Positions 1-64,000 of a stretch of DNA of 64,000 nt are shown piece by piece. Both the position numbers and the translations under genes were made by a program. The stretch is from a virus (Duplodnaviria; Caudoviricetes): IMG/VR virus record IMGVR_UViG_3300008262_000055; one strand, written 5' to 3'. How positions within the stretch are numbered: position 1 is the stretch's first letter; each line of letters starts with the position of its first letter. The notes below the pieces were generated by a model that was not told the origin of the DNA, ran no database searches, and saw nothing but the letters and a program-made list of their open reading frames with translations.

Positions 1-198
1 AGTAAGCAGCAGTATCAGCTAGCAGAGCTGCTGTGGAACTGCGACACGCAGGCTGCTGTAGATCAGCTTAAACAAAGCCTGCCACCAAGGCATCGCAGAG
101 AAGCCGAGACCGTACATCAGTTGATGATCGCTGCTGTGATGGATGGCTATGATGAGGTCACTGAGGATGTTCAGGCTCTGATCCAAGCTCTGAAGTAA
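1..198 (+). CDS. small hypothetical phage protein, 5' truncated by window edge
   Basis: Frame +1 is open from base 1 to TAA at 196-198 (SKQQYQLAELLWNCDTQAAVDQLKQSLP...VQALIQALK*). It is absent from the ORF track because it has no start codon, and reads more protein-like than the antisense ORF 19..222. Confidence 0.65.
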   Translation, partial: SKQQYQLAELLWNCDTQAAVDQLKQSLPPRHRREAETVHQLMIAAVMDGYDEVTEDVQALIQALK

Positions 199-212
199 GG
201 CTGCTCCAGGTG

Positions 213-243
213 GGACCATCATGGACCATCATGGGGTGGGGGG
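213..243. repeat. tandem 10-nt repeat GGACCATCAT x2 followed by G-run GGGGTGGGGGG
   Basis: Seen directly at 213-222 and 223-232, with the G-tract at 233-243. GTTAGT x2 follows at 245-256. Confidence 0.8.
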
Positions 244-347
244 CGTTAGTGTTAGTGTGTACTAACGTATTATACTGCGGTATGGGGTACAGAATCACCA
301 CCTTGAAAGCATAAGTACTTCACCCTAAAAAATTTGCACGCTGCATT

Positions 348-575
348 TTAAGCCTCTAGGACCCATTTCGGGCTAGGCCACTGCCAGGTCAGTGCAAACA
401 GTGTATAATCCGCATCCGCCGGCAACCATATCCATGCTTTGTAATATGTCAGGGTTTTTTGATATTTTACAGAATAGCGTAGACTCCACTCTAGTAGATG
501 TTGATCTAACACAGTGTTGAAGTACAGGGCACTTTGACCACCCGCACCCGTGGGCAAATTGAACTCTATGTGCAT
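348..575 (-). CDS. small hypothetical protein
   Basis: ORF 348..608. The likely start is ATG at 575 (MHIEFNLP...), preceded by TAAATA-N5. Confidence 0.7.
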   Translation of the reverse strand: MHIEFNLPTGAGGQSALYFNTVLDQHLLEWSLRYSVKYQKTLTYYKAWIWLPADADYTLFALTWQWPSPKWVLEA

Positions 576-580
576 GCTAT

Positions 581-601
581 TATTTAAAAAATCTGTAAAT
601 A
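581..601. promoter_or_regulatory. back-to-back T4-like late promoter motifs (TAAATA on both strands)
   Basis: tattta at 581-586 lies 5 nt before the minus-strand ATG at 575. taaata at 596-601 lies 5 nt before the plus-strand ATG at 607. Confidence 0.75.
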
Positions 602-606
602 ATTGC

Positions 607-1035
607 ATGACCGCACAAGCACAGTTCTTTAAGCTGTTAGTTGACCACAGTTCTGTTACGGGCTTTGAGTGCCCTGAAAGTCTGTATTGGTATTTGAGTC
701 ACTTACTAGACAGTCGTCTTACCCGTGTAGATCTCATTCCAGACCCTAGTTTTGCTGAACGCTACCTACTGCTGTATCAAAGCACAGATTCCACACAGTA
801 CAAAGACTACGCAGACAGCTGTTTGTTCTTTACAGCACTATTACCAGAATATGGACAGCGTAGAGGACTGTCAATGGACTATTACGCTACCTTAGGTATC
901 AGTACTTACTACGCACTGGGCGATATGGTTTCTGATCCTAGATTCACACAGCTGGGCAATTGGTTCTACGCACTACAGAAGTTCTTAAACTCTGCTATAA
1001 AGCCAGAGCAAAGACTACAGCTATTCCCAATATAA
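607..1035 (+). CDS. conserved hypothetical protein (bacterial-type DCLFFxxLxPE family)
   Basis: ORF 550..1035 with likely start ATG 607. Motifs YLSHLL, SFAERYL, YADSCLFFTALLPE and SMDYYATLGISTY. Confidence 0.75.
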   Translation: MTAQAQFFKLLVDHSSVTGFECPESLYWYLSHLLDSRLTRVDLIPDPSFAERYLLLYQSTDSTQYKDYADSCLFFTALLPEYGQRRGLSMDYYATLGISTYYALGDMVSDPRFTQLGNWFYALQKFLNSAIKPEQRLQLFPI

Positions 1036-1108
1036 TCACAGCGGGTTTTAGTAGTTGATACAGTGTCCATAGTGTCACTAGTATAGAAAATTTTATGGCT
1101 GCTAACAT
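995..1108 (-). CDS. 37-aa hydrophobic (membrane) peptide
   Basis: Hand-translated as MLAAIKFSILVTLWTLYQLLKPAVIILGIAVVFALAL*. TAACTA (1114-1119) lies 5 nt upstream of the ATG. The ORF is below the track length cutoff. Confidence 0.55.
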   Translation of the reverse strand: MLAAIKFSILVTLWTLYQLLKPAVIILGIAVVFALAL

Positions 1109-1288
1109 ACTAGTAGTTATCTCTCGGGCAGAGTAGGGCACAGTGAGCAACGCAGTCTGCGAGCATGTATAATATGCTCAGATTAAGCCAAGGAAAAATT
1201 GCTTGCACATCTATCGCTACCGCTGCTGCTTCGCAGCTCAAAAAAATCGCTGAGGCTCCGCCTATCTAGACTACCACCAACCCTGGGT

Positions 1289-1723
1289 TCATCGGTATAG
1301 ATAGTTCACTGAAGTTTCGTTGACTCGCCATTTTTCCGCACCGTTTTTAAGGTGAAAGCGTTCAGCCATTTCTGTCTTTGGGCTTAGTGTGACGTAGGTC
1401 ATAACTTCTGGATGTGTCTTACGGATTTCGCTCTGTGCTTCTTCTATGAGTCTACGGCCCGCACCCTGGGCATAGCTCCATATGGTGTAGAACACTGCGG
1501 TATTGGTCTGTACCACGGTGTTGACTAGGTCTTCTACTTGTGTGGGCACTGATTCTAGAAATTTCACGCAGGTCACAGCTATGGGCTGATCGTTGTCGTC
1601 TTTGAGCACGTAGATTTCTGAGTTTTCGTTTACTCGTTGTTCCAGGGGAATTTCAGGTCTCACAGGGTCATCTTTGACGAGTCTTGTGAGTTCGTCCCCT
1701 AGGTCTCTGATGATGTGTAGCAT
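1289..1723 (-). CDS. GNAT-fold protein resembling malonyl-CoA decarboxylase catalytic domain
   Basis: TAVFYTIW...GAGRRLI...YVTLSP resembles MCD TAVFYSIS...FVTLSP. SD AGGGGA upstream. Confidence 0.6.
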   Translation of the reverse strand: MLHIIRDLGDELTRLVKDDPVRPEIPLEQRVNENSEIYVLKDDNDQPIAVTCVKFLESVPTQVEDLVNTVVQTNTAVFYTIWSYAQGAGRRLIEEAQSEIRKTHPEVMTYVTLSPKTEMAERFHLKNGAEKWRVNETSVNYLYR

Positions 1724-1760
1724 GGTATTCCCCTGTTGTACAGGTATTTATAATCTGCTA

Positions 1761-2462
1761 CTATAATTTTGAGTTTTCTAGGCTTAGAGATTGATCTTCT
1801 AGCTCACGAATGCGATCAGCTAGTTGATCTATTAGGCCCTGTCTGCGTAGTTCTTTGAATACGAGATTTTCCGTGGACCATTCACCCGCACGTTCCAAAC
1901 CAGCTTTACGCATCTTGGTCACACGGTTTTTCACACGCTCTAGCTGAGCCAGTTCACTGTTGGCCAGAGCCAGCTGTATCAATCTGGTCATGTCCTGATA
2001 CTTGGCATCTACAGCATTGTCGTCTATGGTAGGTTCTACTTTTTCGGGTTCAATTACCCAGGTATCGTTGCTAAGACTGTAGACACCTGTGCTGTGATGT
2101 GGCTCGTCTTCGCCCTGTACATAACACTCTACTTCATGTCCACGTATGCGTATGTCGTGCTGTTCTGACCATAGGCTCTTTTTAGCAGAGTATAGCTCGC
2201 GATCTTCGTCTGTGGGAGTGCCGGGTACGATCAGATGCAGGTCTAGATCACTGTGCTGTGTCCATGTATAGTTGGCGTTAGAGCCAGTGACTGTGATGTC
2301 TTTGACGGGTAGATCTATGCCCACAAACTGCTCAAAGTGTTGGGCAATTTTCAGCAGCTTGGCTTTGACCTGTGGGTCCAGTTCGCCCTCACGCCATAGG
2401 CGAGGATTTAGTTCGCGATTTACTGTTACACTTACAGATTCTAATAATTCTCTCAGCAGCAT
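1761..2462 (-). CDS. nucleotidyltransferase (Pol-beta superfamily)
   Basis: hGS motif (VTGSNA), DxD (SDLDLH), and a further acidic residue in VECY. Confidence 0.8.
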   Translation of the reverse strand: MLLRELLESVSVTVNRELNPRLWREGELDPQVKAKLLKIAQHFEQFVGIDLPVKDITVTGSNANYTWTQHSDLDLHLIVPGTPTDEDRELYSAKKSLWSEQHDIRIRGHEVECYVQGEDEPHHSTGVYSLSNDTWVIEPEKVEPTIDDNAVDAKYQDMTRLIQLALANSELAQLERVKNRVTKMRKAGLERAGEWSTENLVFKELRRQGLIDQLADRIRELEDQSLSLENSKL

Positions 2463-2807
2463 TTAAACTCCGTACCGGTTTTTCTTGGGTTTAGCCACAG
2501 GACTTAGATTGCTGGTATCTGTGGGTTCGTGACTGCCGCGATCTGCTATTATGCGACCCTTGTGTCCTGTTTGCCTACTACCACCTGCTATGATCGCTTC
2601 TTCTTCGGGTGTATAGGCCACTATCACTGCGTGATTACCAGTAGGGCCTTCTGGGTAATTTATGGTATGATCAGCCATGGCCATGCCAAATCTATAGGCA
2701 CGATAAGCATCTGAACTGGGCATAGTGGGAAATTCGTAGGTGGTGCTCATCACTGAGCTCTTACGCTTGGGAAATGTTCTTTCTACAATGAATTCTTTTG
2801 CACGCAT
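2463..2807 (-). CDS. hypothetical protein, candidate internal head protein
   Basis: 114-aa ORF. N-terminus MRAKEFIVE resembles the T4 capsid-targeting sequence. TAAATA-N4-ATG upstream. Confidence 0.7.
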   Translation of the reverse strand: MRAKEFIVERTFPKRKSSVMSTTYEFPTMPSSDAYRAYRFGMAMADHTINYPEGPTGNHAVIVAYTPEEEAIIAGGSRQTGHKGRIIADRGSHEPTDTSNLSPVAKPKKNRYGV

Positions 2808-2810
2808 CCA

Positions 2811-3050
2811 TTATTTAGCCCACTTTAAGCGATAGTTTAATAATGTCTGTTCGTTGTAGAATTCCACGATTAGTTTACACCAGTGATCATCACGCTGCTC
2901 TAGCATTAACTGGCAGTTTCCACGCTGCTGATCCAACAGCCAACGGGTCTGTTCTAGTCCTATGGTTTTGTGTACTTTGGGCCAATCTATTTCTATGTGT
3001 TCGCCTTCACTGGGTAACCAGCGATATAATTCTACTGCTTTATTCTTCAT
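2811..3050 (-). CDS. hypothetical protein
   Basis: 79-aa ORF tiling between helicase and the next gene. Confidence 0.7.
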   Translation of the reverse strand: MKNKAVELYRWLPSEGEHIEIDWPKVHKTIGLEQTRWLLDQQRGNCQLMLEQRDDHWCKLIVEFYNEQTLLNYRLKWAK

Positions 3051-4464
3051 CTTGCGTGAGGTTATTGATAAACTGTTTGAGTTTAGTACTTTCTACTATG
3101 GCTTTGGGAGCAGGTGCTAGGCTAGCACCACGATTGGGATCTATGACACCATCTTGATCTACCACTGTGCTGGATCTAGATTTAATCTGATTGATGATTT
3201 GATTGCTGCGTGTCTGTGATTCCAGTTCCTGCTGATCTTCTGGCAGATCAGAGATTCTCAGCGTTTCTATGTTAAACTCTAGATCTATCTTTTGCCCTAC
3301 ACCTGAGCTGGATCTAGTCTTCATCAACTGTAGCTGATAGCGTCCACGTTCACGCATGGCTCGCGAAGTAAAGATACCAAACACGTTGTCTGCTGTTTGA
3401 ATCTTTGAAAGTCCACCTGAAATATGACTGTGATCAAATTCAACTTCTTCCACCGCACCACGATTCAACTGTGCCGCAGTAACAAACACACATTGTTTTT
3501 CCATGGCCAAGTTACGCAATTCTTCTGATACAAATTTGTCTTTGATGAACAGATCTGCTGGCGAAATCTTCTTAGAAATGGGCATCAATAGATCCATGTA
3601 ATCTACTAACAATACATCAACTCTGCGTCCAACCTTTATTTCGTATTCTTTGATGTAAGCACGAATGTCATTGACTGTCTTACCACTGGGCATATATTTG
3701 ACTTGGAACAGGCCTGCTTTCTTGCCCACCAGCTTGACCTTCATTTCAATGTCATCGATATTCCTAAAAATCTCTTTGGTACTGACGCCAGTGAGCATTG
3801 AGTCAATACGCATAGATACCAATGCTTCTGAAAGTTCTAAAGTTAGGTATATGACATTCATTCCGTTCAATGCCCAGTTCACACCTAGGTTTGCCAAGAA
3901 CAGACTTTTACCAGCACCTGATCCACCTGCGAAGATATTCAACTCTCCGCGATTCATGCCGCCAAACAGTTTACGATCCATAGTAGACCAGCCTGTACTA
4001 ACCTGTCCGTTCTTGTCTTTGAGTCCCATCAATCTAGCACGGGGATCAGCAAAATAGTCTGTGCCCATGTCACGTGCTAGACCAATCTGTACTGCTTCTT
4101 TGATCTTAGATTCAACTTGTCCATAGTCATGTTTTTCTAATAGATCAGCTGACTCAATGATCGCACGTTCTAGACTCTTGTGTCTAGTAAATGTTTCAAA
4201 CTCATCCATTAACCAATCTAGATGCCCATCTTTGAGCTCTCCCGGGTCTTTGAATTCAGTACCGCAACTGGCATTGACCATTTCAAATTCAGGCAACACC
4301 GTATATTGTTCTGCGTATTTGTGTATGAATTCAGCAGCTTCTTGTAGTTTTCTATCAAACAGCGAAGCATCAAAAATACCTTGGCAGCGTACAAATGTTT
4401 CCGCATCTGCCAACATCATTTCTAAATACAACTTCTGTACATCGTAATCGTAATTTTTTGTCAT
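3040..4464 (-). CDS. gp41: replicative DnaB-like helicase (T4 gp41 type)
   Basis: Walker A AGGSGAGKS, YLTLELSE, Walker B LLVDYMD, TAAQLNR, and QLMKTRSS. Confidence 0.93.
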   Translation of the reverse strand: MTKNYDYDVQKLYLEMMLADAETFVRCQGIFDASLFDRKLQEAAEFIHKYAEQYTVLPEFEMVNASCGTEFKDPGELKDGHLDWLMDEFETFTRHKSLERAIIESADLLEKHDYGQVESKIKEAVQIGLARDMGTDYFADPRARLMGLKDKNGQVSTGWSTMDRKLFGGMNRGELNIFAGGSGAGKSLFLANLGVNWALNGMNVIYLTLELSEALVSMRIDSMLTGVSTKEIFRNIDDIEMKVKLVGKKAGLFQVKYMPSGKTVNDIRAYIKEYEIKVGRRVDVLLVDYMDLLMPISKKISPADLFIKDKFVSEELRNLAMEKQCVFVTAAQLNRGAVEEVEFDHSHISGGLSKIQTADNVFGIFTSRAMRERGRYQLQLMKTRSSSGVGQKIDLEFNIETLRISDLPEDQQELESQTRSNQIINQIKSRSSTVVDQDGVIDPNRGASLAPAPKAIVESTKLKQFINNLTQDEE

Positions 4465-5144
4465 TTTTTATCTTTGAGATTAAATTTACTTACCACGTGG
4501 CCATCTCCAGGATAGTTCTTAATTAGTTCTGCTAACTGCTGTGCTAGTCTATGATTATCGTTAATGGATAAATGATTGTCGTATTTCATTGTATCTGAGT
4601 CAATATGCGAGTAATTAAAAAGATTGTCTTTGAATCTTACGCCTCGCTTAAACTCATAATCATTCCATTTGCCATAAAAACATTGTAGGTGATATACCTG
4701 TTCTATATCAGGATATAGATCTAGTGTTTCGTCAATTTCTCTAAACCATTGTTGTTGAGCCCACAAGTGAAAGTCTTCGCTGACCAAATATTGAAAATAT
4801 GCTTTTGCCGCATCCCACAAGTCGTCGTCATTAGGCTCAATACCTCGTAAACTGCCATCTAGAGAGCAGGCCAATGTTAATGGTTTGTTACGATCATTGG
4901 GCAGTCGCATAGGTTCTGTGTGACAGAAAATCAAAACTTTTGGTTGATTTTTAAGATAAAACGGTAACTGTTTTTTCACACTCCACCAACTGGCACCACC
5001 CCACCCGTAACCTCTAGCAGGATTGGTAGGTCCCGGATCTTTGTCCGTTAATAGATTTGATAGTCTATAAGGCCAATGATTTGGAACTTTTCTTTGACTA
5101 CAAAAACTATCACCTAAAATAACTATATCATTCCACGTATACAT
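4461..5144 (-). CDS. SGNH/GDSL-like hydrolase/acyltransferase-fold protein
   Basis: N-terminal ILGDSF, a Gly block GGASWW, and C-terminal DNH. Confidence 0.5.
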   Translation of the reverse strand: MYTWNDIVILGDSFCSQRKVPNHWPYRLSNLLTDKDPGPTNPARGYGWGGASWWSVKKQLPFYLKNQPKVLIFCHTEPMRLPNDRNKPLTLACSLDGSLRGIEPNDDDLWDAAKAYFQYLVSEDFHLWAQQQWFREIDETLDLYPDIEQVYHLQCFYGKWNDYEFKRGVRFKDNLFNYSHIDSDTMKYDNHLSINDNHRLAQQLAELIKNYPGDGHVVSKFNLKDKK

Positions 5145-6303
5145 TATTAATATTATACACTCTTATTCTAGTACTAGCAAGCCAGGGTTCAACCATCTTC
5201 CAAGTATCGGGAAATACTTCAGGATAGTTTTGTTCACGTATTTGATCACGTAGATATATTGCCTGCCAAAATGTCTGCCACTTCCAACTGAGATCATACG
5301 GACTGTTAAGATACCCCACAATTACTGATCGTTGTTCTTCCCAATCCTTTTGATCCGTTTTACTTGTCTGTGATTCTAATTTTCTTATCAACTGATTTCT
5401 TATATCTCTAGGAATGATTTGAACACTGTGATCTCCGTGTACAATGTTTAAATAAAAACTAATATTTTTTGATCTATAAAATTCATAGGTTTCAAACACA
5501 TCGTTGATGTTAAACACACTTAGACTAAAACATACACCTAATTTCCAAGGTTGTTGTTTAAAAAGATCTAAATTTGACACATGTTCATTCCAATTGGCTG
5601 GGTGTCTAAGATATTCAAATTTTTGTTCTATGCCGTCTGTGCTGACCTGTATGTCTACACTTTTAAACTTGTTCAACAAATCGATATGCTGCGATGGGAA
5701 TATAGTACCGTTGGTATTATAATGTAGACTGATATCTTGGCTACGTCCTTGTGACACTAACTGCTCTAATAACAACCAGTGGCTGTCTATATAAAATGGT
5801 TCACCACCACTAAAATCAATATGCTGTATAGTATCACTAAACTCATAGAGTTCTTGCCACTGACTGCTGACTTTGAATAACTTAGGCATCTTATCGCCTA
5901 ATCGCTTGGCTTCTTCTGCTGCCCATTGGCTGGAGTTTTCTGGACCACATATCCTACAGCGTAGATTACACAGATTATCCATACTGACATCTAATACCGC
6001 AGGTAGACTATTAGGGGAGAAATTGTCTATGCCCCAACGGTCATTGTCTCTAATTCTCTTAGATTGTTTTCCGGCTTTTTCTTCGTTCCAACAACTGGAA
6101 CATTCTGATACAGATTCGCCTTGATCTAAACGCTGAATAAAATGTTGTCTATCTTTGCTAGACCAAAATTCTGATATCTTAGCAGTTTCTAAAGTTTGAC
6201 TTTTATTGTCAGTAATAAAAATCTTTCTGCTCATACAACATGGCTTAACTATACCATTTGGATGAACGCTGAGATTCATATAAGCATTTACACATCGGGT
6301 CAT
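5128..6303 (-). CDS. radical SAM protein with N-terminal twitch/SPASM-like Cys cluster
   Basis: CNLRCRIC (CxxxCxxC), FSGGEPF, YNTNGT and STDG, plus N-terminal C...PCC...CSSC. Confidence 0.9.
   Translation of the reverse strand: MTRCVNAYMNLSVHPNGIVKPCCMSRKIFITDNKSQTLETAKISEFWSSKDRQHFIQRLDQGESVSECSSCWNEEKAGKQSKRIRDNDRWGIDNFSPNSLPAVLDVSMDNLCNLRCRICGPENSSQWAAEEAKRLGDKMPKLFKVSSQWQELYEFSDTIQHIDFSGGEPFYIDSHWLLLEQLVSQGRSQDISLHYNTNGTIFPSQHIDLLNKFKSVDIQVSTDGIEQKFEYLRHPANWNEHVSNLDLFKQQPWKLGVCFSLSVFNINDVFETYEFYRSKNISFYLNIVHGDHSVQIIPRDIRNQLIRKLESQTSKTDQKDWEEQRSVIVGYLNSPYDLSWKWQTFWQAIYLRDQIREQNYPEVFPDTWKMVEPWLASTRIRVYNINNVYVE
5152..5180 (-). promoter_or_regulatory. sigma70-type promoter for the SGNH-helicase genes
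   Basis: TTGCTA-17-TATAAT-7-ATG(5144), embedded in the 3' end of the radical SAM gene. Confidence 0.6.
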
Positions 6304-7226
6304 AAGATCTGTGGAGGTTTAATTCGAACGTTAAGGGACAACAGAGCAGCACCAATAGCACTGCTAGGATCTCCAGGATTAGATAGTGACCAAATATTTT
6401 CCCATTGGGTAGCAAGGTATCGATTATATTTGCTATTCATAGCACAGCCTCCCATATAAACTAGATTTTTACTATCTGTTAATTTTCGGGCATACAACAT
6501 GACCATGTCTGCTTGTTCTTCAAACACTCGCTGGACAGCAGCGGCGATATCCCATCGATCTTGATCGCTGATTATCGGGTCTGGCCAATCTAATACTCCG
6601 CAGTGTAGATTATATCTCAATGATAATACACCATCGAAATATTCTCTTACTATATCTAAATATCGGCGATAATCACCTAGCTCGCTGTCTCTTTGTAATA
6701 GATGCTCTTCTGCTACAGGCTTATATCCAATTAATTGAGTAAACGCCGAATAAAACATTCCTAGACTGTTGGGATAAGATCTACTCCAAACTTTTTTAAG
6801 TTCTGTACCTCGACCTTGCCATATGGTAGCACTTTCCCATTCTCCCATAGCATCTAATACTACCACAGTGGCTTCTTCAAATGGAGAAGTTAGAAAACCT
6901 GCTGCCGCATGACTTTTGTGGTGGGGGAAGTATTTTACCTTAGCATAGCCTAGTTTATTTTCTTTCAGCCATTTATTTGGCAACACCGACATGTCCATGG
7001 CTGCTGAATACTGACCAGCATATAACTGTCGTGTTTTTTTCAGCCAAGGTCTTTCGTACCAAGCAATCACACTAGGTCCACGACCAGCGGACGAAGTCAA
7101 CGCTCTATGTATGATCCCAGAGTCACTGTCTACACCTTTGACAGTTTCAAATCTTTTTAATTGATGGCCCTCAAATACCGCTATACTGATATCGTGATTT
7201 AGGGCGTTTATTCCCCAGGTAATCAT
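6300..7226 (-). CDS. carbamoyltransferase (NodU/CmcH family), N-terminal Kae1-like domain only
   Basis: NHDISIA, HHKSHAAAGF, VLDAMGE, MGGCAMN and GDPSSAIGAA. It is 308 aa and ends before the C-terminal YrdC-like domain. Confidence 0.8.
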   Translation of the reverse strand: MITWGINALNHDISIAVFEGHQLKRFETVKGVDSDSGIIHRALTSSAGRGPSVIAWYERPWLKKTRQLYAGQYSAAMDMSVLPNKWLKENKLGYAKVKYFPHHKSHAAAGFLTSPFEEATVVVLDAMGEWESATIWQGRGTELKKVWSRSYPNSLGMFYSAFTQLIGYKPVAEEHLLQRDSELGDYRRYLDIVREYFDGVLSLRYNLHCGVLDWPDPIISDQDRWDIAAAVQRVFEEQADMVMLYARKLTDSKNLVYMGGCAMNSKYNRYLATQWENIWSLSNPGDPSSAIGAALLSLNVRIKPPQIL

Positions 7227-7315
7227 TTGTATATAAACGGATCACGTTTGCGTAATTCTTTAATACGCTTACGATATCTCAACCAGTCTCTAAATCTTTT
7301 GTATAGCCTAAACAT
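7223..7315 (-). CDS. 30-aa basic peptide ending RKRDPFIYK
   Basis: Hand-translated as MFRLYKRFRDWLRYRKRIKELRKRDPFIYK*. Its start overlaps the primase end and its stop overlaps the next start (ATGA). Confidence 0.75.
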   Translation of the reverse strand: MFRLYKRFRDWLRYRKRIKELRKRDPFIYK

Positions 7316-8315
7316 TTTCTTGTACCTTTTTATCAAATTTGTTCTTATATAAATTTATCCGAATAGCACCTTGTTGTGCTGTTGAGATGGCATCAACTAT
7401 TACAAATAAATTTCCATATTTTCTTACAGCATCAGAACAATCTTTAACATCTGACTCCCAATTAGGAAACGCCACTGACCAATCCCATTTTAACGCATGT
7501 TCAATTAACTTACTGCCTGCCTTGTCTTGGTCAGGAATAACTATTACTTCCTTGCCCATTTTATTGATTAACCTAGCTTGATTTTCTGATATTTCGTTGT
7601 GTAGCAATGCTACTCCGTTTACAGCCATGGCATCAAACGGACCCTCTACTACAAACAAATATCTTTGATCTTGTTTTATAGAATCAAGGTTAAACACAAA
7701 ATTGGGATGTTGATCTGAAAGATATTTAGGTTTACCGTCGCGAACTTTCCTAGCAGTCCAGCCTACAACTCTACCACCATAAGTAAACGGAATGATTACT
7801 CTATCTTTGATATCAATCGGAGTCCAATAGAACCTATCGTCTAACGGATCACAACCTCTGTCTACTAGATAACTAACTACTTCTGCTAGCTGAGTTTCTA
7901 GTTCTGAATCTAACTCTTGGTCAATCCATTCAGCTATGGGCAACGACCCCTCTGGCATATCTTTATTAACAAAGTCTATTAATTCTCTATCTTTGGTATT
8001 ATCTTCAGCCCCGCCTTCGGTCTTTAGTGCTTCAAATACCATCAGATTAATATCATCGTCCGGAGCACCTAACCATATCATTAACTGACGTAGCTTTTGG
8101 CTAATCTGTCTACCAGGTTTCCAACTTGCGGTATACCCGCAATTAAAACAGTTAAAGACTAGGCCTTCAGAAAATTTAGCACCGCCACGTTGTCTTGTAT
8201 CAACACCTTCGCCTCTGTGGTGGCAACAGGGAGAATCGAAACTTATCCAACCGCTAGGGGTCTGTTTCTTTTTATAAGGGAGATGTTTGCGAAAGATGTC
8301 TACGACCAGGGCCAT
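7308..8315 (-). CDS. gp61: DNA primase (T4 gp61 type)
   Basis: Zn ribbon CCHH...CFNC and TOPRIM motifs VVEGPFD and DQDKAG. Confidence 0.92.
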   Translation of the reverse strand: MALVVDIFRKHLPYKKKQTPSGWISFDSPCCHHRGEGVDTRQRGGAKFSEGLVFNCFNCGYTASWKPGRQISQKLRQLMIWLGAPDDDINLMVFEALKTEGGAEDNTKDRELIDFVNKDMPEGSLPIAEWIDQELDSELETQLAEVVSYLVDRGCDPLDDRFYWTPIDIKDRVIIPFTYGGRVVGWTARKVRDGKPKYLSDQHPNFVFNLDSIKQDQRYLFVVEGPFDAMAVNGVALLHNEISENQARLINKMGKEVIVIPDQDKAGSKLIEHALKWDWSVAFPNWESDVKDCSDAVRKYGNLFVIVDAISTAQQGAIRINLYKNKFDKKVQENV

Positions 8316-8321
8316 AGACTT

Positions 8322-8350
8322 ATTATACTATATTTGTGTAGTGCTGTCAA
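8322..8350 (-). promoter_or_regulatory. consensus sigma70 promoter of primase operon
   Basis: TTGACA-17-TATAAT-6-ATG(8315). Confidence 0.85.
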
Positions 8351-8789
8351 CGTCAAAAGCACCATCGATTACATGTAATTGTCCCAAAGCATCATACTGG
8401 CTATCGCCATATAATGGAAAACGATTACCGTCGCCGTCTGTATAGAACATGCTAAACTGATAGTATCCTCTTTCCAAACCTTGTATGTCTGCTTCTGATA
8501 GTAATACGTACATTTTACCTTCGGTTGCAGTTTCTATAGTAACAGCTTTCTGTAACTGTATACCTTTGGTATCTACAGCTATAATATTGAATGTCACGCT
8601 GTCTAGCTCTGTGATATTCTTAGCTTTGTTGTCATTGTTACGGACTTGGAAGTCAAGACGATTATCCACGCCCTTGTAGATTTTCATTGTTCGCTGATAC
8701 ACTTTTCTAAACCTCTCTTTTGTCCAAGAGCCAAGATTAGTATATACGTCCATTCGGTTTGAATATAAATAACACGGATTGAGCTGCAT
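8328..8789 (-). CDS. hypothetical protein, possible BppU-like Ig-fold virion protein
   Basis: 153 aa, beta-rich (LDFQVRN, GYYQFSM), with late motif TAAATA upstream. The fold call is a weak inference. Confidence 0.6.
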   Translation of the reverse strand: MQLNPCYLYSNRMDVYTNLGSWTKERFRKVYQRTMKIYKGVDNRLDFQVRNNDNKAKNITELDSVTFNIIAVDTKGIQLQKAVTIETATEGKMYVLLSEADIQGLERGYYQFSMFYTDGDGNRFPLYGDSQYDALGQLHVIDGAFDVDSTTQI

Positions 8790-8820
8790 ATTCAGTGGCC
8801 CTATAATTAAGTATTTATCG

Positions 8821-9195
8821 ATGAGAATAAGTCAAAACTTACAAGAAAATTTTCCGTTCATTAGCGTAATAACCTATGTGGACAAAGAATATGTGGGAAT
8901 TATAATAAATCAAGATGCTGCTATCACTAGTATCTATGATTATAGCTCTTTGCGTACAGAAGCAGAAAAAACCAAATTTTTAGAGTTAGGTGAAATATGG
9001 TGGTGGGAATCAAATAGACAGATTCCTATTAGTATATTCTTAGCTAAAGAAATGCTGGTATTTAGATATATTATTAGGAACTTTAGTACCAAAGACGTTA
9101 AGGTAATGTTTGGTCCTGTAACTAGTCTTAATGATATAATGACTAAACGTGTAAAGAGAAAATCTATTACACTGATTAGAAAACCGCCAAAATAA
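8821..9195 (+). CDS. conserved hypothetical protein (WWWESNR motif)
   Basis: ORF 8779..9195 with likely start ATG 8821 after TAAGTA. Confidence 0.75.
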   Translation: MRISQNLQENFPFISVITYVDKEYVGIIINQDAAITSIYDYSSLRTEAEKTKFLELGEIWWWESNRQIPISIFLAKEMLVFRYIIRNFSTKDVKVMFGPVTSLNDIMTKRVKRKSITLIRKPPK

Positions 9196-9774
9196 TCAAC
9201 TATACTCGTAGCTGATACCTTCGCAAATTAAATTCATCTGTACCACAATAGCTGCCGCATAGGCTGTAGCATGACTTTTTTTAAAATAATACTCGTCGTT
9301 ATCTGGTTTCGTCCATACTTCCGTCATCACCGTAGTCCAATCTTTCCCAATCAGATAACGTTTCGCCGGGCGAATCATTGCTAGCACTGCTGCCAATTCT
9401 TCTATAGACTTTGGCTTGCTTTGTCTCAGAATAGACCCATGCCCATTCACATGGAACAGGAGTTGGGTAAAGTCGTCTTGCTCGAGTAGGTCCCATAGTG
9501 GTTCAGTCTCCATTAATTGTTTGAGATGCTCTTCATCTCGTACATTTTTGTAAACTCCAACATTCAAAAAATCTATCTTAAAATAATCTTTTTCTTCTGC
9601 GGTATTATGATCCACAGAGCAAATATTTTGTACTGCGTCTACAGGCACAGAATGTAGATACACTCCTGTATTATGGGGAACTAACGACCCCCTTTCCACT
9701 CTACTAGCTTTGATGTGTTTGATTACACCTAAGGCTTTATTGCGGTCTTCAAAGTCAATATCTATATCTGGCAT
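9196..9774 (-). CDS. dnaE: minimal DNA polymerase III alpha (DnaE)-like protein
   Basis: MPDIDIDF, HNTGVY, KIDFLNV and FKKSHATAYA match DnaE PDIDxDF, HAAGVV, KxDFLGL and FNKSHAAAY. Only 192 aa. Confidence 0.8.
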   Translation of the reverse strand: MPDIDIDFEDRNKALGVIKHIKASRVERGSLVPHNTGVYLHSVPVDAVQNICSVDHNTAEEKDYFKIDFLNVGVYKNVRDEEHLKQLMETEPLWDLLEQDDFTQLLFHVNGHGSILRQSKPKSIEELAAVLAMIRPAKRYLIGKDWTTVMTEVWTKPDNDEYYFKKSHATAYAAAIVVQMNLICEGISYEYS

Positions 9775-9986
9775 TATTGTAATCTCGTGCTTTCAAATAA
9801 TAATAATGGTAACGTTGATGCTAAAAATTCTGCGTACTCTTGTGTATCTTCGTCGTCATTAAAACCGGAAAATACTACCATGACTTTGTTGCTTTCTTCA
9901 TCGATACGAACTTCAATATCGATATCGTCTCGAGAAAGGTACTCTTCGTTCTCGGCTAATTCTTCTGTGATTTCTTCTTTTTTCAT
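9774..9986 (-). CDS. small acidic hypothetical protein
   Basis: 70-aa ORF tiling within the operon. Confidence 0.7.
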   Translation of the reverse strand: MKKEEITEELAENEEYLSRDDIDIEVRIDEESNKVMVVFSGFNDDEDTQEYAEFLASTLPLLLFESTRLQ

Positions 9987-10669
9987 TATGGTATCTTAGC
10001 CTCTTTAATAATTTCTTTTACTAGCTCAAGATCACCGGGCGTTCCTTTAAATCTTCGATTCCAGTGATCCGGATCTAATACTGTTGATATAATTTCGATC
10101 TGCTCGGTATTTAACTTCGTTAACATTTTTCGCCCGCTATTACAGTTAAGAACAATCCAAGGACTAATTAATCCATCTCTAATATGCTGCGTTATTCTGT
10201 TAAGGTTGGCATATAAAAAATAATGTTCCCATTCTGCGTTATTCTCTTCTCCCCAAACTAGCATTGTATTCATAGTTCTTTGTATGGCACCATCTGCTGG
10301 TTCAGCTTTTACTAACTCAACAAGGTATTGATCATACAGTTCGTCTCTACACCAGTGGTCTAATTTTACTCCGCTTTTTATTACCCATTCTATATATTGT
10401 TCTGGGTATATAGGATTAGCGTTAGATAAAAAACTACCAAATTTGATAAAGGCATTGTAGTAAGGACTATCAACAAAGTCTTCAAACGTTTTTTGTTTAG
10501 TGACTCGTTGTGCTATTTGATAAAATTTTTGATAAGCAATTAACGCAGCCTGTACATGTTTTTCGCCCCTACTAAGGTGTCTACGCTTCTTTTCGCAGAC
10601 ATGAACAGCCAGTGTTTTTTCTTTGGTAAATTCTTTACCGCAGTAGCCGCACTTATAACTTGAGGTCAT
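9986..10669 (-). CDS. zinc-finger-containing hypothetical protein
   Basis: N-terminal CGYC...HVC motif. Confidence 0.75.
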   Translation of the reverse strand: MTSSYKCGYCGKEFTKEKTLAVHVCEKKRRHLSRGEKHVQAALIAYQKFYQIAQRVTKQKTFEDFVDSPYYNAFIKFGSFLSNANPIYPEQYIEWVIKSGVKLDHWCRDELYDQYLVELVKAEPADGAIQRTMNTMLVWGEENNAEWEHYFLYANLNRITQHIRDGLISPWIVLNCNSGRKMLTKLNTEQIEIISTVLDPDHWNRRFKGTPGDLELVKEIIKEAKIP

Positions 10670-11126
10670 TTATCTGCTTGTCCGTGTAGCCATGGTCTCT
10701 GGCTAATTGTTTTAGTTGTTTAACGTCTGTCATGCTCGCCAAGATTTGTATGTCATCAATCTTAGCATTAGGATAAATCGTTTGTAAAAACTGACTTTTC
10801 TTTCCACCGTCATCTTTTTTCCTTTTTAACGCCATCCATTCGTGAAAGTGTATCTTTTTAGAATCGTGACTACAAGCACACATTAATTGCCACATCAACT
10901 TAGGATGTTTTGATACTAGATAAAAATTTTTGTTTACAAATTCATTTACTAAGATCAAATAATGTTCTGCTAGATCTTGATTACTTGTTTTTACATTACT
11001 AACATATCTATTCAGTAAAAAGAATCCTACTGATTTTTTTTCTTCATCAGAAAACTCTTCCCAAGATTCTTTTGATCCTAGATCAATTGCTGCCAGTACA
11101 GTTTTGAGTTCTAATTTATCTGCCAT
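10653..11126 (-). CDS. putative clamp-loader small subunit (T4 gp62-like)
   Basis: LLNRYVS, VNEFVN and EWMALKRK resemble gp62-family motifs. Size and replication context fit. Confidence 0.5.
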   Translation of the reverse strand: MADKLELKTVLAAIDLGSKESWEEFSDEEKKSVGFFLLNRYVSNVKTSNQDLAEHYLILVNEFVNKNFYLVSKHPKLMWQLMCACSHDSKKIHFHEWMALKRKKDDGGKKSQFLQTIYPNAKIDDIQILASMTDVKQLKQLARDHGYTDKQINDLKL

Positions 11127-11409
11127 CTTCTTTGCTCAAGTGATATAGTATTTTAACACGTTCGATGGCTTCTTGTAAAGTAGGATTTGTCTTTGCTGCT
11201 CTTCGAATCTCGCCCCAAAGTTTGTCTTCCATTAGGTGATCAAATAATGGTCTGCCATCGCTTGTACGGGGATCAAAATTTGGATTATTTTTATCAAAAG
11301 CCCAACCATGGACTTGCCTAGTACTAGGATCGGCACCAAACTCTCGAGCATATACCGTATTACCATCTCTTTCGTATATGTAAGTTGCTCCTGGTTTAAG
11401 ACTACCCAT
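11116..11409 (-). CDS. hypothetical protein
   Basis: 97-aa ORF overlapping its neighbours. Confidence 0.7.
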   Translation of the reverse strand: MGSLKPGATYIYERDGNTVYAREFGADPSTRQVHGWAFDKNNPNFDPRTSDGRPLFDHLMEDKLWGEIRRAAKTNPTLQEAIERVKILYHLSKEDGR

Positions 11410-11647
11410 TTATATCTCCTTTTATTTGCTTGATAAGAAATTCATGCTTATCAAGCCATCTATTTTCAAACACAGGTTCGCCTGGACCAGTCCACATAGC
11501 TGTAACTCGATATGCTTGTTTTAACCATAGTGATCGATTACTATAATAACATTTTCTAGGCCAAAAAGAAAACAATAATCGTTTTCCTATACAGTGATTC
11601 CAAAATGATACTTCTGTCCAATGCTCGTCCATAAAAGGTATTGGCAT
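11402..11647 (-). CDS. hypothetical protein
   Basis: 81-aa ORF overlapping its neighbours. Confidence 0.6.
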   Translation of the reverse strand: MPIPFMDEHWTEVSFWNHCIGKRLLFSFWPRKCYYSNRSLWLKQAYRVTAMWTGPGEPVFENRWLDKHEFLIKQIKGDING

Positions 11648-12066
11648 TAAAATAATTTGTCTAACTGTAGAACTTCGCTTTGTCTAGATATTTCTTTGAC
11701 AAAAAATACACATGGCGGAGCTTCTCCATCTCTAACTGGTACTGTTAGCAGTTGATTGTTTTTCATTTTAGGAAAATACCATTTAACATCTTGATAGATG
11801 TTGATTATCTCTATAGGTAGATACTCTGGCCTAAACCCGCTTATTGGATTTAAACTAAATGCTTCAAAGCCACGTTCATTAATACTAGTCAACGGAAGCA
11901 CTTCGGGATCAAGACCACACTCTTTGTCTCCAACTACCATACTCCAGTCTAATGGCATCTGTACTTCGTGACCGCCTATTTTCATAACTATAGCAGGTGA
12001 GTTAAATGATTCTAAGAATATTAAAGGAACAAAATAAAAATCTGGATCGCTGGTATTAGAATTACC
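11647..12066 (-). CDS. conserved hypothetical protein downstream of uvsW, apparently 5'-truncated
   Basis: The frame is open and protein-like (NSNTSDPDFYFVPLIFLESFNSPAIV-MKIGG...) upstream of ATG 11985 until TAA at 12067-12069. No start codon is present in that upstream segment. Confidence 0.6.
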   Translation of the reverse strand, partial: GNSNTSDPDFYFVPLIFLESFNSPAIVMKIGGHEVQMPLDWSMVVGDKECGLDPEVLPLTSINERGFEAFSLNPISGFRPEYLPIEIINIYQDVKWYFPKMKNNQLLTVPVRDGEAPPCVFFVKEISRQSEVLQLDKLF

Positions 12067-13511
12067 TTATTAATATTGAAAGGATAGTGAGCATCCTTAT
12101 AAAACTTTTTACGTTCTGTCAAATGCCGTTTGGCATATTTCGTACCACCTGTTACGTCCCAGATTTGTACGAAGTCTTTGTCTTCCGCTTTTCTAATACC
12201 TCGCCCAATGCTTTGTATAACTCGGACAAAGCTCTTTCCGGGTTCCACAAGAACCAAATTAAAAATCCTAGGGATATTAATACCCACAGCGGCCACACCG
12301 TAAGTCGCCACAATAATCTTGTCATCACTTGTTTTAATTTCGTCATAACTTTCTTTCCTATCTTTGGTCTTAACTGATCCGCTAATAAAGTCTATATCAC
12401 CTAATCTTTCTTGTAGCATCTTACCTGTTTCAATGCGATCAATTAAGACCAATGTGTTACCCGAAGCTGAAATACTCTTGATACGTTCTGCCATCCAATC
12501 TATTCTTGTAGCATCTGTGACTAGATATTTTAGTTCTTCAGCATAACTTCTAAATTCTTTAATTTCAACAGTCTGTAATACTTCAACATGGCATTGTGCT
12601 AACACACCTTTGTCTTGTAGCTCATGAGCAGAAATTTTATTAATAACTGGTCCAATACTAGCAAGTATACTTTGGAATTCAAATTTTTCTTTAGGTATAG
12701 TTCCAGTTAGACCCCATCTTACTGGACAACGGGCTAAATCTCTAGTTAATATATTTTTTAGTACTTCGGCCTTTGCTTGATGTACTTCGTCAACAATGAA
12801 TGCTACTACGCCGTCAAGAAAATCAGCTAGGGTCATAGCTTCTGGATCGTCTTTGCTTTTCTTATCCAATACGTTAAGACTTTGCCAGGTACAGATAGTG
12901 TGTGTTTTTCCTAATTCTTTTCTATCACCGTAATAAACCCCAACATCTAATCCAACGTTAATAAAATCTTCTTCTGTTTGTTCTACTAGTGATTTATTAG
13001 GCACAACAATTACACTCCTACCGTATTTTTCACAGCAGTGACTCAACGTAGCTGTGGTAATTGTTTTACCAGCACCTGTAGCAATTTCTTGTAGGCACTG
13101 AGGGTTTTCTAAGAATTTGTTGATAGCATCGTATTGGTAATCTCTTAACAGTATAGGCTTGCCTGCCTGAGGATGCCCTACTGGCCAAGTCTTGCCTTGG
13201 TCTGCCCAATATGTTTCTGTGACCTTTTTAAATTCTAATTGTACTGAATGTCTTAGATCTTCAACTTCGATATCATATCCGTCATTAGTAACGATGTCTA
13301 ATATCTCCGGCAAATGGCACATATAGCCAGTTCCACCAATGCTAAAGAATGCCACTGTGCCGTCCCATCTACCTAATCTATAAGACGGTTGGTATCTAGC
13401 CCATGGAACATCAATTTTAAATTTGTTAGCAAGTTTACGTCGAGTTTCTAGTGAAAGCCCTTCAAATTTTACATTTACTTCGTCACGAATAATTAGTTTA
13501 CAACTCGACAA
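12021..13511 (-). CDS. uvsW: UvsW-like SF2 DNA helicase
   Basis: LRDYQ, ATGAGKT, VDEVH, GLTGT and QSIGRGIR. Confidence 0.93.
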   Translation of the reverse strand: MSSCKLIIRDEVNVKFEGLSLETRRKLANKFKIDVPWARYQPSYRLGRWDGTVAFFSIGGTGYMCHLPEILDIVTNDGYDIEVEDLRHSVQLEFKKVTETYWADQGKTWPVGHPQAGKPILLRDYQYDAINKFLENPQCLQEIATGAGKTITTATLSHCCEKYGRSVIVVPNKSLVEQTEEDFINVGLDVGVYYGDRKELGKTHTICTWQSLNVLDKKSKDDPEAMTLADFLDGVVAFIVDEVHQAKAEVLKNILTRDLARCPVRWGLTGTIPKEKFEFQSILASIGPVINKISAHELQDKGVLAQCHVEVLQTVEIKEFRSYAEELKYLVTDATRIDWMAERIKSISASGNTLVLIDRIETGKMLQERLGDIDFISGSVKTKDRKESYDEIKTSDDKIIVATYGVAAVGINIPRIFNLVLVEPGKSFVRVIQSIGRGIRKAEDKDFVQIWDVTGGTKYAKRHLTERKKFYKDAHYPFNINKVILIPAIQIFILFL

Positions 13512-14697
13512 TTTTATTTTCCTTGTTCATAGAAGGTTTAACATTGCCAACATAAAAGACAGTATGGTGGTGTTTGATAAAGGTGGACGTCTGTTTACTA
13601 GTCGCAGGATAGAGACTATTACTTATCAGTATTTTTGGTGAAAAATTAGGTGAGAACATCCATTTCGGCGGCTTGTGTTGGCAAATGAAAATCTTTCCTG
13701 TAGAGATTGGACCACCAAGACTATTATTTTTTATCCATTGATTAAATTTCTTGCCACCTTCGTCTTCATTACTAAATCTAAAACATACACGTATGGATTT
13801 TTCATCAAAATCTGCCTCTTTAAAAGCAGAGATAAAGGTGTTAACATCTTCAATAAGATTACTGGCACGATCTAAAAACAGTACCATGGGATAGGTGTCT
13901 AACGTCCTAATAAAAGAAAAACATTCACTTAAATTTCGAATCCAGAAATTTGTTTCAGTGGTGGAAAAAAATCTGTCAATACGGCTATTTTTATTAAAAT
14001 TGCCTAATTTATACCCCATGCTACGTGCCAGGAATAAATCTTGTACTGTGTTATTTTTTCGATTAGATTCAAAATAATTTTCAGCAGTTTCCGTATAATT
14101 GATCAGTTCAACCGTATTGTCAACTACTCGAGCCTCTGGCGAAAAATCTTCTTCGTGGCTCCAAATTTCCTCAACTTCTGCTACCAAATTTAAAAAATCT
14201 TCAGTCATTTCAAAACTGTTATTTTTTACAAATTCGTGTAGTTGGATGAGGTTAACATCATGTAACTTGATTTTTTGTACACGTAATTCGTCATCCCAGA
14301 CTGCTGGTATTTTTCCGTTCTTATTGGTAAGTTCTTTGACAAATGCTTCTTTCATAGTGAACGGAAACTTCAAGTGCACGTAAGTGATTCCAGTATCTTC
14401 TTTGACTACAGAAACACTTTTGGTATCGTCTAGAATCCTAAAAGGCTTTTTCCAAGTAGGTTGAGCTAGTGCCGCAGAAATATCATTACCGGTAAGAGCT
14501 TTATAAGAACTTTCGTATTTGTGTAACAATCGTACAAGATAATCTCCCTGTTTTTTGGTTAACTGCTTACCACTAGTAATAGTAGTGTAGAAGCTACTCA
14601 CAGGAGACCAATCAAGTTGAGGGGAAACAATATCCCCTTCTAGGATTTTTTCAGCCACTGCTAAGAAAATGTCTTCGATATAGGTGTTATATGACAT
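13498..14697 (-). CDS. conserved hypothetical protein upstream of uvsW
   Basis: 399-aa ORF with its own sigma70-like promoter. Confidence 0.8.
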   Translation of the reverse strand: MSYNTYIEDIFLAVAEKILEGDIVSPQLDWSPVSSFYTTITSGKQLTKKQGDYLVRLLHKYESSYKALTGNDISAALAQPTWKKPFRILDDTKSVSVVKEDTGITYVHLKFPFTMKEAFVKELTNKNGKIPAVWDDELRVQKIKLHDVNLIQLHEFVKNNSFEMTEDFLNLVAEVEEIWSHEEDFSPEARVVDNTVELINYTETAENYFESNRKNNTVQDLFLARSMGYKLGNFNKNSRIDRFFSTTETNFWIRNLSECFSFIRTLDTYPMVLFLDRASNLIEDVNTFISAFKEADFDEKSIRVCFRFSNEDEGGKKFNQWIKNNSLGGPISTGKIFICQHKPPKWMFSPNFSPKILISNSLYPATSKQTSTFIKHHHTVFYVGNVKPSMNKENKIVEL

Positions 14698-14703
14698 TTT
14701 ATA

Positions 14704-14732
14704 ATAATAACAGGTTCATGATAAAAAATCAA
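14704..14732 (-). promoter_or_regulatory. sigma70-type promoter
   Basis: TTGATT-17-TATTAT-6-ATG(14697). Confidence 0.65.
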
Positions 14733-14768
14733 GTCTTTTGTTACCAATAAATATGTTCGGAGGCTAAT

Positions 14769-15584
14769 ATGAGTAGAAAGTTTGCTGTAGTTACTACATT
14801 CCATGAAGCAGGATATCGAACATACGGTCGCAGGATGATCGAAACGTACATGAAAAATTGGCCGTCTGAGGTTAAATTACACCTATATCCAGAAAAGGTT
14901 AACCCTGTAGTTCCAGATCATTCTAGAATTACATTAACTGACCTAGATACCGGAGTTCCTGACCTAAAAGCATTTAAAGATCAGTGGAGAGGAGTACCTC
15001 ATGCCAATGGGGACATTTCGGGCATACCAAGATTGTCCCATAGAAAAGACAGCCATAAGCCTTTTAAATGGGACGCTGTGAGATTTGCTCACAAAGTCTA
15101 TTCAATTTTTCACTGTGCTGCTAATTGTAATGCCGACGTACTAATATGGATGGACGCAGACATGGTTTGTCATAGCCCTATAACCATAGATAAAATTAAT
15201 AATCTTATTCCCCTCGACCTAGATCTATGTTATCTTGGTAGAGATAACAAATTTTCTGAGTGTGGACTGTATTCGTTAAATCTGCGATCAGAGATGACCA
15301 AAAATTTCCTCAGAGAATTTCAACGCATGTACGACAATGCCGAGGGTGGAATATTTCTTCTAGACGAATGGCACGACAGTTATGTTTTTGACGAAGTGCG
15401 TAAGAGATTTCCTTACCTAAAACAGTTAAATTGGAGTAAGGGTCTAATCAAAGGGGAAGGTCACCCCTTAATTAACTGTGAATGGGGTGCTTACCTTGAT
15501 CATCTCAAAGGTGAACGCAAAGACACAGGTAAAAGTCTAAAAAAAGATCTCCGTGTCTTAAGGAAAGAGTCGTACTGGCAATGA
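14769..15584 (+). CDS. putative GT-A glycosyltransferase
   Basis: DxD motif WMDAD, RFAHKV and HLKG. TAAATA and SD GGAGG upstream. Confidence 0.7.
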   Translation: MSRKFAVVTTFHEAGYRTYGRRMIETYMKNWPSEVKLHLYPEKVNPVVPDHSRITLTDLDTGVPDLKAFKDQWRGVPHANGDISGIPRLSHRKDSHKPFKWDAVRFAHKVYSIFHCAANCNADVLIWMDADMVCHSPITIDKINNLIPLDLDLCYLGRDNKFSECGLYSLNLRSEMTKNFLREFQRMYDNAEGGIFLLDEWHDSYVFDEVRKRFPYLKQLNWSKGLIKGEGHPLINCEWGAYLDHLKGERKDTGKSLKKDLRVLRKESYWQ

Positions 15585-16258
15585 AAAGTTTTGTAATTTT
15601 TCAAAATCAGATAGAAATGAGCGTAAAATTTGCTCAGGAGGCAGTTTCAGCCGCGGCAAAACATGGCATAGATCTTAGAGGATGGGTCGGTAGCGACGGA
15701 CTTAAAGACCAACACAAGTTTGAACAGTACGGTATCAAAAATTTTCTCCAAGACAAGATAGAAAAACTTCCAGGGGTCAAAGGTTGCTTTCTTAGCCACT
15801 ACGAATTATGGAAAAAATGCCTAGATCAAGGTGAAACTTTTTTAATCTGCGAACATGATGGAATTTTTATTAGAAATTTACCAGATGACATTGAAAACAA
15901 TTTTACAGATGTTTTAAATTTAGATCCCTACGATCAGTTTGTTGAAGGCTACGACGAAAAAGTGAAAAAAAGTTTGAATATACCAATAAAATATCATGAA
16001 GTTGAGCCCAGCGACTATGATATGGCCGGGGGTTATCTTAAAGGTGCCTATGGTTACCTTATAAAACCGCAAGGTGCTGAAAAATTAATAAAATTTGCTC
16101 AAGAACAAGGAGCACTACCTACAGACAAACACATAGGCACAGCAGTAGTTGATATAAAAGTCACTAATGTACCAATAGTTAGGCTACACGAGTTTTTTGA
16201 TATGAAAAATCTTAGAAAATTTAGCCTTACAAAAAATTTAGAGAAATTTTCCAAATGA
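15581..16258 (+). CDS. glycosyltransferase family 25-like
   Basis: GCFLSHYELW, ICEHDG, GAYGYLI and PTDKHI. Confidence 0.8.
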   Translation: MKSFVIFQNQIEMSVKFAQEAVSAAAKHGIDLRGWVGSDGLKDQHKFEQYGIKNFLQDKIEKLPGVKGCFLSHYELWKKCLDQGETFLICEHDGIFIRNLPDDIENNFTDVLNLDPYDQFVEGYDEKVKKSLNIPIKYHEVEPSDYDMAGGYLKGAYGYLIKPQGAEKLIKFAQEQGALPTDKHIGTAVVDIKVTNVPIVRLHEFFDMKNLRKFSLTKNLEKFSK

Positions 16259-17058
16259 TAGTTGATGTTTTTCCATTTTTTAATGAATTTGAAATATTAA
16301 ATATCCGATTAAAAATTTTAAATCAGCATGTAGATAAATTTGTTATCGTAGAGCACGATATCGATTTTAACAACCAACCCAAACCCTTTAGATTAGAGTC
16401 TAAAATTGATCATCTAAAGTCAATATACGGAAATAAAATTGATTACATGAAAATACATTCGGATCCAATGCTTGATCATAAATGGGCTCAAGAAATACAT
16501 CAAAAAAATAATATGTCTTGTGCTTTAGATTTATATCCTGACGCATATTTTTTATTTGGGGACTTAGACGAAGTTCCAAATCCTGATTATTTTCAAGAAG
16601 CTATCGAGTTATATCATAAAAGTGGTCCTTGTCTGTTTTCATTACGCTGGTGTATCAGTCGATGGGATATAGTACTAGAAAGAAGATGGCCAGGACCAGT
16701 ATTTGGAAAAAAGTCTGATGTGTTATCAGCAGGTGGCGGTCGTAAATTTATGTGTCCCGGCGGAAGTAAAAGCATGCACTGGAAAAAACCCACTTATCCT
16801 GAAATTTACCCCAGCGGATGGCATTGGAGCTTCTTTGGTGATTCAACAAAGATTGCCGAAAAGCTCGATGCTGTATTAGAAGGAAGTAAAATAAGGAAAA
16901 AAATTAAAGGTGTCAACGAACATAAAATTCTAGGAGCAGGCGAATTGTCTAATTTTTTAAAAAAATACTGCGGAGAAATATTAGAGTCCCCTCCCAATAA
17001 TCTTTATCCAGATAATGTAAAAAATATTTTGTTACAATACAAAGAGTGGTGGAGATAA
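16255..17058 (+). CDS. glycosyltransferase family 17-like (GlcNAc transferase)
   Basis: VFPFFNEFEILNIRL, FGDLDEVP and GWHWSF. Confidence 0.8.
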   Translation: MIVDVFPFFNEFEILNIRLKILNQHVDKFVIVEHDIDFNNQPKPFRLESKIDHLKSIYGNKIDYMKIHSDPMLDHKWAQEIHQKNNMSCALDLYPDAYFLFGDLDEVPNPDYFQEAIELYHKSGPCLFSLRWCISRWDIVLERRWPGPVFGKKSDVLSAGGGRKFMCPGGSKSMHWKKPTYPEIYPSGWHWSFFGDSTKIAEKLDAVLEGSKIRKKIKGVNEHKILGAGELSNFLKKYCGEILESPPNNLYPDNVKNILLQYKEWWR

Positions 17059-17061
17059 TAC

Positions 17062-17757
17062 ATGTATCAAATAATAACTGGAATGTCTAAAAAATATTAT
17101 GATCACATTGGCCAAGATATGATTAAATCATGGTTAGAATATTGGCCAACTAATTTAATCTTAACTGTATACTCTGAAGATGATTTAAGAATAGACCATC
17201 CCCGAATACAAATTGTAAGTTTATCTACAATGGATCAAACGTATCACGATTTTCAAAACCATACGTCAAAAAAGTTCAATGAACGATCAAAGACGTTCGC
17301 AAAAAAAGCCTGGCCAATAATGGAAAATTTAAAAAATGACCAGGGAAAATTAATATGGTTAGATGCTGATGTAATAACCGAAAGCGAAATAACGCTTTCG
17401 TGGTTAGATAGTTTATTAGCAAAAAACGAGTTTAGTTGCCATCTTGGAGTTCCCCAAAATGAATATTATTCCGTAGAAACAGGTTTCTTTATTATTAATT
17501 TAGAGAATAAATTTAAAAATATGTTTTTAGAAAAATATAAAACCATCTATTATACTAGAGATTTTTCAAATATGAAAAAACCTTTTGATGGCGATGTATT
17601 TGGAAGAATTATTACAGAAATGAGACCTATTGATAATTTTAAGTTTAACGATCTAAGCCCGTCATTGGATAGCTTTAGTCCGTTTAATAGAATATTCAAA
17701 GGCAAAATGAAACATTATAAAGCAAAGAAAAAAATAACATTCGTGTCAGCTGTTTAG
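17062..17757 (+). CDS. putative GT-A glycosyltransferase, paralogue of 14769..15584
   Basis: FAKKAW, IWLDAD, VETGF, DGDVFG and HYKAK. Confidence 0.7.
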   Translation: MYQIITGMSKKYYDHIGQDMIKSWLEYWPTNLILTVYSEDDLRIDHPRIQIVSLSTMDQTYHDFQNHTSKKFNERSKTFAKKAWPIMENLKNDQGKLIWLDADVITESEITLSWLDSLLAKNEFSCHLGVPQNEYYSVETGFFIINLENKFKNMFLEKYKTIYYTRDFSNMKKPFDGDVFGRIITEMRPIDNFKFNDLSPSLDSFSPFNRIFKGKMKHYKAKKKITFVSAV

Positions 17758-18698
17758 ATAAATTTTTTGATGTGACGCCATGCTTGACCTGTTAGTACAT
17801 CTTCATTATTCCAATGACTCATTGATATTCTTTCTATCCAATCTTGGCGATCTGGCATTTGCGGGTTTTCAAGCAATGATAAGGAATGATTGCTAACCTC
17901 ATATGCTTGACTTATACGAGGATTAAGATCTGTTACAAACACAGGTACACCTTCTATCGCAGCAGCGACTCCGGGAGAACTGTTATAAGTTATTACTGCG
18001 TGAGCATTTACAAAATCTTGTGTGATCAATTTATTAAAACTCACAGTATAAAGACTTGAGTTGTTATTAGAAACTACACTTTCTCTTGATCCCTTAGCAC
18101 CTGGATGTGATCGCACAACAATAGGACGATCGGAATATTTTCTAATTTCGGCAATAGTTTGATTCAACCACTGATTAACTTCTAGTCCTTTCATAGACCA
18201 TCCGCCGGGACGTTGTGTACAAATGAGAATATGATTTCCTTTTGTACGCCAGTCTTTCAATGATATACCTTGATCTCGACTTATTTGCTGCCATCTACTA
18301 GGATCGGGATTATTCCAAAAATAATTAGCCGTGGTTGGGAAAACTCCGTCAAAACTATACCTTAGATACCTATCTTTATTTTCAGGATCTGCGTAATTGA
18401 ATAAGTTACTGTCTACAACCAGTGTGCGTTTTTTATAAATTCGTTGATTTTCAATCACACGTTTTCTAACTAATAAGTGAGGTGAATTATCACTGCCTTC
18501 ATGAACCCACCCTTGGATAAATGCCACATCGGCCTGTACGATATTATTTCCTGTTTGTAAAAATCCGTCGTCACCGGCAGCTCTTACACCTTGTATAAAT
18601 CTTGAAAGGATTTCTCTCTTGTGTTGATTTTTAACGCCAGGGGGAACGCCAGAGATATATCCAACTACTGTAGTCATAGCTGTTGTACTATTTTCCAA
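17754..18698 (-). CDS. capsule-polysaccharide-biosynthesis-like (KpsS/KpsC-like, GT-B) protein
   Basis: IVVRSHP and ITYNSSPGVAAAIEGVPV. Confidence 0.6.
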   Translation of the reverse strand: MENSTTAMTTVVGYISGVPPGVKNQHKREILSRFIQGVRAAGDDGFLQTGNNIVQADVAFIQGWVHEGSDNSPHLLVRKRVIENQRIYKKRTLVVDSNLFNYADPENKDRYLRYSFDGVFPTTANYFWNNPDPSRWQQISRDQGISLKDWRTKGNHILICTQRPGGWSMKGLEVNQWLNQTIAEIRKYSDRPIVVRSHPGAKGSRESVVSNNNSSLYTVSFNKLITQDFVNAHAVITYNSSPGVAAAIEGVPVFVTDLNPRISQAYEVSNHSLSLLENPQMPDRQDWIERISMSHWNNEDVLTGQAWRHIKKFI

Positions 18699-19588
18699 AA
18701 CTCTTCAGTTGCTGATACACATTCATCTAAAGCAGACGGATGAGCTTCTGCTTTTTCGATAGCCTCAGAAATTTTTTCATTCTTTAATAGAACATAAGGT
18801 TTATGTTTTAAATGTTGAAATTTAGAACTCCACGTATCAGTTAAAATTACTTTTTTCCCCAACAGTGTTCCCCAATAAACTCCATGGTAACTGTTAGTTA
18901 CTATAATATTTGAAGAACCTAATATTTCAATTGTCTGTTCAATGTTACTGCCTGAATTTATAAATCTAGGCATTGCTATATCGCCAAACTCTCTTGTTAA
19001 TTGTTTTTTATGTTCAAACCAAATAATTTCGTTTTTAATTTCATATTTTTTTCTCAGAGCAGGATGCATACAACTAGCACAAGGTGCCCAAGAATAGTTC
19101 TGTCCGTAATCTCTAATACCAACAAGATCAAAATTGTTTAGATATTCTGGATACTCTATTGTTGATGCTTTTTTTGTAGGATCGCCATTATGTCCTGCTC
19201 CCCACACTATTTTTTTAGATGTATTTGGATCTAAACTATTAATTGTTTCGGACAAGAGATTTGAGAATTTTTCAGTAAATGTTTTATGAACGTTAGCATT
19301 TCTAATATCATTTAAAAACCATGATTTTTTTCTAAATTCTGATAAATGAGCATAATCTCCACCACCAATGATTGATAAAAATCTATCAAAATTATCATTA
19401 GAAATTAAACCACCACCACCCACTATAATTTTTGTATCAGGCGAAATTTTTACATCAGCTGGCCATTCGGATATATCTATACTATGATATTGATCTTTTT
19501 TTAAAAAATATTGAAGGGGATCTGCGGCCATATCGCCAACATTATTTTTGTCTTTTCTATGTATTACTAGGTATTTTATATTACTCAT
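18674..19588 (-). CDS. polysaccharide pyruvyltransferase-like protein
   Basis: NVGD, IVGGGGL, VGIRD and VTNSYHG. Confidence 0.7.
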   Translation of the reverse strand: MSNIKYLVIHRKDKNNVGDMAADPLQYFLKKDQYHSIDISEWPADVKISPDTKIIVGGGGLISNDNFDRFLSIIGGGDYAHLSEFRKKSWFLNDIRNANVHKTFTEKFSNLLSETINSLDPNTSKKIVWGAGHNGDPTKKASTIEYPEYLNNFDLVGIRDYGQNYSWAPCASCMHPALRKKYEIKNEIIWFEHKKQLTREFGDIAMPRFINSGSNIEQTIEILGSSNIIVTNSYHGVYWGTLLGKKVILTDTWSSKFQHLKHKPYVLLKNEKISEAIEKAEAHPSALDECVSATEEFWKIVQQL

Positions 19589-20372
19589 TTAATATTTTCC
19601 AAACTGAACCGTTTTTCATTTCCGTGAAACTAAATTGTCCATAGGCCAAATGGCATCCCCACGCAAATAATTTATCGCTGTCTGGGTAGTAGGGGTTATC
19701 TATTTGACTGAGGTCCTGAGACCCAACTGGACTAGCAGCATTGGCCGGTGCTAGTGTAAATGCTGGTATACCGTGAAATATACTTTCAACGGCTGCTACG
19801 CTATTGTATGTAACTAGAGCAAAAACATCATTGTCTAATGCTTGTTGTAGTGTATCTGTTGTTATTCTATCAGTACGCAACTTAGCACGTTCTCTAACAA
19901 CCACAGGGCGATCAGTGTATTGTTGTATAGTTTCTACAGTTTCTTTTACCCACTGGTCTTTAATTATGCCGTAAAATTTACAAGGTTTTTCATCCGGTGC
20001 TGCCACCAATATCTTTCGACCGTCTTTTTTCCAAGGTTGAAATTTTTTATTAAATTTTTCAAATCTATCTGCTGGTCTCGAAACTATCTCTCCGTGCTGT
20101 AAGTTATTTTTAACAATGCGGTGCCATAATTTCCAACCATTAGGATTAGCACGAGTTTTTTCATTTCCAAAATAGCCTGTGTCAACATAATAAAAGTCTC
20201 GCTGATCTCTCCAACAATTTTTCATTATTTTATCTTTGAGGATGCCACGCAGTACAATAGGTTCATTGCTACTTTTATAATCAAAATTGTCAGTGTTTAC
20301 TAGAGTTCCGTTAGAACCTCGACAAAATTGATTGATATATTCGTCGTGGCCGTTTTTACTTAAGAATATCAT
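19581..20372 (-). CDS. capsule-polysaccharide-biosynthesis-like (GT-B) protein, paralogue of 17754..18698
   Basis: YVDTGYF, VVVRER and VTYNSVAAVESIFHGIP. Confidence 0.6.
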   Translation of the reverse strand: MIFLSKNGHDEYINQFCRGSNGTLVNTDNFDYKSSNEPIVLRGILKDKIMKNCWRDQRDFYYVDTGYFGNEKTRANPNGWKLWHRIVKNNLQHGEIVSRPADRFEKFNKKFQPWKKDGRKILVAAPDEKPCKFYGIIKDQWVKETVETIQQYTDRPVVVRERAKLRTDRITTDTLQQALDNDVFALVTYNSVAAVESIFHGIPAFTLAPANAASPVGSQDLSQIDNPYYPDSDKLFAWGCHLAYGQFSFTEMKNGSVWKILNE

Positions 20373-21051
20373 GTTGTTGGCAATGCTCTGTTAATACACG
20401 CTCTCTATGCCATTCATTGGCAAAACTTCCCTGTGTGGCAAATTCATGAAAGCAAGGTGTGCCTAGAGTGTAATGTACCAGTTTAGCGTTGGGATTATAA
20501 TCATATTCAACATCTAACCAGTTCCATTCCTTAGGCAGTTCACCTATACGATCTTCCTCTAGCCACGAGAAGCGGTGGAGCTCGGCACCTGTAGATTGTT
20601 GGATGAACTCGGGAGTAAGTCTCCGGTTAGGAAAGCTATTACAATTCCACAGAATAACACTAGACCAATTTTTTCGAGGATAGTCTTCATTTTTTGCTCC
20701 TAAATATTTTATAGGCATTTTTGTTTTATAGTCATGCTTAACTACTTGTACATCTTTGCCGACTTCACGTAAGTCCCAAAGCTCTGCGATATCGCCACGC
20801 ACAATCATGTCGCCGTCTATGAATATAGCATGACCAGTGTAGCTCATAAGATAGGGAACAAGAAATCTAGTATAGATAAAATGATTACTACCGTCAGTAT
20901 GTGTTTCGGTATAATCTTTAAAAAGACTAAGTGCTACTGGAATAATGCTAACAGGGCGGCTGGAATTTCTTATTATGCTGTTTACACAGGTATGGTACGC
21001 TATGGCTTCTCTAGGATCGTATCCAATAAAAATAGGAATGATATCTTTCAT
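20356..21051 (-). CDS. glycosyltransferase (GT8-like, GT-A)
   Basis: IFIGYD, FIDGDMI, RKNWSSVILWNC, EWNWL and VHYTLGTP. Confidence 0.8.
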   Translation of the reverse strand: MKDIIPIFIGYDPREAIAYHTCVNSIIRNSSRPVSIIPVALSLFKDYTETHTDGSNHFIYTRFLVPYLMSYTGHAIFIDGDMIVRGDIAELWDLREVGKDVQVVKHDYKTKMPIKYLGAKNEDYPRKNWSSVILWNCNSFPNRRLTPEFIQQSTGAELHRFSWLEEDRIGELPKEWNWLDVEYDYNPNAKLVHYTLGTPCFHEFATQGSFANEWHRERVLTEHCQQHDILK

Positions 21052-21485
21052 ACACTAACCTTTGATAAAATATATCTATTATACCTAAAATTTTCTACAG
21101 AATTAAAATGAGCAGTGAGTAATTTTGATATACTATCTTCAGTAAATGCTCGTTTCCATTCTAATTTTTTTTTAACAGGAAGTGTTAATATTAAAAACAT
21201 ATTGGCAAAGTTTTTTATTTTATTAAGCACAATATCTGGATTATCTACATATTCAAGAACACCAAGTAATAATCCCACATCGTAGTTTTTAATTTTTATG
21301 TCGTCAATATCTAAATTTAAATTCATCATTGCGTTTGGAATTTTATCTATTCCGAGATATTCTTTAGGTTTATAAAAATTTAAAATTTCTTGATTGCCAC
21401 AGCCAAAGTCTACAACAGTACAGTCTATTGGTATGTGTGTCACAACAAAATTAAATCGTTCGCTCCAAGGATTCTTTGAATTCAT
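21048..21485 (-). CDS. class I SAM-dependent methyltransferase (small)
   Basis: VVDFGCG, YLGID and GVLEY. Confidence 0.75.
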   Translation of the reverse strand: MNSKNPWSERFNFVVTHIPIDCTVVDFGCGNQEILNFYKPKEYLGIDKIPNAMMNLNLDIDDIKIKNYDVGLLLGVLEYVDNPDIVLNKIKNFANMFLILTLPVKKKLEWKRAFTEDSISKLLTAHFNSVENFRYNRYILSKVSV

Positions 21486-22225
21486 TTTCGTTCTATGTCT
21501 TCTTCAATACATTGTTTGCCATATTGTATTTCTATAACCTTTAACGGGTTATCTGTAGGATTGTGTAATTGGTGCCATTCATTAGGATTAATAATTTCAG
21601 TTTTATAAGGCTTAATTGTGCTTCCACCAAATTCCCAATTGTTGCCGGCAACTCCTTCGGCAATAAACCATAATTCAGATCTATGTTTGTGGCGTTGCAT
21701 ACTTAAAGTTTTACCTGGATCTACAGTAAGTTCTTTAACTTTTACATTGTCACCTATAGTATGAAGTACTCTATAATAACCCCAAGGTCTTTCAGTCTTT
21801 GGTGCTTTCCATTCTTGTAAAATCCATCTACTAGAGTTTTGCTTGTCAAACCCGCCTACACCAAACGTAAATGTAAGATTGTCATCTTTAACGTCCATTT
21901 CTGGAATGTTAGCGTGTGTTCGATCGCCGCCGTTGGCAAATATTAAACTGGCGTCAGGATAATGTGCTCGAACCTGTTGTATAAAATGTCTAGCAGAACC
22001 ATCAGCATCATCAAATGTGTAAACTTCATCTACCATTGATAGATTGTTTATTATACATAGGCGTTCGTTCCAAGGCATAAAGGCACGCCCTTTTTTACGT
22101 TCTAGCCATTCATCGGAATTTAATCCAACGATTAACATGTCGCCAAGTGTTTTGGCTTGTTTGAAATAGGCAATATGCCCAGAGTGGATGGGGTCAAAGC
22201 CGCCTGTAACAAGTACTATTTTCAT
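21482..22225 (-). CDS. RfaE-like cytidylyltransferase fused to mannose-6-phosphate-isomerase-type cupin
   Basis: TGGFDPIHSGH (HxGH) and ANGGDR, with C-terminal RPWGYY...SMQRHKHRSELW...IEIQYG. Start ATG 22225 follows TAAATA-N5. Confidence 0.85.
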   Translation of the reverse strand: MKIVLVTGGFDPIHSGHIAYFKQAKTLGDMLIVGLNSDEWLERKKGRAFMPWNERLCIINNLSMVDEVYTFDDADGSARHFIQQVRAHYPDASLIFANGGDRTHANIPEMDVKDDNLTFTFGVGGFDKQNSSRWILQEWKAPKTERPWGYYRVLHTIGDNVKVKELTVDPGKTLSMQRHKHRSELWFIAEGVAGNNWEFGGSTIKPYKTEIINPNEWHQLHNPTDNPLKVIEIQYGKQCIEEDIERK

Positions 22226-22230
22226 GTTTC

Positions 22231-22260
22231 TATTTATTTGAATAATATGCCCACTAAATA
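22231..22260. promoter_or_regulatory. divergent late promoter motifs
   Basis: tattta at 22231-22236 (N5 to minus ATG 22225) and taaata at 22255-22260 upstream of the SD-led gene at 22286. Confidence 0.7.
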
Positions 22261-22285
22261 AACTGTGGTTTAAAGAGGAAACAAA

Positions 22286-22630
22286 ATGATTGCTGGAAAA
22301 GTATGGGGGCAAACAGAGCTCCTTGAAGCCAACGGTGTGCTAGAGTTCCACCGCATTGAAGCCCGGAAAGGCGGCGTCTGTTCGAAGCACAAACATCAAT
22401 TTAAATGGAACGGGTTTTTTGTTGAATCTGGAAAACTTATTATTCGTGTTTGGAAAAACAACTACGAGTTGATTGATGAAACTATTCTAACAGCTGGACA
22501 ATATACCAAGGTTGCCCCCGGAGAATATCATCAATTTGAAGCACTAGAAGATACAGTTGCTTTTGAATTGTACTGGGCAGAGTTTGATCATGAAGATATA
22601 GAAAGAGATTCAGTAGGATTTAAAAAATGA
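22286..22630 (+). CDS. cupin-domain protein (sugar isomerase/epimerase-like)
   Basis: KVWG, CSKHKH, FFVESG and GEYHQFEALED. Confidence 0.8.
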   Translation: MIAGKVWGQTELLEANGVLEFHRIEARKGGVCSKHKHQFKWNGFFVESGKLIIRVWKNNYELIDETILTAGQYTKVAPGEYHQFEALEDTVAFELYWAEFDHEDIERDSVGFKK

Positions 22631-23400
22631 AAATTGGAATTTTTGGATTAGGGTACGTAGGATCGGCAGTAGCACATACACACAGATATCAGAATATTAT
22701 CGCAAGAGATCCTAAATTAGGAGATCAATCAGCAACAATCAGCGATATTAAAACTTGTGATGCTGTATATATTTGTGTGCCAACACCGATGATGGAGGAT
22801 GGACATTGCGATGATTCGTATGTTAAATCTGTTCTTAGGGAGTTAGCAGGATATGAAGGTGTTATAATTTGTAAAAGCACAGTTCCGCCAGGCGTGTATT
22901 TGAGATTACAAGATCAATATCCTAACCTAGTTCATGCTCCTGAATTCCTCACAGCTGCAAACGCAACAGAGGATTATGAAACATCTATCTGGGTATTAAT
23001 AGGCGGAAATTCTAAATTTTGTGAAAAAGCAAAACATATAATTTCGTCAAGCACTGTTCAAGCTAAACACTATCACTTCACTGACATAGCATCTGCTAGT
23101 CTTTTCAAATATATGGCAAATTCATTTATGGCCACTAAGGTGACATTTATGAATGATCTATTTCACTTAGCAAAAGCTGTAGGAGTAGAGTGGAATGAAC
23201 TAAAAGAAATAGCTAAAAATGATCCTAGATTAGGAACCAGCCATTGGGATGTTCCAGGTCCTGATGGACAGTTTGGGTATGGCGGTGCTTGTTTTCCTAA
23301 AGACGTTGCTGCTATTGTTGAACATGGTCTTGATATAGGTACACCGCAAAAATTATTAGAATCTGTTAAAGAAATTAACAAATTACATAGAAACTTATAA
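22627..23400 (+). CDS. ugd: UDP-glucose/GDP-mannose 6-dehydrogenase-like, lacking C-terminal domain
   Basis: GLGYVG, CVPTP, KSTVPPG, PEFL and GYGGACFPKD. 257 aa. Confidence 0.8.
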   Translation: MKIGIFGLGYVGSAVAHTHRYQNIIARDPKLGDQSATISDIKTCDAVYICVPTPMMEDGHCDDSYVKSVLRELAGYEGVIICKSTVPPGVYLRLQDQYPNLVHAPEFLTAANATEDYETSIWVLIGGNSKFCEKAKHIISSSTVQAKHYHFTDIASASLFKYMANSFMATKVTFMNDLFHLAKAVGVEWNELKEIAKNDPRLGTSHWDVPGPDGQFGYGGACFPKDVAAIVEHGLDIGTPQKLLESVKEINKLHRNL

Positions 23401-23910
23401 TTTTTGTCCTACAAAAACGTGATCGTTCCATTTAGTTGAATCTTTTTCTGTAGATTCTCTATCTACCCAATTAGCAATAATTTTTAATTCGCATTCTTCT
23501 GCGATTGCCTTAAACGCATCGTCCATAAATCTCCAACAATCTCTTACGTCATGTCTTGGACCGGCACTAGGAGCAATAATTATAATAAATCCATTAAATT
23601 TTACTACTCGTTTTATTTCAGTTACAAGACGAAATGGATTTTTTACATGCTCTAATGTTTGCCCGCTTACAATAATATCATAATAATTGTCTTCTGAAGG
23701 TATGGTATATTCAGATGGCATAATATGAGTTACATCTTCGCCTGCTACAATATCTGCTATATGATATTCATTAGAGTGATCTATTAACAAGGATTTATAA
23801 GATCTATCTCCTTTTAATCCTCTTCCGCCAATGTCTAACACAGATAAATTTTTTTTAAGTTCTATTAAAGATAGAGCTTTTTTCATATTTTGAATAGATG
23901 AACTATGCAT
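23395..23910 (-). CDS. class I SAM-dependent methyltransferase (type 11-like)
   Basis: VLDIGG and SGQTLEHV. Confidence 0.8.
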   Translation of the reverse strand: MHSSSIQNMKKALSLIELKKNLSVLDIGGRGLKGDRSYKSLLIDHSNEYHIADIVAGEDVTHIMPSEYTIPSEDNYYDIIVSGQTLEHVKNPFRLVTEIKRVVKFNGFIIIIAPSAGPRHDVRDCWRFMDDAFKAIAEECELKIIANWVDRESTEKDSTKWNDHVFVGQKL

Positions 23911-24499
23911 ATTTTTTTATAAAATCTGTATAACTAATCAACGGCAAGTTAAACACATTATCCTTATAAAACTTCCAAGAATTTTCTATGTTAAGTTTCT
24001 TAGGCTCCTGTGGCTGTTTGAATACTACTCCGCAGCCTTCGTCTATTAACACCAATTGAAAAGTTACTTCTGTTCTAGCTGATAAATTAAAGGCTAGTTT
24101 CCAAACATCACCTAACCATGTTTTTGGAAGAGGTGTTGGGATAGGAACTACCGATTCTTCTTCTTTTCTAGGTAGCATATCGTGTATTATAATAACCCCG
24201 TTAGGGTTTAAAAATTTTAAAGAATTATCAACGTCTTTTAACACCTGTTCATAATAATGTAATCCGTCAACAAAAATTACATCAAACAATTCAGTATTCT
24301 GAGAAAAAAATTCATCGCTGGTCATTCTACGGTTGCCGCCTCTAAAAGGATCAACACCTATTTTATAATCGCAAATCACGTTATTAAAAATTTTATCTCT
24401 ATCGCAACCAATTTCTAAATATTTGTTGGCATTAGTTTTTTTAATCATTAGATTGATTAGCTCTAATCTTGATTCTTGTGTAAATGGAATATTAATCAT
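23903..24499 (-). CDS. class I SAM-dependent methyltransferase (type 24-like)
   Basis: YLEIGC, FVDGLHYYEQV and IIIHD. Confidence 0.8.
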   Translation of the reverse strand: MINIPFTQESRLELINLMIKKTNANKYLEIGCDRDKIFNNVICDYKIGVDPFRGGNRRMTSDEFFSQNTELFDVIFVDGLHYYEQVLKDVDNSLKFLNPNGVIIIHDMLPRKEEESVVPIPTPLPKTWLGDVWKLAFNLSARTEVTFQLVLIDEGCGVVFKQPQEPKKLNIENSWKFYKDNVFNLPLISYTDFIKKYA

Positions 24500-25392
24500 A
24501 GATTTTCTTTAACATAATCCTCTAATGTTTTAGAAGGTTGCCAGTCAAACACAGTTTTAAGTTTTGTATTGTCTGCTAACGTAATATATGCTTCGCCCAT
24601 TCGAGGAGCAATCATTTTTGTATTGTTAGATATCATTTCCGCTAATTCTAAAACAGAATGATTAGTACCAGTACCAACATTAAAAACTTCTCCGTAATGA
24701 TTATGATCCTCTTTGCTCATGGCTAAGATATTTGCTTCAACAACATCATCTACGTGAGTAAAATCTCTACGTTGTGTGCCGTCGGGAACAATAGTTAATG
24801 CTTCATTGGCTTTAAACTGTCTAAGAAATAACCCAACTACAGGAGCATATGGACCTCTTAGGGGTTCTCTTTCGCCGTAGACATTGAAGTATCTAAAAAT
24901 TACTGTTTTAAGTCCGAATAATCGAGTGTACATAGTACAGAGCTTTTCACCAGAAACCTTAGATACTGAATATGGATTAAGGCAGTCGTCTGGCATGTCT
25001 TCTCGCAATGGAGGTTCATTTTTTAAACCGTAGCCCGATGATGTAGAACTATACATTACTTTATTAACACCTGCTTCTCTAGCACATTGTAGCACAGTGC
25101 CTGTTCCTAGTGTATTTGTTTTAATAGCACCTAGGGGATTTAAAATAGTAGGTTGAATCCTTGATTCGGCCGCACAGTGAAATACATAATCAACACCATC
25201 ATATAACTTTCTAGTGTTTTCGTAATCTACAATATCAAGTTTATGATAAGTTGCTTTATCATTATAATAGAAGTTGTCATGTACTTGCGATGTTTCGTTA
25301 TCTATTACAACAACATCATGTCCTAAATTTATTAACTTATCTACAATATGAGAACCAATAAACCCTGCTCCGCCCGTCACTAATGATTTCAT
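24496..25392 (-). CDS. NAD-dependent nucleotide-sugar epimerase/dehydratase
   Basis: TGGAGFIG, YSSTSS, YSVSK (YxxxK), RYFNVYG and RDFTHV. Confidence 0.92.
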   Translation of the reverse strand: MKSLVTGGAGFIGSHIVDKLINLGHDVVVIDNETSQVHDNFYYNDKATYHKLDIVDYENTRKLYDGVDYVFHCAAESRIQPTILNPLGAIKTNTLGTGTVLQCAREAGVNKVMYSSTSSGYGLKNEPPLREDMPDDCLNPYSVSKVSGEKLCTMYTRLFGLKTVIFRYFNVYGEREPLRGPYAPVVGLFLRQFKANEALTIVPDGTQRRDFTHVDDVVEANILAMSKEDHNHYGEVFNVGTGTNHSVLELAEMISNNTKMIAPRMGEAYITLADNTKLKTVFDWQPSKTLEDYVKENL

Positions 25393-25458
25393 TCAAAAAT
25401 CCTTTAAAATTAACTGAGTATTTATCTAGTGATAAGTATAGTTTTAAAGTTTAAACTT

Positions 25459-26091
25459 ATGAAGAAAATTATATTTCAAATTAACGTTCCTAATCACATT
25501 CAAACTAACAAAGTCACAGCATATACTTTTATGTCAGATATGTATGATATCAGCGAAAGAAATGCTAGAAGGTATGCCGAACGCTGCGGAGCTGAGTATT
25601 ATAAATTAACCAATGCTAATGATTTTAAACCTGCTGCTGGCAAACACCTTGATTACCAAAAATTAAAAGCCTATGATTTTGTAGGCTACGATTCTGTAAT
25701 TTATTTTGATTCGGATTATATTATTAAAGACAATGCTCCTGATTTATTCCAGCTATGCGGAAATAAATTTTCAGCAGTTATGGATCCTGGTAAATCAGTT
25801 CCTGAGCTAGCCGCTAATTTAGGAATACCCAGAGAAAGATATTTTAACGCAGGATTTATGTATCTAACTAAAGAAGTATTAGATAAGACTAGAAAATTCC
25901 TACCTGAGTATTTAGAAAAAGAATACGAATTTCAAGGGCAGGGAATTTTAAATAGATTATTCTATGACAAAGGAATAGATTTTTACAGATTAGATTCTTA
26001 CGAATGGAATCCTGTAAAGAAAACATTTGGTCGTTATGCCGACCATTACTCTGGTTTTAAGAAAAAGAAATGGGGTGAAGTAACTTATTAA
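25459..26091 (+). CDS. glycosyltransferase family 8-like
   Basis: IYFDSD, YFNAG, QGILN, WN and HYSG. Confidence 0.75.
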   Translation: MKKIIFQINVPNHIQTNKVTAYTFMSDMYDISERNARRYAERCGAEYYKLTNANDFKPAAGKHLDYQKLKAYDFVGYDSVIYFDSDYIIKDNAPDLFQLCGNKFSAVMDPGKSVPELAANLGIPRERYFNAGFMYLTKEVLDKTRKFLPEYLEKEYEFQGQGILNRLFYDKGIDFYRLDSYEWNPVKKTFGRYADHYSGFKKKKWGEVTY

Positions 26092-26543
26092 AGTGTAGCG
26101 TCTTCCATGCCTGCTACACGTAATTTAACTATATTAGTTAATTGCCATTGTTTCTGATCCAACGACTTAATAATACCTAGCCATTTGTTGCGTAATAGAG
26201 CAAACTCGTTGATAATTTTTTCAAAGTCTACAACATCAGCTTCGCCATCTACAAACTTTTCGCAATCTCTAGAACTTAGACTACGCTGATAGTTTTCAAG
26301 ATACTTACGGAAGTGCTGACTTTTAAGCCTTCTTAATTCAATATTAAGGTATTCAAGAATCGCTTCAATCTCTTGAAGTTGATTAAAGCGATTCTCAACT
26401 ATACCTGGCATATTAGCTGATACCTTTTCAATGTTACCAAAAATTTTACATTCAAGTTTTGCAGCCTGTAGCTCATTTTCGTAGTACTGAGCTGCGTCAG
26501 GAATATAAGAAATATCTTTACTAACTTTGTCGTACCAACTCAC
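26088..26543 (-). CDS. uvsY: putative recombination mediator UvsY
   Basis: Helical 151-aa protein in the uvsX operon. The C-terminus IIKSLDQKQWQLTNIVKLRVAG is UvsY-like. Confidence 0.55.
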   Translation of the reverse strand: MSWYDKVSKDISYIPDAAQYYENELQAAKLECKIFGNIEKVSANMPGIVENRFNQLQEIEAILEYLNIELRRLKSQHFRKYLENYQRSLSSRDCEKFVDGEADVVDFEKIINEFALLRNKWLGIIKSLDQKQWQLTNIVKLRVAGMEDATL

Positions 26544-26779
26544 TCATCGTCCTCGTTACTTTCATATTCCTCGTACTCTGCTTCATCTTCAGAATCTAAA
26601 GAATATTCAATGGCTTCATCTAGATGGGGATCAATACCTAACATACTGCTCAGTACTGATTCCTTGATGCCGTAGTCCAGAAGGACATTTACAAAATCAA
26701 ATGCTACATCCTTTTTCTGTTTCTCTGGGATGTGTTCGCTCATCACGTGCCAAAGGTCGGCAATCATATCTTCTTTCAT
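26540..26779 (-). CDS. small acidic hypothetical protein
   Basis: 79-aa ORF coupled to both neighbours by overlaps. Confidence 0.75.
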   Translation of the reverse strand: MKEDMIADLWHVMSEHIPEKQKKDVAFDFVNVLLDYGIKESVLSSMLGIDPHLDEAIEYSLDSEDEAEYEEYESNEDDE

Positions 26780-27855
26780 TCTACAGTCTCCGGTTGGGGT
26801 TCAACATTAGTAGTTATCTCAGATTCTAATTTTACGGCACCTTTAGAAACTTCGTCCATAATCTTGTCTAAACACCCGCCTTCATTTCTTTCCCATTCTT
26901 TACGATAGAATTTAAGAATCTCGCCATCTGTTGTTACATAACTTAACCTATTGCCGTCTTTTTTCAACAAAGACTTTCCTTCAAACAAGTCGACTAGTCC
27001 ACTATATGGATTCATACCTGTTTCGTAAGGAATCTTAACTTGTACTGATTCGAACGGTTTAGCGTAACGTGTTTTCATAATCTTACAGGCAGCACGAATA
27101 CCTTTGACTTCTGAAATTTTGTTGCCATCCTCATCCTCTTTGAGTTTGAGTTTTTTCATAGCAACAACAATACTTGATGCGTAGATAAAGCCCTGACCAC
27201 CGCTGATCTTGTCGTCTGGATCAAACATATCTTGGCTTGCGTATGTGTGATTAGTAGCAACTAATCCCACGTTCCAGCTACCAAACATATTCACACAGTT
27301 ACGAACAAGTGCTGTTAGTGCTTTAGGCTTACGGCCCATGTCACCTTTAAGGTCGCCTGCTTCAAACTGATTTACATCAGTAGGAGTTAGCAACATACCA
27401 AGACTATCTAATACGAATAAAACCTTAGGGCGATTTTCTTCTGGCATAGCCTTATACTCTTTCATGAATTCGACAATAGTTTTAGCAACATCGTCAATCA
27501 TAGCCATGTTGAGTTTAAGTAGTTTTTCTTCTGATGTATCTACACCCAAAGCCGTTAACCAAGATTGGTCTAATGCGTTCTCTGAATCTACTAAAACTAC
27601 ATAGATGCCCTGTTCTTGGGCGTGTTTAATCATATTACCTGAACAGATATATGACTTACCTGCTCCGCTTTCGCCAGCAAATACAGTAACCTTACCTAAC
27701 GGAACACCTTTGTGGAAGTCTCCGCTGATCAAATAATTTAAGGCAAAATTGCCAGTACTAACCCAATCAGTTGGGTCGTTAAAACCTATACCAAGACCTT
27801 CAATACTCTTGGTGAGGCTTTTTCTAAACTTTGAAATATCAAATGCTTTTGTCAT
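26776..27855 (-). CDS. uvsX: RecA-like recombinase UvsX
   Basis: AGESGAGKS, VDSENA, VLDSLG, TNHTY and SGGQG. Confidence 0.95.
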   Translation of the reverse strand: MTKAFDISKFRKSLTKSIEGLGIGFNDPTDWVSTGNFALNYLISGDFHKGVPLGKVTVFAGESGAGKSYICSGNMIKHAQEQGIYVVLVDSENALDQSWLTALGVDTSEEKLLKLNMAMIDDVAKTIVEFMKEYKAMPEENRPKVLFVLDSLGMLLTPTDVNQFEAGDLKGDMGRKPKALTALVRNCVNMFGSWNVGLVATNHTYASQDMFDPDDKISGGQGFIYASSIVVAMKKLKLKEDEDGNKISEVKGIRAACKIMKTRYAKPFESVQVKIPYETGMNPYSGLVDLFEGKSLLKKDGNRLSYVTTDGEILKFYRKEWERNEGGCLDKIMDEVSKGAVKLESEITTNVEPQPETVE

Positions 27856-27882
27856 TACTTTTTAGTCCTCACAGAAATGGAA

Positions 27883-27903
27883 TGGAGGGGCATTGCCCCC
27901 CCA
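27883..27903 (-). terminator. GC hairpin after gene 32 (weak terminator or processing site)
   Basis: TGGGGGGC-AAT-GCCCCTCCA with a poor U-tract. Confidence 0.4.
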
Positions 27904-27912
27904 ATTGTTTTA

Positions 27913-28875
27913 TTAGCTTTGGCGTGAACGGATCATCGCTAGGATGTCTTGTGCTCTACTGTTATTAGCACCTGCGGCTGCTGCCGGTGCTGCCTCTGCT
28001 CTAGGAGTCGGAGCGGCTGCTGCCGGCTCGTCATCTTCGCCTGCTGCTACATCGTCTGTGCGACGTGCTACAGGATCACCAGTGGCTTGACTCATACCTG
28101 CTGGTTTGAAGTATTGACCCCAACGATCCATATCATAGGCCTCTCCATCAACTGATGCTTCAAACATTTCTTTGATGATTTTGAGTTCTACTTCTGTGGG
28201 TTTCTTAGGTAGGAAGTCTTTTAAGTTGAAAAGACCTTGTGCTTCAACTGCCACACGCTCTTCATCGCTAAGAGCACGTTCAGTACGGCTCCACTTAGAT
28301 GTGCTGTAGTCAGCATAACCACCTTTGCTAGTTTTAGCAATACGGAAATCAACACCATGGCTGAAATCAGTTGGTAGTTCGTTAAGCTCAGGATCCATCA
28401 AAGCACTCTTAATGATCTGATAGATTTGAGGTCCGATAATAAATCTACGGATTGGATTTTCTGGAGTTGTATCTTCTGCGATAGGATTCTTAACAACGAA
28501 GCCTTGGAAAATGTATGAACGCTTTTTCCAATACTTACGACCCATGTCTTCAAGACTCTTGTCTTTGAACCAGCCACGTACTTCTGAAAGGATCGGACAT
28601 GTTTCATTCCACATTTCCATACAAGGTACTTGTACTTGTACAGCTTTACTGCCTGTGTCACCTTTAATACCGGCAAACGGCAATTTAATCATTGCTCGCT
28701 CGATCCAGAAAAAAGTGTTATTAGAGTCGCCGTCGGGTAAGAAACGAATAGTAGCTTCTTTACCTTCTGCCATGTTCCAGTGTGGATAGATTGCGTTGTC
28801 GCCGCCGCTTGTTTTGCCGCCTTGGCCTGCTTGTGCTTCTTGAAGTTTCGCACGGATTTCTGCTAATGTTGCCAT
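27913..28875 (-). CDS. gp32: single-stranded DNA-binding protein (T4 gp32 type)
   Basis: IRFLP, C...CP, YWKKRSY, GYADYSTSKW and an acidic/Ala-rich tail. SD AGGAGG. Confidence 0.9.
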   Translation of the reverse strand: MATLAEIRAKLQEAQAGQGGKTSGGDNAIYPHWNMAEGKEATIRFLPDGDSNNTFFWIERAMIKLPFAGIKGDTGSKAVQVQVPCMEMWNETCPILSEVRGWFKDKSLEDMGRKYWKKRSYIFQGFVVKNPIAEDTTPENPIRRFIIGPQIYQIIKSALMDPELNELPTDFSHGVDFRIAKTSKGGYADYSTSKWSRTERALSDEERVAVEAQGLFNLKDFLPKKPTEVELKIIKEMFEASVDGEAYDMDRWGQYFKPAGMSQATGDPVARRTDDVAAGEDDEPAAAAPTPRAEAAPAAAAGANNSRAQDILAMIRSRQS

Positions 28876-28928
28876 TTTAAATTGCCTCCTTTAATATGCC
28901 TTAAAATGTATGCCTTACGCATATATGT

Positions 28929-28957
28929 ATTATGCGTGATTTATTTAGTAAAAGCAA
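28929..28957 (-). promoter_or_regulatory. dual promoter of gene 32 (sigma70 plus nested late motif)
   Basis: TTGCTT-17-CATAAT with TAAATA (28942-28947) inside the spacer. Confidence 0.6.
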
Positions 28958-28979
28958 GATGTTTACTATATTTTTTTGC

Positions 28980-29011
28980 CAAAAGAAAAGGTTCTAACAA
29001 GAACCCTTTCT
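28980..29011 (-). terminator. intrinsic terminator
   Basis: AGAAAGGGTTCT-TGTT-AGAACCTTTTCT followed by TTT. Confidence 0.8.
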
Positions 29012-29020
29012 TAAAACCAA

Positions 29021-29215
29021 TCACTTCTTGGCTGCGTCTTTCTTAGCCTCTTCCTTTGCTTTAGCAGGAGCTGCTGGTTTTGCTTCTTCCTTCTTGGCAG
29101 GAGCTGCGGCCGCTGGCTTAGCGTCTGCTGAAGCAGGCTTAGCAGGAGCAGTTGGTGTTTGAGCAAAAGCAGAAACTGCAAAAAGTGACGAAAATAAAGT
29201 TACTAATGATTTCAT
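29021..29215 (-). CDS. signal-peptide-bearing Ala/Lys/Pro-rich low-complexity protein
   Basis: MKSLVTLFSSLFAVSAFA (AxA cleavage site) followed by AKPA/KKEEAK repeats. SD GGAGA. Confidence 0.8.
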   Translation of the reverse strand: MKSLVTLFSSLFAVSAFAQTPTAPAKPASADAKPAAAAPAKKEEAKPAAPAKAKEEAKKDAAKK

Positions 29216-29260
29216 ATGAAAATCTCCATTTTTTATGTCGCTGAGATATTCAGCAACTGT

Positions 29261-29331
29261 ATATATAACGCTTTAAAATATATAACGGTAAATGCGAAAT
29301 GGTAAGACTGATAGCAAATGGTAAAACTGAT
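29261..29331. repeat. two pairs of direct repeats upstream of the secreted-protein gene
   Basis: ATATATAACG at 29261 and 29278. AAATGGTAA(G/A)ACTGAT at 29297 and 29316. Confidence 0.8.
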
Positions 29332-29332
29332 C

Positions 29333-29356
29333 AAAAGAAAGGGCACCGAAGTGCCC
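29333..29356 (-). terminator. intrinsic terminator with UUCG loop
   Basis: GGGCAC-TTCG-GTGCCC followed by TTTCTTTT. Confidence 0.85.
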
Positions 29357-29376
29357 AATCTCAATCTAAAGTATAA

Positions 29377-31254
29377 TTATAGTCCAGATAATTCTTTAAT
29401 TCTTGCTAGTTCATTAACTTGAGGTACTTGTGTGTTTTGATTAGGTGCCATACGCTCTACAAACTGTCGAGCTACTTGTTCTGCCTTTGGACCATATTTT
29501 TTGCCTGCCATTATTATCACAGCCTCTGGACCTTTTGGAAAAGTTTCAGACATGCTGTCATAACAACTGTACATAAATTCAGCTAGTTCTTGTATGTTCA
29601 AAGATTCTTCTTGACCAGATCTCTTACGGAAATCTCGAGCATGTCTGTCGTCATGCTTTGCTGGATCAGGTAAACGATATTTGTCAGTGCCTTTGCCTCT
29701 CATACTTGGTGGTAAATCGTAATCGTCTGCTTTGTCGTATTCTGGGTCATTAGGATTGGCAGCTTCGTATTCATTGCCAAAATCTCCATAGTCTTCGTCA
29801 GATCCATGGCCTGCTGATGCTAGGGCATAACTATCATCAGTTTCGCCGCCTTCATCATCGTATTCCTGTGCTGGCATATCCATATCGCCAAAATCTAATT
29901 CATCTACAACGTCAGGAGCATTGTTTTCTAACCACTGATACACCAACGGACGCACACAAGTGTCTGCGTCTTCTTGGGCAGCATCCTTGATTTCACGTGC
30001 TAATTCCGGATCATCGATTATGCCTTTAAGGCTGCTGATAGCATTCTGTCCATCTACACCTGCTGGGAAATGTTCACCCACCAATGACTGTAGTTTCTCA
30101 ACAGCCGCTGCCTTTTCTTCTTCGTCTTGACTAGTAATAGCATTATCTTCGCCTAGGTTCATGGCCCAATCTTCAAATTTTGAAAATGGATCATTAAATT
30201 CTTCTACGCTGTCGAGGTCGAGTTCTACTTCTTCGTTAGTTGATTGTGTCATCGCGACTATGTCGTCATAGTGTATATCTTCTTTGGTCTGCATTAGGCT
30301 ATAAATGATAGGGAATGCGGCCTTGATATCTTCTTTGAAATTCTTTACTGTAAACTTATTTGTTAGATCTTCGATGAACTCTTCTGGAACCTCTGTTACT
30401 TGTTCTGCCTGGAACTGTGCCTTGAATTGCTCGTAATGTGTTCTTTTAGCTAGTTTCTTAATTGTTTCTCTAAGACCGTCTAGTGTTTCATGAGCACGAC
30501 CAACAATCTCATTAGTTTCGGAGTTCATAAGATCATTACGTACTACATAATTTCCAAAATTCTTTAGGTGTGCTATTTTTTCGCTGATACCGATAATGTG
30601 TTTACCGATATCATCGTAAGGCAATCCGCCTTCTTGTACGTGTCTCTGCATAGCACGAGCACCTGCCAAATGGATGAACGGATATTTAAATCGCTCACCT
30701 TGGCCGTTTTCGATGAACATAGCATTGATGTGTCTAGTTCTAGCACCGGGGCTGGTTTCATCTACTTGTTGATCATGCTTGATGATCAAACGTGTGTTTT
30801 CTAATTTTTGGTAGCTGGTTTTAGCAGTACCGTACATTCCTTCTTTCATAACTCCCTCTCCGACAGGTGTATTATTTGCATATTGACTTAAGAAACTAAA
30901 GTCTCTTTGATCTAAATTATCTTTGGTAATATCGCGTGTGTCAAAACTCATTAATCGACGTTTGGCAAACTCTCTAAGACCTCTTAGAAAATCGTACCAA
31001 CCATCTTTTTGTACAGCATCCATATTTTCAGTAATGCCCGTACTATAGTAGACTTTCATATTCCCAGGCTCGGCTAAACTGATACTTACATGCCCTACAG
31101 GGTTTTCTCCCTCCATGTAATCAAAGTCAAAGAATACCGCATCTTCTGGGTTGATGGTAATTTCGCCTAATTCGGAACCTAATTTTAGGCCAGAAAAACG
31201 GCTTCTAATCTTATAAAAAAGGTCAGTGCTTACGCTTTTGATATTATCTTCCAT
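29377..31254 (-). CDS. conserved hypothetical late protein (acidic C-terminal half)
   Basis: 625-aa ORF with TAAATA-N5-ATG, located immediately downstream of TerL. Confidence 0.8.
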   Translation of the reverse strand: MEDNIKSVSTDLFYKIRSRFSGLKLGSELGEITINPEDAVFFDFDYMEGENPVGHVSISLAEPGNMKVYYSTGITENMDAVQKDGWYDFLRGLREFAKRRLMSFDTRDITKDNLDQRDFSFLSQYANNTPVGEGVMKEGMYGTAKTSYQKLENTRLIIKHDQQVDETSPGARTRHINAMFIENGQGERFKYPFIHLAGARAMQRHVQEGGLPYDDIGKHIIGISEKIAHLKNFGNYVVRNDLMNSETNEIVGRAHETLDGLRETIKKLAKRTHYEQFKAQFQAEQVTEVPEEFIEDLTNKFTVKNFKEDIKAAFPIIYSLMQTKEDIHYDDIVAMTQSTNEEVELDLDSVEEFNDPFSKFEDWAMNLGEDNAITSQDEEEKAAAVEKLQSLVGEHFPAGVDGQNAISSLKGIIDDPELAREIKDAAQEDADTCVRPLVYQWLENNAPDVVDELDFGDMDMPAQEYDDEGGETDDSYALASAGHGSDEDYGDFGNEYEAANPNDPEYDKADDYDLPPSMRGKGTDKYRLPDPAKHDDRHARDFRKRSGQEESLNIQELAEFMYSCYDSMSETFPKGPEAVIIMAGKKYGPKAEQVARQFVERMAPNQNTQVPQVNELARIKELSGL

Positions 31255-31259
31255 GTTTA

Positions 31260-31265
31260 TATTTA
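31260..31265 (-). promoter_or_regulatory. late promoter motif TAAATA-N5-ATG
   Basis: tattta at 31260-31265, ATG at 31254. Confidence 0.7.
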
Positions 31266-31267
31266 TC

Positions 31268-32854
31268 TTAATATATAGAACTTACATAAATGGGCATAGG
31301 CATCTGATCTTCAGATAACCTTTCCGTCATTTTTTCATAGATATGCGGATCCCAATCGGCTAAAATACCAGCCATCCGTATAATTAGCAGAGTAGACGAT
31401 ACTAGGTCGTCATGTTCGCCTGTTTTAGCACCAAATCCTACTCCGTGTGCTACAAATGTTTTTAACTCAGAAATCAGCGGTTTGCTGTTTATCTTCATCT
31501 TATAGGTTTCTAGCATATTTTTAAGTTGGCTGCAAGCCGTTACTTTAGACCTATGTGTAGTATTAAATCCTTTTCGGAATTTACGTACATGACCTTTTCG
31601 TATAGGTTCGCTTAAGAATAGTCCCGGAAAGTTTTCTTCGCCTATATCGTTAATCGTTATCAACGCTGCTTCGCCCAATGTGTTATTTTCAACAGAATAA
31701 TATATTTGTGGCTGACCACCTAACTCCATAGCACGTTCAGCAATATATTTTAATATCTCTCTCATATGCTTTACCTGCGATTGGATAGGTGTTAGATTGT
31801 GATGCCACTCTGCTACTTGTTCCATCGAAGGCATTTCGTAAACTTGTATAGCACCGTAGTCGCCGCCGGTGCCTAGACTAGGATCAAGTGCTACTAGATA
31901 CGTAGCCTGTGGATTAATTTCTTTATACCAACGTGTTTGCCCCATAGTCATTACAGGATCGACACCTTTGAGTTCTGCTAATTTTACTGCGTTGATTAGG
32001 GTTTCATCAAAAATCAAGAATTCACAATCAAACTCTCTGCGGAAACGCTCGTCGCCAATTTTAGCACGTTCTATTTTTGCCCACTCTTCATCGCGATCCG
32101 GGTGTTCTGCCCAATGAGCAAAATAACTGTAAAAACCGTTAGCTCCTAATTTAGCTTCGTTTCCAAATTCGTCAAACTTCTTGTTAGCCTCGGTCCATAT
32201 CAAAGCAAACTGATCTTCGTCTGAGTTTGGAGTTGATGTAATAATACACTTACCACCTGTTGACAATGTTGGTGATAACGCAGTCCAAAACTCTTTGGCT
32301 TTCTCTGGTGGTTGTACAAACGCAAACTCGTCACAGTAAATCAAGGATAGCGACTTACCACGACCTGTGTTTTCAGTAGTTGTGGTTGCTTGGATACGAG
32401 CACCATTATCGTATTCAATAGTATTCCTGTTATAACTGTAAACGCCAGCACGGATAAAATCAGGTAAATTTTCATAGCCATATCGATAACGATTCATAAT
32501 GTCCTGAGCACCCTCATACTTGTGAGCAGCGATCAAAACCTGTGCTTCAGGTACAAACATTGTGTACCATAATAGATAACCAGTAGCACAGGTAGTCTTA
32601 CCCATCTGACGGGGTAACATAGCTATACATTGCTTGTTTTCGTGATAGGCTTGTATCAATCTTTCTTGATATTCATACGGCTCAAACGGAATGCTTCCAC
32701 GAACAGGATGTTGGATCTTTAAAAAATTTCTACAGAAATACAATGGCCCTGTTATAGGATCCATACATGCTTCTAGATGCTTTACTTCTTCTAAAGTATA
32801 CTTGATCTGAGCATGTGCTTTCTTGATCAGATTACCGTCGAGTGATTTTGCCAT
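31268..32854 (-). CDS. gp17: terminase large subunit (T4 gp17 type)
   Basis: LPRQMGKTT, IYCDEFAFV, ITSTPN, VALDPS and HDDLV. Confidence 0.95.
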   Translation of the reverse strand: MAKSLDGNLIKKAHAQIKYTLEEVKHLEACMDPITGPLYFCRNFLKIQHPVRGSIPFEPYEYQERLIQAYHENKQCIAMLPRQMGKTTCATGYLLWYTMFVPEAQVLIAAHKYEGAQDIMNRYRYGYENLPDFIRAGVYSYNRNTIEYDNGARIQATTTTENTGRGKSLSLIYCDEFAFVQPPEKAKEFWTALSPTLSTGGKCIITSTPNSDEDQFALIWTEANKKFDEFGNEAKLGANGFYSYFAHWAEHPDRDEEWAKIERAKIGDERFRREFDCEFLIFDETLINAVKLAELKGVDPVMTMGQTRWYKEINPQATYLVALDPSLGTGGDYGAIQVYEMPSMEQVAEWHHNLTPIQSQVKHMREILKYIAERAMELGGQPQIYYSVENNTLGEAALITINDIGEENFPGLFLSEPIRKGHVRKFRKGFNTTHRSKVTACSQLKNMLETYKMKINSKPLISELKTFVAHGVGFGAKTGEHDDLVSSTLLIIRMAGILADWDPHIYEKMTERLSEDQMPMPIYVSSIY

Positions 32855-32859
32855 ACAAC

Positions 32860-32865
32860 TATTTA
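32860..32865 (-). promoter_or_regulatory. late promoter motif TAAATA-N5-ATG
   Basis: tattta at 32860-32865, ATG at 32854. Confidence 0.7.
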
Positions 32866-32868
32866 ATG

Positions 32869-32895
32869 AAAAAAATAGGCTCCGAAGAGCCTATT
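32869..32895 (-). terminator. intrinsic terminator with UUCG loop
   Basis: AATAGGCTC-TTCG-GAGCCTATT followed by TTTTT. Confidence 0.88.
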
Positions 32896-32911
32896 TGGTT
32901 TTTATGATTGT

Positions 32912-33457
32912 TTATTTAGATTTGATTTCTGCTAACAAAGCTTCTAGTTGTGCTTTGATATCTTCTACAGCCATAGGATTGTCGCCGGGCTGTGTAGCAG
33001 GGAACTGACGTTTCTTGCGATTTAGATCGTCTCCGTTTGGAATAGCAGCACTCATAGGTTTAATCTCTGGATCTGCTCCACCATCTGGTGTGTTAGCAAA
33101 TGATTCTTCTTCCCCACTCATATTATCCATTGGGTCAATATCATTATCGGCCAACGCAGGTGGTTTTGGTAATAGTTTATCTCTCAACGATGCCATTGAT
33201 GGTTCTGTTTTAACCATAGGCAGGGTCGGATCGCTGACATTGCCTCCCATAGGTGATCCCATGGTAGGGTTCACTTTGGTAATCAACTGCATTAATGATT
33301 CAATATTGTCCATGCCTTGAGCATTAAGATTAATACTCATCGACGGTGGAGCAGTTGGTGGTGTTGGCGATGGAGTTGACATAGGCATGCCACACTCCTC
33401 TGATACCTCGCTAGCATTTAGCTCAGCCATCTTTTCTAGTATAGCTTTAAAATCCAT
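32912..33457 (-). CDS. hypothetical Pro/Met-rich protein, probable head-associated
   Basis: 181-aa low-complexity ORF with SD GGAG. Confidence 0.75.
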   Translation of the reverse strand: MDFKAILEKMAELNASEVSEECGMPMSTPSPTPPTAPPSMSINLNAQGMDNIESLMQLITKVNPTMGSPMGGNVSDPTLPMVKTEPSMASLRDKLLPKPPALADNDIDPMDNMSGEEESFANTPDGGADPEIKPMSAAIPNGDDLNRKKRQFPATQPGDNPMAVEDIKAQLEALLAEIKSK

Positions 33458-33466
33458 ATTAACTCC

Positions 33467-33928
33467 CTAGGGCACTTTTAGTGCCTGCTTTATCTTGTTT
33501 AGGTGCTTTGGGCATTTTATATTCGCCCTGATTGTTTTCTTTAGTTCTTTCTTTTCGTTTAACAAGGCTTTACCGCTAGGGCCCTCAGCTGGCTCTGCTT
33601 GTTCGAACGGATCGTTGACATTTCTTACACGAAGATGTGTATTAGAAATACCGGTTGATTCGTGTACATCGATCTGTACTTGTTGTGGTGTTACTGGATA
33701 TGAACACTCACATTCAAACACTGTGACTTCTATATTAGATAGATCTAGAAATTCTAGAGCTGTTTTTTGTATAGGTGTAGTAGCTACTTTTTCAAATTTT
33801 CCGCAACCATACTTGCCCATCTTTGCCTTGGCTTTTTCTTCAAAGCTTTCGGGCAACGGGCCAGCAACCTTGATACGGAAACCGTAGGTTTTTTTGCTTT
33901 CAGATAGATATTCTTTGAATGTTTTCAT
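33467..33928 (-). CDS. hypothetical protein with T4-like capsid-targeting N-terminus; frame break near 33556
   Basis: MKTFKEYLSE start after TAAATA-N5. An alternative frame gives a more natural C-terminus ending at 33459. Confidence 0.7.
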   Translation of the reverse strand: MKTFKEYLSESKKTYGFRIKVAGPLPESFEEKAKAKMGKYGCGKFEKVATTPIQKTALEFLDLSNIEVTVFECECSYPVTPQQVQIDVHESTGISNTHLRVRNVNDPFEQAEPAEGPSGKALLNEKKELKKTIRANIKCPKHLNKIKQALKVP

Positions 33929-33933
33929 ATCAG

Positions 33934-33939
33934 TATTTA
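33934..33939 (-). promoter_or_regulatory. late promoter motif TAAATA-N5-ATG
   Basis: tattta at 33934-33939, ATG at 33928. Confidence 0.7.
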
Positions 33940-34419
33940 TTCCTTTCCCTGGAGTTTTTTCAACAACTCGTTGCGATCAGTTATTACAAACGCCTGTCCG
34001 CTGAGCATGTTATTAGAATCATCATCTCCAGCATCTTTGTCAATTTTAAGTTTTTTTAACTTAGCATCTATAGCTTTTAATTTCTTATCAATCTTTGCTG
34101 ATTTAGCATCTATAGCATTTCTCAGCATAGTACCTGCTACTTCAAAAATACGTCCGCTGTAGCGTACTTCTACGTTCATGCCTAAATCCATAAGATCGTC
34201 GTAGGCATCTTCAGCTTTTTTAGCCAATGCGTCTAATTCGTTTTCGCCTAGGTTTTCTAAATCTGCTATATCTGGCAAACGTCCTGCTATAGCATCTACT
34301 TCGCGATAACTTCTTTCTAGATCACGAACTTCTTCTTTAGATTCTTCAATCACAGGAACTTTAGCCTCAACAGCTCTAGTATCTTCTAAGTTAAAAAGTT
34401 CTTCGAGTTTTTTCGTCAT
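33937..34419 (-). CDS. gp16: putative terminase small subunit (gp16-like)
   Basis: RIFEVAGTML and C-terminal FVITDRNELLKKL resemble gp16 PRAYEV...GSTAEL. Lies near TerL. Confidence 0.65.
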   Translation of the reverse strand: MTKKLEELFNLEDTRAVEAKVPVIEESKEEVRDLERSYREVDAIAGRLPDIADLENLGENELDALAKKAEDAYDDLMDLGMNVEVRYSGRIFEVAGTMLRNAIDAKSAKIDKKLKAIDAKLKKLKIDKDAGDDDSNNMLSGQAFVITDRNELLKKLQGKE

Positions 34420-34426
34420 ACTATAC

Positions 34427-34867
34427 TTATCTGCGTTTTGAACCTTTGTGGAAAATATCGTCTTCGTTAACTACTCTAAAACGAATTCCTTGTTGCTTAC
34501 ACCAAGCAGTAGCAGCTTCCCATTTGGCAAGATTTTTTACGTATTGTTCTTGATTGTATCTGCTCTTTCCTACTTTTTCTAAAAAAGTATGATTACTAGG
34601 TTTTACTTCTACTAGTTCGGCGTGTTTTTTTCCGCCTTTGTCATTGTAAACAATAAAAAAATCAGGCACATATATTGTATATTTGCCTGTTAGCGGGTCT
34701 CTATAAGGAATCTGGATACTTTCTGATGCCCAATTTTCCACTCCCGGGTGCTCGTCTAGCATACGCATGAAAACAAATTCCCATGAACTACGTGCCAGCG
34801 GTGTTTTCTTCCCGATATATTTGTCGGGATTTTTCATTTCAAATTTACCTTGAGCAAATTTAACCAT
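34427..34867 (-). CDS. gp4: head completion nuclease (T4 gp4 type, TnsA-like PD-(D/E)xK)
   Basis: RSSWE, WASESIQIPY, YVPDF and VEVKP. Confidence 0.88.
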   Translation of the reverse strand: MVKFAQGKFEMKNPDKYIGKKTPLARSSWEFVFMRMLDEHPGVENWASESIQIPYRDPLTGKYTIYVPDFFIVYNDKGGKKHAELVEVKPSNHTFLEKVGKSRYNQEQYVKNLAKWEAATAWCKQQGIRFRVVNEDDIFHKGSKRR

Positions 34868-35244
34868 TACGCTCTAATGTTTCTAAGTTTGAGTTGATTA
34901 GCAGTAATCACTGTCCTAAAACCCAATCTCGATGTTTGGCTACGATTTTGATTTAATATCTCAGCCACTAATCCTGTAAGTTCTAACTGTTTCAAAGAAT
35001 CCAAAGTTTCTAATAATTGAAAAACAGGAAATCCGTCTTTCTTAGCCTGTTGTAAAAGAACCATGGCTGTAACTGTTGCTGCTTCGAGGCCAAAACCTTT
35101 ATTAGTTAAAAATCCTATAGTAGCATCTACGTCACTGCCGAGATATTCTTCACCTCGCTGTCCAAAATTATTTAAATAGACTCTACTTCTATCAGCACTA
35201 TCAGTAGATTGTGTAGTCGGTAAATTAGTTAAGACACTATTCAT
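34867..35244 (-). CDS. hypothetical protein
   Basis: 125-aa ORF tiling in the late operon. Confidence 0.75.
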   Translation of the reverse strand: MNSVLTNLPTTQSTDSADRSRVYLNNFGQRGEEYLGSDVDATIGFLTNKGFGLEAATVTAMVLLQQAKKDGFPVFQLLETLDSLKQLELTGLVAEILNQNRSQTSRLGFRTVITANQLKLRNIRA

Positions 35245-36374
35245 TCTGCCCTCTTGTTTGTTCCAAAGGATATACCAGGTAATCCACTGGTAACATTATC
35301 TTGCCCTGTGGGTGTTAGTAATATATTTGTTGCTTCTGCGACTAAATTTTCTGGACGAAGAGATGCTAGACTCTTATAAAAATTAATAGCTTTGATAGCA
35401 GCCTGTAACCCGTCTGTTCTAGAAAAAGCACCTTGGACGTTGTTAACTCCGTATATTGTTGAAGCATCTTCAATAATTTGCGACCCTGCGTTAATTAACC
35501 CGCCTGGGCCAAATATAGTAGAAATTTGGCCTCCCCCTATAGTTAAAGGACTAGGAGTTCTATCATAATATAGATCAGCAAAACCTCGAGGTACTCCTCT
35601 GTCAATAATAGAACCGGTTCCATATAAAACTGATTCATAAACAATATTCATCGTAGCTTCAATTGTGCCGTTGTTAGAGCCTTGATCTACGTTTCCGTGA
35701 TTCCAGCTTGTTATATGGGGATTAATCAACGTATAAGCATTGAATTTTTTTCGACTTAAAGTGTATATAGTAATTGAACCAAAGAATGGTCTTGTATAAT
35801 TTATTTTATCAACATCGAGGCCGTATCGAATTTGTCCAGCTTCTATTGCCCCTAAAGTTCTTCCTGTGTTAGTAATGCCTCCGCCTGCTTTGGGAGCTCC
35901 GGTTGTAGTTTGATCTGGAGCATACACTCCGCCTTTTGTCTGTGTCCAAAAATCAGGAGGAAGAAATCTTTCATTAGAATAATGAGAAAGATATTGAGCC
36001 CATAAAGCATTTATTACCCCTAAGTTGTCGTCATGAAAAACAAGATTTAGTGGTTCGTATTTTATTTCTTTGTAAATTACACGTTTCCTGTTATATTGAT
36101 TTTTAACCTCGTGCTCAAAAGTAATTTTAGGTAAATCGGCTTGTTTTACTAACATGTCGATTGCCTGTTGATTATTTTTTAGATATGTAGATGACGCTAC
36201 AGCAGGTTGGTTTATGTTAAACTGAACATGATACAGGAATTTAGTTCTTGGTGCCCGCGACATTCCGTTATCGAGATATAGTCGAGCCGCGTGACGAGCA
36301 TCACCAAGATTTCCCTTGGGGTTTGTGATGCCTTGCCCTACTCCTTGAAGGAATCGTGTGAATTTATCTGCCAT
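35241..36374 (-). CDS. tail-tube-fold baseplate protein (gp54/gp48-like)
   Basis: VKQADLPKITFE...NQYNRKR...YEPLNLVFHDD, adjacent to gp19. TAAATA-N5-ATG. Confidence 0.65.
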   Translation of the reverse strand: MADKFTRFLQGVGQGITNPKGNLGDARHAARLYLDNGMSRAPRTKFLYHVQFNINQPAVASSTYLKNNQQAIDMLVKQADLPKITFEHEVKNQYNRKRVIYKEIKYEPLNLVFHDDNLGVINALWAQYLSHYSNERFLPPDFWTQTKGGVYAPDQTTTGAPKAGGGITNTGRTLGAIEAGQIRYGLDVDKINYTRPFFGSITIYTLSRKKFNAYTLINPHITSWNHGNVDQGSNNGTIEATMNIVYESVLYGTGSIIDRGVPRGFADLYYDRTPSPLTIGGGQISTIFGPGGLINAGSQIIEDASTIYGVNNVQGAFSRTDGLQAAIKAINFYKSLASLRPENLVAEATNILLTPTGQDNVTSGLPGISFGTNKRAE

Positions 36375-36379
36375 AATAT

Positions 36380-36385
36380 TATTTA
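36380..36385 (-). promoter_or_regulatory. late promoter motif TAAATA-N5-ATG
   Basis: tattta at 36380-36385, ATG at 36374. Confidence 0.7.
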
Positions 36386-36390
36386 GTGAT

Positions 36391-36416
36391 AAAAAAAGCC
36401 CGGGGATTCCGGGCTT
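36391..36416 (-). terminator. intrinsic terminator after tail tube gene
   Basis: AAGCCCGG-AATCC-CCGGGCTT followed by TTTTT. Confidence 0.85.
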
Positions 36417-36433
36417 GATTTAATTTTGTGATA

Positions 36434-37066
36434 TTAACTTCCTGTAGCTAGGCTACCAAGAGTTCTAGCACCAATGTTTCTACCAATGCCGTCAATGCCG
36501 CCGCCTTTGTATTGGATCGCGTTATCGTAACGTATTGCTAGTGCAATCATTGCTGGTTCGTTTGATGTATAGTTTAAATCACCGTAATCGATGTTTTGTA
36601 CGAAACAACCGTACAATTCAAATGTTTCTAGCACGTTAGGTGTTTGAGCACCATTTCCGCCATCTAGTAGTTCGATTAGTGTAGTGAACTTATAGTCTTG
36701 AGCAGATGCTGCTCCTGATTGTTCGAAGAAGTCAAATTGTTTCTGAATCTGCTCACCGCACAGGCGTTGGATAGATCCTGTAGCATCATCTCTCACGTTT
36801 AATGTTACTGGTTCCCAATTGTGTCTACCTGCTAGGTATACTCTTGAGTTGTAAATTGGAAGTTCTATTTCTTCAAAGTTTACTTTAGGACGAGTAATAT
36901 CATTTACTTGTTTTGTTAATTCAGTTGCTACTGTTCCATTTGCCCCGAAGCCTTGTAAGACCACCCTAAATCTATACTTTAGCTTGGGCATTAACAAGCC
37001 CTGAGCACTAGACGAAGCGTCTGTTGCCAAAGGTACTGTTAATTTTGATAGTGTTGAAATTGCCAT
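36434..37066 (-). CDS. gp19: tail tube protein (gp19-like)
   Basis: KYRFRV, WEPVTLNVRDD and LAIRYD, directly downstream of the sheath gene. Confidence 0.85.
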   Translation of the reverse strand: MAISTLSKLTVPLATDASSSAQGLLMPKLKYRFRVVLQGFGANGTVATELTKQVNDITRPKVNFEEIELPIYNSRVYLAGRHNWEPVTLNVRDDATGSIQRLCGEQIQKQFDFFEQSGAASAQDYKFTTLIELLDGGNGAQTPNVLETFELYGCFVQNIDYGDLNYTSNEPAMIALAIRYDNAIQYKGGGIDGIGRNIGARTLGSLATGS

Positions 37067-37100
37067 ATTCTTATGCTCCGGATAATATTATTTATCTCTT

Positions 37101-37128
37101 ATAATTGGGGGACAAAGCCCCCAATTAT
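37101..37128 (-). terminator. hairpin between sheath and tube genes
   Basis: ATAATTGGGGG-6nt-CCCCCAATTAT, followed by late motif TAAATA at 37089-37094. Confidence 0.65.
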
Positions 37129-40100
37129 TAAGATGCTCTCGATGCTGCTATCTCCCCTGTATTTTTCAATCTCAATGGGATGTAAATAAATTCAATTGCT
37201 TTTACTGGTTCAATTGCGATATCTACATATAGTTCATTTCGATCAATCCTTGCTGGAGTGTTATTTGTTTCATCGCAGACCACAGCATAGTCATAGATAG
37301 CACGTAGACCTACAAGCTCTAGCAACAGACTTTCTACTGCCTGTCTAACTTCGTCTCTTGTAAGTTTATCGTTAGGTTCAAACACAAACGGTTTAGCTAA
37401 TCTGCTTAACTGACTGCGTAGATAAATTACCAAACGTGCTACGTTAATTCTGTCTAATGCTGATGATCCAGTACTTAGGGTTTTTTGTCCATAGTTTACT
37501 AGACCAACACCGTTAAAGAATGTTAAAGGATTAACTCTAATATTAGCTAATGTGTCACGCTGTCCTTCTGTTAATGCTACAGGTTTAAATTGTCCTGTTT
37601 TGCTTTCTAGGTATCCTACTGATGTAGCATTAGTAACACCGCCTCGTCTTATACCTGCTGGAGCAAACCATGGATAAGATACTTGATCATTTAAAGCAAT
37701 AGTTCTTAACATCATGTAGCTTGGTGGTACCATGATTGTGTTACCAGTATTATCACTGGTTAATCCTGCTGGATAAAATACTCCGGCATACGCATCTGAG
37801 CTAACTAAACCTACGTCTCCGTTGTCAGTAGCAGCATTAACGTTTTTGCCCCAGTTGTTTAATGAATTAGTGTCTGGAAGCAATCTAAAAGGAGCATCGC
37901 CTACAACAAATGCTGTTGTTCCGCGATCAATATTTAGAGCAATCATTTCTTGTAGTACTTCAGGATATCCTGGTGTAGCAATAAGATTGAAATTACGAAC
38001 TTCGTCTTCACGTATTTCAGCGTTAGAATTTAATAAACCTTTTAACGCCTCAACAACCACTTGACGCTGTGCTTTACGACCAAAGTCGCTACCAGAATCA
38101 GATACCCAACGTGCTGACTCATAATCTATCATTGACTCGTCACCGTAGCGGACATTGTCTGCCGATGTGTTAACATGGTTTCTAACATACTTTTTAATAT
38201 TGAAACCGCTTCTACGAGTATTGAATAACAAAATACCTCTTGGATATAGGTCAGGATCTGGTGCGTCGTAGTCTACAAAATCACTGCTTAACAATTCTAA
38301 GATTGTAGCAGGATCTTTTGACTCGCCGTTTAAGTCCCATCGAGCATCGCCAAACACAATACCATCTTCTGATGTGCTATCGCTCTTGTCAATCAATACC
38401 CAATTATTTGCTATCTGGTCAGTTAAGCCGTCTTGGTATTTGTAGATTACAGGATAATTTTCTAGATCGCTAGCATCAATCCATAGGTCGCCGGTCACTA
38501 AAGCAGTACCATCACTTTGTAGCAATGGTCGAACAGAGTTAACAATTGGTCCCATTGGGTCTGTGCCGTTAACATACACTGGGGATGCTGTTGTAGCAAT
38601 ACCGCCACTGCCGCTATATTTGTAACCTACCCAGGCAGATCCGTTGTGTATCATAATGTCTACTTGATCTACTAAACTGTTAAACCATCTTTGACCATCT
38701 GCTGGATCGTTTAACGGAGCATCTGAAGATGCTACATACCCTGTAGATGTACCAGACATTGGCATATAGTTGCTGATAACATAATCAAAGTCGCTGCTGA
38801 CGCTCGGAGATCCGTAGAAATTTGGAGTTCCTGTAGCGTCTGTTACATTATATTCAACAAAACCAGCATCAGTAAACAAATCATCGCCATCGATAATTCT
38901 AATCTCACCGCCTAGTTTATGAGTAATTGTAATTTTACCATCTAGTACTGTAGCTTCAACGTTTACAAAACCAGCATTGTTAATAGCCTGTCTTAATGTA
39001 TTAGCATCCGCACCTGTACCTGCTGAGGTAAAAGTTATTGAAATAGCACTTGAAAGACTAGCATTATTAACAAGACTTTCTCTCATACTAAATGTGTAAG
39101 AACCACTAAATGTTCCTGCTCCAATTGTATCAGATGTTACAGATGTCGCACCTTTAATTTTTCTAACAAAAATTTTAAAACTAGCAGTTTGAGGTGTGTT
39201 ATCGTAGCCAGTATCTTCAGTGTAATTGTATTGTACATACACTGTATCTTTATCAATCCCAGCACCGCCACCTGTTTTGTTAACTCCAAAGATAGCACCT
39301 TGTGCGTTAGCCGATAAAGGAGCAGCTACTTCTAACCATGATTTAGAAGAACTATTCCAACGTTTTACTCTCCAACGTGCTCCAAGATTAGGATCAGTTG
39401 TCTTAACCCATATAGATCCGCTTGGTCTAGAAATAGCAGCGTTTGATTTCCATTGAGGAACTTGTGTATGCGGAGACATAGATAATTCTGGACCGTAATA
39501 TGTTCCTGCTGCAACGCCAAATAAACTTAACACAGTTGCTGATCCATCTTGTAATACAAGAGCGTTACTGCCAGTTGAATCGCCAACCATGTCATCTGTA
39601 GCGTCTGTAATGTATAATGTTACAAATCCATTTACGTTAGCTGCTCTAACACCTTGGATTAAAGCATTATTAATCAATGTAACCATGCCGCCTACAGTTG
39701 TATAAGCTGGAACGTTAATCTGTACTCCATTAATAATAAAAGTTGATGAACTTGTTTTTGATGAATGTCCGTCTATTTCGGCTGTAAATGATGGCCAAAA
39801 CTTACGCCATTCTTTTGTACCTAGCAATTCCCAAGATACTGGTTCGCCTACTGTAGTATAATCTTTGCCTTTGTAATAGACTCTGATAACATCAGACGCT
39901 GTAACTACAGCATAGTCGCCAACACGACCAACACCACTAGCTGGTTGGGTTCCGTTTAGACTTTCTGTATCTTCTGCGGTAATGACAACGGGCACTTTGT
40001 TATTAAATTTTTGTCCTGCTAATCCGGCAGGAGCTGAATCCCACTCAAAAATACCCCAGTTGGTACTTTGAGTATCTAACCACCACTGACCGCTTGTTGC

Positions 40101-40487
40101 TTCAGAACCAGGAATTTCTGATTTAGCAGTTAGGTCATCTAAATTTACTGCTGCTCTGACTACATAGGCAGAATTAGCAGATCCCAAGAAACTATAGGCT
40201 GTCTGTAAGCCATATTCGTTTCTTTCGTCCCCGTGTATTGGAGAACCTGATATTGTTCTCCTAAATGTTGGTGTGCCAAAGAAATCAACAAGTTCTCTTT
40301 GACTTGAAACTTTGTATACTTTACCTGCGTTGGTTGCTAGTGTACCTTGTGCGGTACCTGTTCCGCTAGCGTTTGCTTTGTTTTCTGCAGTAGCAATTAC
40401 GATTAATGGAGTCGTGCTGCTTTCAGCTGGAGTATAAAAACTCTCATCGATTACTGTAACTTCTACGCCTGGTGAATTAAGTGCCAT
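37128..40487 (-). CDS. gp18: tail sheath protein (gp18-like), enlarged
   Basis: Start MALNSPGVEV at 40487 with SD AGGAGA. C-terminal WFAPAG..RG, RINVARL, FEPND and IAIEPVKAIEFIYI. 1119 aa. Confidence 0.95.
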   Translation of the reverse strand: MALNSPGVEVTVIDESFYTPAESSTTPLIVIATAENKANASGTGTAQGTLATNAGKVYKVSSQRELVDFFGTPTFRRTISGSPIHGDERNEYGLQTAYSFLGSANSAYVVRAAVNLDDLTAKSEIPGSEATSGQWWLDTQSTNWGIFEWDSAPAGLAGQKFNNKVPVVITAEDTESLNGTQPASGVGRVGDYAVVTASDVIRVYYKGKDYTTVGEPVSWELLGTKEWRKFWPSFTAEIDGHSSKTSSSTFIINGVQINVPAYTTVGGMVTLINNALIQGVRAANVNGFVTLYITDATDDMVGDSTGSNALVLQDGSATVLSLFGVAAGTYYGPELSMSPHTQVPQWKSNAAISRPSGSIWVKTTDPNLGARWRVKRWNSSSKSWLEVAAPLSANAQGAIFGVNKTGGGAGIDKDTVYVQYNYTEDTGYDNTPQTASFKIFVRKIKGATSVTSDTIGAGTFSGSYTFSMRESLVNNASLSSAISITFTSAGTGADANTLRQAINNAGFVNVEATVLDGKITITHKLGGEIRIIDGDDLFTDAGFVEYNVTDATGTPNFYGSPSVSSDFDYVISNYMPMSGTSTGYVASSDAPLNDPADGQRWFNSLVDQVDIMIHNGSAWVGYKYSGSGGIATTASPVYVNGTDPMGPIVNSVRPLLQSDGTALVTGDLWIDASDLENYPVIYKYQDGLTDQIANNWVLIDKSDSTSEDGIVFGDARWDLNGESKDPATILELLSSDFVDYDAPDPDLYPRGILLFNTRRSGFNIKKYVRNHVNTSADNVRYGDESMIDYESARWVSDSGSDFGRKAQRQVVVEALKGLLNSNAEIREDEVRNFNLIATPGYPEVLQEMIALNIDRGTTAFVVGDAPFRLLPDTNSLNNWGKNVNAATDNGDVGLVSSDAYAGVFYPAGLTSDNTGNTIMVPPSYMMLRTIALNDQVSYPWFAPAGIRRGGVTNATSVGYLESKTGQFKPVALTEGQRDTLANIRVNPLTFFNGVGLVNYGQKTLSTGSSALDRINVARLVIYLRSQLSRLAKPFVFEPNDKLTRDEVRQAVESLLLELVGLRAIYDYAVVCDETNNTPARIDRNELYVDIAIEPVKAIEFIYIPLRLKNTGEIAASRAS

Positions 40488-40603
40488 TCCGTTGTCTCCT
40501 GATGGTTTGAATCTTGTATAATATTTATTCAGTAAACCAAAAAACACAGAGTTTAAACTGTCGGAAAAGGGGTGAAAAAGGTCCAAATTCTTTAAATAGA
40601 TGT

Positions 40604-40939
40604 ATGAGACCCCTATGTAAATGCGGACAAAGGCCGGCCGCTATAAACTATCGCAAAGAAAAAAGAATCTATTATAGATCTCTTTGCGAAATCTGTTTAA
40701 AACACGGAAAGTATCACGGCATACCTAGATGGTATAGAGCAGGGTATAGGAAAAAAAATGCCTGCGACAAATGCGGTTTTAAATCACCGCACCCTGAAAT
40801 TTTCGCAGTTTATCATGTCGATGAAGATCTTAATAATTGTAAGATTGCTAATCTAAAAACAGTATGTGCTAACTGTCAACGAGTGTTAGCTAAAGAAGGC
40901 ATTAAATGGAAACAAGGTGATCTTGTTGCTGATTTTTAA
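40604..40939 (+). CDS. zinc-binding HNH-like protein
   Basis: CKC...CEIC...CDKC...YHVD..LNN..ANLKTVCANC. Start after TAAATA (40593-40598)-N5. Confidence 0.7.
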   Translation: MRPLCKCGQRPAAINYRKEKRIYYRSLCEICLKHGKYHGIPRWYRAGYRKKNACDKCGFKSPHPEIFAVYHVDEDLNNCKIANLKTVCANCQRVLAKEGIKWKQGDLVADF

Positions 40940-41561
40940 TCAATCCTTCAATCTTTTCAAATAGGTCTGATATACCATCGTTGTTATCTAATACAGCATC
41001 AAACTTTGTCCCTACCCAGGCTGTTTCCGAAGCATGTATTTTAAATTGATTTAATCTATCTTTGCTTAAAGCCCAATGTACATGTTTTGGTCCGTGATTG
41101 ACAGCTACAGCATCGTTATACCATTCGGGTTCCGGTCCGCGGACTACTCTTACTACTATTCCGCCAGCCTTTCGAATGCTTTGTATTTCATTAGGAAATC
41201 TACAATCTGAAATTACTACGTTGTCTTTGGAATTTCTAAGTTTATTTTCTAGACTAGCAATCCATATGTCATCATGGAAACTTTTGCGGCAAACTTCTGT
41301 GCCCCAGTATTGTAATACCCATCTAGGAGTTAACGTAGGCATCGATAGACGTTCTGCCCACCATGGATCTACTTGTTCTCGCCATTCTCGGGCTTCTTTA
41401 GTACGGCCTTCAAGCATGGTTCTGTCCCAGCCGAATACTGATGCCACAGCATCTTTTAATGTGTTGGCAAACGATTCGCGTCTAAATTCGTGAAAGTTTA
41501 CAAGATAATCAGCAATGGTGTCTTTGCCTGATCCAATAAAACCGCATACTCCAATAATCAT
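40902..41561 (-). CDS. deoxynucleoside monophosphate kinase (T4 gp1 type)
   Basis: MIIGVCGFIGSGKDT, RWVLQYWGTE, ISDCRFPNE and HASE. SD GGAGA. Confidence 0.92.
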   Translation of the reverse strand: MIIGVCGFIGSGKDTIADYLVNFHEFRRESFANTLKDAVASVFGWDRTMLEGRTKEAREWREQVDPWWAERLSMPTLTPRWVLQYWGTEVCRKSFHDDIWIASLENKLRNSKDNVVISDCRFPNEIQSIRKAGGIVVRVVRGPEPEWYNDAVAVNHGPKHVHWALSKDRLNQFKIHASETAWVGTKFDAVLDNNDGISDLFEKIEGLIKNQQQDHLVSI

Positions 41562-41583
41562 AGTATCTCCTAACAATACTAAT

Positions 41584-41612
41584 ATTGTAGCAGTTTTTTA
41601 TTTTACGGTCAA
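41584..41612 (-). promoter_or_regulatory. sigma70-type promoter of dNMP kinase gene
   Basis: TTGACC-17-TACAAT. Confidence 0.7.
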
Positions 41613-42373
41613 CCGACTACGAAAGTGTATCCAGCATTAGCATGACCAGGAACAAAGTTAACCAATTCCGCTGTTAGTCGTTCAATATCAGCTGTTGCTT
41701 CTTGTTTAAGTGTAGCACCATTTAATGATGTGCCGCCCTGTGGGCCAGCAATTTGAGCAAATTTCTCGCGGGCTTGGCCAAGCATCATTTTACAGTTAGC
41801 TAATGTGTAGTCTTTGATCCATTGACCGGCATAGGTATCAACTAGGATAGCCACGTCTGGGCGTGTGTTGTAGCACCAGAGCATAATTTCTTCGTCAGTT
41901 CTAGGACGTTGATGTATAGTTAGCTTGTGAGATTGAGCGTGCCATGTAAATTGTATAAAACTGCCAAACATCTTGCCCACACGTTCTTGATATCCAGCAA
42001 ACAATTCATATGTTAATAACCCGCCCATATTAGTTGAACTTAACAAATAGGTATTTGTATAGGCTAAGTTGAACGGTTCAAACACTGTTCCACCGCCACC
42101 GCCACCAGATCTAGATCCAATGCTTCGTCGATAAATTTCCCGTACTACTTGGATTTCGTTTGGTAAGGTATAAACGTTTTGATCTTCGGATAGGGTTAAA
42201 AACGCAAAACTTTCTTCTACAGAATTATCCCCTCGTTGCCGAAACACTGCTAAACTACGCTGAATTGCTGTTTCGTAGTGCTGCGGGTCTAGTTCTACGT
42301 CGACCATGCCGTCGCCCAGCATTAAGCGACAATAGTCGAATACTTTTTGTTTTTCTTGATCTAGTTGGCTCAT
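41609..42373 (-). CDS. gp13: neck protein (gp13-like)
   Basis: LG...VDVELD and WIKDYTLANCKMMLG..REKF...NG. TAAATA-N5-ATG. Confidence 0.85.
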   Translation of the reverse strand: MSQLDQEKQKVFDYCRLMLGDGMVDVELDPQHYETAIQRSLAVFRQRGDNSVEESFAFLTLSEDQNVYTLPNEIQVVREIYRRSIGSRSGGGGGGTVFEPFNLAYTNTYLLSSTNMGGLLTYELFAGYQERVGKMFGSFIQFTWHAQSHKLTIHQRPRTDEEIMLWCYNTRPDVAILVDTYAGQWIKDYTLANCKMMLGQAREKFAQIAGPQGGTSLNGATLKQEATADIERLTAELVNFVPGHANAGYTFVVG

Positions 42374-42378
42374 GCTAG

Positions 42379-42399
42379 TATTTATTACAGCGGTAAATA
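42379..42399. promoter_or_regulatory. back-to-back late promoter motifs between gp13 and gp14
   Basis: tattta at 42379-42384 (N5 to ATG 42373) and taaata at 42394-42399 (N1 or N7 to ATG 42401 or 42407). Confidence 0.7.
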
Positions 42400-42406
42400 T
42401 ATGACT

Positions 42407-43621
42407 ATGCCAAGACTCAGTTTATACAAGCCCGAAAAAGGCAATGATTACAAATTTATAGACAAAAATATCTGGGAAATGTTCCAAGTTGGTGGTACAG
42501 ATGTTTTAGTTCACAAATATATAGGACCTGGTGATCCGTTGCCCGGTGCTAGCACACCTACAACACCGGTTTATACTGGTGGTATTCCTGAGTTACAAAT
42601 ACAAGATTTGTTGTTTCTAGAAAACAGAGACAGAAAATACGACCCCGATGTATACATTTTGAGAGGTGTATACAACATAAGCGATCTAGATTTTAATCTA
42701 TCACAGTTTGGTTTATTTTTACAGAACGACACAGTTTTTATCACTTTCCATATTAATGATACTGTAGAAAAAATAGGTAGAAAATTACTAGCTGGGGACG
42801 TTATTGAGCTACCGCATTTGAAAGATTACAATGCCTTGAACGATTTAAAATTTGCTCTAAAAAGATTTTATGTTATAGAAGAAGTTAGTCGAGCTGCAGA
42901 GGGATTTTCTGCCACATGGTATCCACACTTGTATAGAGCAAAATGTACTCCATTAGTAGACAGTCAAGAATTCAAACAGATTCTAGATGGGTTAGCCGAC
43001 GATACTGGAGAGGATACTAATACTACCTTGCGTGATATAATGAGCACCTATGAAACAGAGATGCGTATCACCGAAGCAGTATTAGATCAAGCCGAATCAG
43101 ATGCTCCCAAGAGTGGCTATGATACCACAATGTATTACACCGTACCATTAGATGAGCAAGGAAATGTAAAACTAGTCACCACAGACGACGGTGATATTGA
43201 AGCCAGCAACGAAAGTGCTGCGGTAGATGCCAGTGTCATTATAGCAACACCAACCAAAGATGGATATCAAAGTTATCACGAAGATGGAGCAACTCCCAAC
43301 GGTGCTCCTTTTACCAGCGGTATTACGTTCCCCGGCACCCCAGTAGAAGGGCAGTTCTGTCTTAGAACAGATTATTTCCCTAAGAGATTGTTTAGATTCA
43401 ATGGCAAGCGTTGGGTCAAATACGAAGACAACGTAAGAATGACCATGAGTAATCTTGGAACTTCTGACACCGAATCTGGAGAAAGATTTGAAGGTAGGGA
43501 CACAAGACAAAACCAAAAAGGCACATTTATCAATAACACAAATGAAAGAATGATAGATGGCAAACTGGTTAAAGAAAAACAGAGCTTGAGCAAAGCATTA
43601 AGACCTAAGGCGGATGAATAA
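42407..43621 (+). CDS. gp14: neck protein (gp14-like, head closure)
   Basis: DLLFLENRDRKYD, SQFGLF and GDVIELPH. The start could be 42401. Confidence 0.75.
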   Translation: MPRLSLYKPEKGNDYKFIDKNIWEMFQVGGTDVLVHKYIGPGDPLPGASTPTTPVYTGGIPELQIQDLLFLENRDRKYDPDVYILRGVYNISDLDFNLSQFGLFLQNDTVFITFHINDTVEKIGRKLLAGDVIELPHLKDYNALNDLKFALKRFYVIEEVSRAAEGFSATWYPHLYRAKCTPLVDSQEFKQILDGLADDTGEDTNTTLRDIMSTYETEMRITEAVLDQAESDAPKSGYDTTMYYTVPLDEQGNVKLVTTDDGDIEASNESAAVDASVIIATPTKDGYQSYHEDGATPNGAPFTSGITFPGTPVEGQFCLRTDYFPKRLFRFNGKRWVKYEDNVRMTMSNLGTSDTESGERFEGRDTRQNQKGTFINNTNERMIDGKLVKEKQSLSKALRPKADE

Positions 43622-45051
43622 TGGATTTTTTCTATGACGGACAGATAAGAAGATACGTAACTCAGTTTATGCGTATCTTTATTGGGTTTAAGTATCAAGC
43701 GGGCGATGGATCTTTAAAACAAGTTCCAGTAGCCTATGGCGATCTTACTAAACAGGTAGCACAGATTATTAGAGAAAATTCTGAAAACAAAATGCCTAGC
43801 GTTCCTAAGATTGCCTGTTATATTACTGGAATAGAACTAGATAGAAATAGATTAGCTGACGCAAGTTATGTTAGTAAAGTTAGTATCCGTGGTAGATCTT
43901 TTGAATCGTTTGATGACGAAACAGGTCAACCTATATATGATAATACACAAGGTGGCGGGTATACCATTGAAAGATTAATGCCTACACCATTTAAACTAAG
44001 CATGAGAGCAGACATTTGGAGTTCTAACACCGATCAAAAACTACAGTTGTTAGAACAAATATTAGTGTTATTCAATCCTAGCTTAGAAGTACAAACCACA
44101 GACAATTACATTGATTGGACTAGTCTTAGTGTTGTTGAATTAACCGCATCTAATTTTACTTCTCGAGCTATTCCCCAAGGAACCGAAGTTGATATAGATA
44201 TATGTTCATTAGATTTTGAAATGCCTATCTATATAAGTCCGCCAGTTAAAGTTAAAAAACTTGGTGTCGTACAGAATATTATTATGAATATGTTTGACGA
44301 TGATGGACAGTTAAAACCATTAGCCGAGCTAGCATTTAATAGTCCAGTTGATTCTAAAGATATTAAATCAACATCAATTATTACCACTCCTGGAAACTTT
44401 GGTGTATTATTACTTTCATCAAAGACTGTTACAGGTTTTGAAACAGGATCATATTACGTTAGTGCTTTAGATGTTAATGAAGCTGTTGTTGAAAGTGGGT
44501 TAGACATACCTAAAAAGGCTGCTGCTGTGATTGACTGGAATAAAATTATTCCCCAGTATGGAAAATATCGTCCTGGTATAAGTCGAATTAGATTCTTACA
44601 ACCTAGCGGCTATGAGTTGGTGGGTACATTTAGTATCAATGAAGTGGATTCACAATTTTTAGTAGTAGATTTTGATTCTGATTCTGAACCCCAAACTGAC
44701 TTAATCATTAACGCTATTATAAATCCGCAGACATATGACCCCAGAACAAGTTTACTGCTGGGAACAAAATATCTAATATTAGAAGATATTGGATCAGAGG
44801 GCAATGTTGACGGTGCTGACGCATGGAAAAATTCTGATGATTCGGACTTTGTGGCGGTCGCAAATTCTATAATTGAATGGGACGGTGATAGTTGGGCAGT
44901 AATTTTTGATCCTTTGATTGAGCACACTGAACCTTACTACATTAAAAATCTTAAAACTGGTATCCAGTACAAATGGGAAGATGGTCAATGGCTTAAATCA
45001 TTTGAGGGCGAATATACAGCCGGATACTGGAGTTTTGACTTAGAAGGATGA
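43621..45051 (+). CDS. gp15: tail terminator / sheath stabiliser (gp15-like)
   Basis: FFYDGQIRRY, VPVAYG and PTPFKL...QLLEQILVLFNP. Confidence 0.88.
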   Translation: MDFFYDGQIRRYVTQFMRIFIGFKYQAGDGSLKQVPVAYGDLTKQVAQIIRENSENKMPSVPKIACYITGIELDRNRLADASYVSKVSIRGRSFESFDDETGQPIYDNTQGGGYTIERLMPTPFKLSMRADIWSSNTDQKLQLLEQILVLFNPSLEVQTTDNYIDWTSLSVVELTASNFTSRAIPQGTEVDIDICSLDFEMPIYISPPVKVKKLGVVQNIIMNMFDDDGQLKPLAELAFNSPVDSKDIKSTSIITTPGNFGVLLLSSKTVTGFETGSYYVSALDVNEAVVESGLDIPKKAAAVIDWNKIIPQYGKYRPGISRIRFLQPSGYELVGTFSINEVDSQFLVVDFDSDSEPQTDLIINAIINPQTYDPRTSLLLGTKYLILEDIGSEGNVDGADAWKNSDDSDFVAVANSIIEWDGDSWAVIFDPLIEHTEPYYIKNLKTGIQYKWEDGQWLKSFEGEYTAGYWSFDLEG

Positions 45052-45449
45052 TATATAAAGGCATGCAGAAACATGCCGGTATACTTTTCATATCTAAAAA
45101 AACTTCTAGAGTACTAATGATTCTAGAAGATCTCAAATGGACTGTTCCAAGTTTTCCTAGAGATAAATCTGTTGTTGAAGATGCTCAATCTATTATCCAA
45201 GAATATTATGGGCAAGAAGCTAGATTAGTGCCGGTTGAATTATATCTAAGTCAAGATAGCGGTTTTGAATTTTCCACTTATATTTGTTTAGTTGAACAAG
45301 AATTTGTCCCATCAAACAATCAAACTTTTTGTTGGACTATGATCGATGTGCTACCAAAAGGTGTACATACTGGATTAAAAAATACCCTCACAAATAAAAT
45401 TATCAAAACTAAAATTGATACTATATTACTAATGGGGACTTCGTTATGA
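45048..45449 (+). CDS. Nudix-fold-like protein, degenerate
   Basis: AGILF...VLMIL N-terminal strand typical of Nudix proteins, but no intact Nudix box. Confidence 0.45.
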   Translation: MIYKGMQKHAGILFISKKTSRVLMILEDLKWTVPSFPRDKSVVEDAQSIIQEYYGQEARLVPVELYLSQDSGFEFSTYICLVEQEFVPSNNQTFCWTMIDVLPKGVHTGLKNTLTNKIIKTKIDTILLMGTSL

Positions 45450-45712
45450 AATTATCTATTACTAAAAATAAAAATTTTATATCAGACTGTAAACGTTACG
45501 AAACTTTTATAAAAGAAACTAAAAGTTTAGAATTAGAAAAACTGTATAAAAGATTTTTATCTCAAGCTAAAAATATCGATGCTATCTCAGAATCTTTTGA
45601 ATTAATATCTAATGGTACTAGATTGAGTGAGGAACGAGCTCGATTAAAAAACATTAGAATAGAATTAGAAAAGAAAATTATATTGTTGAAAGAAAAGACT
45701 CGACAGACATAA
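45446..45712 (+). CDS. hypothetical helical protein
   Basis: 88-aa ORF coupled by ATGA overlap. Confidence 0.65.
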   Translation: MKLSITKNKNFISDCKRYETFIKETKSLELEKLYKRFLSQAKNIDAISESFELISNGTRLSEERARLKNIRIELEKKIILLKEKTRQT

Positions 45713-46568
45713 ATTTATAGTCTCCTATTTTTTCAATTAATTTTGTGTTATCAGAGCAGGTATATCTCTGATATTGATTTATTAAATCTGTAGGAAATTC
45801 AATTTCTTCAATCGCAGCTGAATATTTTTTTGATATTAAATCAGCTACTTCACGGAAAGACACAGCAGTTCCTGTTCCTAAATTAAAGATTCCATTAAAA
45901 TTTTTATTTGAAGCTGTTAATTTTATGTTTACTATATCGTCAACACAGATAAAGTCTCTTTGAAAATTTTCACTGTTTTTAAAAATTTGTATCTTTCCCG
46001 TGTCTAAGGCCTGTTGACTAAATTTAGTAATAGGGCTTGCTTGATCTTTCTTGTGAATTTCATTTTTTCCATAGACATTAAAATATCTCCAACCTTGTAT
46101 GTTAGCATTGGGATAATCTAATAACGTAGAATACACATATTGATCAACTAACATCTTACTAGTAGCATACAATGACCTAGGGTTAAGAGGCTGTGATTCT
46201 ACAAATGTGTTGCTATCACCGTAGACTGATGCCGAACTAGCGTATGATAAAACAAAATTATTTCTTACAGCTTGGTCAACAAGCCAATAACTAGGCTGTA
46301 GATTGTATTGATCAATTTTATTTTGATCTCGTTCAGTAGTTGATGATATCGCACCTTCGTGAAATACAACATCAACTTTTAACCAATGATTCCAAATGCC
46401 ATAAAAATCCTGTGGAGATATAATTTCTGAAAATTTTAAATCCCTAAGATTGTTTTCTTTGTCTTTGTTTATATCATCAACAATTAAAATATCACTAATG
46501 GACCGACCATTTAGGCCTTTAACTATATTAGAACCTATTAATCCAGCACCGCCTGTGACTATAATCAT
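45678..46568 (-). CDS. hldD: ADP-L-glycero-D-manno-heptose 6-epimerase
   Basis: IIVTGGAGLIG, VFHEGAISST, YASSASVYG, YATSK, RYFNVYG and RDFICV. Confidence 0.85.
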   Translation of the reverse strand: MIIVTGGAGLIGSNIVKGLNGRSISDILIVDDINKDKENNLRDLKFSEIISPQDFYGIWNHWLKVDVVFHEGAISSTTERDQNKIDQYNLQPSYWLVDQAVRNNFVLSYASSASVYGDSNTFVESQPLNPRSLYATSKMLVDQYVYSTLLDYPNANIQGWRYFNVYGKNEIHKKDQASPITKFSQQALDTGKIQIFKNSENFQRDFICVDDIVNIKLTASNKNFNGIFNLGTGTAVSFREVADLISKKYSAAIEEIEFPTDLINQYQRYTCSDNTKLIEKIGDYKFMSVESFLSTI

Positions 46569-47053
46569 ACTAATGTAGTCTCCAACCATTGTTTACATTC
46601 TAACCAACTACAATAAATGTGCGACCTTCCGCCAGCACGGTCCCAGTCCTCGCAGTTAGATTTGCGATCGTCTATTAAGATATCGCCTGGCGAACAACGG
46701 ACCCATTTATCAAAACTATACGGCCCAAGAAATACAGGTATATCTGGAAAATGTTTGTGTGCCCAGAATACTTTATCTTGTGGTGCCCACGGCATATCGT
46801 TGCCTTTAGGGATAGCACTTAAGAAATATAATCCTGCGTTGTTATTATGTCTATAATTTCTACACCACTCAACTAACTCGTATGCTCCTTCTTTCACTGG
46901 CAACTTACTATACATACGCTGATCATTTTTTAATTTTTGCCAAGTCGTGTCTGGTAGTATATCGCCGTCTTTGAATAACGGTTCATTGAGATATTCTCTA
47001 GCGTAGCCAAACCAATCTGCTACTACATCGTCCATGTCTAGATAGATATTCAT
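46565..47053 (-). CDS. HAD-superfamily phosphatase (5'(3')-deoxyribonucleotidase-like)
   Basis: IYLDMDDVVADW (DxD), FLSA, K and ILIDD. Confidence 0.8.
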   Translation of the reverse strand: MNIYLDMDDVVADWFGYAREYLNEPLFKDGDILPDTTWQKLKNDQRMYSKLPVKEGAYELVEWCRNYRHNNNAGLYFLSAIPKGNDMPWAPQDKVFWAHKHFPDIPVFLGPYSFDKWVRCSPGDILIDDRKSNCEDWDRAGGRSHIYCSWLECKQWLETTLV

Positions 47054-47430
47054 TACTCTGCTTTCTTTTGACTATCACCAGGAGCAAGTCTGTAATTGTC
47101 TTCTACAGAATCAGCGGTACTGACTTCAAATACCATAGCACCGTCTGTCATTGCTTCTAGCTGATGAGGTTGTAACGGAGGATTATGCCACGTGTCTCCT
47201 TCGTTTAATTCTTGCTCATATATCTTGGCATCTTTAGTATCAATCCAACGCAATTTAAATTTGCCTGAATTTACAAACCAAGTTTCATCTTTTTTATTAT
47301 GAAAGTGCATAGAAAATTTATTTCCTGCTTTTTCAAACACTAATATTTTTCCGCAATAGTAATCGTTGGTGGCCCATATAATTTCAAAACCCCAACCCTT
47401 GTTTACTTTTCCAGTTAATCTTTCTGTCAT
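47053..47430 (-). CDS. cupin (sugar ketol-isomerase-like)
   Basis: KGWG.E, SMHFH.KKDETW and HNPPLQPHQL. Confidence 0.8.
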   Translation of the reverse strand: MTERLTGKVNKGWGFEIIWATNDYYCGKILVFEKAGNKFSMHFHNKKDETWFVNSGKFKLRWIDTKDAKIYEQELNEGDTWHNPPLQPHQLEAMTDGAMVFEVSTADSVEDNYRLAPGDSQKKAE

Positions 47431-48176
47431 TTTATTTCCTCTAATGTAGGTGCGTAATTTCCCAAATGTTGAACAGTAATACTAGCGGCCTTAACGGCAA
47501 ACTTTATAGCGTCATTGATATTTTTTGTATCACACCATTTGTATGCTAGGGCAGCTAAAAAAGTATCTCCAGCACCGCACACATCACTGACTTCTACAGC
47601 CGGTGCTGGATGATTAATATCATGATGTATAGCTGTTGCTCCTTTATCCCCCAGTGTTACTATTAATCCAGTACACTCGCTTTTAACTTTGCTGTATTCG
47701 GATTCGTTGATCTTTACCCAGGCTCCTTGTAATCGTTCTAAGTCTGTTTTCTTTGTATCTACAAATACAGGAATTTTAGTTTCAATTAGTTCCTCTATTA
47801 GCTTATAACTTACTGTTCCCTTGTTGTAATCGCTAACAACAATAGCATCGTATACAGGAGGAATGGCTGTCTCAAACTCTAAAGGCGTTGATACAACATC
47901 GTCGTCTATTCTTATTATGTGTTGTTTACTACGGAGGTCAATTAATCTAGTTTTTGTACCAGTTTCTCCGTGAAGGTAATTAATTTTACACCCTAGTGCT
48001 TCTAAATTACGTGCCACATTTCCTGCCATTCCTGGTTTAGTTTCTTCGTGACTAAACTTAAACACTGGCACAGGAGCTTCGGGACTAATTCTGTCCACAG
48101 ATCCGTATCTATATACGTCTAGACAGTTATCGCCTATCAGCAATATCTTGAATGATTTTAGTTGTTGAGTGTCCAT
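47427..48176 (-). CDS. rfaE: heptose-7-phosphate kinase (HldE/RfaE domain I, PfkB family)
   Basis: IGDNCLD, SPEAPVPV, VSDYNKG and DVCGAGDTF. Confidence 0.88.
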   Translation of the reverse strand: MDTQQLKSFKILLIGDNCLDVYRYGSVDRISPEAPVPVFKFSHEETKPGMAGNVARNLEALGCKINYLHGETGTKTRLIDLRSKQHIIRIDDDVVSTPLEFETAIPPVYDAIVVSDYNKGTVSYKLIEELIETKIPVFVDTKKTDLERLQGAWVKINESEYSKVKSECTGLIVTLGDKGATAIHHDINHPAPAVEVSDVCGAGDTFLAALAYKWCDTKNINDAIKFAVKAASITVQHLGNYAPTLEEIK

Positions 48177-48522
48177 CTATTCTATCAAAAAATATAATTT
48201 CGTCGCAAACTTCTTGGCCTACAATAGGTTTGCCCATGTAATCGCTGCCCTTAACCATAGTGTCGCAGGCCGCAACAAGATTTATGAGTTCCAAATCAGT
48301 GTCGAATATCACAACTTCGTCAACTGCTTTTAGATTTTTGAGCATGTATGCTCGATATCGTTGATTGTTGATTGGTCGAGAAGACCCTTTTAGGCGGCGG
48401 ACACGATCGTCTGAATCAATGCCAACCATAAGATGATCTCCTAAACTTTTAGCATAGTTTAGAAGATCTATATGTCCCGGATGTAATATATCAAAAGAAC
48501 CGTTAACAAAAATCAGACTCAT
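48127..48522 (-). CDS. rfaE: heptose-1-phosphate adenylyltransferase (HldE/RfaE domain II)
   Basis: NGSFDILHPGH, GIDSD, VKGSDY and STT. Confidence 0.88.
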   Translation of the reverse strand: MSLIFVNGSFDILHPGHIDLLNYAKSLGDHLMVGIDSDDRVRRLKGSSRPINNQRYRAYMLKNLKAVDEVVIFDTDLELINLVAACDTMVKGSDYMGKPIVGQEVCDEIIFFDRIDGHSTTKIIQDIADRR

Positions 48523-48528
48523 GCTGTA

Positions 48529-48556
48529 ATTATACAGCAAAGAGTCTCTTTGTCAA
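48529..48556 (-). promoter_or_regulatory. sigma70-type promoter of heptose cluster
   Basis: TTGACA-16-TATAAT-6-ATG(48522). Confidence 0.75.
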
Positions 48557-48560
48557 CCTT

Positions 48561-51500
48561 TTAGGCTTGTGCTTCGCCCCAACGTAGAATAATGTTAGCG
48601 TTAACTGCTGTCCCAGACACCTTAAAGATGTTGATAGCCAACACGTCTGGACCATTTGGGAATGTACCTCTGCCACCTAGGGTAGTATTGGTTAATTCTT
48701 TCAATTCCGAAAGATCCAAACTGTCCGAACTTCCTGGTAAGCTAATGAATGAAAATACCTGTTCTCCAGGAAGAGCGTATGGAGGTTGTCCAAATTTAAA
48801 TGTTATTGTACTAGCACCTGCTACCACAGCATTAGAAGTCTGTGTAAATGTTACAGAGTAGTAGCCAGTACCACCAAATGTTCGTAGAGTGCTAACTGTG
48901 GCTACGCGAGTACCCGCAGCAAATTTAGCATCAGAAACTTCTGTGCCAGCACCTGCTGAATAAGTTGATACCAAGGTTTCCCAACTGGCCTGTGTGAAGT
49001 ATACAAAGTTGGTTACTGCGGTATTTTGTGCCAACGATAGTGTAATAGTTGCGTTAGCATTTACAGCCGCTGCTGTAGTTCTGGACAAGAACAAAGTATA
49101 ATACGGTATAGTATCAAAGGTCACGGTTGTTCCGCCTGCTAGTGTACCTATACAGTTATTACCAAAAACAACGGAGTAATATCCAACACCACCAAATGTC
49201 TGTAAACCGCTGATACCAGTTATTGTTGTTCCGCCAGTAAACTTGCCAGAGTCGTTAGTTGCTGTTCCTATCACAGGAACATCTACTGGTAGTGCTGTCC
49301 AACTGGCTGCTGTAAAGAACAGGTTATTGGTAGTTGTTCTAGAACCGCCAAACGCAGTGTTGATAGTTTGAGTCGACAATGGTAAATCAGAACTTAACCC
49401 TTGACTCATTGTTACAGTATAATATCTATTAGGTGATGTACCTTGTATACCCGAAACAGCTGATACTGTAGTTCCTCCTGGGAATGCCGATGTTACACTA
49501 AATCCAGTTTGTGTTATGTTGCTGGTCATATTATTCCAGCTAGCTTCTGTAATGTTCAATGTAGTCTGGCCTGCGACATAAGCGGTAGAAATTGTTCCGT
49601 TGTTATTAGCTCCGGTTGCTGTCGAATTGTATTGAACAAAGTTGTTGCCAGCCCCTGTTACAATATACGTTCCGTTATATGCGTTAGGGTTTACACCGGT
49701 TACCGTAATTCTAGAATTAACAGGGAAAGGCACATAACCTTGATTATTAAAAAATAATGTAGCTGTTACACCGTTACCTTGTGGGAAAGTTGTATTAACT
49801 GCCCTAAAAAACGTCTGCATGCTAGAAGTCAACGCACCCAACGTCGTAGCTACTGGACTTGGACTTGTTGCTACTGAAGATACTGTGGTACCTGCTTGGA
49901 ATTTGGTGTCCGAAGCTGCTATAGAGAATCCAGCAGTGGCACCTGACGTATTCCAGCTGGCCTGTGTTGCGTATACAAATGAAGACCCGCTAGCTCTATT
50001 AAATGCTGTCTTGTTAGGTACCGTTACGTTAGCAGTTACAGTATTCAATGCGGTAGCAGTAGCAGTAGGCTGAGCCACACCGCCCGCCCAGTTTACAGAA
50101 CCACCAGGAGCAATTTGAGCAAAGCTAGGTTGACCGCCAGCGGCAACACCTGTTAACCCCGACCAAACAATGTCGCTGGGGTTTGCGGGATAGTTCTGCG
50201 GATTCAACACCCCTTCAACAATGATACCGCCTGTGCCTGTATCTGATGTAACAGCAATTTCTTTCAACAATAATTGGGCTCTGTTTAACAATTCTCTATC
50301 ACCAAGATCGCCTACTACCGCATTCGAAACACTAGGTGCTAGACGAATTAGGAACGCAGTGGCTTTGGTTGTGCTAACACTTAGACCGGTAGACGCATAG
50401 TTAAAAATGTATCCTCGATCCGAGTCAAACAATCCGTCTGTTAGGAAAGCACTACCCCAGTGACTAATTAGTGGAGTTGTGGTGTTATTCATCAAGATAA
50501 CACCTGTTCCGGCACTATGGTTTGCGGCCACACCTGCTGTAAAGTTTCTATTAGCACCTGCTATGAATAAATCTAATTGAGCAGATCTAGTACATCCTGT
50601 TAGTGTATTTAGAGTTTGATCGATTCCTGTATAAGAAATCATTTCATTGTCTATATAAACAATACCAGTTTCTGGGAATCCTGCTATGCTTGCGACTGGT
50701 ACTACTGTACTAGTATTAGTAATATCGCTGACTAAGCTGCTGTTTGAACCGTAGTTTGAAACTTCATATCTAACAGGCAAGTTACCAGTACGCATATATG
50801 CTTCTGTATTGATGTTTGAGTTTCTCATCCTGTGTGCAAAAACATAATTACCGTCTGAACCTCTTAGCATAAAATCAATAAAACCAGCACCATACCACGA
50901 GTACTGGATTCCAATCATCTGCATCTTTGTAATATCTAAATCATAACCGCTGGGTCCAGTTCCATTTAATCGATCTTTGTTAAAGTCTGATTGCTGGACT
51001 CTAACTTCTGAGACTAAACTCATTTTAGCATTTGATACGTTGTTAACACCTCGGAAGTCTGGGTTAACAGTCATTGATGTCTGACTATCAACGTGTGTTA
51101 CTATGTGCGTCATACCCCTAATAGTAACAGCATCACCTGCTTTGATTTGATCTCGGAATCTACTATTAAGTCCTGTAACTCTGTTTGAACCAGAGTTTAC
51201 AGAAATAGTTCCTGCTAATTGTTTAGTAGAAGTACGCTGAACAGCCCAAAGAGTCTGTCCATCATATTCCCAGAAAATTCCATTTTGGTCGTCAAAAACT
51301 CCAGCACGAACAACTGCTCCTTTCCAACGTAAAGTAGAAATTTGACAGTTAAAACTTAGTGTAGGTTTTCTAGTTCCTACTCGTTTTGTAGCAATAATTC
51401 TAAATGTTCGTTCACTGACAATTTCATCAACTGTGTAATCGCCATCATAGCCACCAGTTGTTACACCGCTAAGACGTATAACAGCACCGCGTTGTAGACC

Positions 51501-54500
51501 GTGATCGTTGTCACCTAATGTAACTTCTATAGTAGCCCCTACTTCAACGTCTGTAGCAAGTATAGTCAATACATCATAACTCGGTGCAAATAACGCACCT
51601 GTGGTATACATAACACCTTTACCAGATTGATAACGAATATATTTTTTACTTTGACGTATGGCCTGTACACCATGTTGTGGACCGCCTGTACCTAGCTGTA
51701 CGCCGCCATCAAATGGTCTGTGCGTAAAAAAGCTATCTGGTCTTGGATATATTACACCCGAAATAGGTGCTCCTGTAATTATTCCTGGAGATCTAGCTTG
51801 GAAAGTAATTGTATTTCGGGTTGGAATTTGTGTAGCGGAGAACGAACCGTTGGCTAATGAGTGATTGTTAGATCCATTATCTGAGCTAACTGTAACAATA
51901 AACGATCCGCCTGGCGGAATTCCGTGAGGTTCTTGGAATATGATCTGTAATGTAGCTAATGTACCAAACCCTAAACCTGTACCAGAAGTAATTGTTGCTG
52001 TGGTAAATTCACTAACTGTTACAGAAGAATATAATTGTAAATTAATTCCAGCTACACCTAACCCGGTTACTGTAGCTGCTGTGATAGCACCTGTAGATGG
52101 TGTTACAGAAGTCACTGATACTATGGCGTCATTGGTTGTATTTGCTCCGCCAAGATTGCTACCTAAAATTCTAATTCTATTTCCCGGTAGATATGCTGTG
52201 CCGCCGTCAGATACTATAATGTTAGTGTAACCGCTAGCGGTTCTGGTAATAGTAAATTCGCCATTGATTCCGGAACCAGGAACTATAACTACAGGAACAT
52301 TACTAATAGTAGTTCTATCGTCCCCTGTACCTGCTGTGGATATTTGAGAAATAACTCCAGGAGCATTTTCATTAGCTACTAGCCCGCTAACTAACGATGC
52401 TGCAATAATTTCTCCGCTGCCGCCAATGTTGTCAACTTGTATTTGAAGATCGTTTGAAGGAGTATTGCCGCCAAGTTGTGTACCATATATAGTTATAATT
52501 TCACCGCCTGCATAGCCACTACCAGCAAATGCTACTACCAAACTAGTATAAGCAGCACCAATTCTAGTAATATTAAATTGTGCCGAGCTACCTGACAACG
52601 AGGTAGCATCTTGTAATAATCCAGTAAATGTTGATGTTGTCTGTGTAGCAGTAATAGTTACATCATTGGCGGGGGTAGTGTTGCTGGTAAACACTGTTCC
52701 TAAGATCAAGAATTCGGTGCCTTTAACATATCCTGTGCCACCGGCATTAATTACTGAAGAGAATCCTGTACCTGTTCTAGTTACATCAAAGGTGGCACTT
52801 GATCCTAGTGTACTGTCTGGACTAGTAGCCGTATAAGAACTGTTATTAATACCGCTAATAGTTTCATTACCTGAAGACATCAAGCTAGTTCCAGAAATAA
52901 CATCTGCTGTTAAAATAGAACCGCTGGAAACAGTAGCTACGGTAATTAATAGATCATTAGCAGGACTTGTACCAGATAAATCTGATCCTAAAATTCTTAG
53001 AACATCGCCTACTTGATAATCAGACCCTCCTGTGTTAACTGACACAGATATGTAACCTGCAGAATTACCAACAACATTAAATGTTGCTGCTGAACCAATT
53101 GAAATTTCATTAGTTCCTGTTAATTCGGTATATGTTGTAGTGTTACCAATGATAGCACCGGAAAATGGTCTAGTAAACGTAACATCGGTTCCTGCTAGTG
53201 ATTCAACAAACGTAGAGGAACCTGTTTGATCATTAGCACCAAGCCCTATAACTATGCCCGAAGTGCTGGCAACTGTAAGAGTGGTTAGACCTAACAGCGT
53301 AGGAGCATAATCGCCCAGTACTGTGGGAGTTACTATAACTCCGCCAGAACCAACAACAGCAGTAACTTGAGATCCAAACCCAATGCCAACCGCAGCATTC
53401 ATTGGTGACCCTATGCTAGGAACAGTTCCGCTAGCTACAGCAAATTTTGATGTTGCTGTTGGTGTGTCAAATTGAGTAACAAATGTTCCGGAAGTTCCGT
53501 TTGATAACAAATTGATTGTTGGTAGTCCAATAGAAGCACCTGTGTAAAAACCACCTTTTCTTATCTGGGTATAGGTAGTTTTTAGGCTTGTTCCGGATGT
53601 AGTTCCTACTCTTGATTTAGCAAAATAGGTAAATGTAGTAGGAGTTGGAATTGTTACAATAACAAACGCACCCTCTGCTCTGCTAATACCAGAAATAGCT
53701 GTATCTAGGCCAGCAACAGTTACTGGGGTACCGGTAGATAAATTATGTGGTGCTGCTGTAGTCACAGTGATTGTTGAAGCACCTACACCATTACTTGGAA
53801 AAGAAGCATCAGAGGTTATAGCTGTTACTTCAAAATCAGATCCAGGAATTTCGTAAACTGAAGGATATCCTCTAGCTATACCAATAGCCTGCCACTTTGT
53901 AGGTTGTAGTCCGTATTCAAAGTCAGCGTCAAGCATGGACTGTGGAGCAGCAACTCTATGACGTTCGATAGCATCTGTACCAAAATCATATGGACGAACT
54001 TTCATCTCGACCGATTCAACGAATATCTGTAATTCGTCAGTTTCGTCCATAGTAGATGTGTCTGAGTTTAGACGCAGATGTACAACTCTATCAGTAACTT
54101 GTTTAAATGCTACAAAATCATCATCACCGTCGAACTCTGAAACAATCTCGCCGCCAGCGGTATTTGTAGAAAAATTGTATATGACCACATTTTTACTGGT
54201 ATTTGTGATCAGCAATAAATCTTCAAGTCGAATAGCACCTTGGAATTTAATAAGTCCATACCCAGCACTTTCCTTAGCAGGTAATGAACTTACGCCCTGT
54301 TCAATGATGTTAACTAAATTGTTTGAAAGAGTAAGAATTACTGTGCCTGCTTCTGGATCATAGGCCTTAGAAGAATCTACAATCTGTTCTTCTACTGTCT
54401 GATATGGAACGGTTCTTGGAGAAACTGCTGGTAAACTAGTAGGACCATCTTCTAAGAAATTAATAAAGACATTGGTAAGTTCTGTAATCCTTGCGTAAGC

Positions 54501-55475
54501 ACCTGACTCCGCCGACGGTGCTGTTAATATCTGTGGATAAACTATTTGATAATCTGGTGCGTTGACTCTTGGAAAAATATAATCAACAATTACTTCTTGT
54601 AAAAATCTGTAACTGGCTATTTCTGGAATGCGAGATCCGTCGACTTGGAATACCCCATCGATATAATACTTTTGAGCAATACGTCTTGATTCTTCATTGC
54701 CGTTATTTTCTAAATCGTATATTAACGCATCTATCACATAACCAGAATCCCTAACACATTTTGCCGAATCGTAGGTATATCCTTTAAAAACTACTACTTC
54801 ATTGATTACTGAAGTTTTTCCTGTGGTAATAGCATTGAACGCAGTTTGTAACGGTGCTGTGGCAAAAGTAATGCTAGGTGTTGTTCTAACTATACCTGAT
54901 AATATAGTATTAGCTTGTGTTTGTGTTGTTGCTGCTACAACAGTAGCAGTGATTTGTACTAGGTCTTGGCATATTACCGCATCGGCCGAGTTAGCAGCAG
55001 GGAAGGTACGATTCTGTGTTAGAGTGTTGCCTTCTGTTTTTGTAACAAATTCGTTTAATACTATTTGTCCAATGACTTGTTTTAGATGTACATAGGCTGC
55101 GACTGTTTGTAGTCGATGAGTAGGATCAATACCTGTTGTAGCGTTGGCAAATCCGTAGAAGAAAAATCTAGCTTGATCGTAAGTAGCACTGTTACCGCCA
55201 TATAGAATATCGTAACAGATAGCGTCAATGGCATATTTGACATCTCTAGCACATTTTACAGGATCATGATCAGCGTTAGGATATTGTTCTGCAACCCAAG
55301 CATTAACTTCTGCTGCTAAGAAATTCTTATTAGACACTATCTGATTCTTAGCTGCAATTCTACTAACTGTAGCATTGCTAGGTTCGGCAAGTACTAGTTC
55401 GTTGGCATTTTCTCTGCCGTTTTCAATAATATCTACAACTTCGTTAAAGAAAGCATTATTTCTAGCTCTATAGAA
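48561..55475 (-). CDS. very large virion structural/baseplate-fibre protein, C-terminal part (frame-shifted from 55433..56560)
   Basis: Frame is open from 55475. Contains KCxRD repeats, ATFxV...GGxGY...PxND repeats and a QSKKYIRYQSGK...GIFWEYDG domain. Confidence 0.8.
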   Translation of the reverse strand, partial: FYRARNNAFFNEVVDIIENGRENANELVLAEPSNATVSRIAAKNQIVSNKNFLAAEVNAWVAEQYPNADHDPVKCARDVKYAIDAICYDILYGGNSATYDQARFFFYGFANATTGIDPTHRLQTVAAYVHLKQVIGQIVLNEFVTKTEGNTLTQNRTFPAANSADAVICQDLVQITATVVAATTQTQANTILSGIVRTTPSITFATAPLQTAFNAITTGKTSVINEVVVFKGYTYDSAKCVRDSGYVIDALIYDLENNGNEESRRIAQKYYIDGVFQVDGSRIPEIASYRFLQEVIVDYIFPRVNAPDYQIVYPQILTAPSAESGAYARITELTNVFINFLEDGPTSLPAVSPRTVPYQTVEEQIVDSSKAYDPEAGTVILTLSNNLVNIIEQGVSSLPAKESAGYGLIKFQGAIRLEDLLLITNTSKNVVIYNFSTNTAGGEIVSEFDGDDDFVAFKQVTDRVVHLRLNSDTSTMDETDELQIFVESVEMKVRPYDFGTDAIERHRVAAPQSMLDADFEYGLQPTKWQAIGIARGYPSVYEIPGSDFEVTAITSDASFPSNGVGASTITVTTAAPHNLSTGTPVTVAGLDTAISGISRAEGAFVIVTIPTPTTFTYFAKSRVGTTSGTSLKTTYTQIRKGGFYTGASIGLPTINLLSNGTSGTFVTQFDTPTATSKFAVASGTVPSIGSPMNAAVGIGFGSQVTAVVGSGGVIVTPTVLGDYAPTLLGLTTLTVASTSGIVIGLGANDQTGSSTFVESLAGTDVTFTRPFSGAIIGNTTTYTELTGTNEISIGSAATFNVVGNSAGYISVSVNTGGSDYQVGDVLRILGSDLSGTSPANDLLITVATVSSGSILTADVISGTSLMSSGNETISGINNSSYTATSPDSTLGSSATFDVTRTGTGFSSVINAGGTGYVKGTEFLILGTVFTSNTTPANDVTITATQTTSTFTGLLQDATSLSGSSAQFNITRIGAAYTSLVVAFAGSGYAGGEIITIYGTQLGGNTPSNDLQIQVDNIGGSGEIIAASLVSGLVANENAPGVISQISTAGTGDDRTTISNVPVVIVPGSGINGEFTITRTASGYTNIIVSDGGTAYLPGNRIRILGSNLGGANTTNDAIVSVTSVTPSTGAITAATVTGLGVAGINLQLYSSVTVSEFTTATITSGTGLGFGTLATLQIIFQEPHGIPPGGSFIVTVSSDNGSNNHSLANGSFSATQIPTRNTITFQARSPGIITGAPISGVIYPRPDSFFTHRPFDGGVQLGTGGPQHGVQAIRQSKKYIRYQSGKGVMYTTGALFAPSYDVLTILATDVEVGATIEVTLGDNDHGLQRGAVIRLSGVTTGGYDGDYTVDEIVSERTFRIIATKRVGTRKPTLSFNCQISTLRWKGAVVRAGVFDDQNGIFWEYDGQTLWAVQRTSTKQLAGTISVNSGSNRVTGLNSRFRDQIKAGDAVTIRGMTHIVTHVDSQTSMTVNPDFRGVNNVSNAKMSLVSEVRVQQSDFNKDRLNGTGPSGYDLDITKMQMIGIQYSWYGAGFIDFMLRGSDGNYVFAHRMRNSNINTEAYMRTGNLPVRYEVSNYGSNSSLVSDITNTSTVVPVASIAGFPETGIVYIDNEMISYTGIDQTLNTLTGCTRSAQLDLFIAGANRNFTAGVAANHSAGTGVILMNNTTTPLISHWGSAFLTDGLFDSDRGYIFNYASTGLSVSTTKATAFLIRLAPSVSNAVVGDLGDRELLNRAQLLLKEIAVTSDTGTGGIIVEGVLNPQNYPANPSDIVWSGLTGVAAGGQPSFAQIAPGGSVNWAGGVAQPTATATALNTVTANVTVPNKTAFNRASGSSFVYATQASWNTSGATAGFSIAASDTKFQAGTTVSSVATSPSPVATTLGALTSSMQTFFRAVNTTFPQGNGVTATLFFNNQGYVPFPVNSRITVTGVNPNAYNGTYIVTGAGNNFVQYNSTATGANNNGTISTAYVAGQTTLNITEASWNNMTSNITQTGFSVTSAFPGGTTVSAVSGIQGTSPNRYYTVTMSQGLSSDLPLSTQTINTAFGGSRTTTNNLFFTAASWTALPVDVPVIGTATNDSGKFTGGTTITGISGLQTFGGVGYYSVVFGNNCIGTLAGGTTVTFDTIPYYTLFLSRTTAAAVNANATITLSLAQNTAVTNFVYFTQASWETLVSTYSAGAGTEVSDAKFAAGTRVATVSTLRTFGGTGYYSVTFTQTSNAVVAGASTITFKFGQPPYALPGEQVFSFISLPGSSDSLDLSELKELTNTTLGGRGTFPNGPDVLAINIFKVSGTAVNANIILRWGEAQA

Positions 55476-56560
55476 TTAAATTCTGCTAGACCTAAGAATA
55501 AAGCATTGTAATTTGTACCCAATGCTATGTCAAATTTTACTCCGTCAATAAGATATCCAATATCTCTTTCGCATTTAGTAGCGTCAAGGACTTCGTTAGC
55601 AATCCATCCAACGATTTCATTTTGTAGGTATGGTTTGTTTAGTGTTAGTAATCTTACTGCCTCAGGATACAGTGTTGTTCCTGCCTGATTCTGCATTACA
55701 TTGTTGATAATTAAATTTCTAATAAATTCATGACCTTCAACTTCTGCTTGGCCACTGCCGTCAACTTGTAATACACCGTTATCGTAATATTTTTGTATGG
55801 TAAAACGTGTCTGTTCATTACCACCGTATCTTAGATCGTGTAGATAAGCATCTAATACGTATCCTAGATCTCGCTGACATTTTTCAGAATTAAAAGTATA
55901 ATTTTCGTAAGTTGCTGCTTTATAAGCAATAGCAGGCATTGAAGATAGCCCGCTGGCAATAACTGTAGTAGTAACAGCAGACAATGTATCAATACGTGCC
56001 GCTGCGGTTGTTTCTGCCGACGGAGCAACTGTGTACATTGCGGCAACTAGTTGAAGGGGAGTGTAGGCCGCACGTGGAAATATATAATCTGTGATTAAAT
56101 CTCTTATAAATTCGTGAGTTTTAACTTCAGCTTGTCTGTCTCCGTCAACTTGCGGTTCAGTATTAATCCAATATTTTCCAACAACTGATCTAGTATCTTC
56201 GTTGCCGCCGTATCGAATATCGTGAATATACGCTGCTAAGACATAACCAATATCTCGTTTACATTTAGCTACGTCATAGGTATATCCTACAAATCCTGTG
56301 AAATTTCCTGCTACCTGTGTTGCTATCCAGGCAGTGGCTTCTTCTTTGATAAAATTAACGTTGTTTTCTAATAGGCGTACAGCATTAGGATATAAATTAA
56401 CGTCAGTGTCAATGTCTATCCTATAATTGAGATAAGCTGTTAACTCTGCTTTGATAAATGGCACGTTGTCATAAAAACTTTGCCATTCGTCTGGATACAA
56501 ATTGCCAAGAAAACTAATCCCCGGTCTAAATGTATAATTGTCTATTTTTTTCTTTGCCAT
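55433..56560 (-). CDS. N-terminal part of the very large virion protein
   Basis: MAKKKIDNY start with SD AGGA. Carries the same KCxRD repeats as the downstream ORF and has an aberrant last ~12 aa. Confidence 0.8.
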   Translation of the reverse strand: MAKKKIDNYTFRPGISFLGNLYPDEWQSFYDNVPFIKAELTAYLNYRIDIDTDVNLYPNAVRLLENNVNFIKEEATAWIATQVAGNFTGFVGYTYDVAKCKRDIGYVLAAYIHDIRYGGNEDTRSVVGKYWINTEPQVDGDRQAEVKTHEFIRDLITDYIFPRAAYTPLQLVAAMYTVAPSAETTAAARIDTLSAVTTTVIASGLSSMPAIAYKAATYENYTFNSEKCQRDLGYVLDAYLHDLRYGGNEQTRFTIQKYYDNGVLQVDGSGQAEVEGHEFIRNLIINNVMQNQAGTTLYPEAVRLLTLNKPYLQNEIVGWIANEVLDATKCERDIGYLIDGVKFDIALGTNYNALFLGLAEFNSIELEIMLSLTKL

Positions 56561-56569
56561 CTTCTATCC

Positions 56570-57145
56570 TTAGGCTCCAAATGCCACTGCAAAAGCAACG
56601 ACAGAGTTGTCTACGTAATCTTTTCGAACAGCGTGTTCGCCTGATGTGGGAGCAGCGTTTATCGAAACATTTTCTATATATGTTACAGTACCTGTAATTG
56701 TAGCAGCATCGAATGATATATTAGCACCGTCTGCGACAAATTCTCCGTTGACACCATTATGTTCTACAACATTTAATTGGTAAGTGTCTATTTTTCCAGG
56801 TGTAGTTTGGCCAAGATCAACGTTGTCTATAGTTCCTGTTGCCAAACTATTAATGACCACTCGACCGTTGATTATTGATAAACGGTTTACGTTGTTCTTT
56901 TTTAAGAATACATCACCGTTAACCGTTAAATTTTGTAAAACTCCAAGAGTTTCTAAACTACTATCTCTAATACTTTCAGTTAGTCGATCGGTATCGATAA
57001 CTGTTGATCCGCTAATACTTATAGTAGTAGCATTAAGATTTGCTGTTGTTACAGACAATGCCGTTAGGTCGCCTTCCTTGTCTACAAGGAATCCTGGGCT
57101 TCTGTAACCAAATTCTGTTCTAAATTGTATTGTCTGTACTGTCAT
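56570..57145 (-). CDS. hypothetical virion/tail-fibre-associated protein
   Basis: SSLETLGVL, HAVRKDYVD and VAFAVAFG motifs are typical of phage fibre proteins. Confidence 0.7.
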   Translation of the reverse strand: MTVQTIQFRTEFGYRSPGFLVDKEGDLTALSVTTANLNATTISISGSTVIDTDRLTESIRDSSLETLGVLQNLTVNGDVFLKKNNVNRLSIINGRVVINSLATGTIDNVDLGQTTPGKIDTYQLNVVEHNGVNGEFVADGANISFDAATITGTVTYIENVSINAAPTSGEHAVRKDYVDNSVVAFAVAFGA

Positions 57146-57167
57146 TTTTACCTAGTATTTATTGGTG

Positions 57168-58736
57168 TTATAATCTACCAACTACAACTTCAATGACTCC
57201 AGAGACGCCATCAAAGTCTTCTAATGCTTTACCTATCACAGTGCCAATGCTAGGGTCTAGAGACGGTCTAGCATACCCATCGCCACCGCTGATCAACATA
57301 TCACCTTTTCTAATGTTGCCCCTAACTTTACAAGGAACACGCCCCTGTAGTGCTATTGCTACTACATTGTCGCCTTTTAAATCAGTGTTCATTAAGTAAG
57401 CAGGGTTTGTAGAAACAACTCCGGCTATTCTGCGAGTTGAATCTTGGGCTAGAGTTACTTCTTTGTCTCCGCCAAATTCTAAAACAGTTCCAGGCTCGTA
57501 GGCACAATCGGCTAGATATCTTTCAGCCAAGTCCGCCCATCTAGCTGTAGTTGCTGTGACATTTAATGTGCTGGTTGCTACTTCTAACGTTACGCCGGAG
57601 CTGGCATATAAACTTTGTCCAGTAATTGGATCTGTTCCTTCAGCAATAACCATAGGATATATGCCGTCAAGAACTTCTGAAACAATAATTTCAGTAGCGG
57701 TTCCGCCAGTTCCGCCACCTCCTCCAGAACTTCCTGTATTGGTTATTGTTATCCTATCGCTGGTAGCATTAGTAGTAATAGCTATTCCTGAGCCTGCCAC
57801 AAAAGTCAGTGTGTCTGATGCCGAATCTGCTCTAATAGTTGACTGTCCTGCTACGCTAACAACACCAAACGCATTAGCTGATGTTCCACCACCTGTTCCA
57901 CCGCCAGAGCTTGATAGAGTAATACTTCTATTTGAAGCATTAGTGGAAATGGTCATTCCTGAGCCAGCAATTAATGTTAAATTATCATTTAATATTATAC
58001 TATCAACATCAGCCTCGCCCGATACAGAAATAGTTCCAAACGATTTAAGTTCATTACCGCCCACGGTTGTGCCGTCGGGTAGCTCAATAGCCCCGTTTCC
58101 ATTATTAGATATTACAGCACCGCCAAGGTCTATACCATTACTAAGATATAGGTCTCTAAATCGCTTTAGAGCAATACCAACATCAAATGTTCCGCTAGAG
58201 GTTGGTGTAAGAGTTCTGTCAATAGCAGAAAGATTGGCATTACTACTACCACCGCTGCCGCCATCTGGAATGTCACCGCCACCTCCACCACCGCCTAAGT
58301 CTTCTTCGTCAACCAAATATGTTAAAGGGACAGGTCTTTCAAGATCAGTTAAGGTAGCAAAATATTGAGCAAAGTAGATAGCACGTACACCTTCGTAGCC
58401 TTCAATAATTGGTGATAATTTTAAACTTAGATAGCTGTCATTAACTGTGGCAGAAATTGTAATTAACGGATCATCTATGGAGGCACGACCGTAGACTGTG
58501 TAAGTAGCTTGATCAGGTCTAGCTACTACAAGAATAGACATTGTTTCTTTTTTCTGGGAATCGTATTCTACAGAAATTATATAATTTGCGGCAGCAAAAT
58601 CGCCCACATACCAACGATCAATTTCGGTGTCTTGAAAGATTTGACGCCAGGGTCCTCTATTATAGAAGTTTACTCCGTTTTTTAGAAACAGAGTATTTTT
58701 TACACCAGTGCCAAAGTATTTGGTAAAATCAGTCAT
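57168..58736 (-). CDS. tail fibre-like protein with C-terminal intramolecular chaperone (peptidase G2/S74-like) domain
   Basis: Gly-rich linkers, repeated DxLTxxAGSGxxIxTNA, and C-terminal ADLAERY...GVVST.PA...ALQGRVPCKV...GKAL. Confidence 0.75.
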   Translation of the reverse strand: MTDFTKYFGTGVKNTLFLKNGVNFYNRGPWRQIFQDTEIDRWYVGDFAAANYIISVEYDSQKKETMSILVVARPDQATYTVYGRASIDDPLITISATVNDSYLSLKLSPIIEGYEGVRAIYFAQYFATLTDLERPVPLTYLVDEEDLGGGGGGGDIPDGGSGGSSNANLSAIDRTLTPTSSGTFDVGIALKRFRDLYLSNGIDLGGAVISNNGNGAIELPDGTTVGGNELKSFGTISVSGEADVDSIILNDNLTLIAGSGMTISTNASNRSITLSSSGGGTGGGTSANAFGVVSVAGQSTIRADSASDTLTFVAGSGIAITTNATSDRITITNTGSSGGGGGTGGTATEIIVSEVLDGIYPMVIAEGTDPITGQSLYASSGVTLEVATSTLNVTATTARWADLAERYLADCAYEPGTVLEFGGDKEVTLAQDSTRRIAGVVSTNPAYLMNTDLKGDNVVAIALQGRVPCKVRGNIRKGDMLISGGDGYARPSLDPSIGTVIGKALEDFDGVSGVIEVVVGRL

Positions 58737-58782
58737 AGTTACGCTCGTTGTATGTTATATTTAACTGATTTTTAGAGAAACT

Positions 58783-58807
58783 AAAAACCCCCTAAAAAGG
58801 GGGTTTT
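58783..58807 (-). terminator. intrinsic terminator after carbamoyltransferase
   Basis: AAAACCCCC-TTTTTA-GGGGGTTTT followed by TAG. Confidence 0.8.
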
Positions 58808-58808
58808 G

Positions 58809-60617
58809 TTAGCTATTAGCAATCTTGATCAGCTTACCGTATTCGGGTAAAAATAGATATTCTATATCACTTTTAACCAATGTTTCAATAGCATCGTCTA
58901 GAGTTTCAACTAGCGGATCGCCACCTAGGTTAAAGCTGGTATTAAAAATAATAGGAATTCCTGTTTGATCGTAAAATTCTTTGATAAGATCGTAATAGTG
59001 AGGATTTTGTTCACGCTTTACGCTCTGTATTCTACAAGTTCCGTCAACGTGTATGATACTAGGAATCTTTTCAGCTATACCTGGCTTACAATTTACAGCG
59101 TACATCATGTGTGGTGTTTCGTCCATGCCACGTAAATCAAACCACTCATGTACATGCTCGTGTATAATACTGCCAGCGAACGGGCGGAAATATTCTCTAC
59201 GCTTTACAGTGTTAACAAAATCTTTGCCATCTGGAAATGTAGGATCAAATAGCACACTGCGATTACCCAATGCTCTAGGACCGTTTTCTGAACGTCCTTG
59301 GAATATTGTAACAATATTCTTTTCCCGCAACAATTTTACTACATCTTTATTAGTAGCATCTACAACTTCTCCGCCAGCATAAGATACTTTATCCAGTATC
59401 TCTCTTTCTGCGTAGGTATACTGCGGTCCTAGATATAGTGTGTCTAATTTATGCTTTTCACGACTATCTGCCATAGCATGCCAAAACATTAATCCAGCAC
59501 CCATGGCTGTTCCGGCATCATTACTGATAGGTTCAACATAGATATTAATACCTTCATCTTTTAACTGTTCAAGATAATGATAATTTGCCACACAATTTAG
59601 GCCATATCCACCGCTGATAACAACATTCTTCTTGCCACTGATTTCTACAGCTTTACGGATTAATCTAACTACTTGTTCTTGTGTTTGTGTTTGACACGCA
59701 TAGGCAAGATCTCTACGACTTTGGAGTTTAGTAGTATCTTCACCTTCTTGCGGCAACTCGTCAAGATAGTCAAATAAAGCACTATTAACTACTGAAGAAG
59801 AAGGATAGGCAGGCACGATTAGATTTCGATTAGACAACGGAACCTTCGAAGTAAAATCAAACAACTTAGGAATCTTATCGTTGGGTTTACCGTAGGGAAA
59901 TAATCCCATGGTTTTTCCTGCTTCGATAGATGAGAACCCACAATATTCGGTGACAGCCTCGTAGGTTTTAACTATACCTGCTCTATCCGAAAGCCATGCT
60001 TCATGGAACTCACCTGCTTCTCCAAATTGATCTGAAGGGCATTTGTCCATGTATGTGCCAGCAACAGCTTCGCGAGCACCATAATTTTTATAAAGAGTCT
60101 TAAACTGTGAAGGGTATCCGCAGTCAATAATTGACTCTACTTCCCACACCCATAAAGGTTCGTTGCCGTACATTAATTGAATAAATGTACCAGCACCGTC
60201 AACAATCAGTGCTACCGCATCATCAAAACCACTGCGATAAAACGCACAGGCAGCGTGAAGCTTGTGATGCATAAAACTTAAATCGACAACCTGAGGATGA
60301 TTGTGATTGTCTTCTTTGCGACTAATCAATCCTAGCTTACGTGCTAGACCAGTGTAAATATCATCGCCACTGAAATCAATTCTAGCAGCAGTATCTGTTA
60401 ATTTCTGTGTATGTGCTACAACTAGATAATCTAACTTATCGGTGTATTCTAAAATTTTAACCATTGAAGCTAGCGGGCCGCCATCGTATTTTTGACGGGT
60501 TAATCTTTCTTCTTCAATAGAAAAAACAATTTCTCCGTCTTTGAATAAACATACACCAGCATTGTGGCCACGTGCTATGGCTGCGATCCAACCGGAATTA
60601 AGTTTAGGTTCTGTCAT
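58809..60617 (-). CDS. carbamoyltransferase, full length (NodU/CmcH/TobZ family)
   Basis: GHNAG, EEERL, HHKLHA, IVDGAG, GKTMGL, SGGYGLNC, NDAGTAMG, GPRALGNRS, REYFRPFA, HVDGTCR and NTSFN. Confidence 0.95.
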   Translation of the reverse strand: MTEPKLNSGWIAAIARGHNAGVCLFKDGEIVFSIEEERLTRQKYDGGPLASMVKILEYTDKLDYLVVAHTQKLTDTAARIDFSGDDIYTGLARKLGLISRKEDNHNHPQVVDLSFMHHKLHAACAFYRSGFDDAVALIVDGAGTFIQLMYGNEPLWVWEVESIIDCGYPSQFKTLYKNYGAREAVAGTYMDKCPSDQFGEAGEFHEAWLSDRAGIVKTYEAVTEYCGFSSIEAGKTMGLFPYGKPNDKIPKLFDFTSKVPLSNRNLIVPAYPSSSVVNSALFDYLDELPQEGEDTTKLQSRRDLAYACQTQTQEQVVRLIRKAVEISGKKNVVISGGYGLNCVANYHYLEQLKDEGINIYVEPISNDAGTAMGAGLMFWHAMADSREKHKLDTLYLGPQYTYAEREILDKVSYAGGEVVDATNKDVVKLLREKNIVTIFQGRSENGPRALGNRSVLFDPTFPDGKDFVNTVKRREYFRPFAGSIIHEHVHEWFDLRGMDETPHMMYAVNCKPGIAEKIPSIIHVDGTCRIQSVKREQNPHYYDLIKEFYDQTGIPIIFNTSFNLGGDPLVETLDDAIETLVKSDIEYLFLPEYGKLIKIANS

Positions 60618-61555
60618 TTTTTGTGTTTTCCTTGTACGGCTTCTATAATATAATTTTGTATTTCTGGAGTCATAGTCATTATAGGTTCGTGTTTTCTATC
60701 AATGCGTTCATCCATGGTAATTCTAATAGGACTATATTCACGGGTTTCTTCTCCCATATCTAAAATTGTAAATGTTTTACAATCTGGGTAAGAAACATTA
60801 ATAGGATATGTTGACCCAAATAGCACAGTTGAAGGTTTGTCTACACAATAGGCCAAATGCTGTCCTAAGCTGTCACAGCCTAAGAAATGATCTGCGTATT
60901 TGATAATTGCTGCCCATTGACGCATAGAAACATTTTCTGGCATGGCGATTTCATCTTTGAATTTTTCATCAGTAAAATCAATTTTAAACTCACTCATTAA
61001 AATTACACCAAATTCTTTTTCCTGTAATCTTTTAATTAGAGCTTTTGTATCTTTAAATTCTATGCTTCGACTAGTTGAGTCAACTAACGAATCGTCAACT
61101 ACTTGTATTCCGCGACCAAAAGGTTGGAATACTACAATTTTACTTTTCTTTAATTGTTTTTTAACATCGCCAATCAGCTTGCGACCTGTTAATAGCTCGT
61201 CTTTGCTGAGAATCAATGTAGGCTTAGGCAATGCTCTAATACCTTTTTTATTAATTTCAATATCGAACGCCTGTGCTATAGAACATTTTTGATTATAGTA
61301 TTCCCATATCCTGTAGGGTTCTGGGCTAACAATATCTCGATCTTTGATCTTTTCTAAGAAAAGATGTTTATGCCATACATCATACGTTCTAGCATCGAGG
61401 GTGGGGTGACCTTTAAAAACATCTGTGCCGCCCTCGCAGATGATGATGAAATCCTTGTCTCCGGATTCCTGTTCGTATTTTTCAAATGCGGGTATTGAGC
61501 ATAACATACGGCCCGCACCACCGTTTAAAAAAAATGCTTTAGAGCGTTGTTCCAT
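60614..61555 (-). CDS. GT9 (heptosyltransferase)-like GT-B glycosyltransferase
   Basis: GGAGRMLCSIP, VFQPFG and IIKYADHFLGCDSLGQHLA...PSTVLFGST. Confidence 0.6.
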   Translation of the reverse strand: MEQRSKAFFLNGGAGRMLCSIPAFEKYEQESGDKDFIIICEGGTDVFKGHPTLDARTYDVWHKHLFLEKIKDRDIVSPEPYRIWEYYNQKCSIAQAFDIEINKKGIRALPKPTLILSKDELLTGRKLIGDVKKQLKKSKIVVFQPFGRGIQVVDDSLVDSTSRSIEFKDTKALIKRLQEKEFGVILMSEFKIDFTDEKFKDEIAMPENVSMRQWAAIIKYADHFLGCDSLGQHLAYCVDKPSTVLFGSTYPINVSYPDCKTFTILDMGEETREYSPIRITMDERIDRKHEPIMTMTPEIQNYIIEAVQGKHKK

Positions 61556-61638
61556 TTAAACTCCAAGAAAATAGGTTCTGTCTTACTATGTATCACTACA
61601 ATAATAACACAGAACCTAGTCTTGGTTCAAGAGTTTTT

Positions 61639-62286
61639 TTAAATTAAAGTTGGTAAGTTACTTGGGAATGGAATTTTCCAATGATCAACACCGGCGTAAA
61701 GTCTTTCCAAATCACGAAGCCATGCTATGTGAGCAGCAAAGGCTGTTCGGTCTTCATCTGTATAATCATTTATTTGTAGACTTTGTTCAATAGCTGTAGC
61801 TATATTTCTATAGTTTTCAATAAGACTTTGTTTAGTAACAGCGTGTAATCTATATTCTGGTCCTACAAATTGATTATTGATATATTTTAACGATTGGCCA
61901 TAAAAACATTGTCCAATTGATCCAGTATTATCATCGTAATGATATGTGTAGTTCCATTCGTTGCCGTCAGCATCGACTAAATCTGTCGAATAATCAGCAA
62001 CATCGCCAGTTTCATATGTATTCAACAAATAAGCGGCAGGAAACGGATGTTCGTTAGCGTCAATCAAATAAAATGTTGTTGCTGGATCATCATCTACAAG
62101 ATTATCAAAATCAATCTCTGCCAAAGACTCTCCTCTTCTAGCAATATATTTGATTTCGCCTGTAGCATCAATGACACAGATAGCGAAGTAACGAGGTCCA
62201 GTATAGACCGCATTCTGTACCTTGTTTAGAGCCGTGGTGTTTTTGTATGGCTCATCTGGTAATAAAAATGTAAAATTTTTTCTCAT
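61639..62286 (-). CDS. hypothetical protein (possible fibre assembly/chaperone protein)
   Basis: 215-aa ORF. The C-terminal WLRDL...IPFP resembles tail-fibre assembly proteins. Confidence 0.7.
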   Translation of the reverse strand: MRKNFTFLLPDEPYKNTTALNKVQNAVYTGPRYFAICVIDATGEIKYIARRGESLAEIDFDNLVDDDPATTFYLIDANEHPFPAAYLLNTYETGDVADYSTDLVDADGNEWNYTYHYDDNTGSIGQCFYGQSLKYINNQFVGPEYRLHAVTKQSLIENYRNIATAIEQSLQINDYTDEDRTAFAAHIAWLRDLERLYAGVDHWKIPFPSNLPTLI

Positions 62287-62305
62287 AATCTTCCTCTAAC
62301 ACTAT

Positions 62306-63274
62306 TTATGTAAAGAATCTAATTCTAACAGCACCCCATCCGCCGCGACCAGCATGGTCACGAACCCCTGGACATGGGCTTGTTGGGTATCCACCTGTTG
62401 CTGGTGGTGCGTAGTGAATACAGCCCTGCATTTCATAACATCCGCATTTTCTATCTGATCTCCAGCAATAGTTCATAGGAATGCCGCCGGTGGGCGATCT
62501 ACGCAATGCTGAAAACGCATTTACTTCCTGCATTAACGGTTGACCTGACCAGTTTGAATGTCTGTTGTCATCTTCAGCACCAAACGCTGCTACGTTATAA
62601 GGTCCGCAACTATAAAATCCTGCCGGAGATGCTGTGTGATATTGAAAACAGCAAGGACACTGTGGTAAGCAACCAAAGAATACTGAACAACTGAAATGAC
62701 CACAACAGTTTGTGTCACCGCCGTAAGCACAAGCAATCCAAATACCGTTAAAATAATTACAGATAACACCGCAGTTATCGTTAAATGGTCCTGTAAAACA
62801 GTGTGATTGGTTAACAAAGCAACAGAACAATGATGTTCCTGTAGAGCACATACCGCGGCCACCTGCTCCGCCCTGGGCACAGATACAACCGTTTTGAGCA
62901 GCAGCACACTGAGTCCAACATACTCCAGTAGGATCTGAACAACCACGGAAACACAATGCGGAACTGTTACCACAACTGTTACCAATAGTACCTCTTACAA
63001 AATCGGTTGAACTAACACAAATTGTTTTTTTAGAATAAGCACCTGCGTTACCTGGAGTACCTCCACCGCAGCAGCACATCTGTGCTCCGGATCCGCCAGC
63101 ACCCCATACTTCAATTACTGCTCTACCAGTTGATGGAGGATTCCAACAAAACCCGTTACAAAAGTTTGTATACATGGTACCTGGTGTGAACACATAGATT
63201 CTGCCTGTTTCTAGGTTTTCCTCTACGCGACCAGTTGTTCTTGATCTTATTAAATTTTGAAACGATGTAGGCAT
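62306..63274 (-). CDS. cysteine-rich glycine-rich-domain adhesin-like protein
   Basis: IEVWGAGGSG...GNAGAY...GRGGWGAVRIRF framework with 33 Cys in 322 aa (hand count). Confidence 0.8.
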   Translation of the reverse strand: MPTSFQNLIRSRTTGRVEENLETGRIYVFTPGTMYTNFCNGFCWNPPSTGRAVIEVWGAGGSGAQMCCCGGGTPGNAGAYSKKTICVSSTDFVRGTIGNSCGNSSALCFRGCSDPTGVCWTQCAAAQNGCICAQGGAGGRGMCSTGTSLFCCFVNQSHCFTGPFNDNCGVICNYFNGIWIACAYGGDTNCCGHFSCSVFFGCLPQCPCCFQYHTASPAGFYSCGPYNVAAFGAEDDNRHSNWSGQPLMQEVNAFSALRRSPTGGIPMNYCWRSDRKCGCYEMQGCIHYAPPATGGYPTSPCPGVRDHAGRGGWGAVRIRFFT

Positions 63275-63285
63275 TATTTTATCTC

Positions 63286-64000
63286 TTATAAATCTCTTAC
63301 TGTACCATCTTGTACGAATCGGATACGAATAGCACCATGGCCGCCACGATATGCGTGATCACGCACATCGCCGCATGGAAATGGTGGTAATCCTGGAAAC
63401 CCTGGCGGAACAAATGGTATACATCCGTTACCGTCATAACATCCGCAAGTTCTACCGCCAGTCCAACATGAGTGAGCACCGTCAACACCGCGACCTGGTT
63501 GGCGTCCTGCTACGTTTAACCCATATAAGAAACCATTTAGTGCCATTCCGCTCCAGCTAGAGTGGCCGCTATCGCCCTCATTAGTGTAGGTAATTTCCGC
63601 ACCGCAATCGCTGTAATATCCCGGTGGCGTTGCTACGTGGAAAAATGTAGAACATGGACAGCTTGGTGTACATCCAAAGAAAGTAGCACGGCTAAAACCG
63701 CCTCTTGCGTTAACATCGCCACCAAACGCATCAGCACAACATGATGCTGTACCTGTTCCGTAGTTACAGATAATTCCACAGTTGGCATTAAATGGACCAG
63801 TTCCGCAGAATCCGCCAGCTTGGAAACAGCACCACATTGATGTTCCTGTAGAACAGAAAGTAGTACCTCCGCGGCCACCTTGAGCACACATACATCCGTT
63901 AGTTGTTGTAGAACGCCAGCATACACCTGTGGGTTCTGAGCAACCTCGGAAACATAAATCGTTTGAATTGCCGCAGCTAAATCCAATAGTTCCTGTAATT
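63286..64000 (-). CDS. cysteine-rich glycine-rich-domain protein, paralogue, 5' truncated by window edge
   Basis: Frame is open to the window end (ITGTIGFSCGNSNDLCFRGCSEPTGVCW...). Ends DHAYRGGHGAIRIRF. Confidence 0.8.
   Translation of the reverse strand, partial: ITGTIGFSCGNSNDLCFRGCSEPTGVCWRSTTTNGCMCAQGGRGGTTFCSTGTSMWCCFQAGGFCGTGPFNANCGIICNYGTGTASCCADAFGGDVNARGGFSRATFFGCTPSCPCSTFFHVATPPGYYSDCGAEITYTNEGDSGHSSWSGMALNGFLYGLNVAGRQPGRGVDGAHSCWTGGRTCGCYDGNGCIPFVPPGFPGLPPFPCGDVRDHAYRGGHGAIRIRFVQDGTVRDL

Follow-up and report, generated by a model that had tools for sequence, protein, structure and literature searches.

TAAATA boxes and start codons in the window

The window, by which we mean the whole 64-kb stretch of DNA from an uncultured giant freshwater phage that was analysed, carries TAAATA boxes ahead of genes for the large terminase, tail tube, head-tail adaptor and virion proteins (Table 1). 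At nine sites an ATG follows the box after exactly five nucleotides (TAAATA-N5-ATG). The preliminary description of this DNA had placed all nine correctly, and the three variants that it listed, TAACTA-N5 at 1108(-), TAAATA-N4 at 2807(-) and TAAGTA-N4 at 34419(-), are also as it described them. Chance would yield 1.72 N5 sites in the window, and none of 100 shuffles reaches nine. Counting both strands, 9 of the 42 TAAATA copies have an ATG at exactly this distance (binomial p = 8e-9), each of the other distances from 0 to 40 nt being represented by 0-3 sites. An unbiased hexamer-by-distance scan of the window returned TAAATA at a distance of five as the top and sole outlying pair (z = 7.7), and all nine ATGs open reading frames, 75-625 codons in length. 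The pattern is genuine and lies far above chance.

Table 1. Boxes near start codons, terminators and sigma70-type promoters in the window
Feature	Position	Strand	Gene and remarks
TAAATA-N5-ATG	573..586	-	small gene 348-575; back-to-back with the site at 596..609; G002 has the same geometry but another spacer sequence
TAAATA-N5-ATG	596..609	+	gene 607-1035; predicted start of divergent partner 32 nt off
TAACTA-N5-ATG variant	1106..1119	-	ORF at 1108(-) of just 37 codons, a weak case; kept in G002
TAAATA-N4-ATG	2805..2817	-	gene 2463-2807
TGTATAAT-N7-ATG	5142..5157	-	gene 4461-5144
TTGACA-N17-TATAAT-N6-ATG, sigma70-type	8313..8350	-	gene 7308-8315; kept in G002 and G004
TTGATT-N17-TATTAT-N6-ATG	14695..14732	-	gene 13498-14697
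TAAATA-N5-ATG	22223..22236	-	nucleotidyltransferase-like gene 21482-22225; N5 retained in 34 related loci
TAAATA-N5-ATG	31252..31265	-	virion structural protein gene 29377-31254; N5 retained in 63 loci
TAAATA-N5-ATG	32852..32865	-	large terminase gene 31268-32854; TAAATA at N4-N6 in about 70 of 80 relatives
Intrinsic terminator, hairpin and T-run	32873..32896	-	abuts terminase promoter box; compensatory stem changes in relatives preserve pairing
TAAATA-N5-ATG	33926..33939	-	virion protein gene 33467-33928; TAA of the box doubles as stop codon of the upstream gene
TAAGTA-N4-ATG variant	34417..34429	-	gene 33937-34419; TAAGTA at N4/N5 retained in 61 loci
TAAATA-N5-ATG	36372..36385	-	tail-tube-like gene 35241-36374
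Intrinsic terminator	36396..36416	-	immediately upstream of promoter box of the tail-tube-like gene
TAAATA 22 nt before tail tube ATG, leadered class	37067..37094	-	GGAG Shine-Dalgarno sequence
TAAATA-N5-ATG	40593..40606	+	gene 40604-40939; third codon varies in relatives at the wobble base only
TAAATA-N5-ATG	42371..42384	-	head-tail adaptor (gp13-like) gene 41609-42373
Divergent TAAATA, ATGs at N1 and N7	42394..42409	+	gene ending 43621; near-leaderless, start uncertain
TTGACA-N16-TATAAT-N6-ATG	48520..48556	-	ATG 48522, first gene of heptose operon

Among the 64 hexamers composed solely of A and T, TAAATA is the least frequent, and within genes it occurs only 9 times on the sense and 10 times on the antisense strand, where about 53 copies would be expected on each. 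More than half of the copies in the window (22 of 42) lie at most 40 nt upstream of a start on the same strand. Roughly every second TAAATA promoter of the window comes with a Shine-Dalgarno (SD) leader. Ahead of the starts at 1723, 14769, 22286 and 37066, for instance, the box is 15-25 nt away and is accompanied by GGGGA, GGAGG, AGAGGA and GGAG, respectively, which bears out the preliminary description on the presence of an SD sequence wherever the motif lies further upstream. Its observation that the N5 sites have no room for an SD sequence is confirmed by the five-nucleotide spacer.

Conservation in related phages

Genome-wide tests covered three large genomes of related phages, G002, G003 and G004, of which G002 is incomplete; G002 and the window are collinear and share 81.5% of their nucleotides. 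The preliminary description had predicted a sharp peak in the genome-wide distance between box and start, and such a peak is indeed present, at N5 in the window and at N4-N5 in each of the three genomes, followed in the latter by a trough at 8-15 nt and by a second mode at 16-30 nt that comes with SD sequences. G002, G003 and G004 have 20, 23 and 30 N4 and N5 sites, respectively, that open reading frames (p about 1e-10 to 1e-14). Among the orthologues, at 21-80 diverged loci, the box and its N5 spacing (sometimes N4 or N6) are retained as the letters of the spacer drift, and wobble variation of the coding type begins right at the ATG. The start codon at N5 sites is ATG in every case (9, 15, 14 and 18 sites in the four sequences, the window included) and GTG or TTG in none. 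The ATGs at 575, 607, 22225 and 40604 are later than the earliest possible starts of their open frames.

Across 41 pooled N5 sites the base preceding the ATG is C or T without exception, compared with about 47% among SD-led genes. TAAATA itself is invariant in this pool, and no conserved positions are seen further upstream, nor a -35 element; positions -13 and -12 are weakly conserved, with A at -12 in 21 of the 41 sites.

It is extremely improbable that the pattern is an artefact of A/T-rich intergenic composition, TAA stop codons and misassigned starts. Such an origin would accommodate the four of nine ATGs that are not the earliest start in frame and the one box that includes the stop codon of the upstream gene. 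However, it does not account for the failure of all shuffles to reach the observed count, for a peak at one distance in which every match opens a long ORF, or for orthologue protein alignments that begin at these very ATGs, and the peak recurs in the three other genomes but is absent from CBB, PA5oct and T4 (in T4 as judged from a pattern count against a control).

A search of the phage collection found no near-identical cultured phage. The ribosomal protein bS21 was considered as a partner of the layout: it is encoded in G003, G004 and the Pelagibacter phage HTVC008M, but also in PA5oct, which lacks the layout, and none turned up in the incomplete G002 or G005. The idea was dropped because there is no clean association.

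Sigma factors and sigma70-type promoters

The collinear relatives G002 (at 152773-153546), G003 and G004 encode a gp55-like sigma factor, which the preliminary description had expected elsewhere in the genome, matching phrog_234 (the T4 gp55 family) with E = 1e-25 and the Rak2-type family phrog_12791 with E = 1e-80; no gp55-like gene lies within the 64-kb window itself. The search used PHROG families, as Pfam gave no usable family for T4 gp55. The family of the co-activator gp33 has a weak match (12.6 bits, E = 0.03-0.04; G002 and G003) in a 144-aa ORF that lies about 3.4 kb away from the sigma gene, and that of the sliding-clamp activator gp45 gives a weak match in G004 only (E = 0.006). As these matches are weak, the start-site geometry of T4 is carried over to this clade by analogy.

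TAAATA boxes are not the only promoter elements placed against start codons. TTGACA lies exactly 29 nt from an ATG 6 times in G002, 9 times in G003 and 14 times in G004, and in the window promoters of this kind join a TATAAT-like element to the ATG through six nucleotides (Table 1). We infer that these sigma70-type promoters form an independent class with an equivalent ATG fusion, which would also place +1 on the A of the ATG. Host-type promoters would thus use the same fusion (TATAAT-N6-ATG), suggesting that the clade resorts to leaderless expression generally and does not reserve it for late genes.

The two promoter classes bear on the possibility that TAAATA-N5 acts at the RNA level, as an A/U-rich ribosome-binding or enhancer element inside a longer leader that works independently of an SD sequence, and is no promoter at all. 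A/U-rich upstream elements are able to substitute for SD sites in some bacteria, and the N5 genes do lack SD sequences. Nonetheless, we regard such a role as very unlikely. SD-led genes also have TAAATA, 15-35 nt before their starts, and an equivalent N6 geometry exists at sigma70-type promoters. Both strands of genes, the antisense strand included, show an approximately fivefold depletion of the hexamer, which is unexpected for an RNA signal. Moreover, TAAATA is the core of the late box of the T4 family and matches the ATAAATA motif proposed for CBB (PMC5259590), and the relatives encode a gp55-like sigma factor.

Terminators and transcript data

At the terminase and tail-tube-like genes an intrinsic terminator abuts the box (Table 1), and just about 15 nt are thus available for the promoter plus the 5' end. 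Four metatranscriptome runs contain 6-10% of the sampled words, and the metatranscriptome contigs over 28800-42800 are short, of low depth and derived from this phage or strain relatives. They gave no 5' ends, and as assembled sequences they are uninformative on transcript starts and on expression. One of them (X17 record 4) extends over the promoter predicted for the tail tube gene at 37066.

This contig is compatible with read-through, and it is conceivable, if unlikely, that the boxes close to the ATGs serve as internal, minor or back-up late promoters, with expression coming mainly from longer polycistronic transcripts that start upstream and translation depending on coupling to the preceding gene instead of a 5'-terminal AUG. 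The genes are tightly packed, and the box overlaps the upstream stop codon at 33928(-) and 2807(-). However, at the terminase and tail-tube-like genes the box is immediately preceded by a strong terminator, the one at the terminase gene being conserved with compensatory changes in relatives, and 575/607 and 42373/42407 are divergent pairs, which lack an upstream gene for coupling. Nor would coupling account for the exact spacing or for a pyrimidine at -1 without exception. The sites at 33928 and 2807 lie within operons, where read-through and translational coupling could be further ways of expressing the gene.

Discussion

What the fusion of TAAATA to the start codon would bring about can be predicted from the geometry of T4 late promoters. 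The late box of T4 occupies -13 to -6 (PMC1524935), and gp55 recognises a -10-like element without a -35 element (PMC7892883). Transferred to an N5 site, this geometry makes the A of the ATG the +1 position and predicts a leaderless late mRNA. Thus, leaderless late mRNAs made from TAAATA promoters fused to the ATG are, on present sequence analysis, the best reading, and one that we consider likely to be correct. TAAATA would be the core of the late promoter in this clade, a -10-like element that needs no -35 element and is presumably read by host RNA polymerase carrying the phage gp55-like sigma factor. At about half of the promoters 4-5 bases, and occasionally up to 7, separate the box from the ATG, so that transcription would begin at the A of the AUG or right beside it and yield an mRNA with neither a 5' leader nor an SD sequence, on which ribosomes would need to initiate at a 5'-terminal AUG. 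In the other half, with the box 15-35 nt upstream, short leaders with a normal SD sequence would be made. The pyrimidine at -1, the exclusive use of ATG, the fixed spacing despite a drifting spacer and the adjoining terminators all fit a start at the AUG. The N4, N6 and N7 variants imply that some starts must move by 1-2 bases or leave leaders of 1-2 nt.

The start point, the late timing and the leaderless mode of translation appear probable by this reasoning. The preliminary description had gone further and proposed that leaderless late mRNAs open a translation route distinct from that of SD-led host messages. That TAAATA behaves as a promoter signal of the T4 late type in the DNA is supported, but a late-specific translation route is not, because SD leaders are present at roughly half of these promoters in the window and the sigma70-type promoters have an equivalent ATG fusion.

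Why a promoter should be fused to the start codon invites speculation. Perhaps the fusion is not neutral but an adaptive strategy of several aquatic T4-like lineages, in which leaderless virion and packaging mRNAs would stay translatable when SD-dependent initiation is weak or shut down during infection, be it by the host or by the phage, possibly including phage-remodelled ribosomes. The layout would then mark hosts with unusually efficient 70S/leaderless initiation. We hold this scenario to be a long shot.

If RNA mapping confirms the leaderless starts, a large and globally common group of giant freshwater phages would rely on leaderless mRNAs for much of its virion and packaging programme, and the same may extend to SAR11 myophages, as far as a pattern count can tell. 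The host would be constrained to translate 5'-terminal AUGs well, and the box would serve as a predictor of late genes from sequence only. It would also fix start codons in gene calling, where SD-based callers would misplace those at 575, 607, 22225, 40604 and 48522. Terminator, promoter and ATG would together form a compact cassette of about 45 nt. Leaderless expression is documented for Thermus phages and Actinobacteria; for T4-type late transcription our literature search found no paper describing it, or a TAAATA-ATG fusion, the words leaderless and T4-like being mentioned together in reference lists only.

Comparison with known systems

T4 late mRNAs carry SD leaders. The T4 late promoter (TATAAATA at -13 to -6), served by the sigma factor gp55, the co-activator gp33 and the clamp gp45 (PMC1524935, PMC7892883), shares with the window clade the TAAATA core, an A/T-rich -10-like box and the absence of a -35 element. 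The relatives of the window also have a sigma factor of the gp55 family, and the box likewise precedes virion and packaging genes. However, the core comprises six bases in the window clade, homologues of gp33 and gp45 are not clearly detectable in the relatives, and about half of the window boxes are fused to an ATG, whereas T4 has no clear excess of such sites (10 versus 5 in the control).

A parallel is offered by the cultured Pelagibacter myophage HTVC008M (Kyanoviridae, infecting SAR11), which belongs to another phage family and has a much smaller genome (147 kb). On a pattern count alone, it contains 14 TAAATA-N5-ATG sites versus 4 in the control, mostly with a pyrimidine before the ATG; we found no paper describing this layout for its promoters.

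The Rak2-like jumbo phages CBB and GAP32 have an ATAAATA late motif and a gp55-like sigma factor of the same family, phrog_12791 (PMC5259590). The large terminase of CBB is 45% identical to that of the window, and its motif is strongly depleted genome-wide (168 versus 819 expected), as in the window clade, but in CBB the distance from box to start is about 28-35 nt and in no case N4-N5. PA5oct, a cultured relative whose large terminase is 54% identical, has no TAAATA-ATG peak at any distance, and the paper on this phage reports solely TATAATA/TTGAC promoters and makes no mention of leaderless mRNAs. It appears that these close cultured relatives keep their leaders whereas the window clade has lost them.

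The Thermus host is known for leaderless mRNAs. Its phages YS40 and Lalka27a have largely leaderless transcriptomes, in which genes of different temporal classes have the A or G of their start codon as the 5' end (bioRxiv 10.64898/2026.04.20.719267). These phages belong to another lineage and use a TAGGGT late box, and their leaderless 5' ends were mapped experimentally, whereas those of the window clade are deduced from the geometry of the promoters.

Results

In the window, TAAATA followed by five bases and an ATG occurs nine times against 1.72 expected, and none of 100 dinucleotide shuffles yields nine. The two strands together hold 42 TAAATA copies, of which 9 are followed by an ATG after exactly 5 nt (p = 8e-9) and at most three by one at any other single distance from 0 to 40 nt; all nine of these ATGs open reading frames (75-625 codons). 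A scan of every hexamer at every distance before each ATG opening at least 70 codons left TAAATA at 5 nt as the sole outlier in the window; in three large relatives (G002, 270 kb; G003, 364 kb and 100% complete; G004, 353 kb) it was the top or a near-top pair, alongside Shine-Dalgarno (SD) hexamers. N4 and N5 spacers together precede 20, 23 and 30 ORF-opening ATGs in G002, G003 and G004, each of which has a sharp N4-N5 peak, a few N6-N7 sites, a trough between 8 and 15 nt and, beyond it, a second broad mode at 16-30 nt. Such a trough is predicted if the spacing is functional, because a leader of 3-10 nt would be too long for leaderless initiation and too short for an SD. The N5 spacing noted in the preliminary description, and the distance peak that it anticipated, are thus borne out, as are its variants (TAACTA-N5 at 1108, N4 at 2807, TAAGTA-N4 at 34419) and its four leadered cases with SD sites.

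The window belongs to an uncultured freshwater jumbo phage, of whose genome it is a part, and it occurs in DNA runs from lake-water and freshwater metagenomes. The large terminase shares 54% identity with its counterpart in Pseudomonas phage PA5oct and ~45% with those of the Rak2-like group, for instance CBB and GAP32; no near-identical cultured phage was present in the phage collection searched. At least 80 IMG/VR contigs carry terminases 85-99% identical to that of the window, among them G002, whose positions 201.7-265.3 kb are collinear with the window at 81.5% nucleotide identity.

Upstream of the terminase gene, ~70 of 80 relatives among the matches listed keep the terminator hairpin with its T-run, then TAAATA and a spacer of 4-6 nt; stem changes are compensatory and the spacer sequence is free. 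The remaining eight N5 genes show the same behaviour in the 21-65 loci having orthologues. Sequence changes immediately downstream of the ATG follow a coding pattern (for example ATGAGACC then any base), and these ATGs are therefore real starts. The TAAATA-ATG layout is real, conserved and strongly non-random. A minority of relatives (terminase loci L051, L036 and L044-L049) carry an AAGGA SD leader in place of the fused terminase promoter, with TAAATA retained 15 nt upstream in L051 and lost in the others; these are natural swaps between both expression modes.

Coordinates of three further loci are given in the table. Two TAAATA-N5-ATG units are arranged back to back, one per strand, their predicted starts 32 nt and their boxes 9 bp apart, and the pair is retained in G002 with altered spacers; these promoters may compete, because two polymerases would overlap. 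The gene that diverges from the gp13-like adaptor gene carries TAAATA with candidate start ATGs at N1 and N7; relatives preserve this sequence. Finally, contigs of the metatranscriptome run X17 reach a depth of 92 at one segment, far above the rest of the compared stretch (28800-42800), and several continue into unlike sequence. Possible sources are a small, abundant transcript and a conserved element common to other organisms. Otherwise, the assembled contigs of the four metatranscriptome runs compared over that stretch are of low depth and yielded no 5' ends.

Coordinates of promoter sites, side loci and candidate factors
Feature	Location	Strand	Source
Back-to-back TAAATA-N5-ATG pair	573-609	both	window
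TAAATA with ATGs at N1 and N7	42394-42409	+	window
High X17 contig depth	28800-29266		window
Sigma70-type fused promoter, ATG 8315	8313-8350	-	window
Sigma70-type fused promoter, ATG 14697	14695-14732	-	window
Sigma70-type fused promoter, ATG 48522	48520-48556	-	window
Sigma70-type fused promoter, N7, ATG 5144	5142-5157	-	window
Weak gp33 match	156891-156980	+	G002
Weak gp33 match	106658-106747	-	G003
bS21 above Pfam cut-off	292290-292445	-	G003
bS21 above Pfam cut-off	33352-33510	+	G004
bS21 above Pfam cut-off	170985-171143	+	PA5oct
bS21 above Pfam cut-off	91237-91392	+	HTVC008M

Discussion

At start sites, bacterial RNA polymerase usually prefers a pyrimidine at -1 followed by a purine at +1. 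In all 41 pooled N5 sites, position -1 holds C or T (among the SD-led genes of these genomes, ~47% have a pyrimidine there), and the start codon is always ATG. TAAATA is the rarest of the 64 A/T-only hexamers. Of its 42 copies, 22 fall no more than 40 nt upstream of a gene start on their own strand; within genes it occurs 9 times in sense and 10 times in antisense orientation, with ~53 expected per strand. That it is avoided on both strands speaks for a signal in DNA rather than in RNA. Strong intrinsic terminators directly adjoin the box of the terminase and tail-tube-like genes, leaving only ~15 nt for promoter and 5' end.

The T4 late box lies at -13 to -6 (PMC1524935) and functions without a -35 element (PMC7892883). 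By this geometry, TAAATA ending at -6 plus five bases places +1 on the A of ATG. The gp55-like sigma, expected elsewhere in the genome, is encoded by all three large relatives; matches to gp33 (G002 and G003) and gp45 (G004) homologues are weak, as has also been reported for CBB (PMC5259590). A 144-aa ORF ~3.4 kb from the gp55-like gene weakly matches the T4 gp33 family (12.6 bits), at an equal relative position in G002 and G003, and is possibly a diverged co-activator. The motif, sigma factor and gene functions lead us to infer late timing.

A second, independent class of promoter leads to the same placement of +1, on the ATG. For consensus TTGACA-N17-TATAAT-N6-ATG, the ATGs that open ORFs peak at a distance of exactly 29 nt from TTGACA (6, 9 and 14 sites in G002, G003 and G004), a peak absent in CBB and PA5oct; at the window's four sites the ATG follows the -10 hexamer by 6-7 nt. 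Since sigma70-type promoters share the fusion, the leaderless design is not confined to late promoters. On this sequence evidence, which supports the earlier proposal well, the layout most likely gives leaderless mRNAs, transcribed from promoters of the late and the host type. The late-specific translation route proposed with it is not supported: 10 of 22 TAAATA promoters in the window have leaders of at least 5 nt, mostly with an SD, and host-type promoters show the same fusion. Phage-encoded ribosomal protein bS21 does not track the layout, being present in the complete relatives G003 and G004 and in HTVC008M, yet also in PA5oct, which lacks the layout.

Leaderless transcriptomes are documented for the Thermus phages YS40 and Lalka27a (bioRxiv 10.64898/2026.04.20.719267); our literature search found no paper on gp55-type promoters fused to start codons. 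By pattern count, TAAATA-N5-ATG occurs 10 times in T4 against 5 in the control, and, by pattern count only, 14 against 4 in HTVC008M, a cultured SAR11 myophage. In PA5oct the box has no distance peak before starts. The promoter type of the window is that of T4 and Rak2-like phages; in CBB, however, where the box is strongly depleted (168 copies against 819 expected), it sits ~28-35 nt upstream of starts, with no case of N4-N5 spacing, whereas the window's clade peaks at N4-N5.
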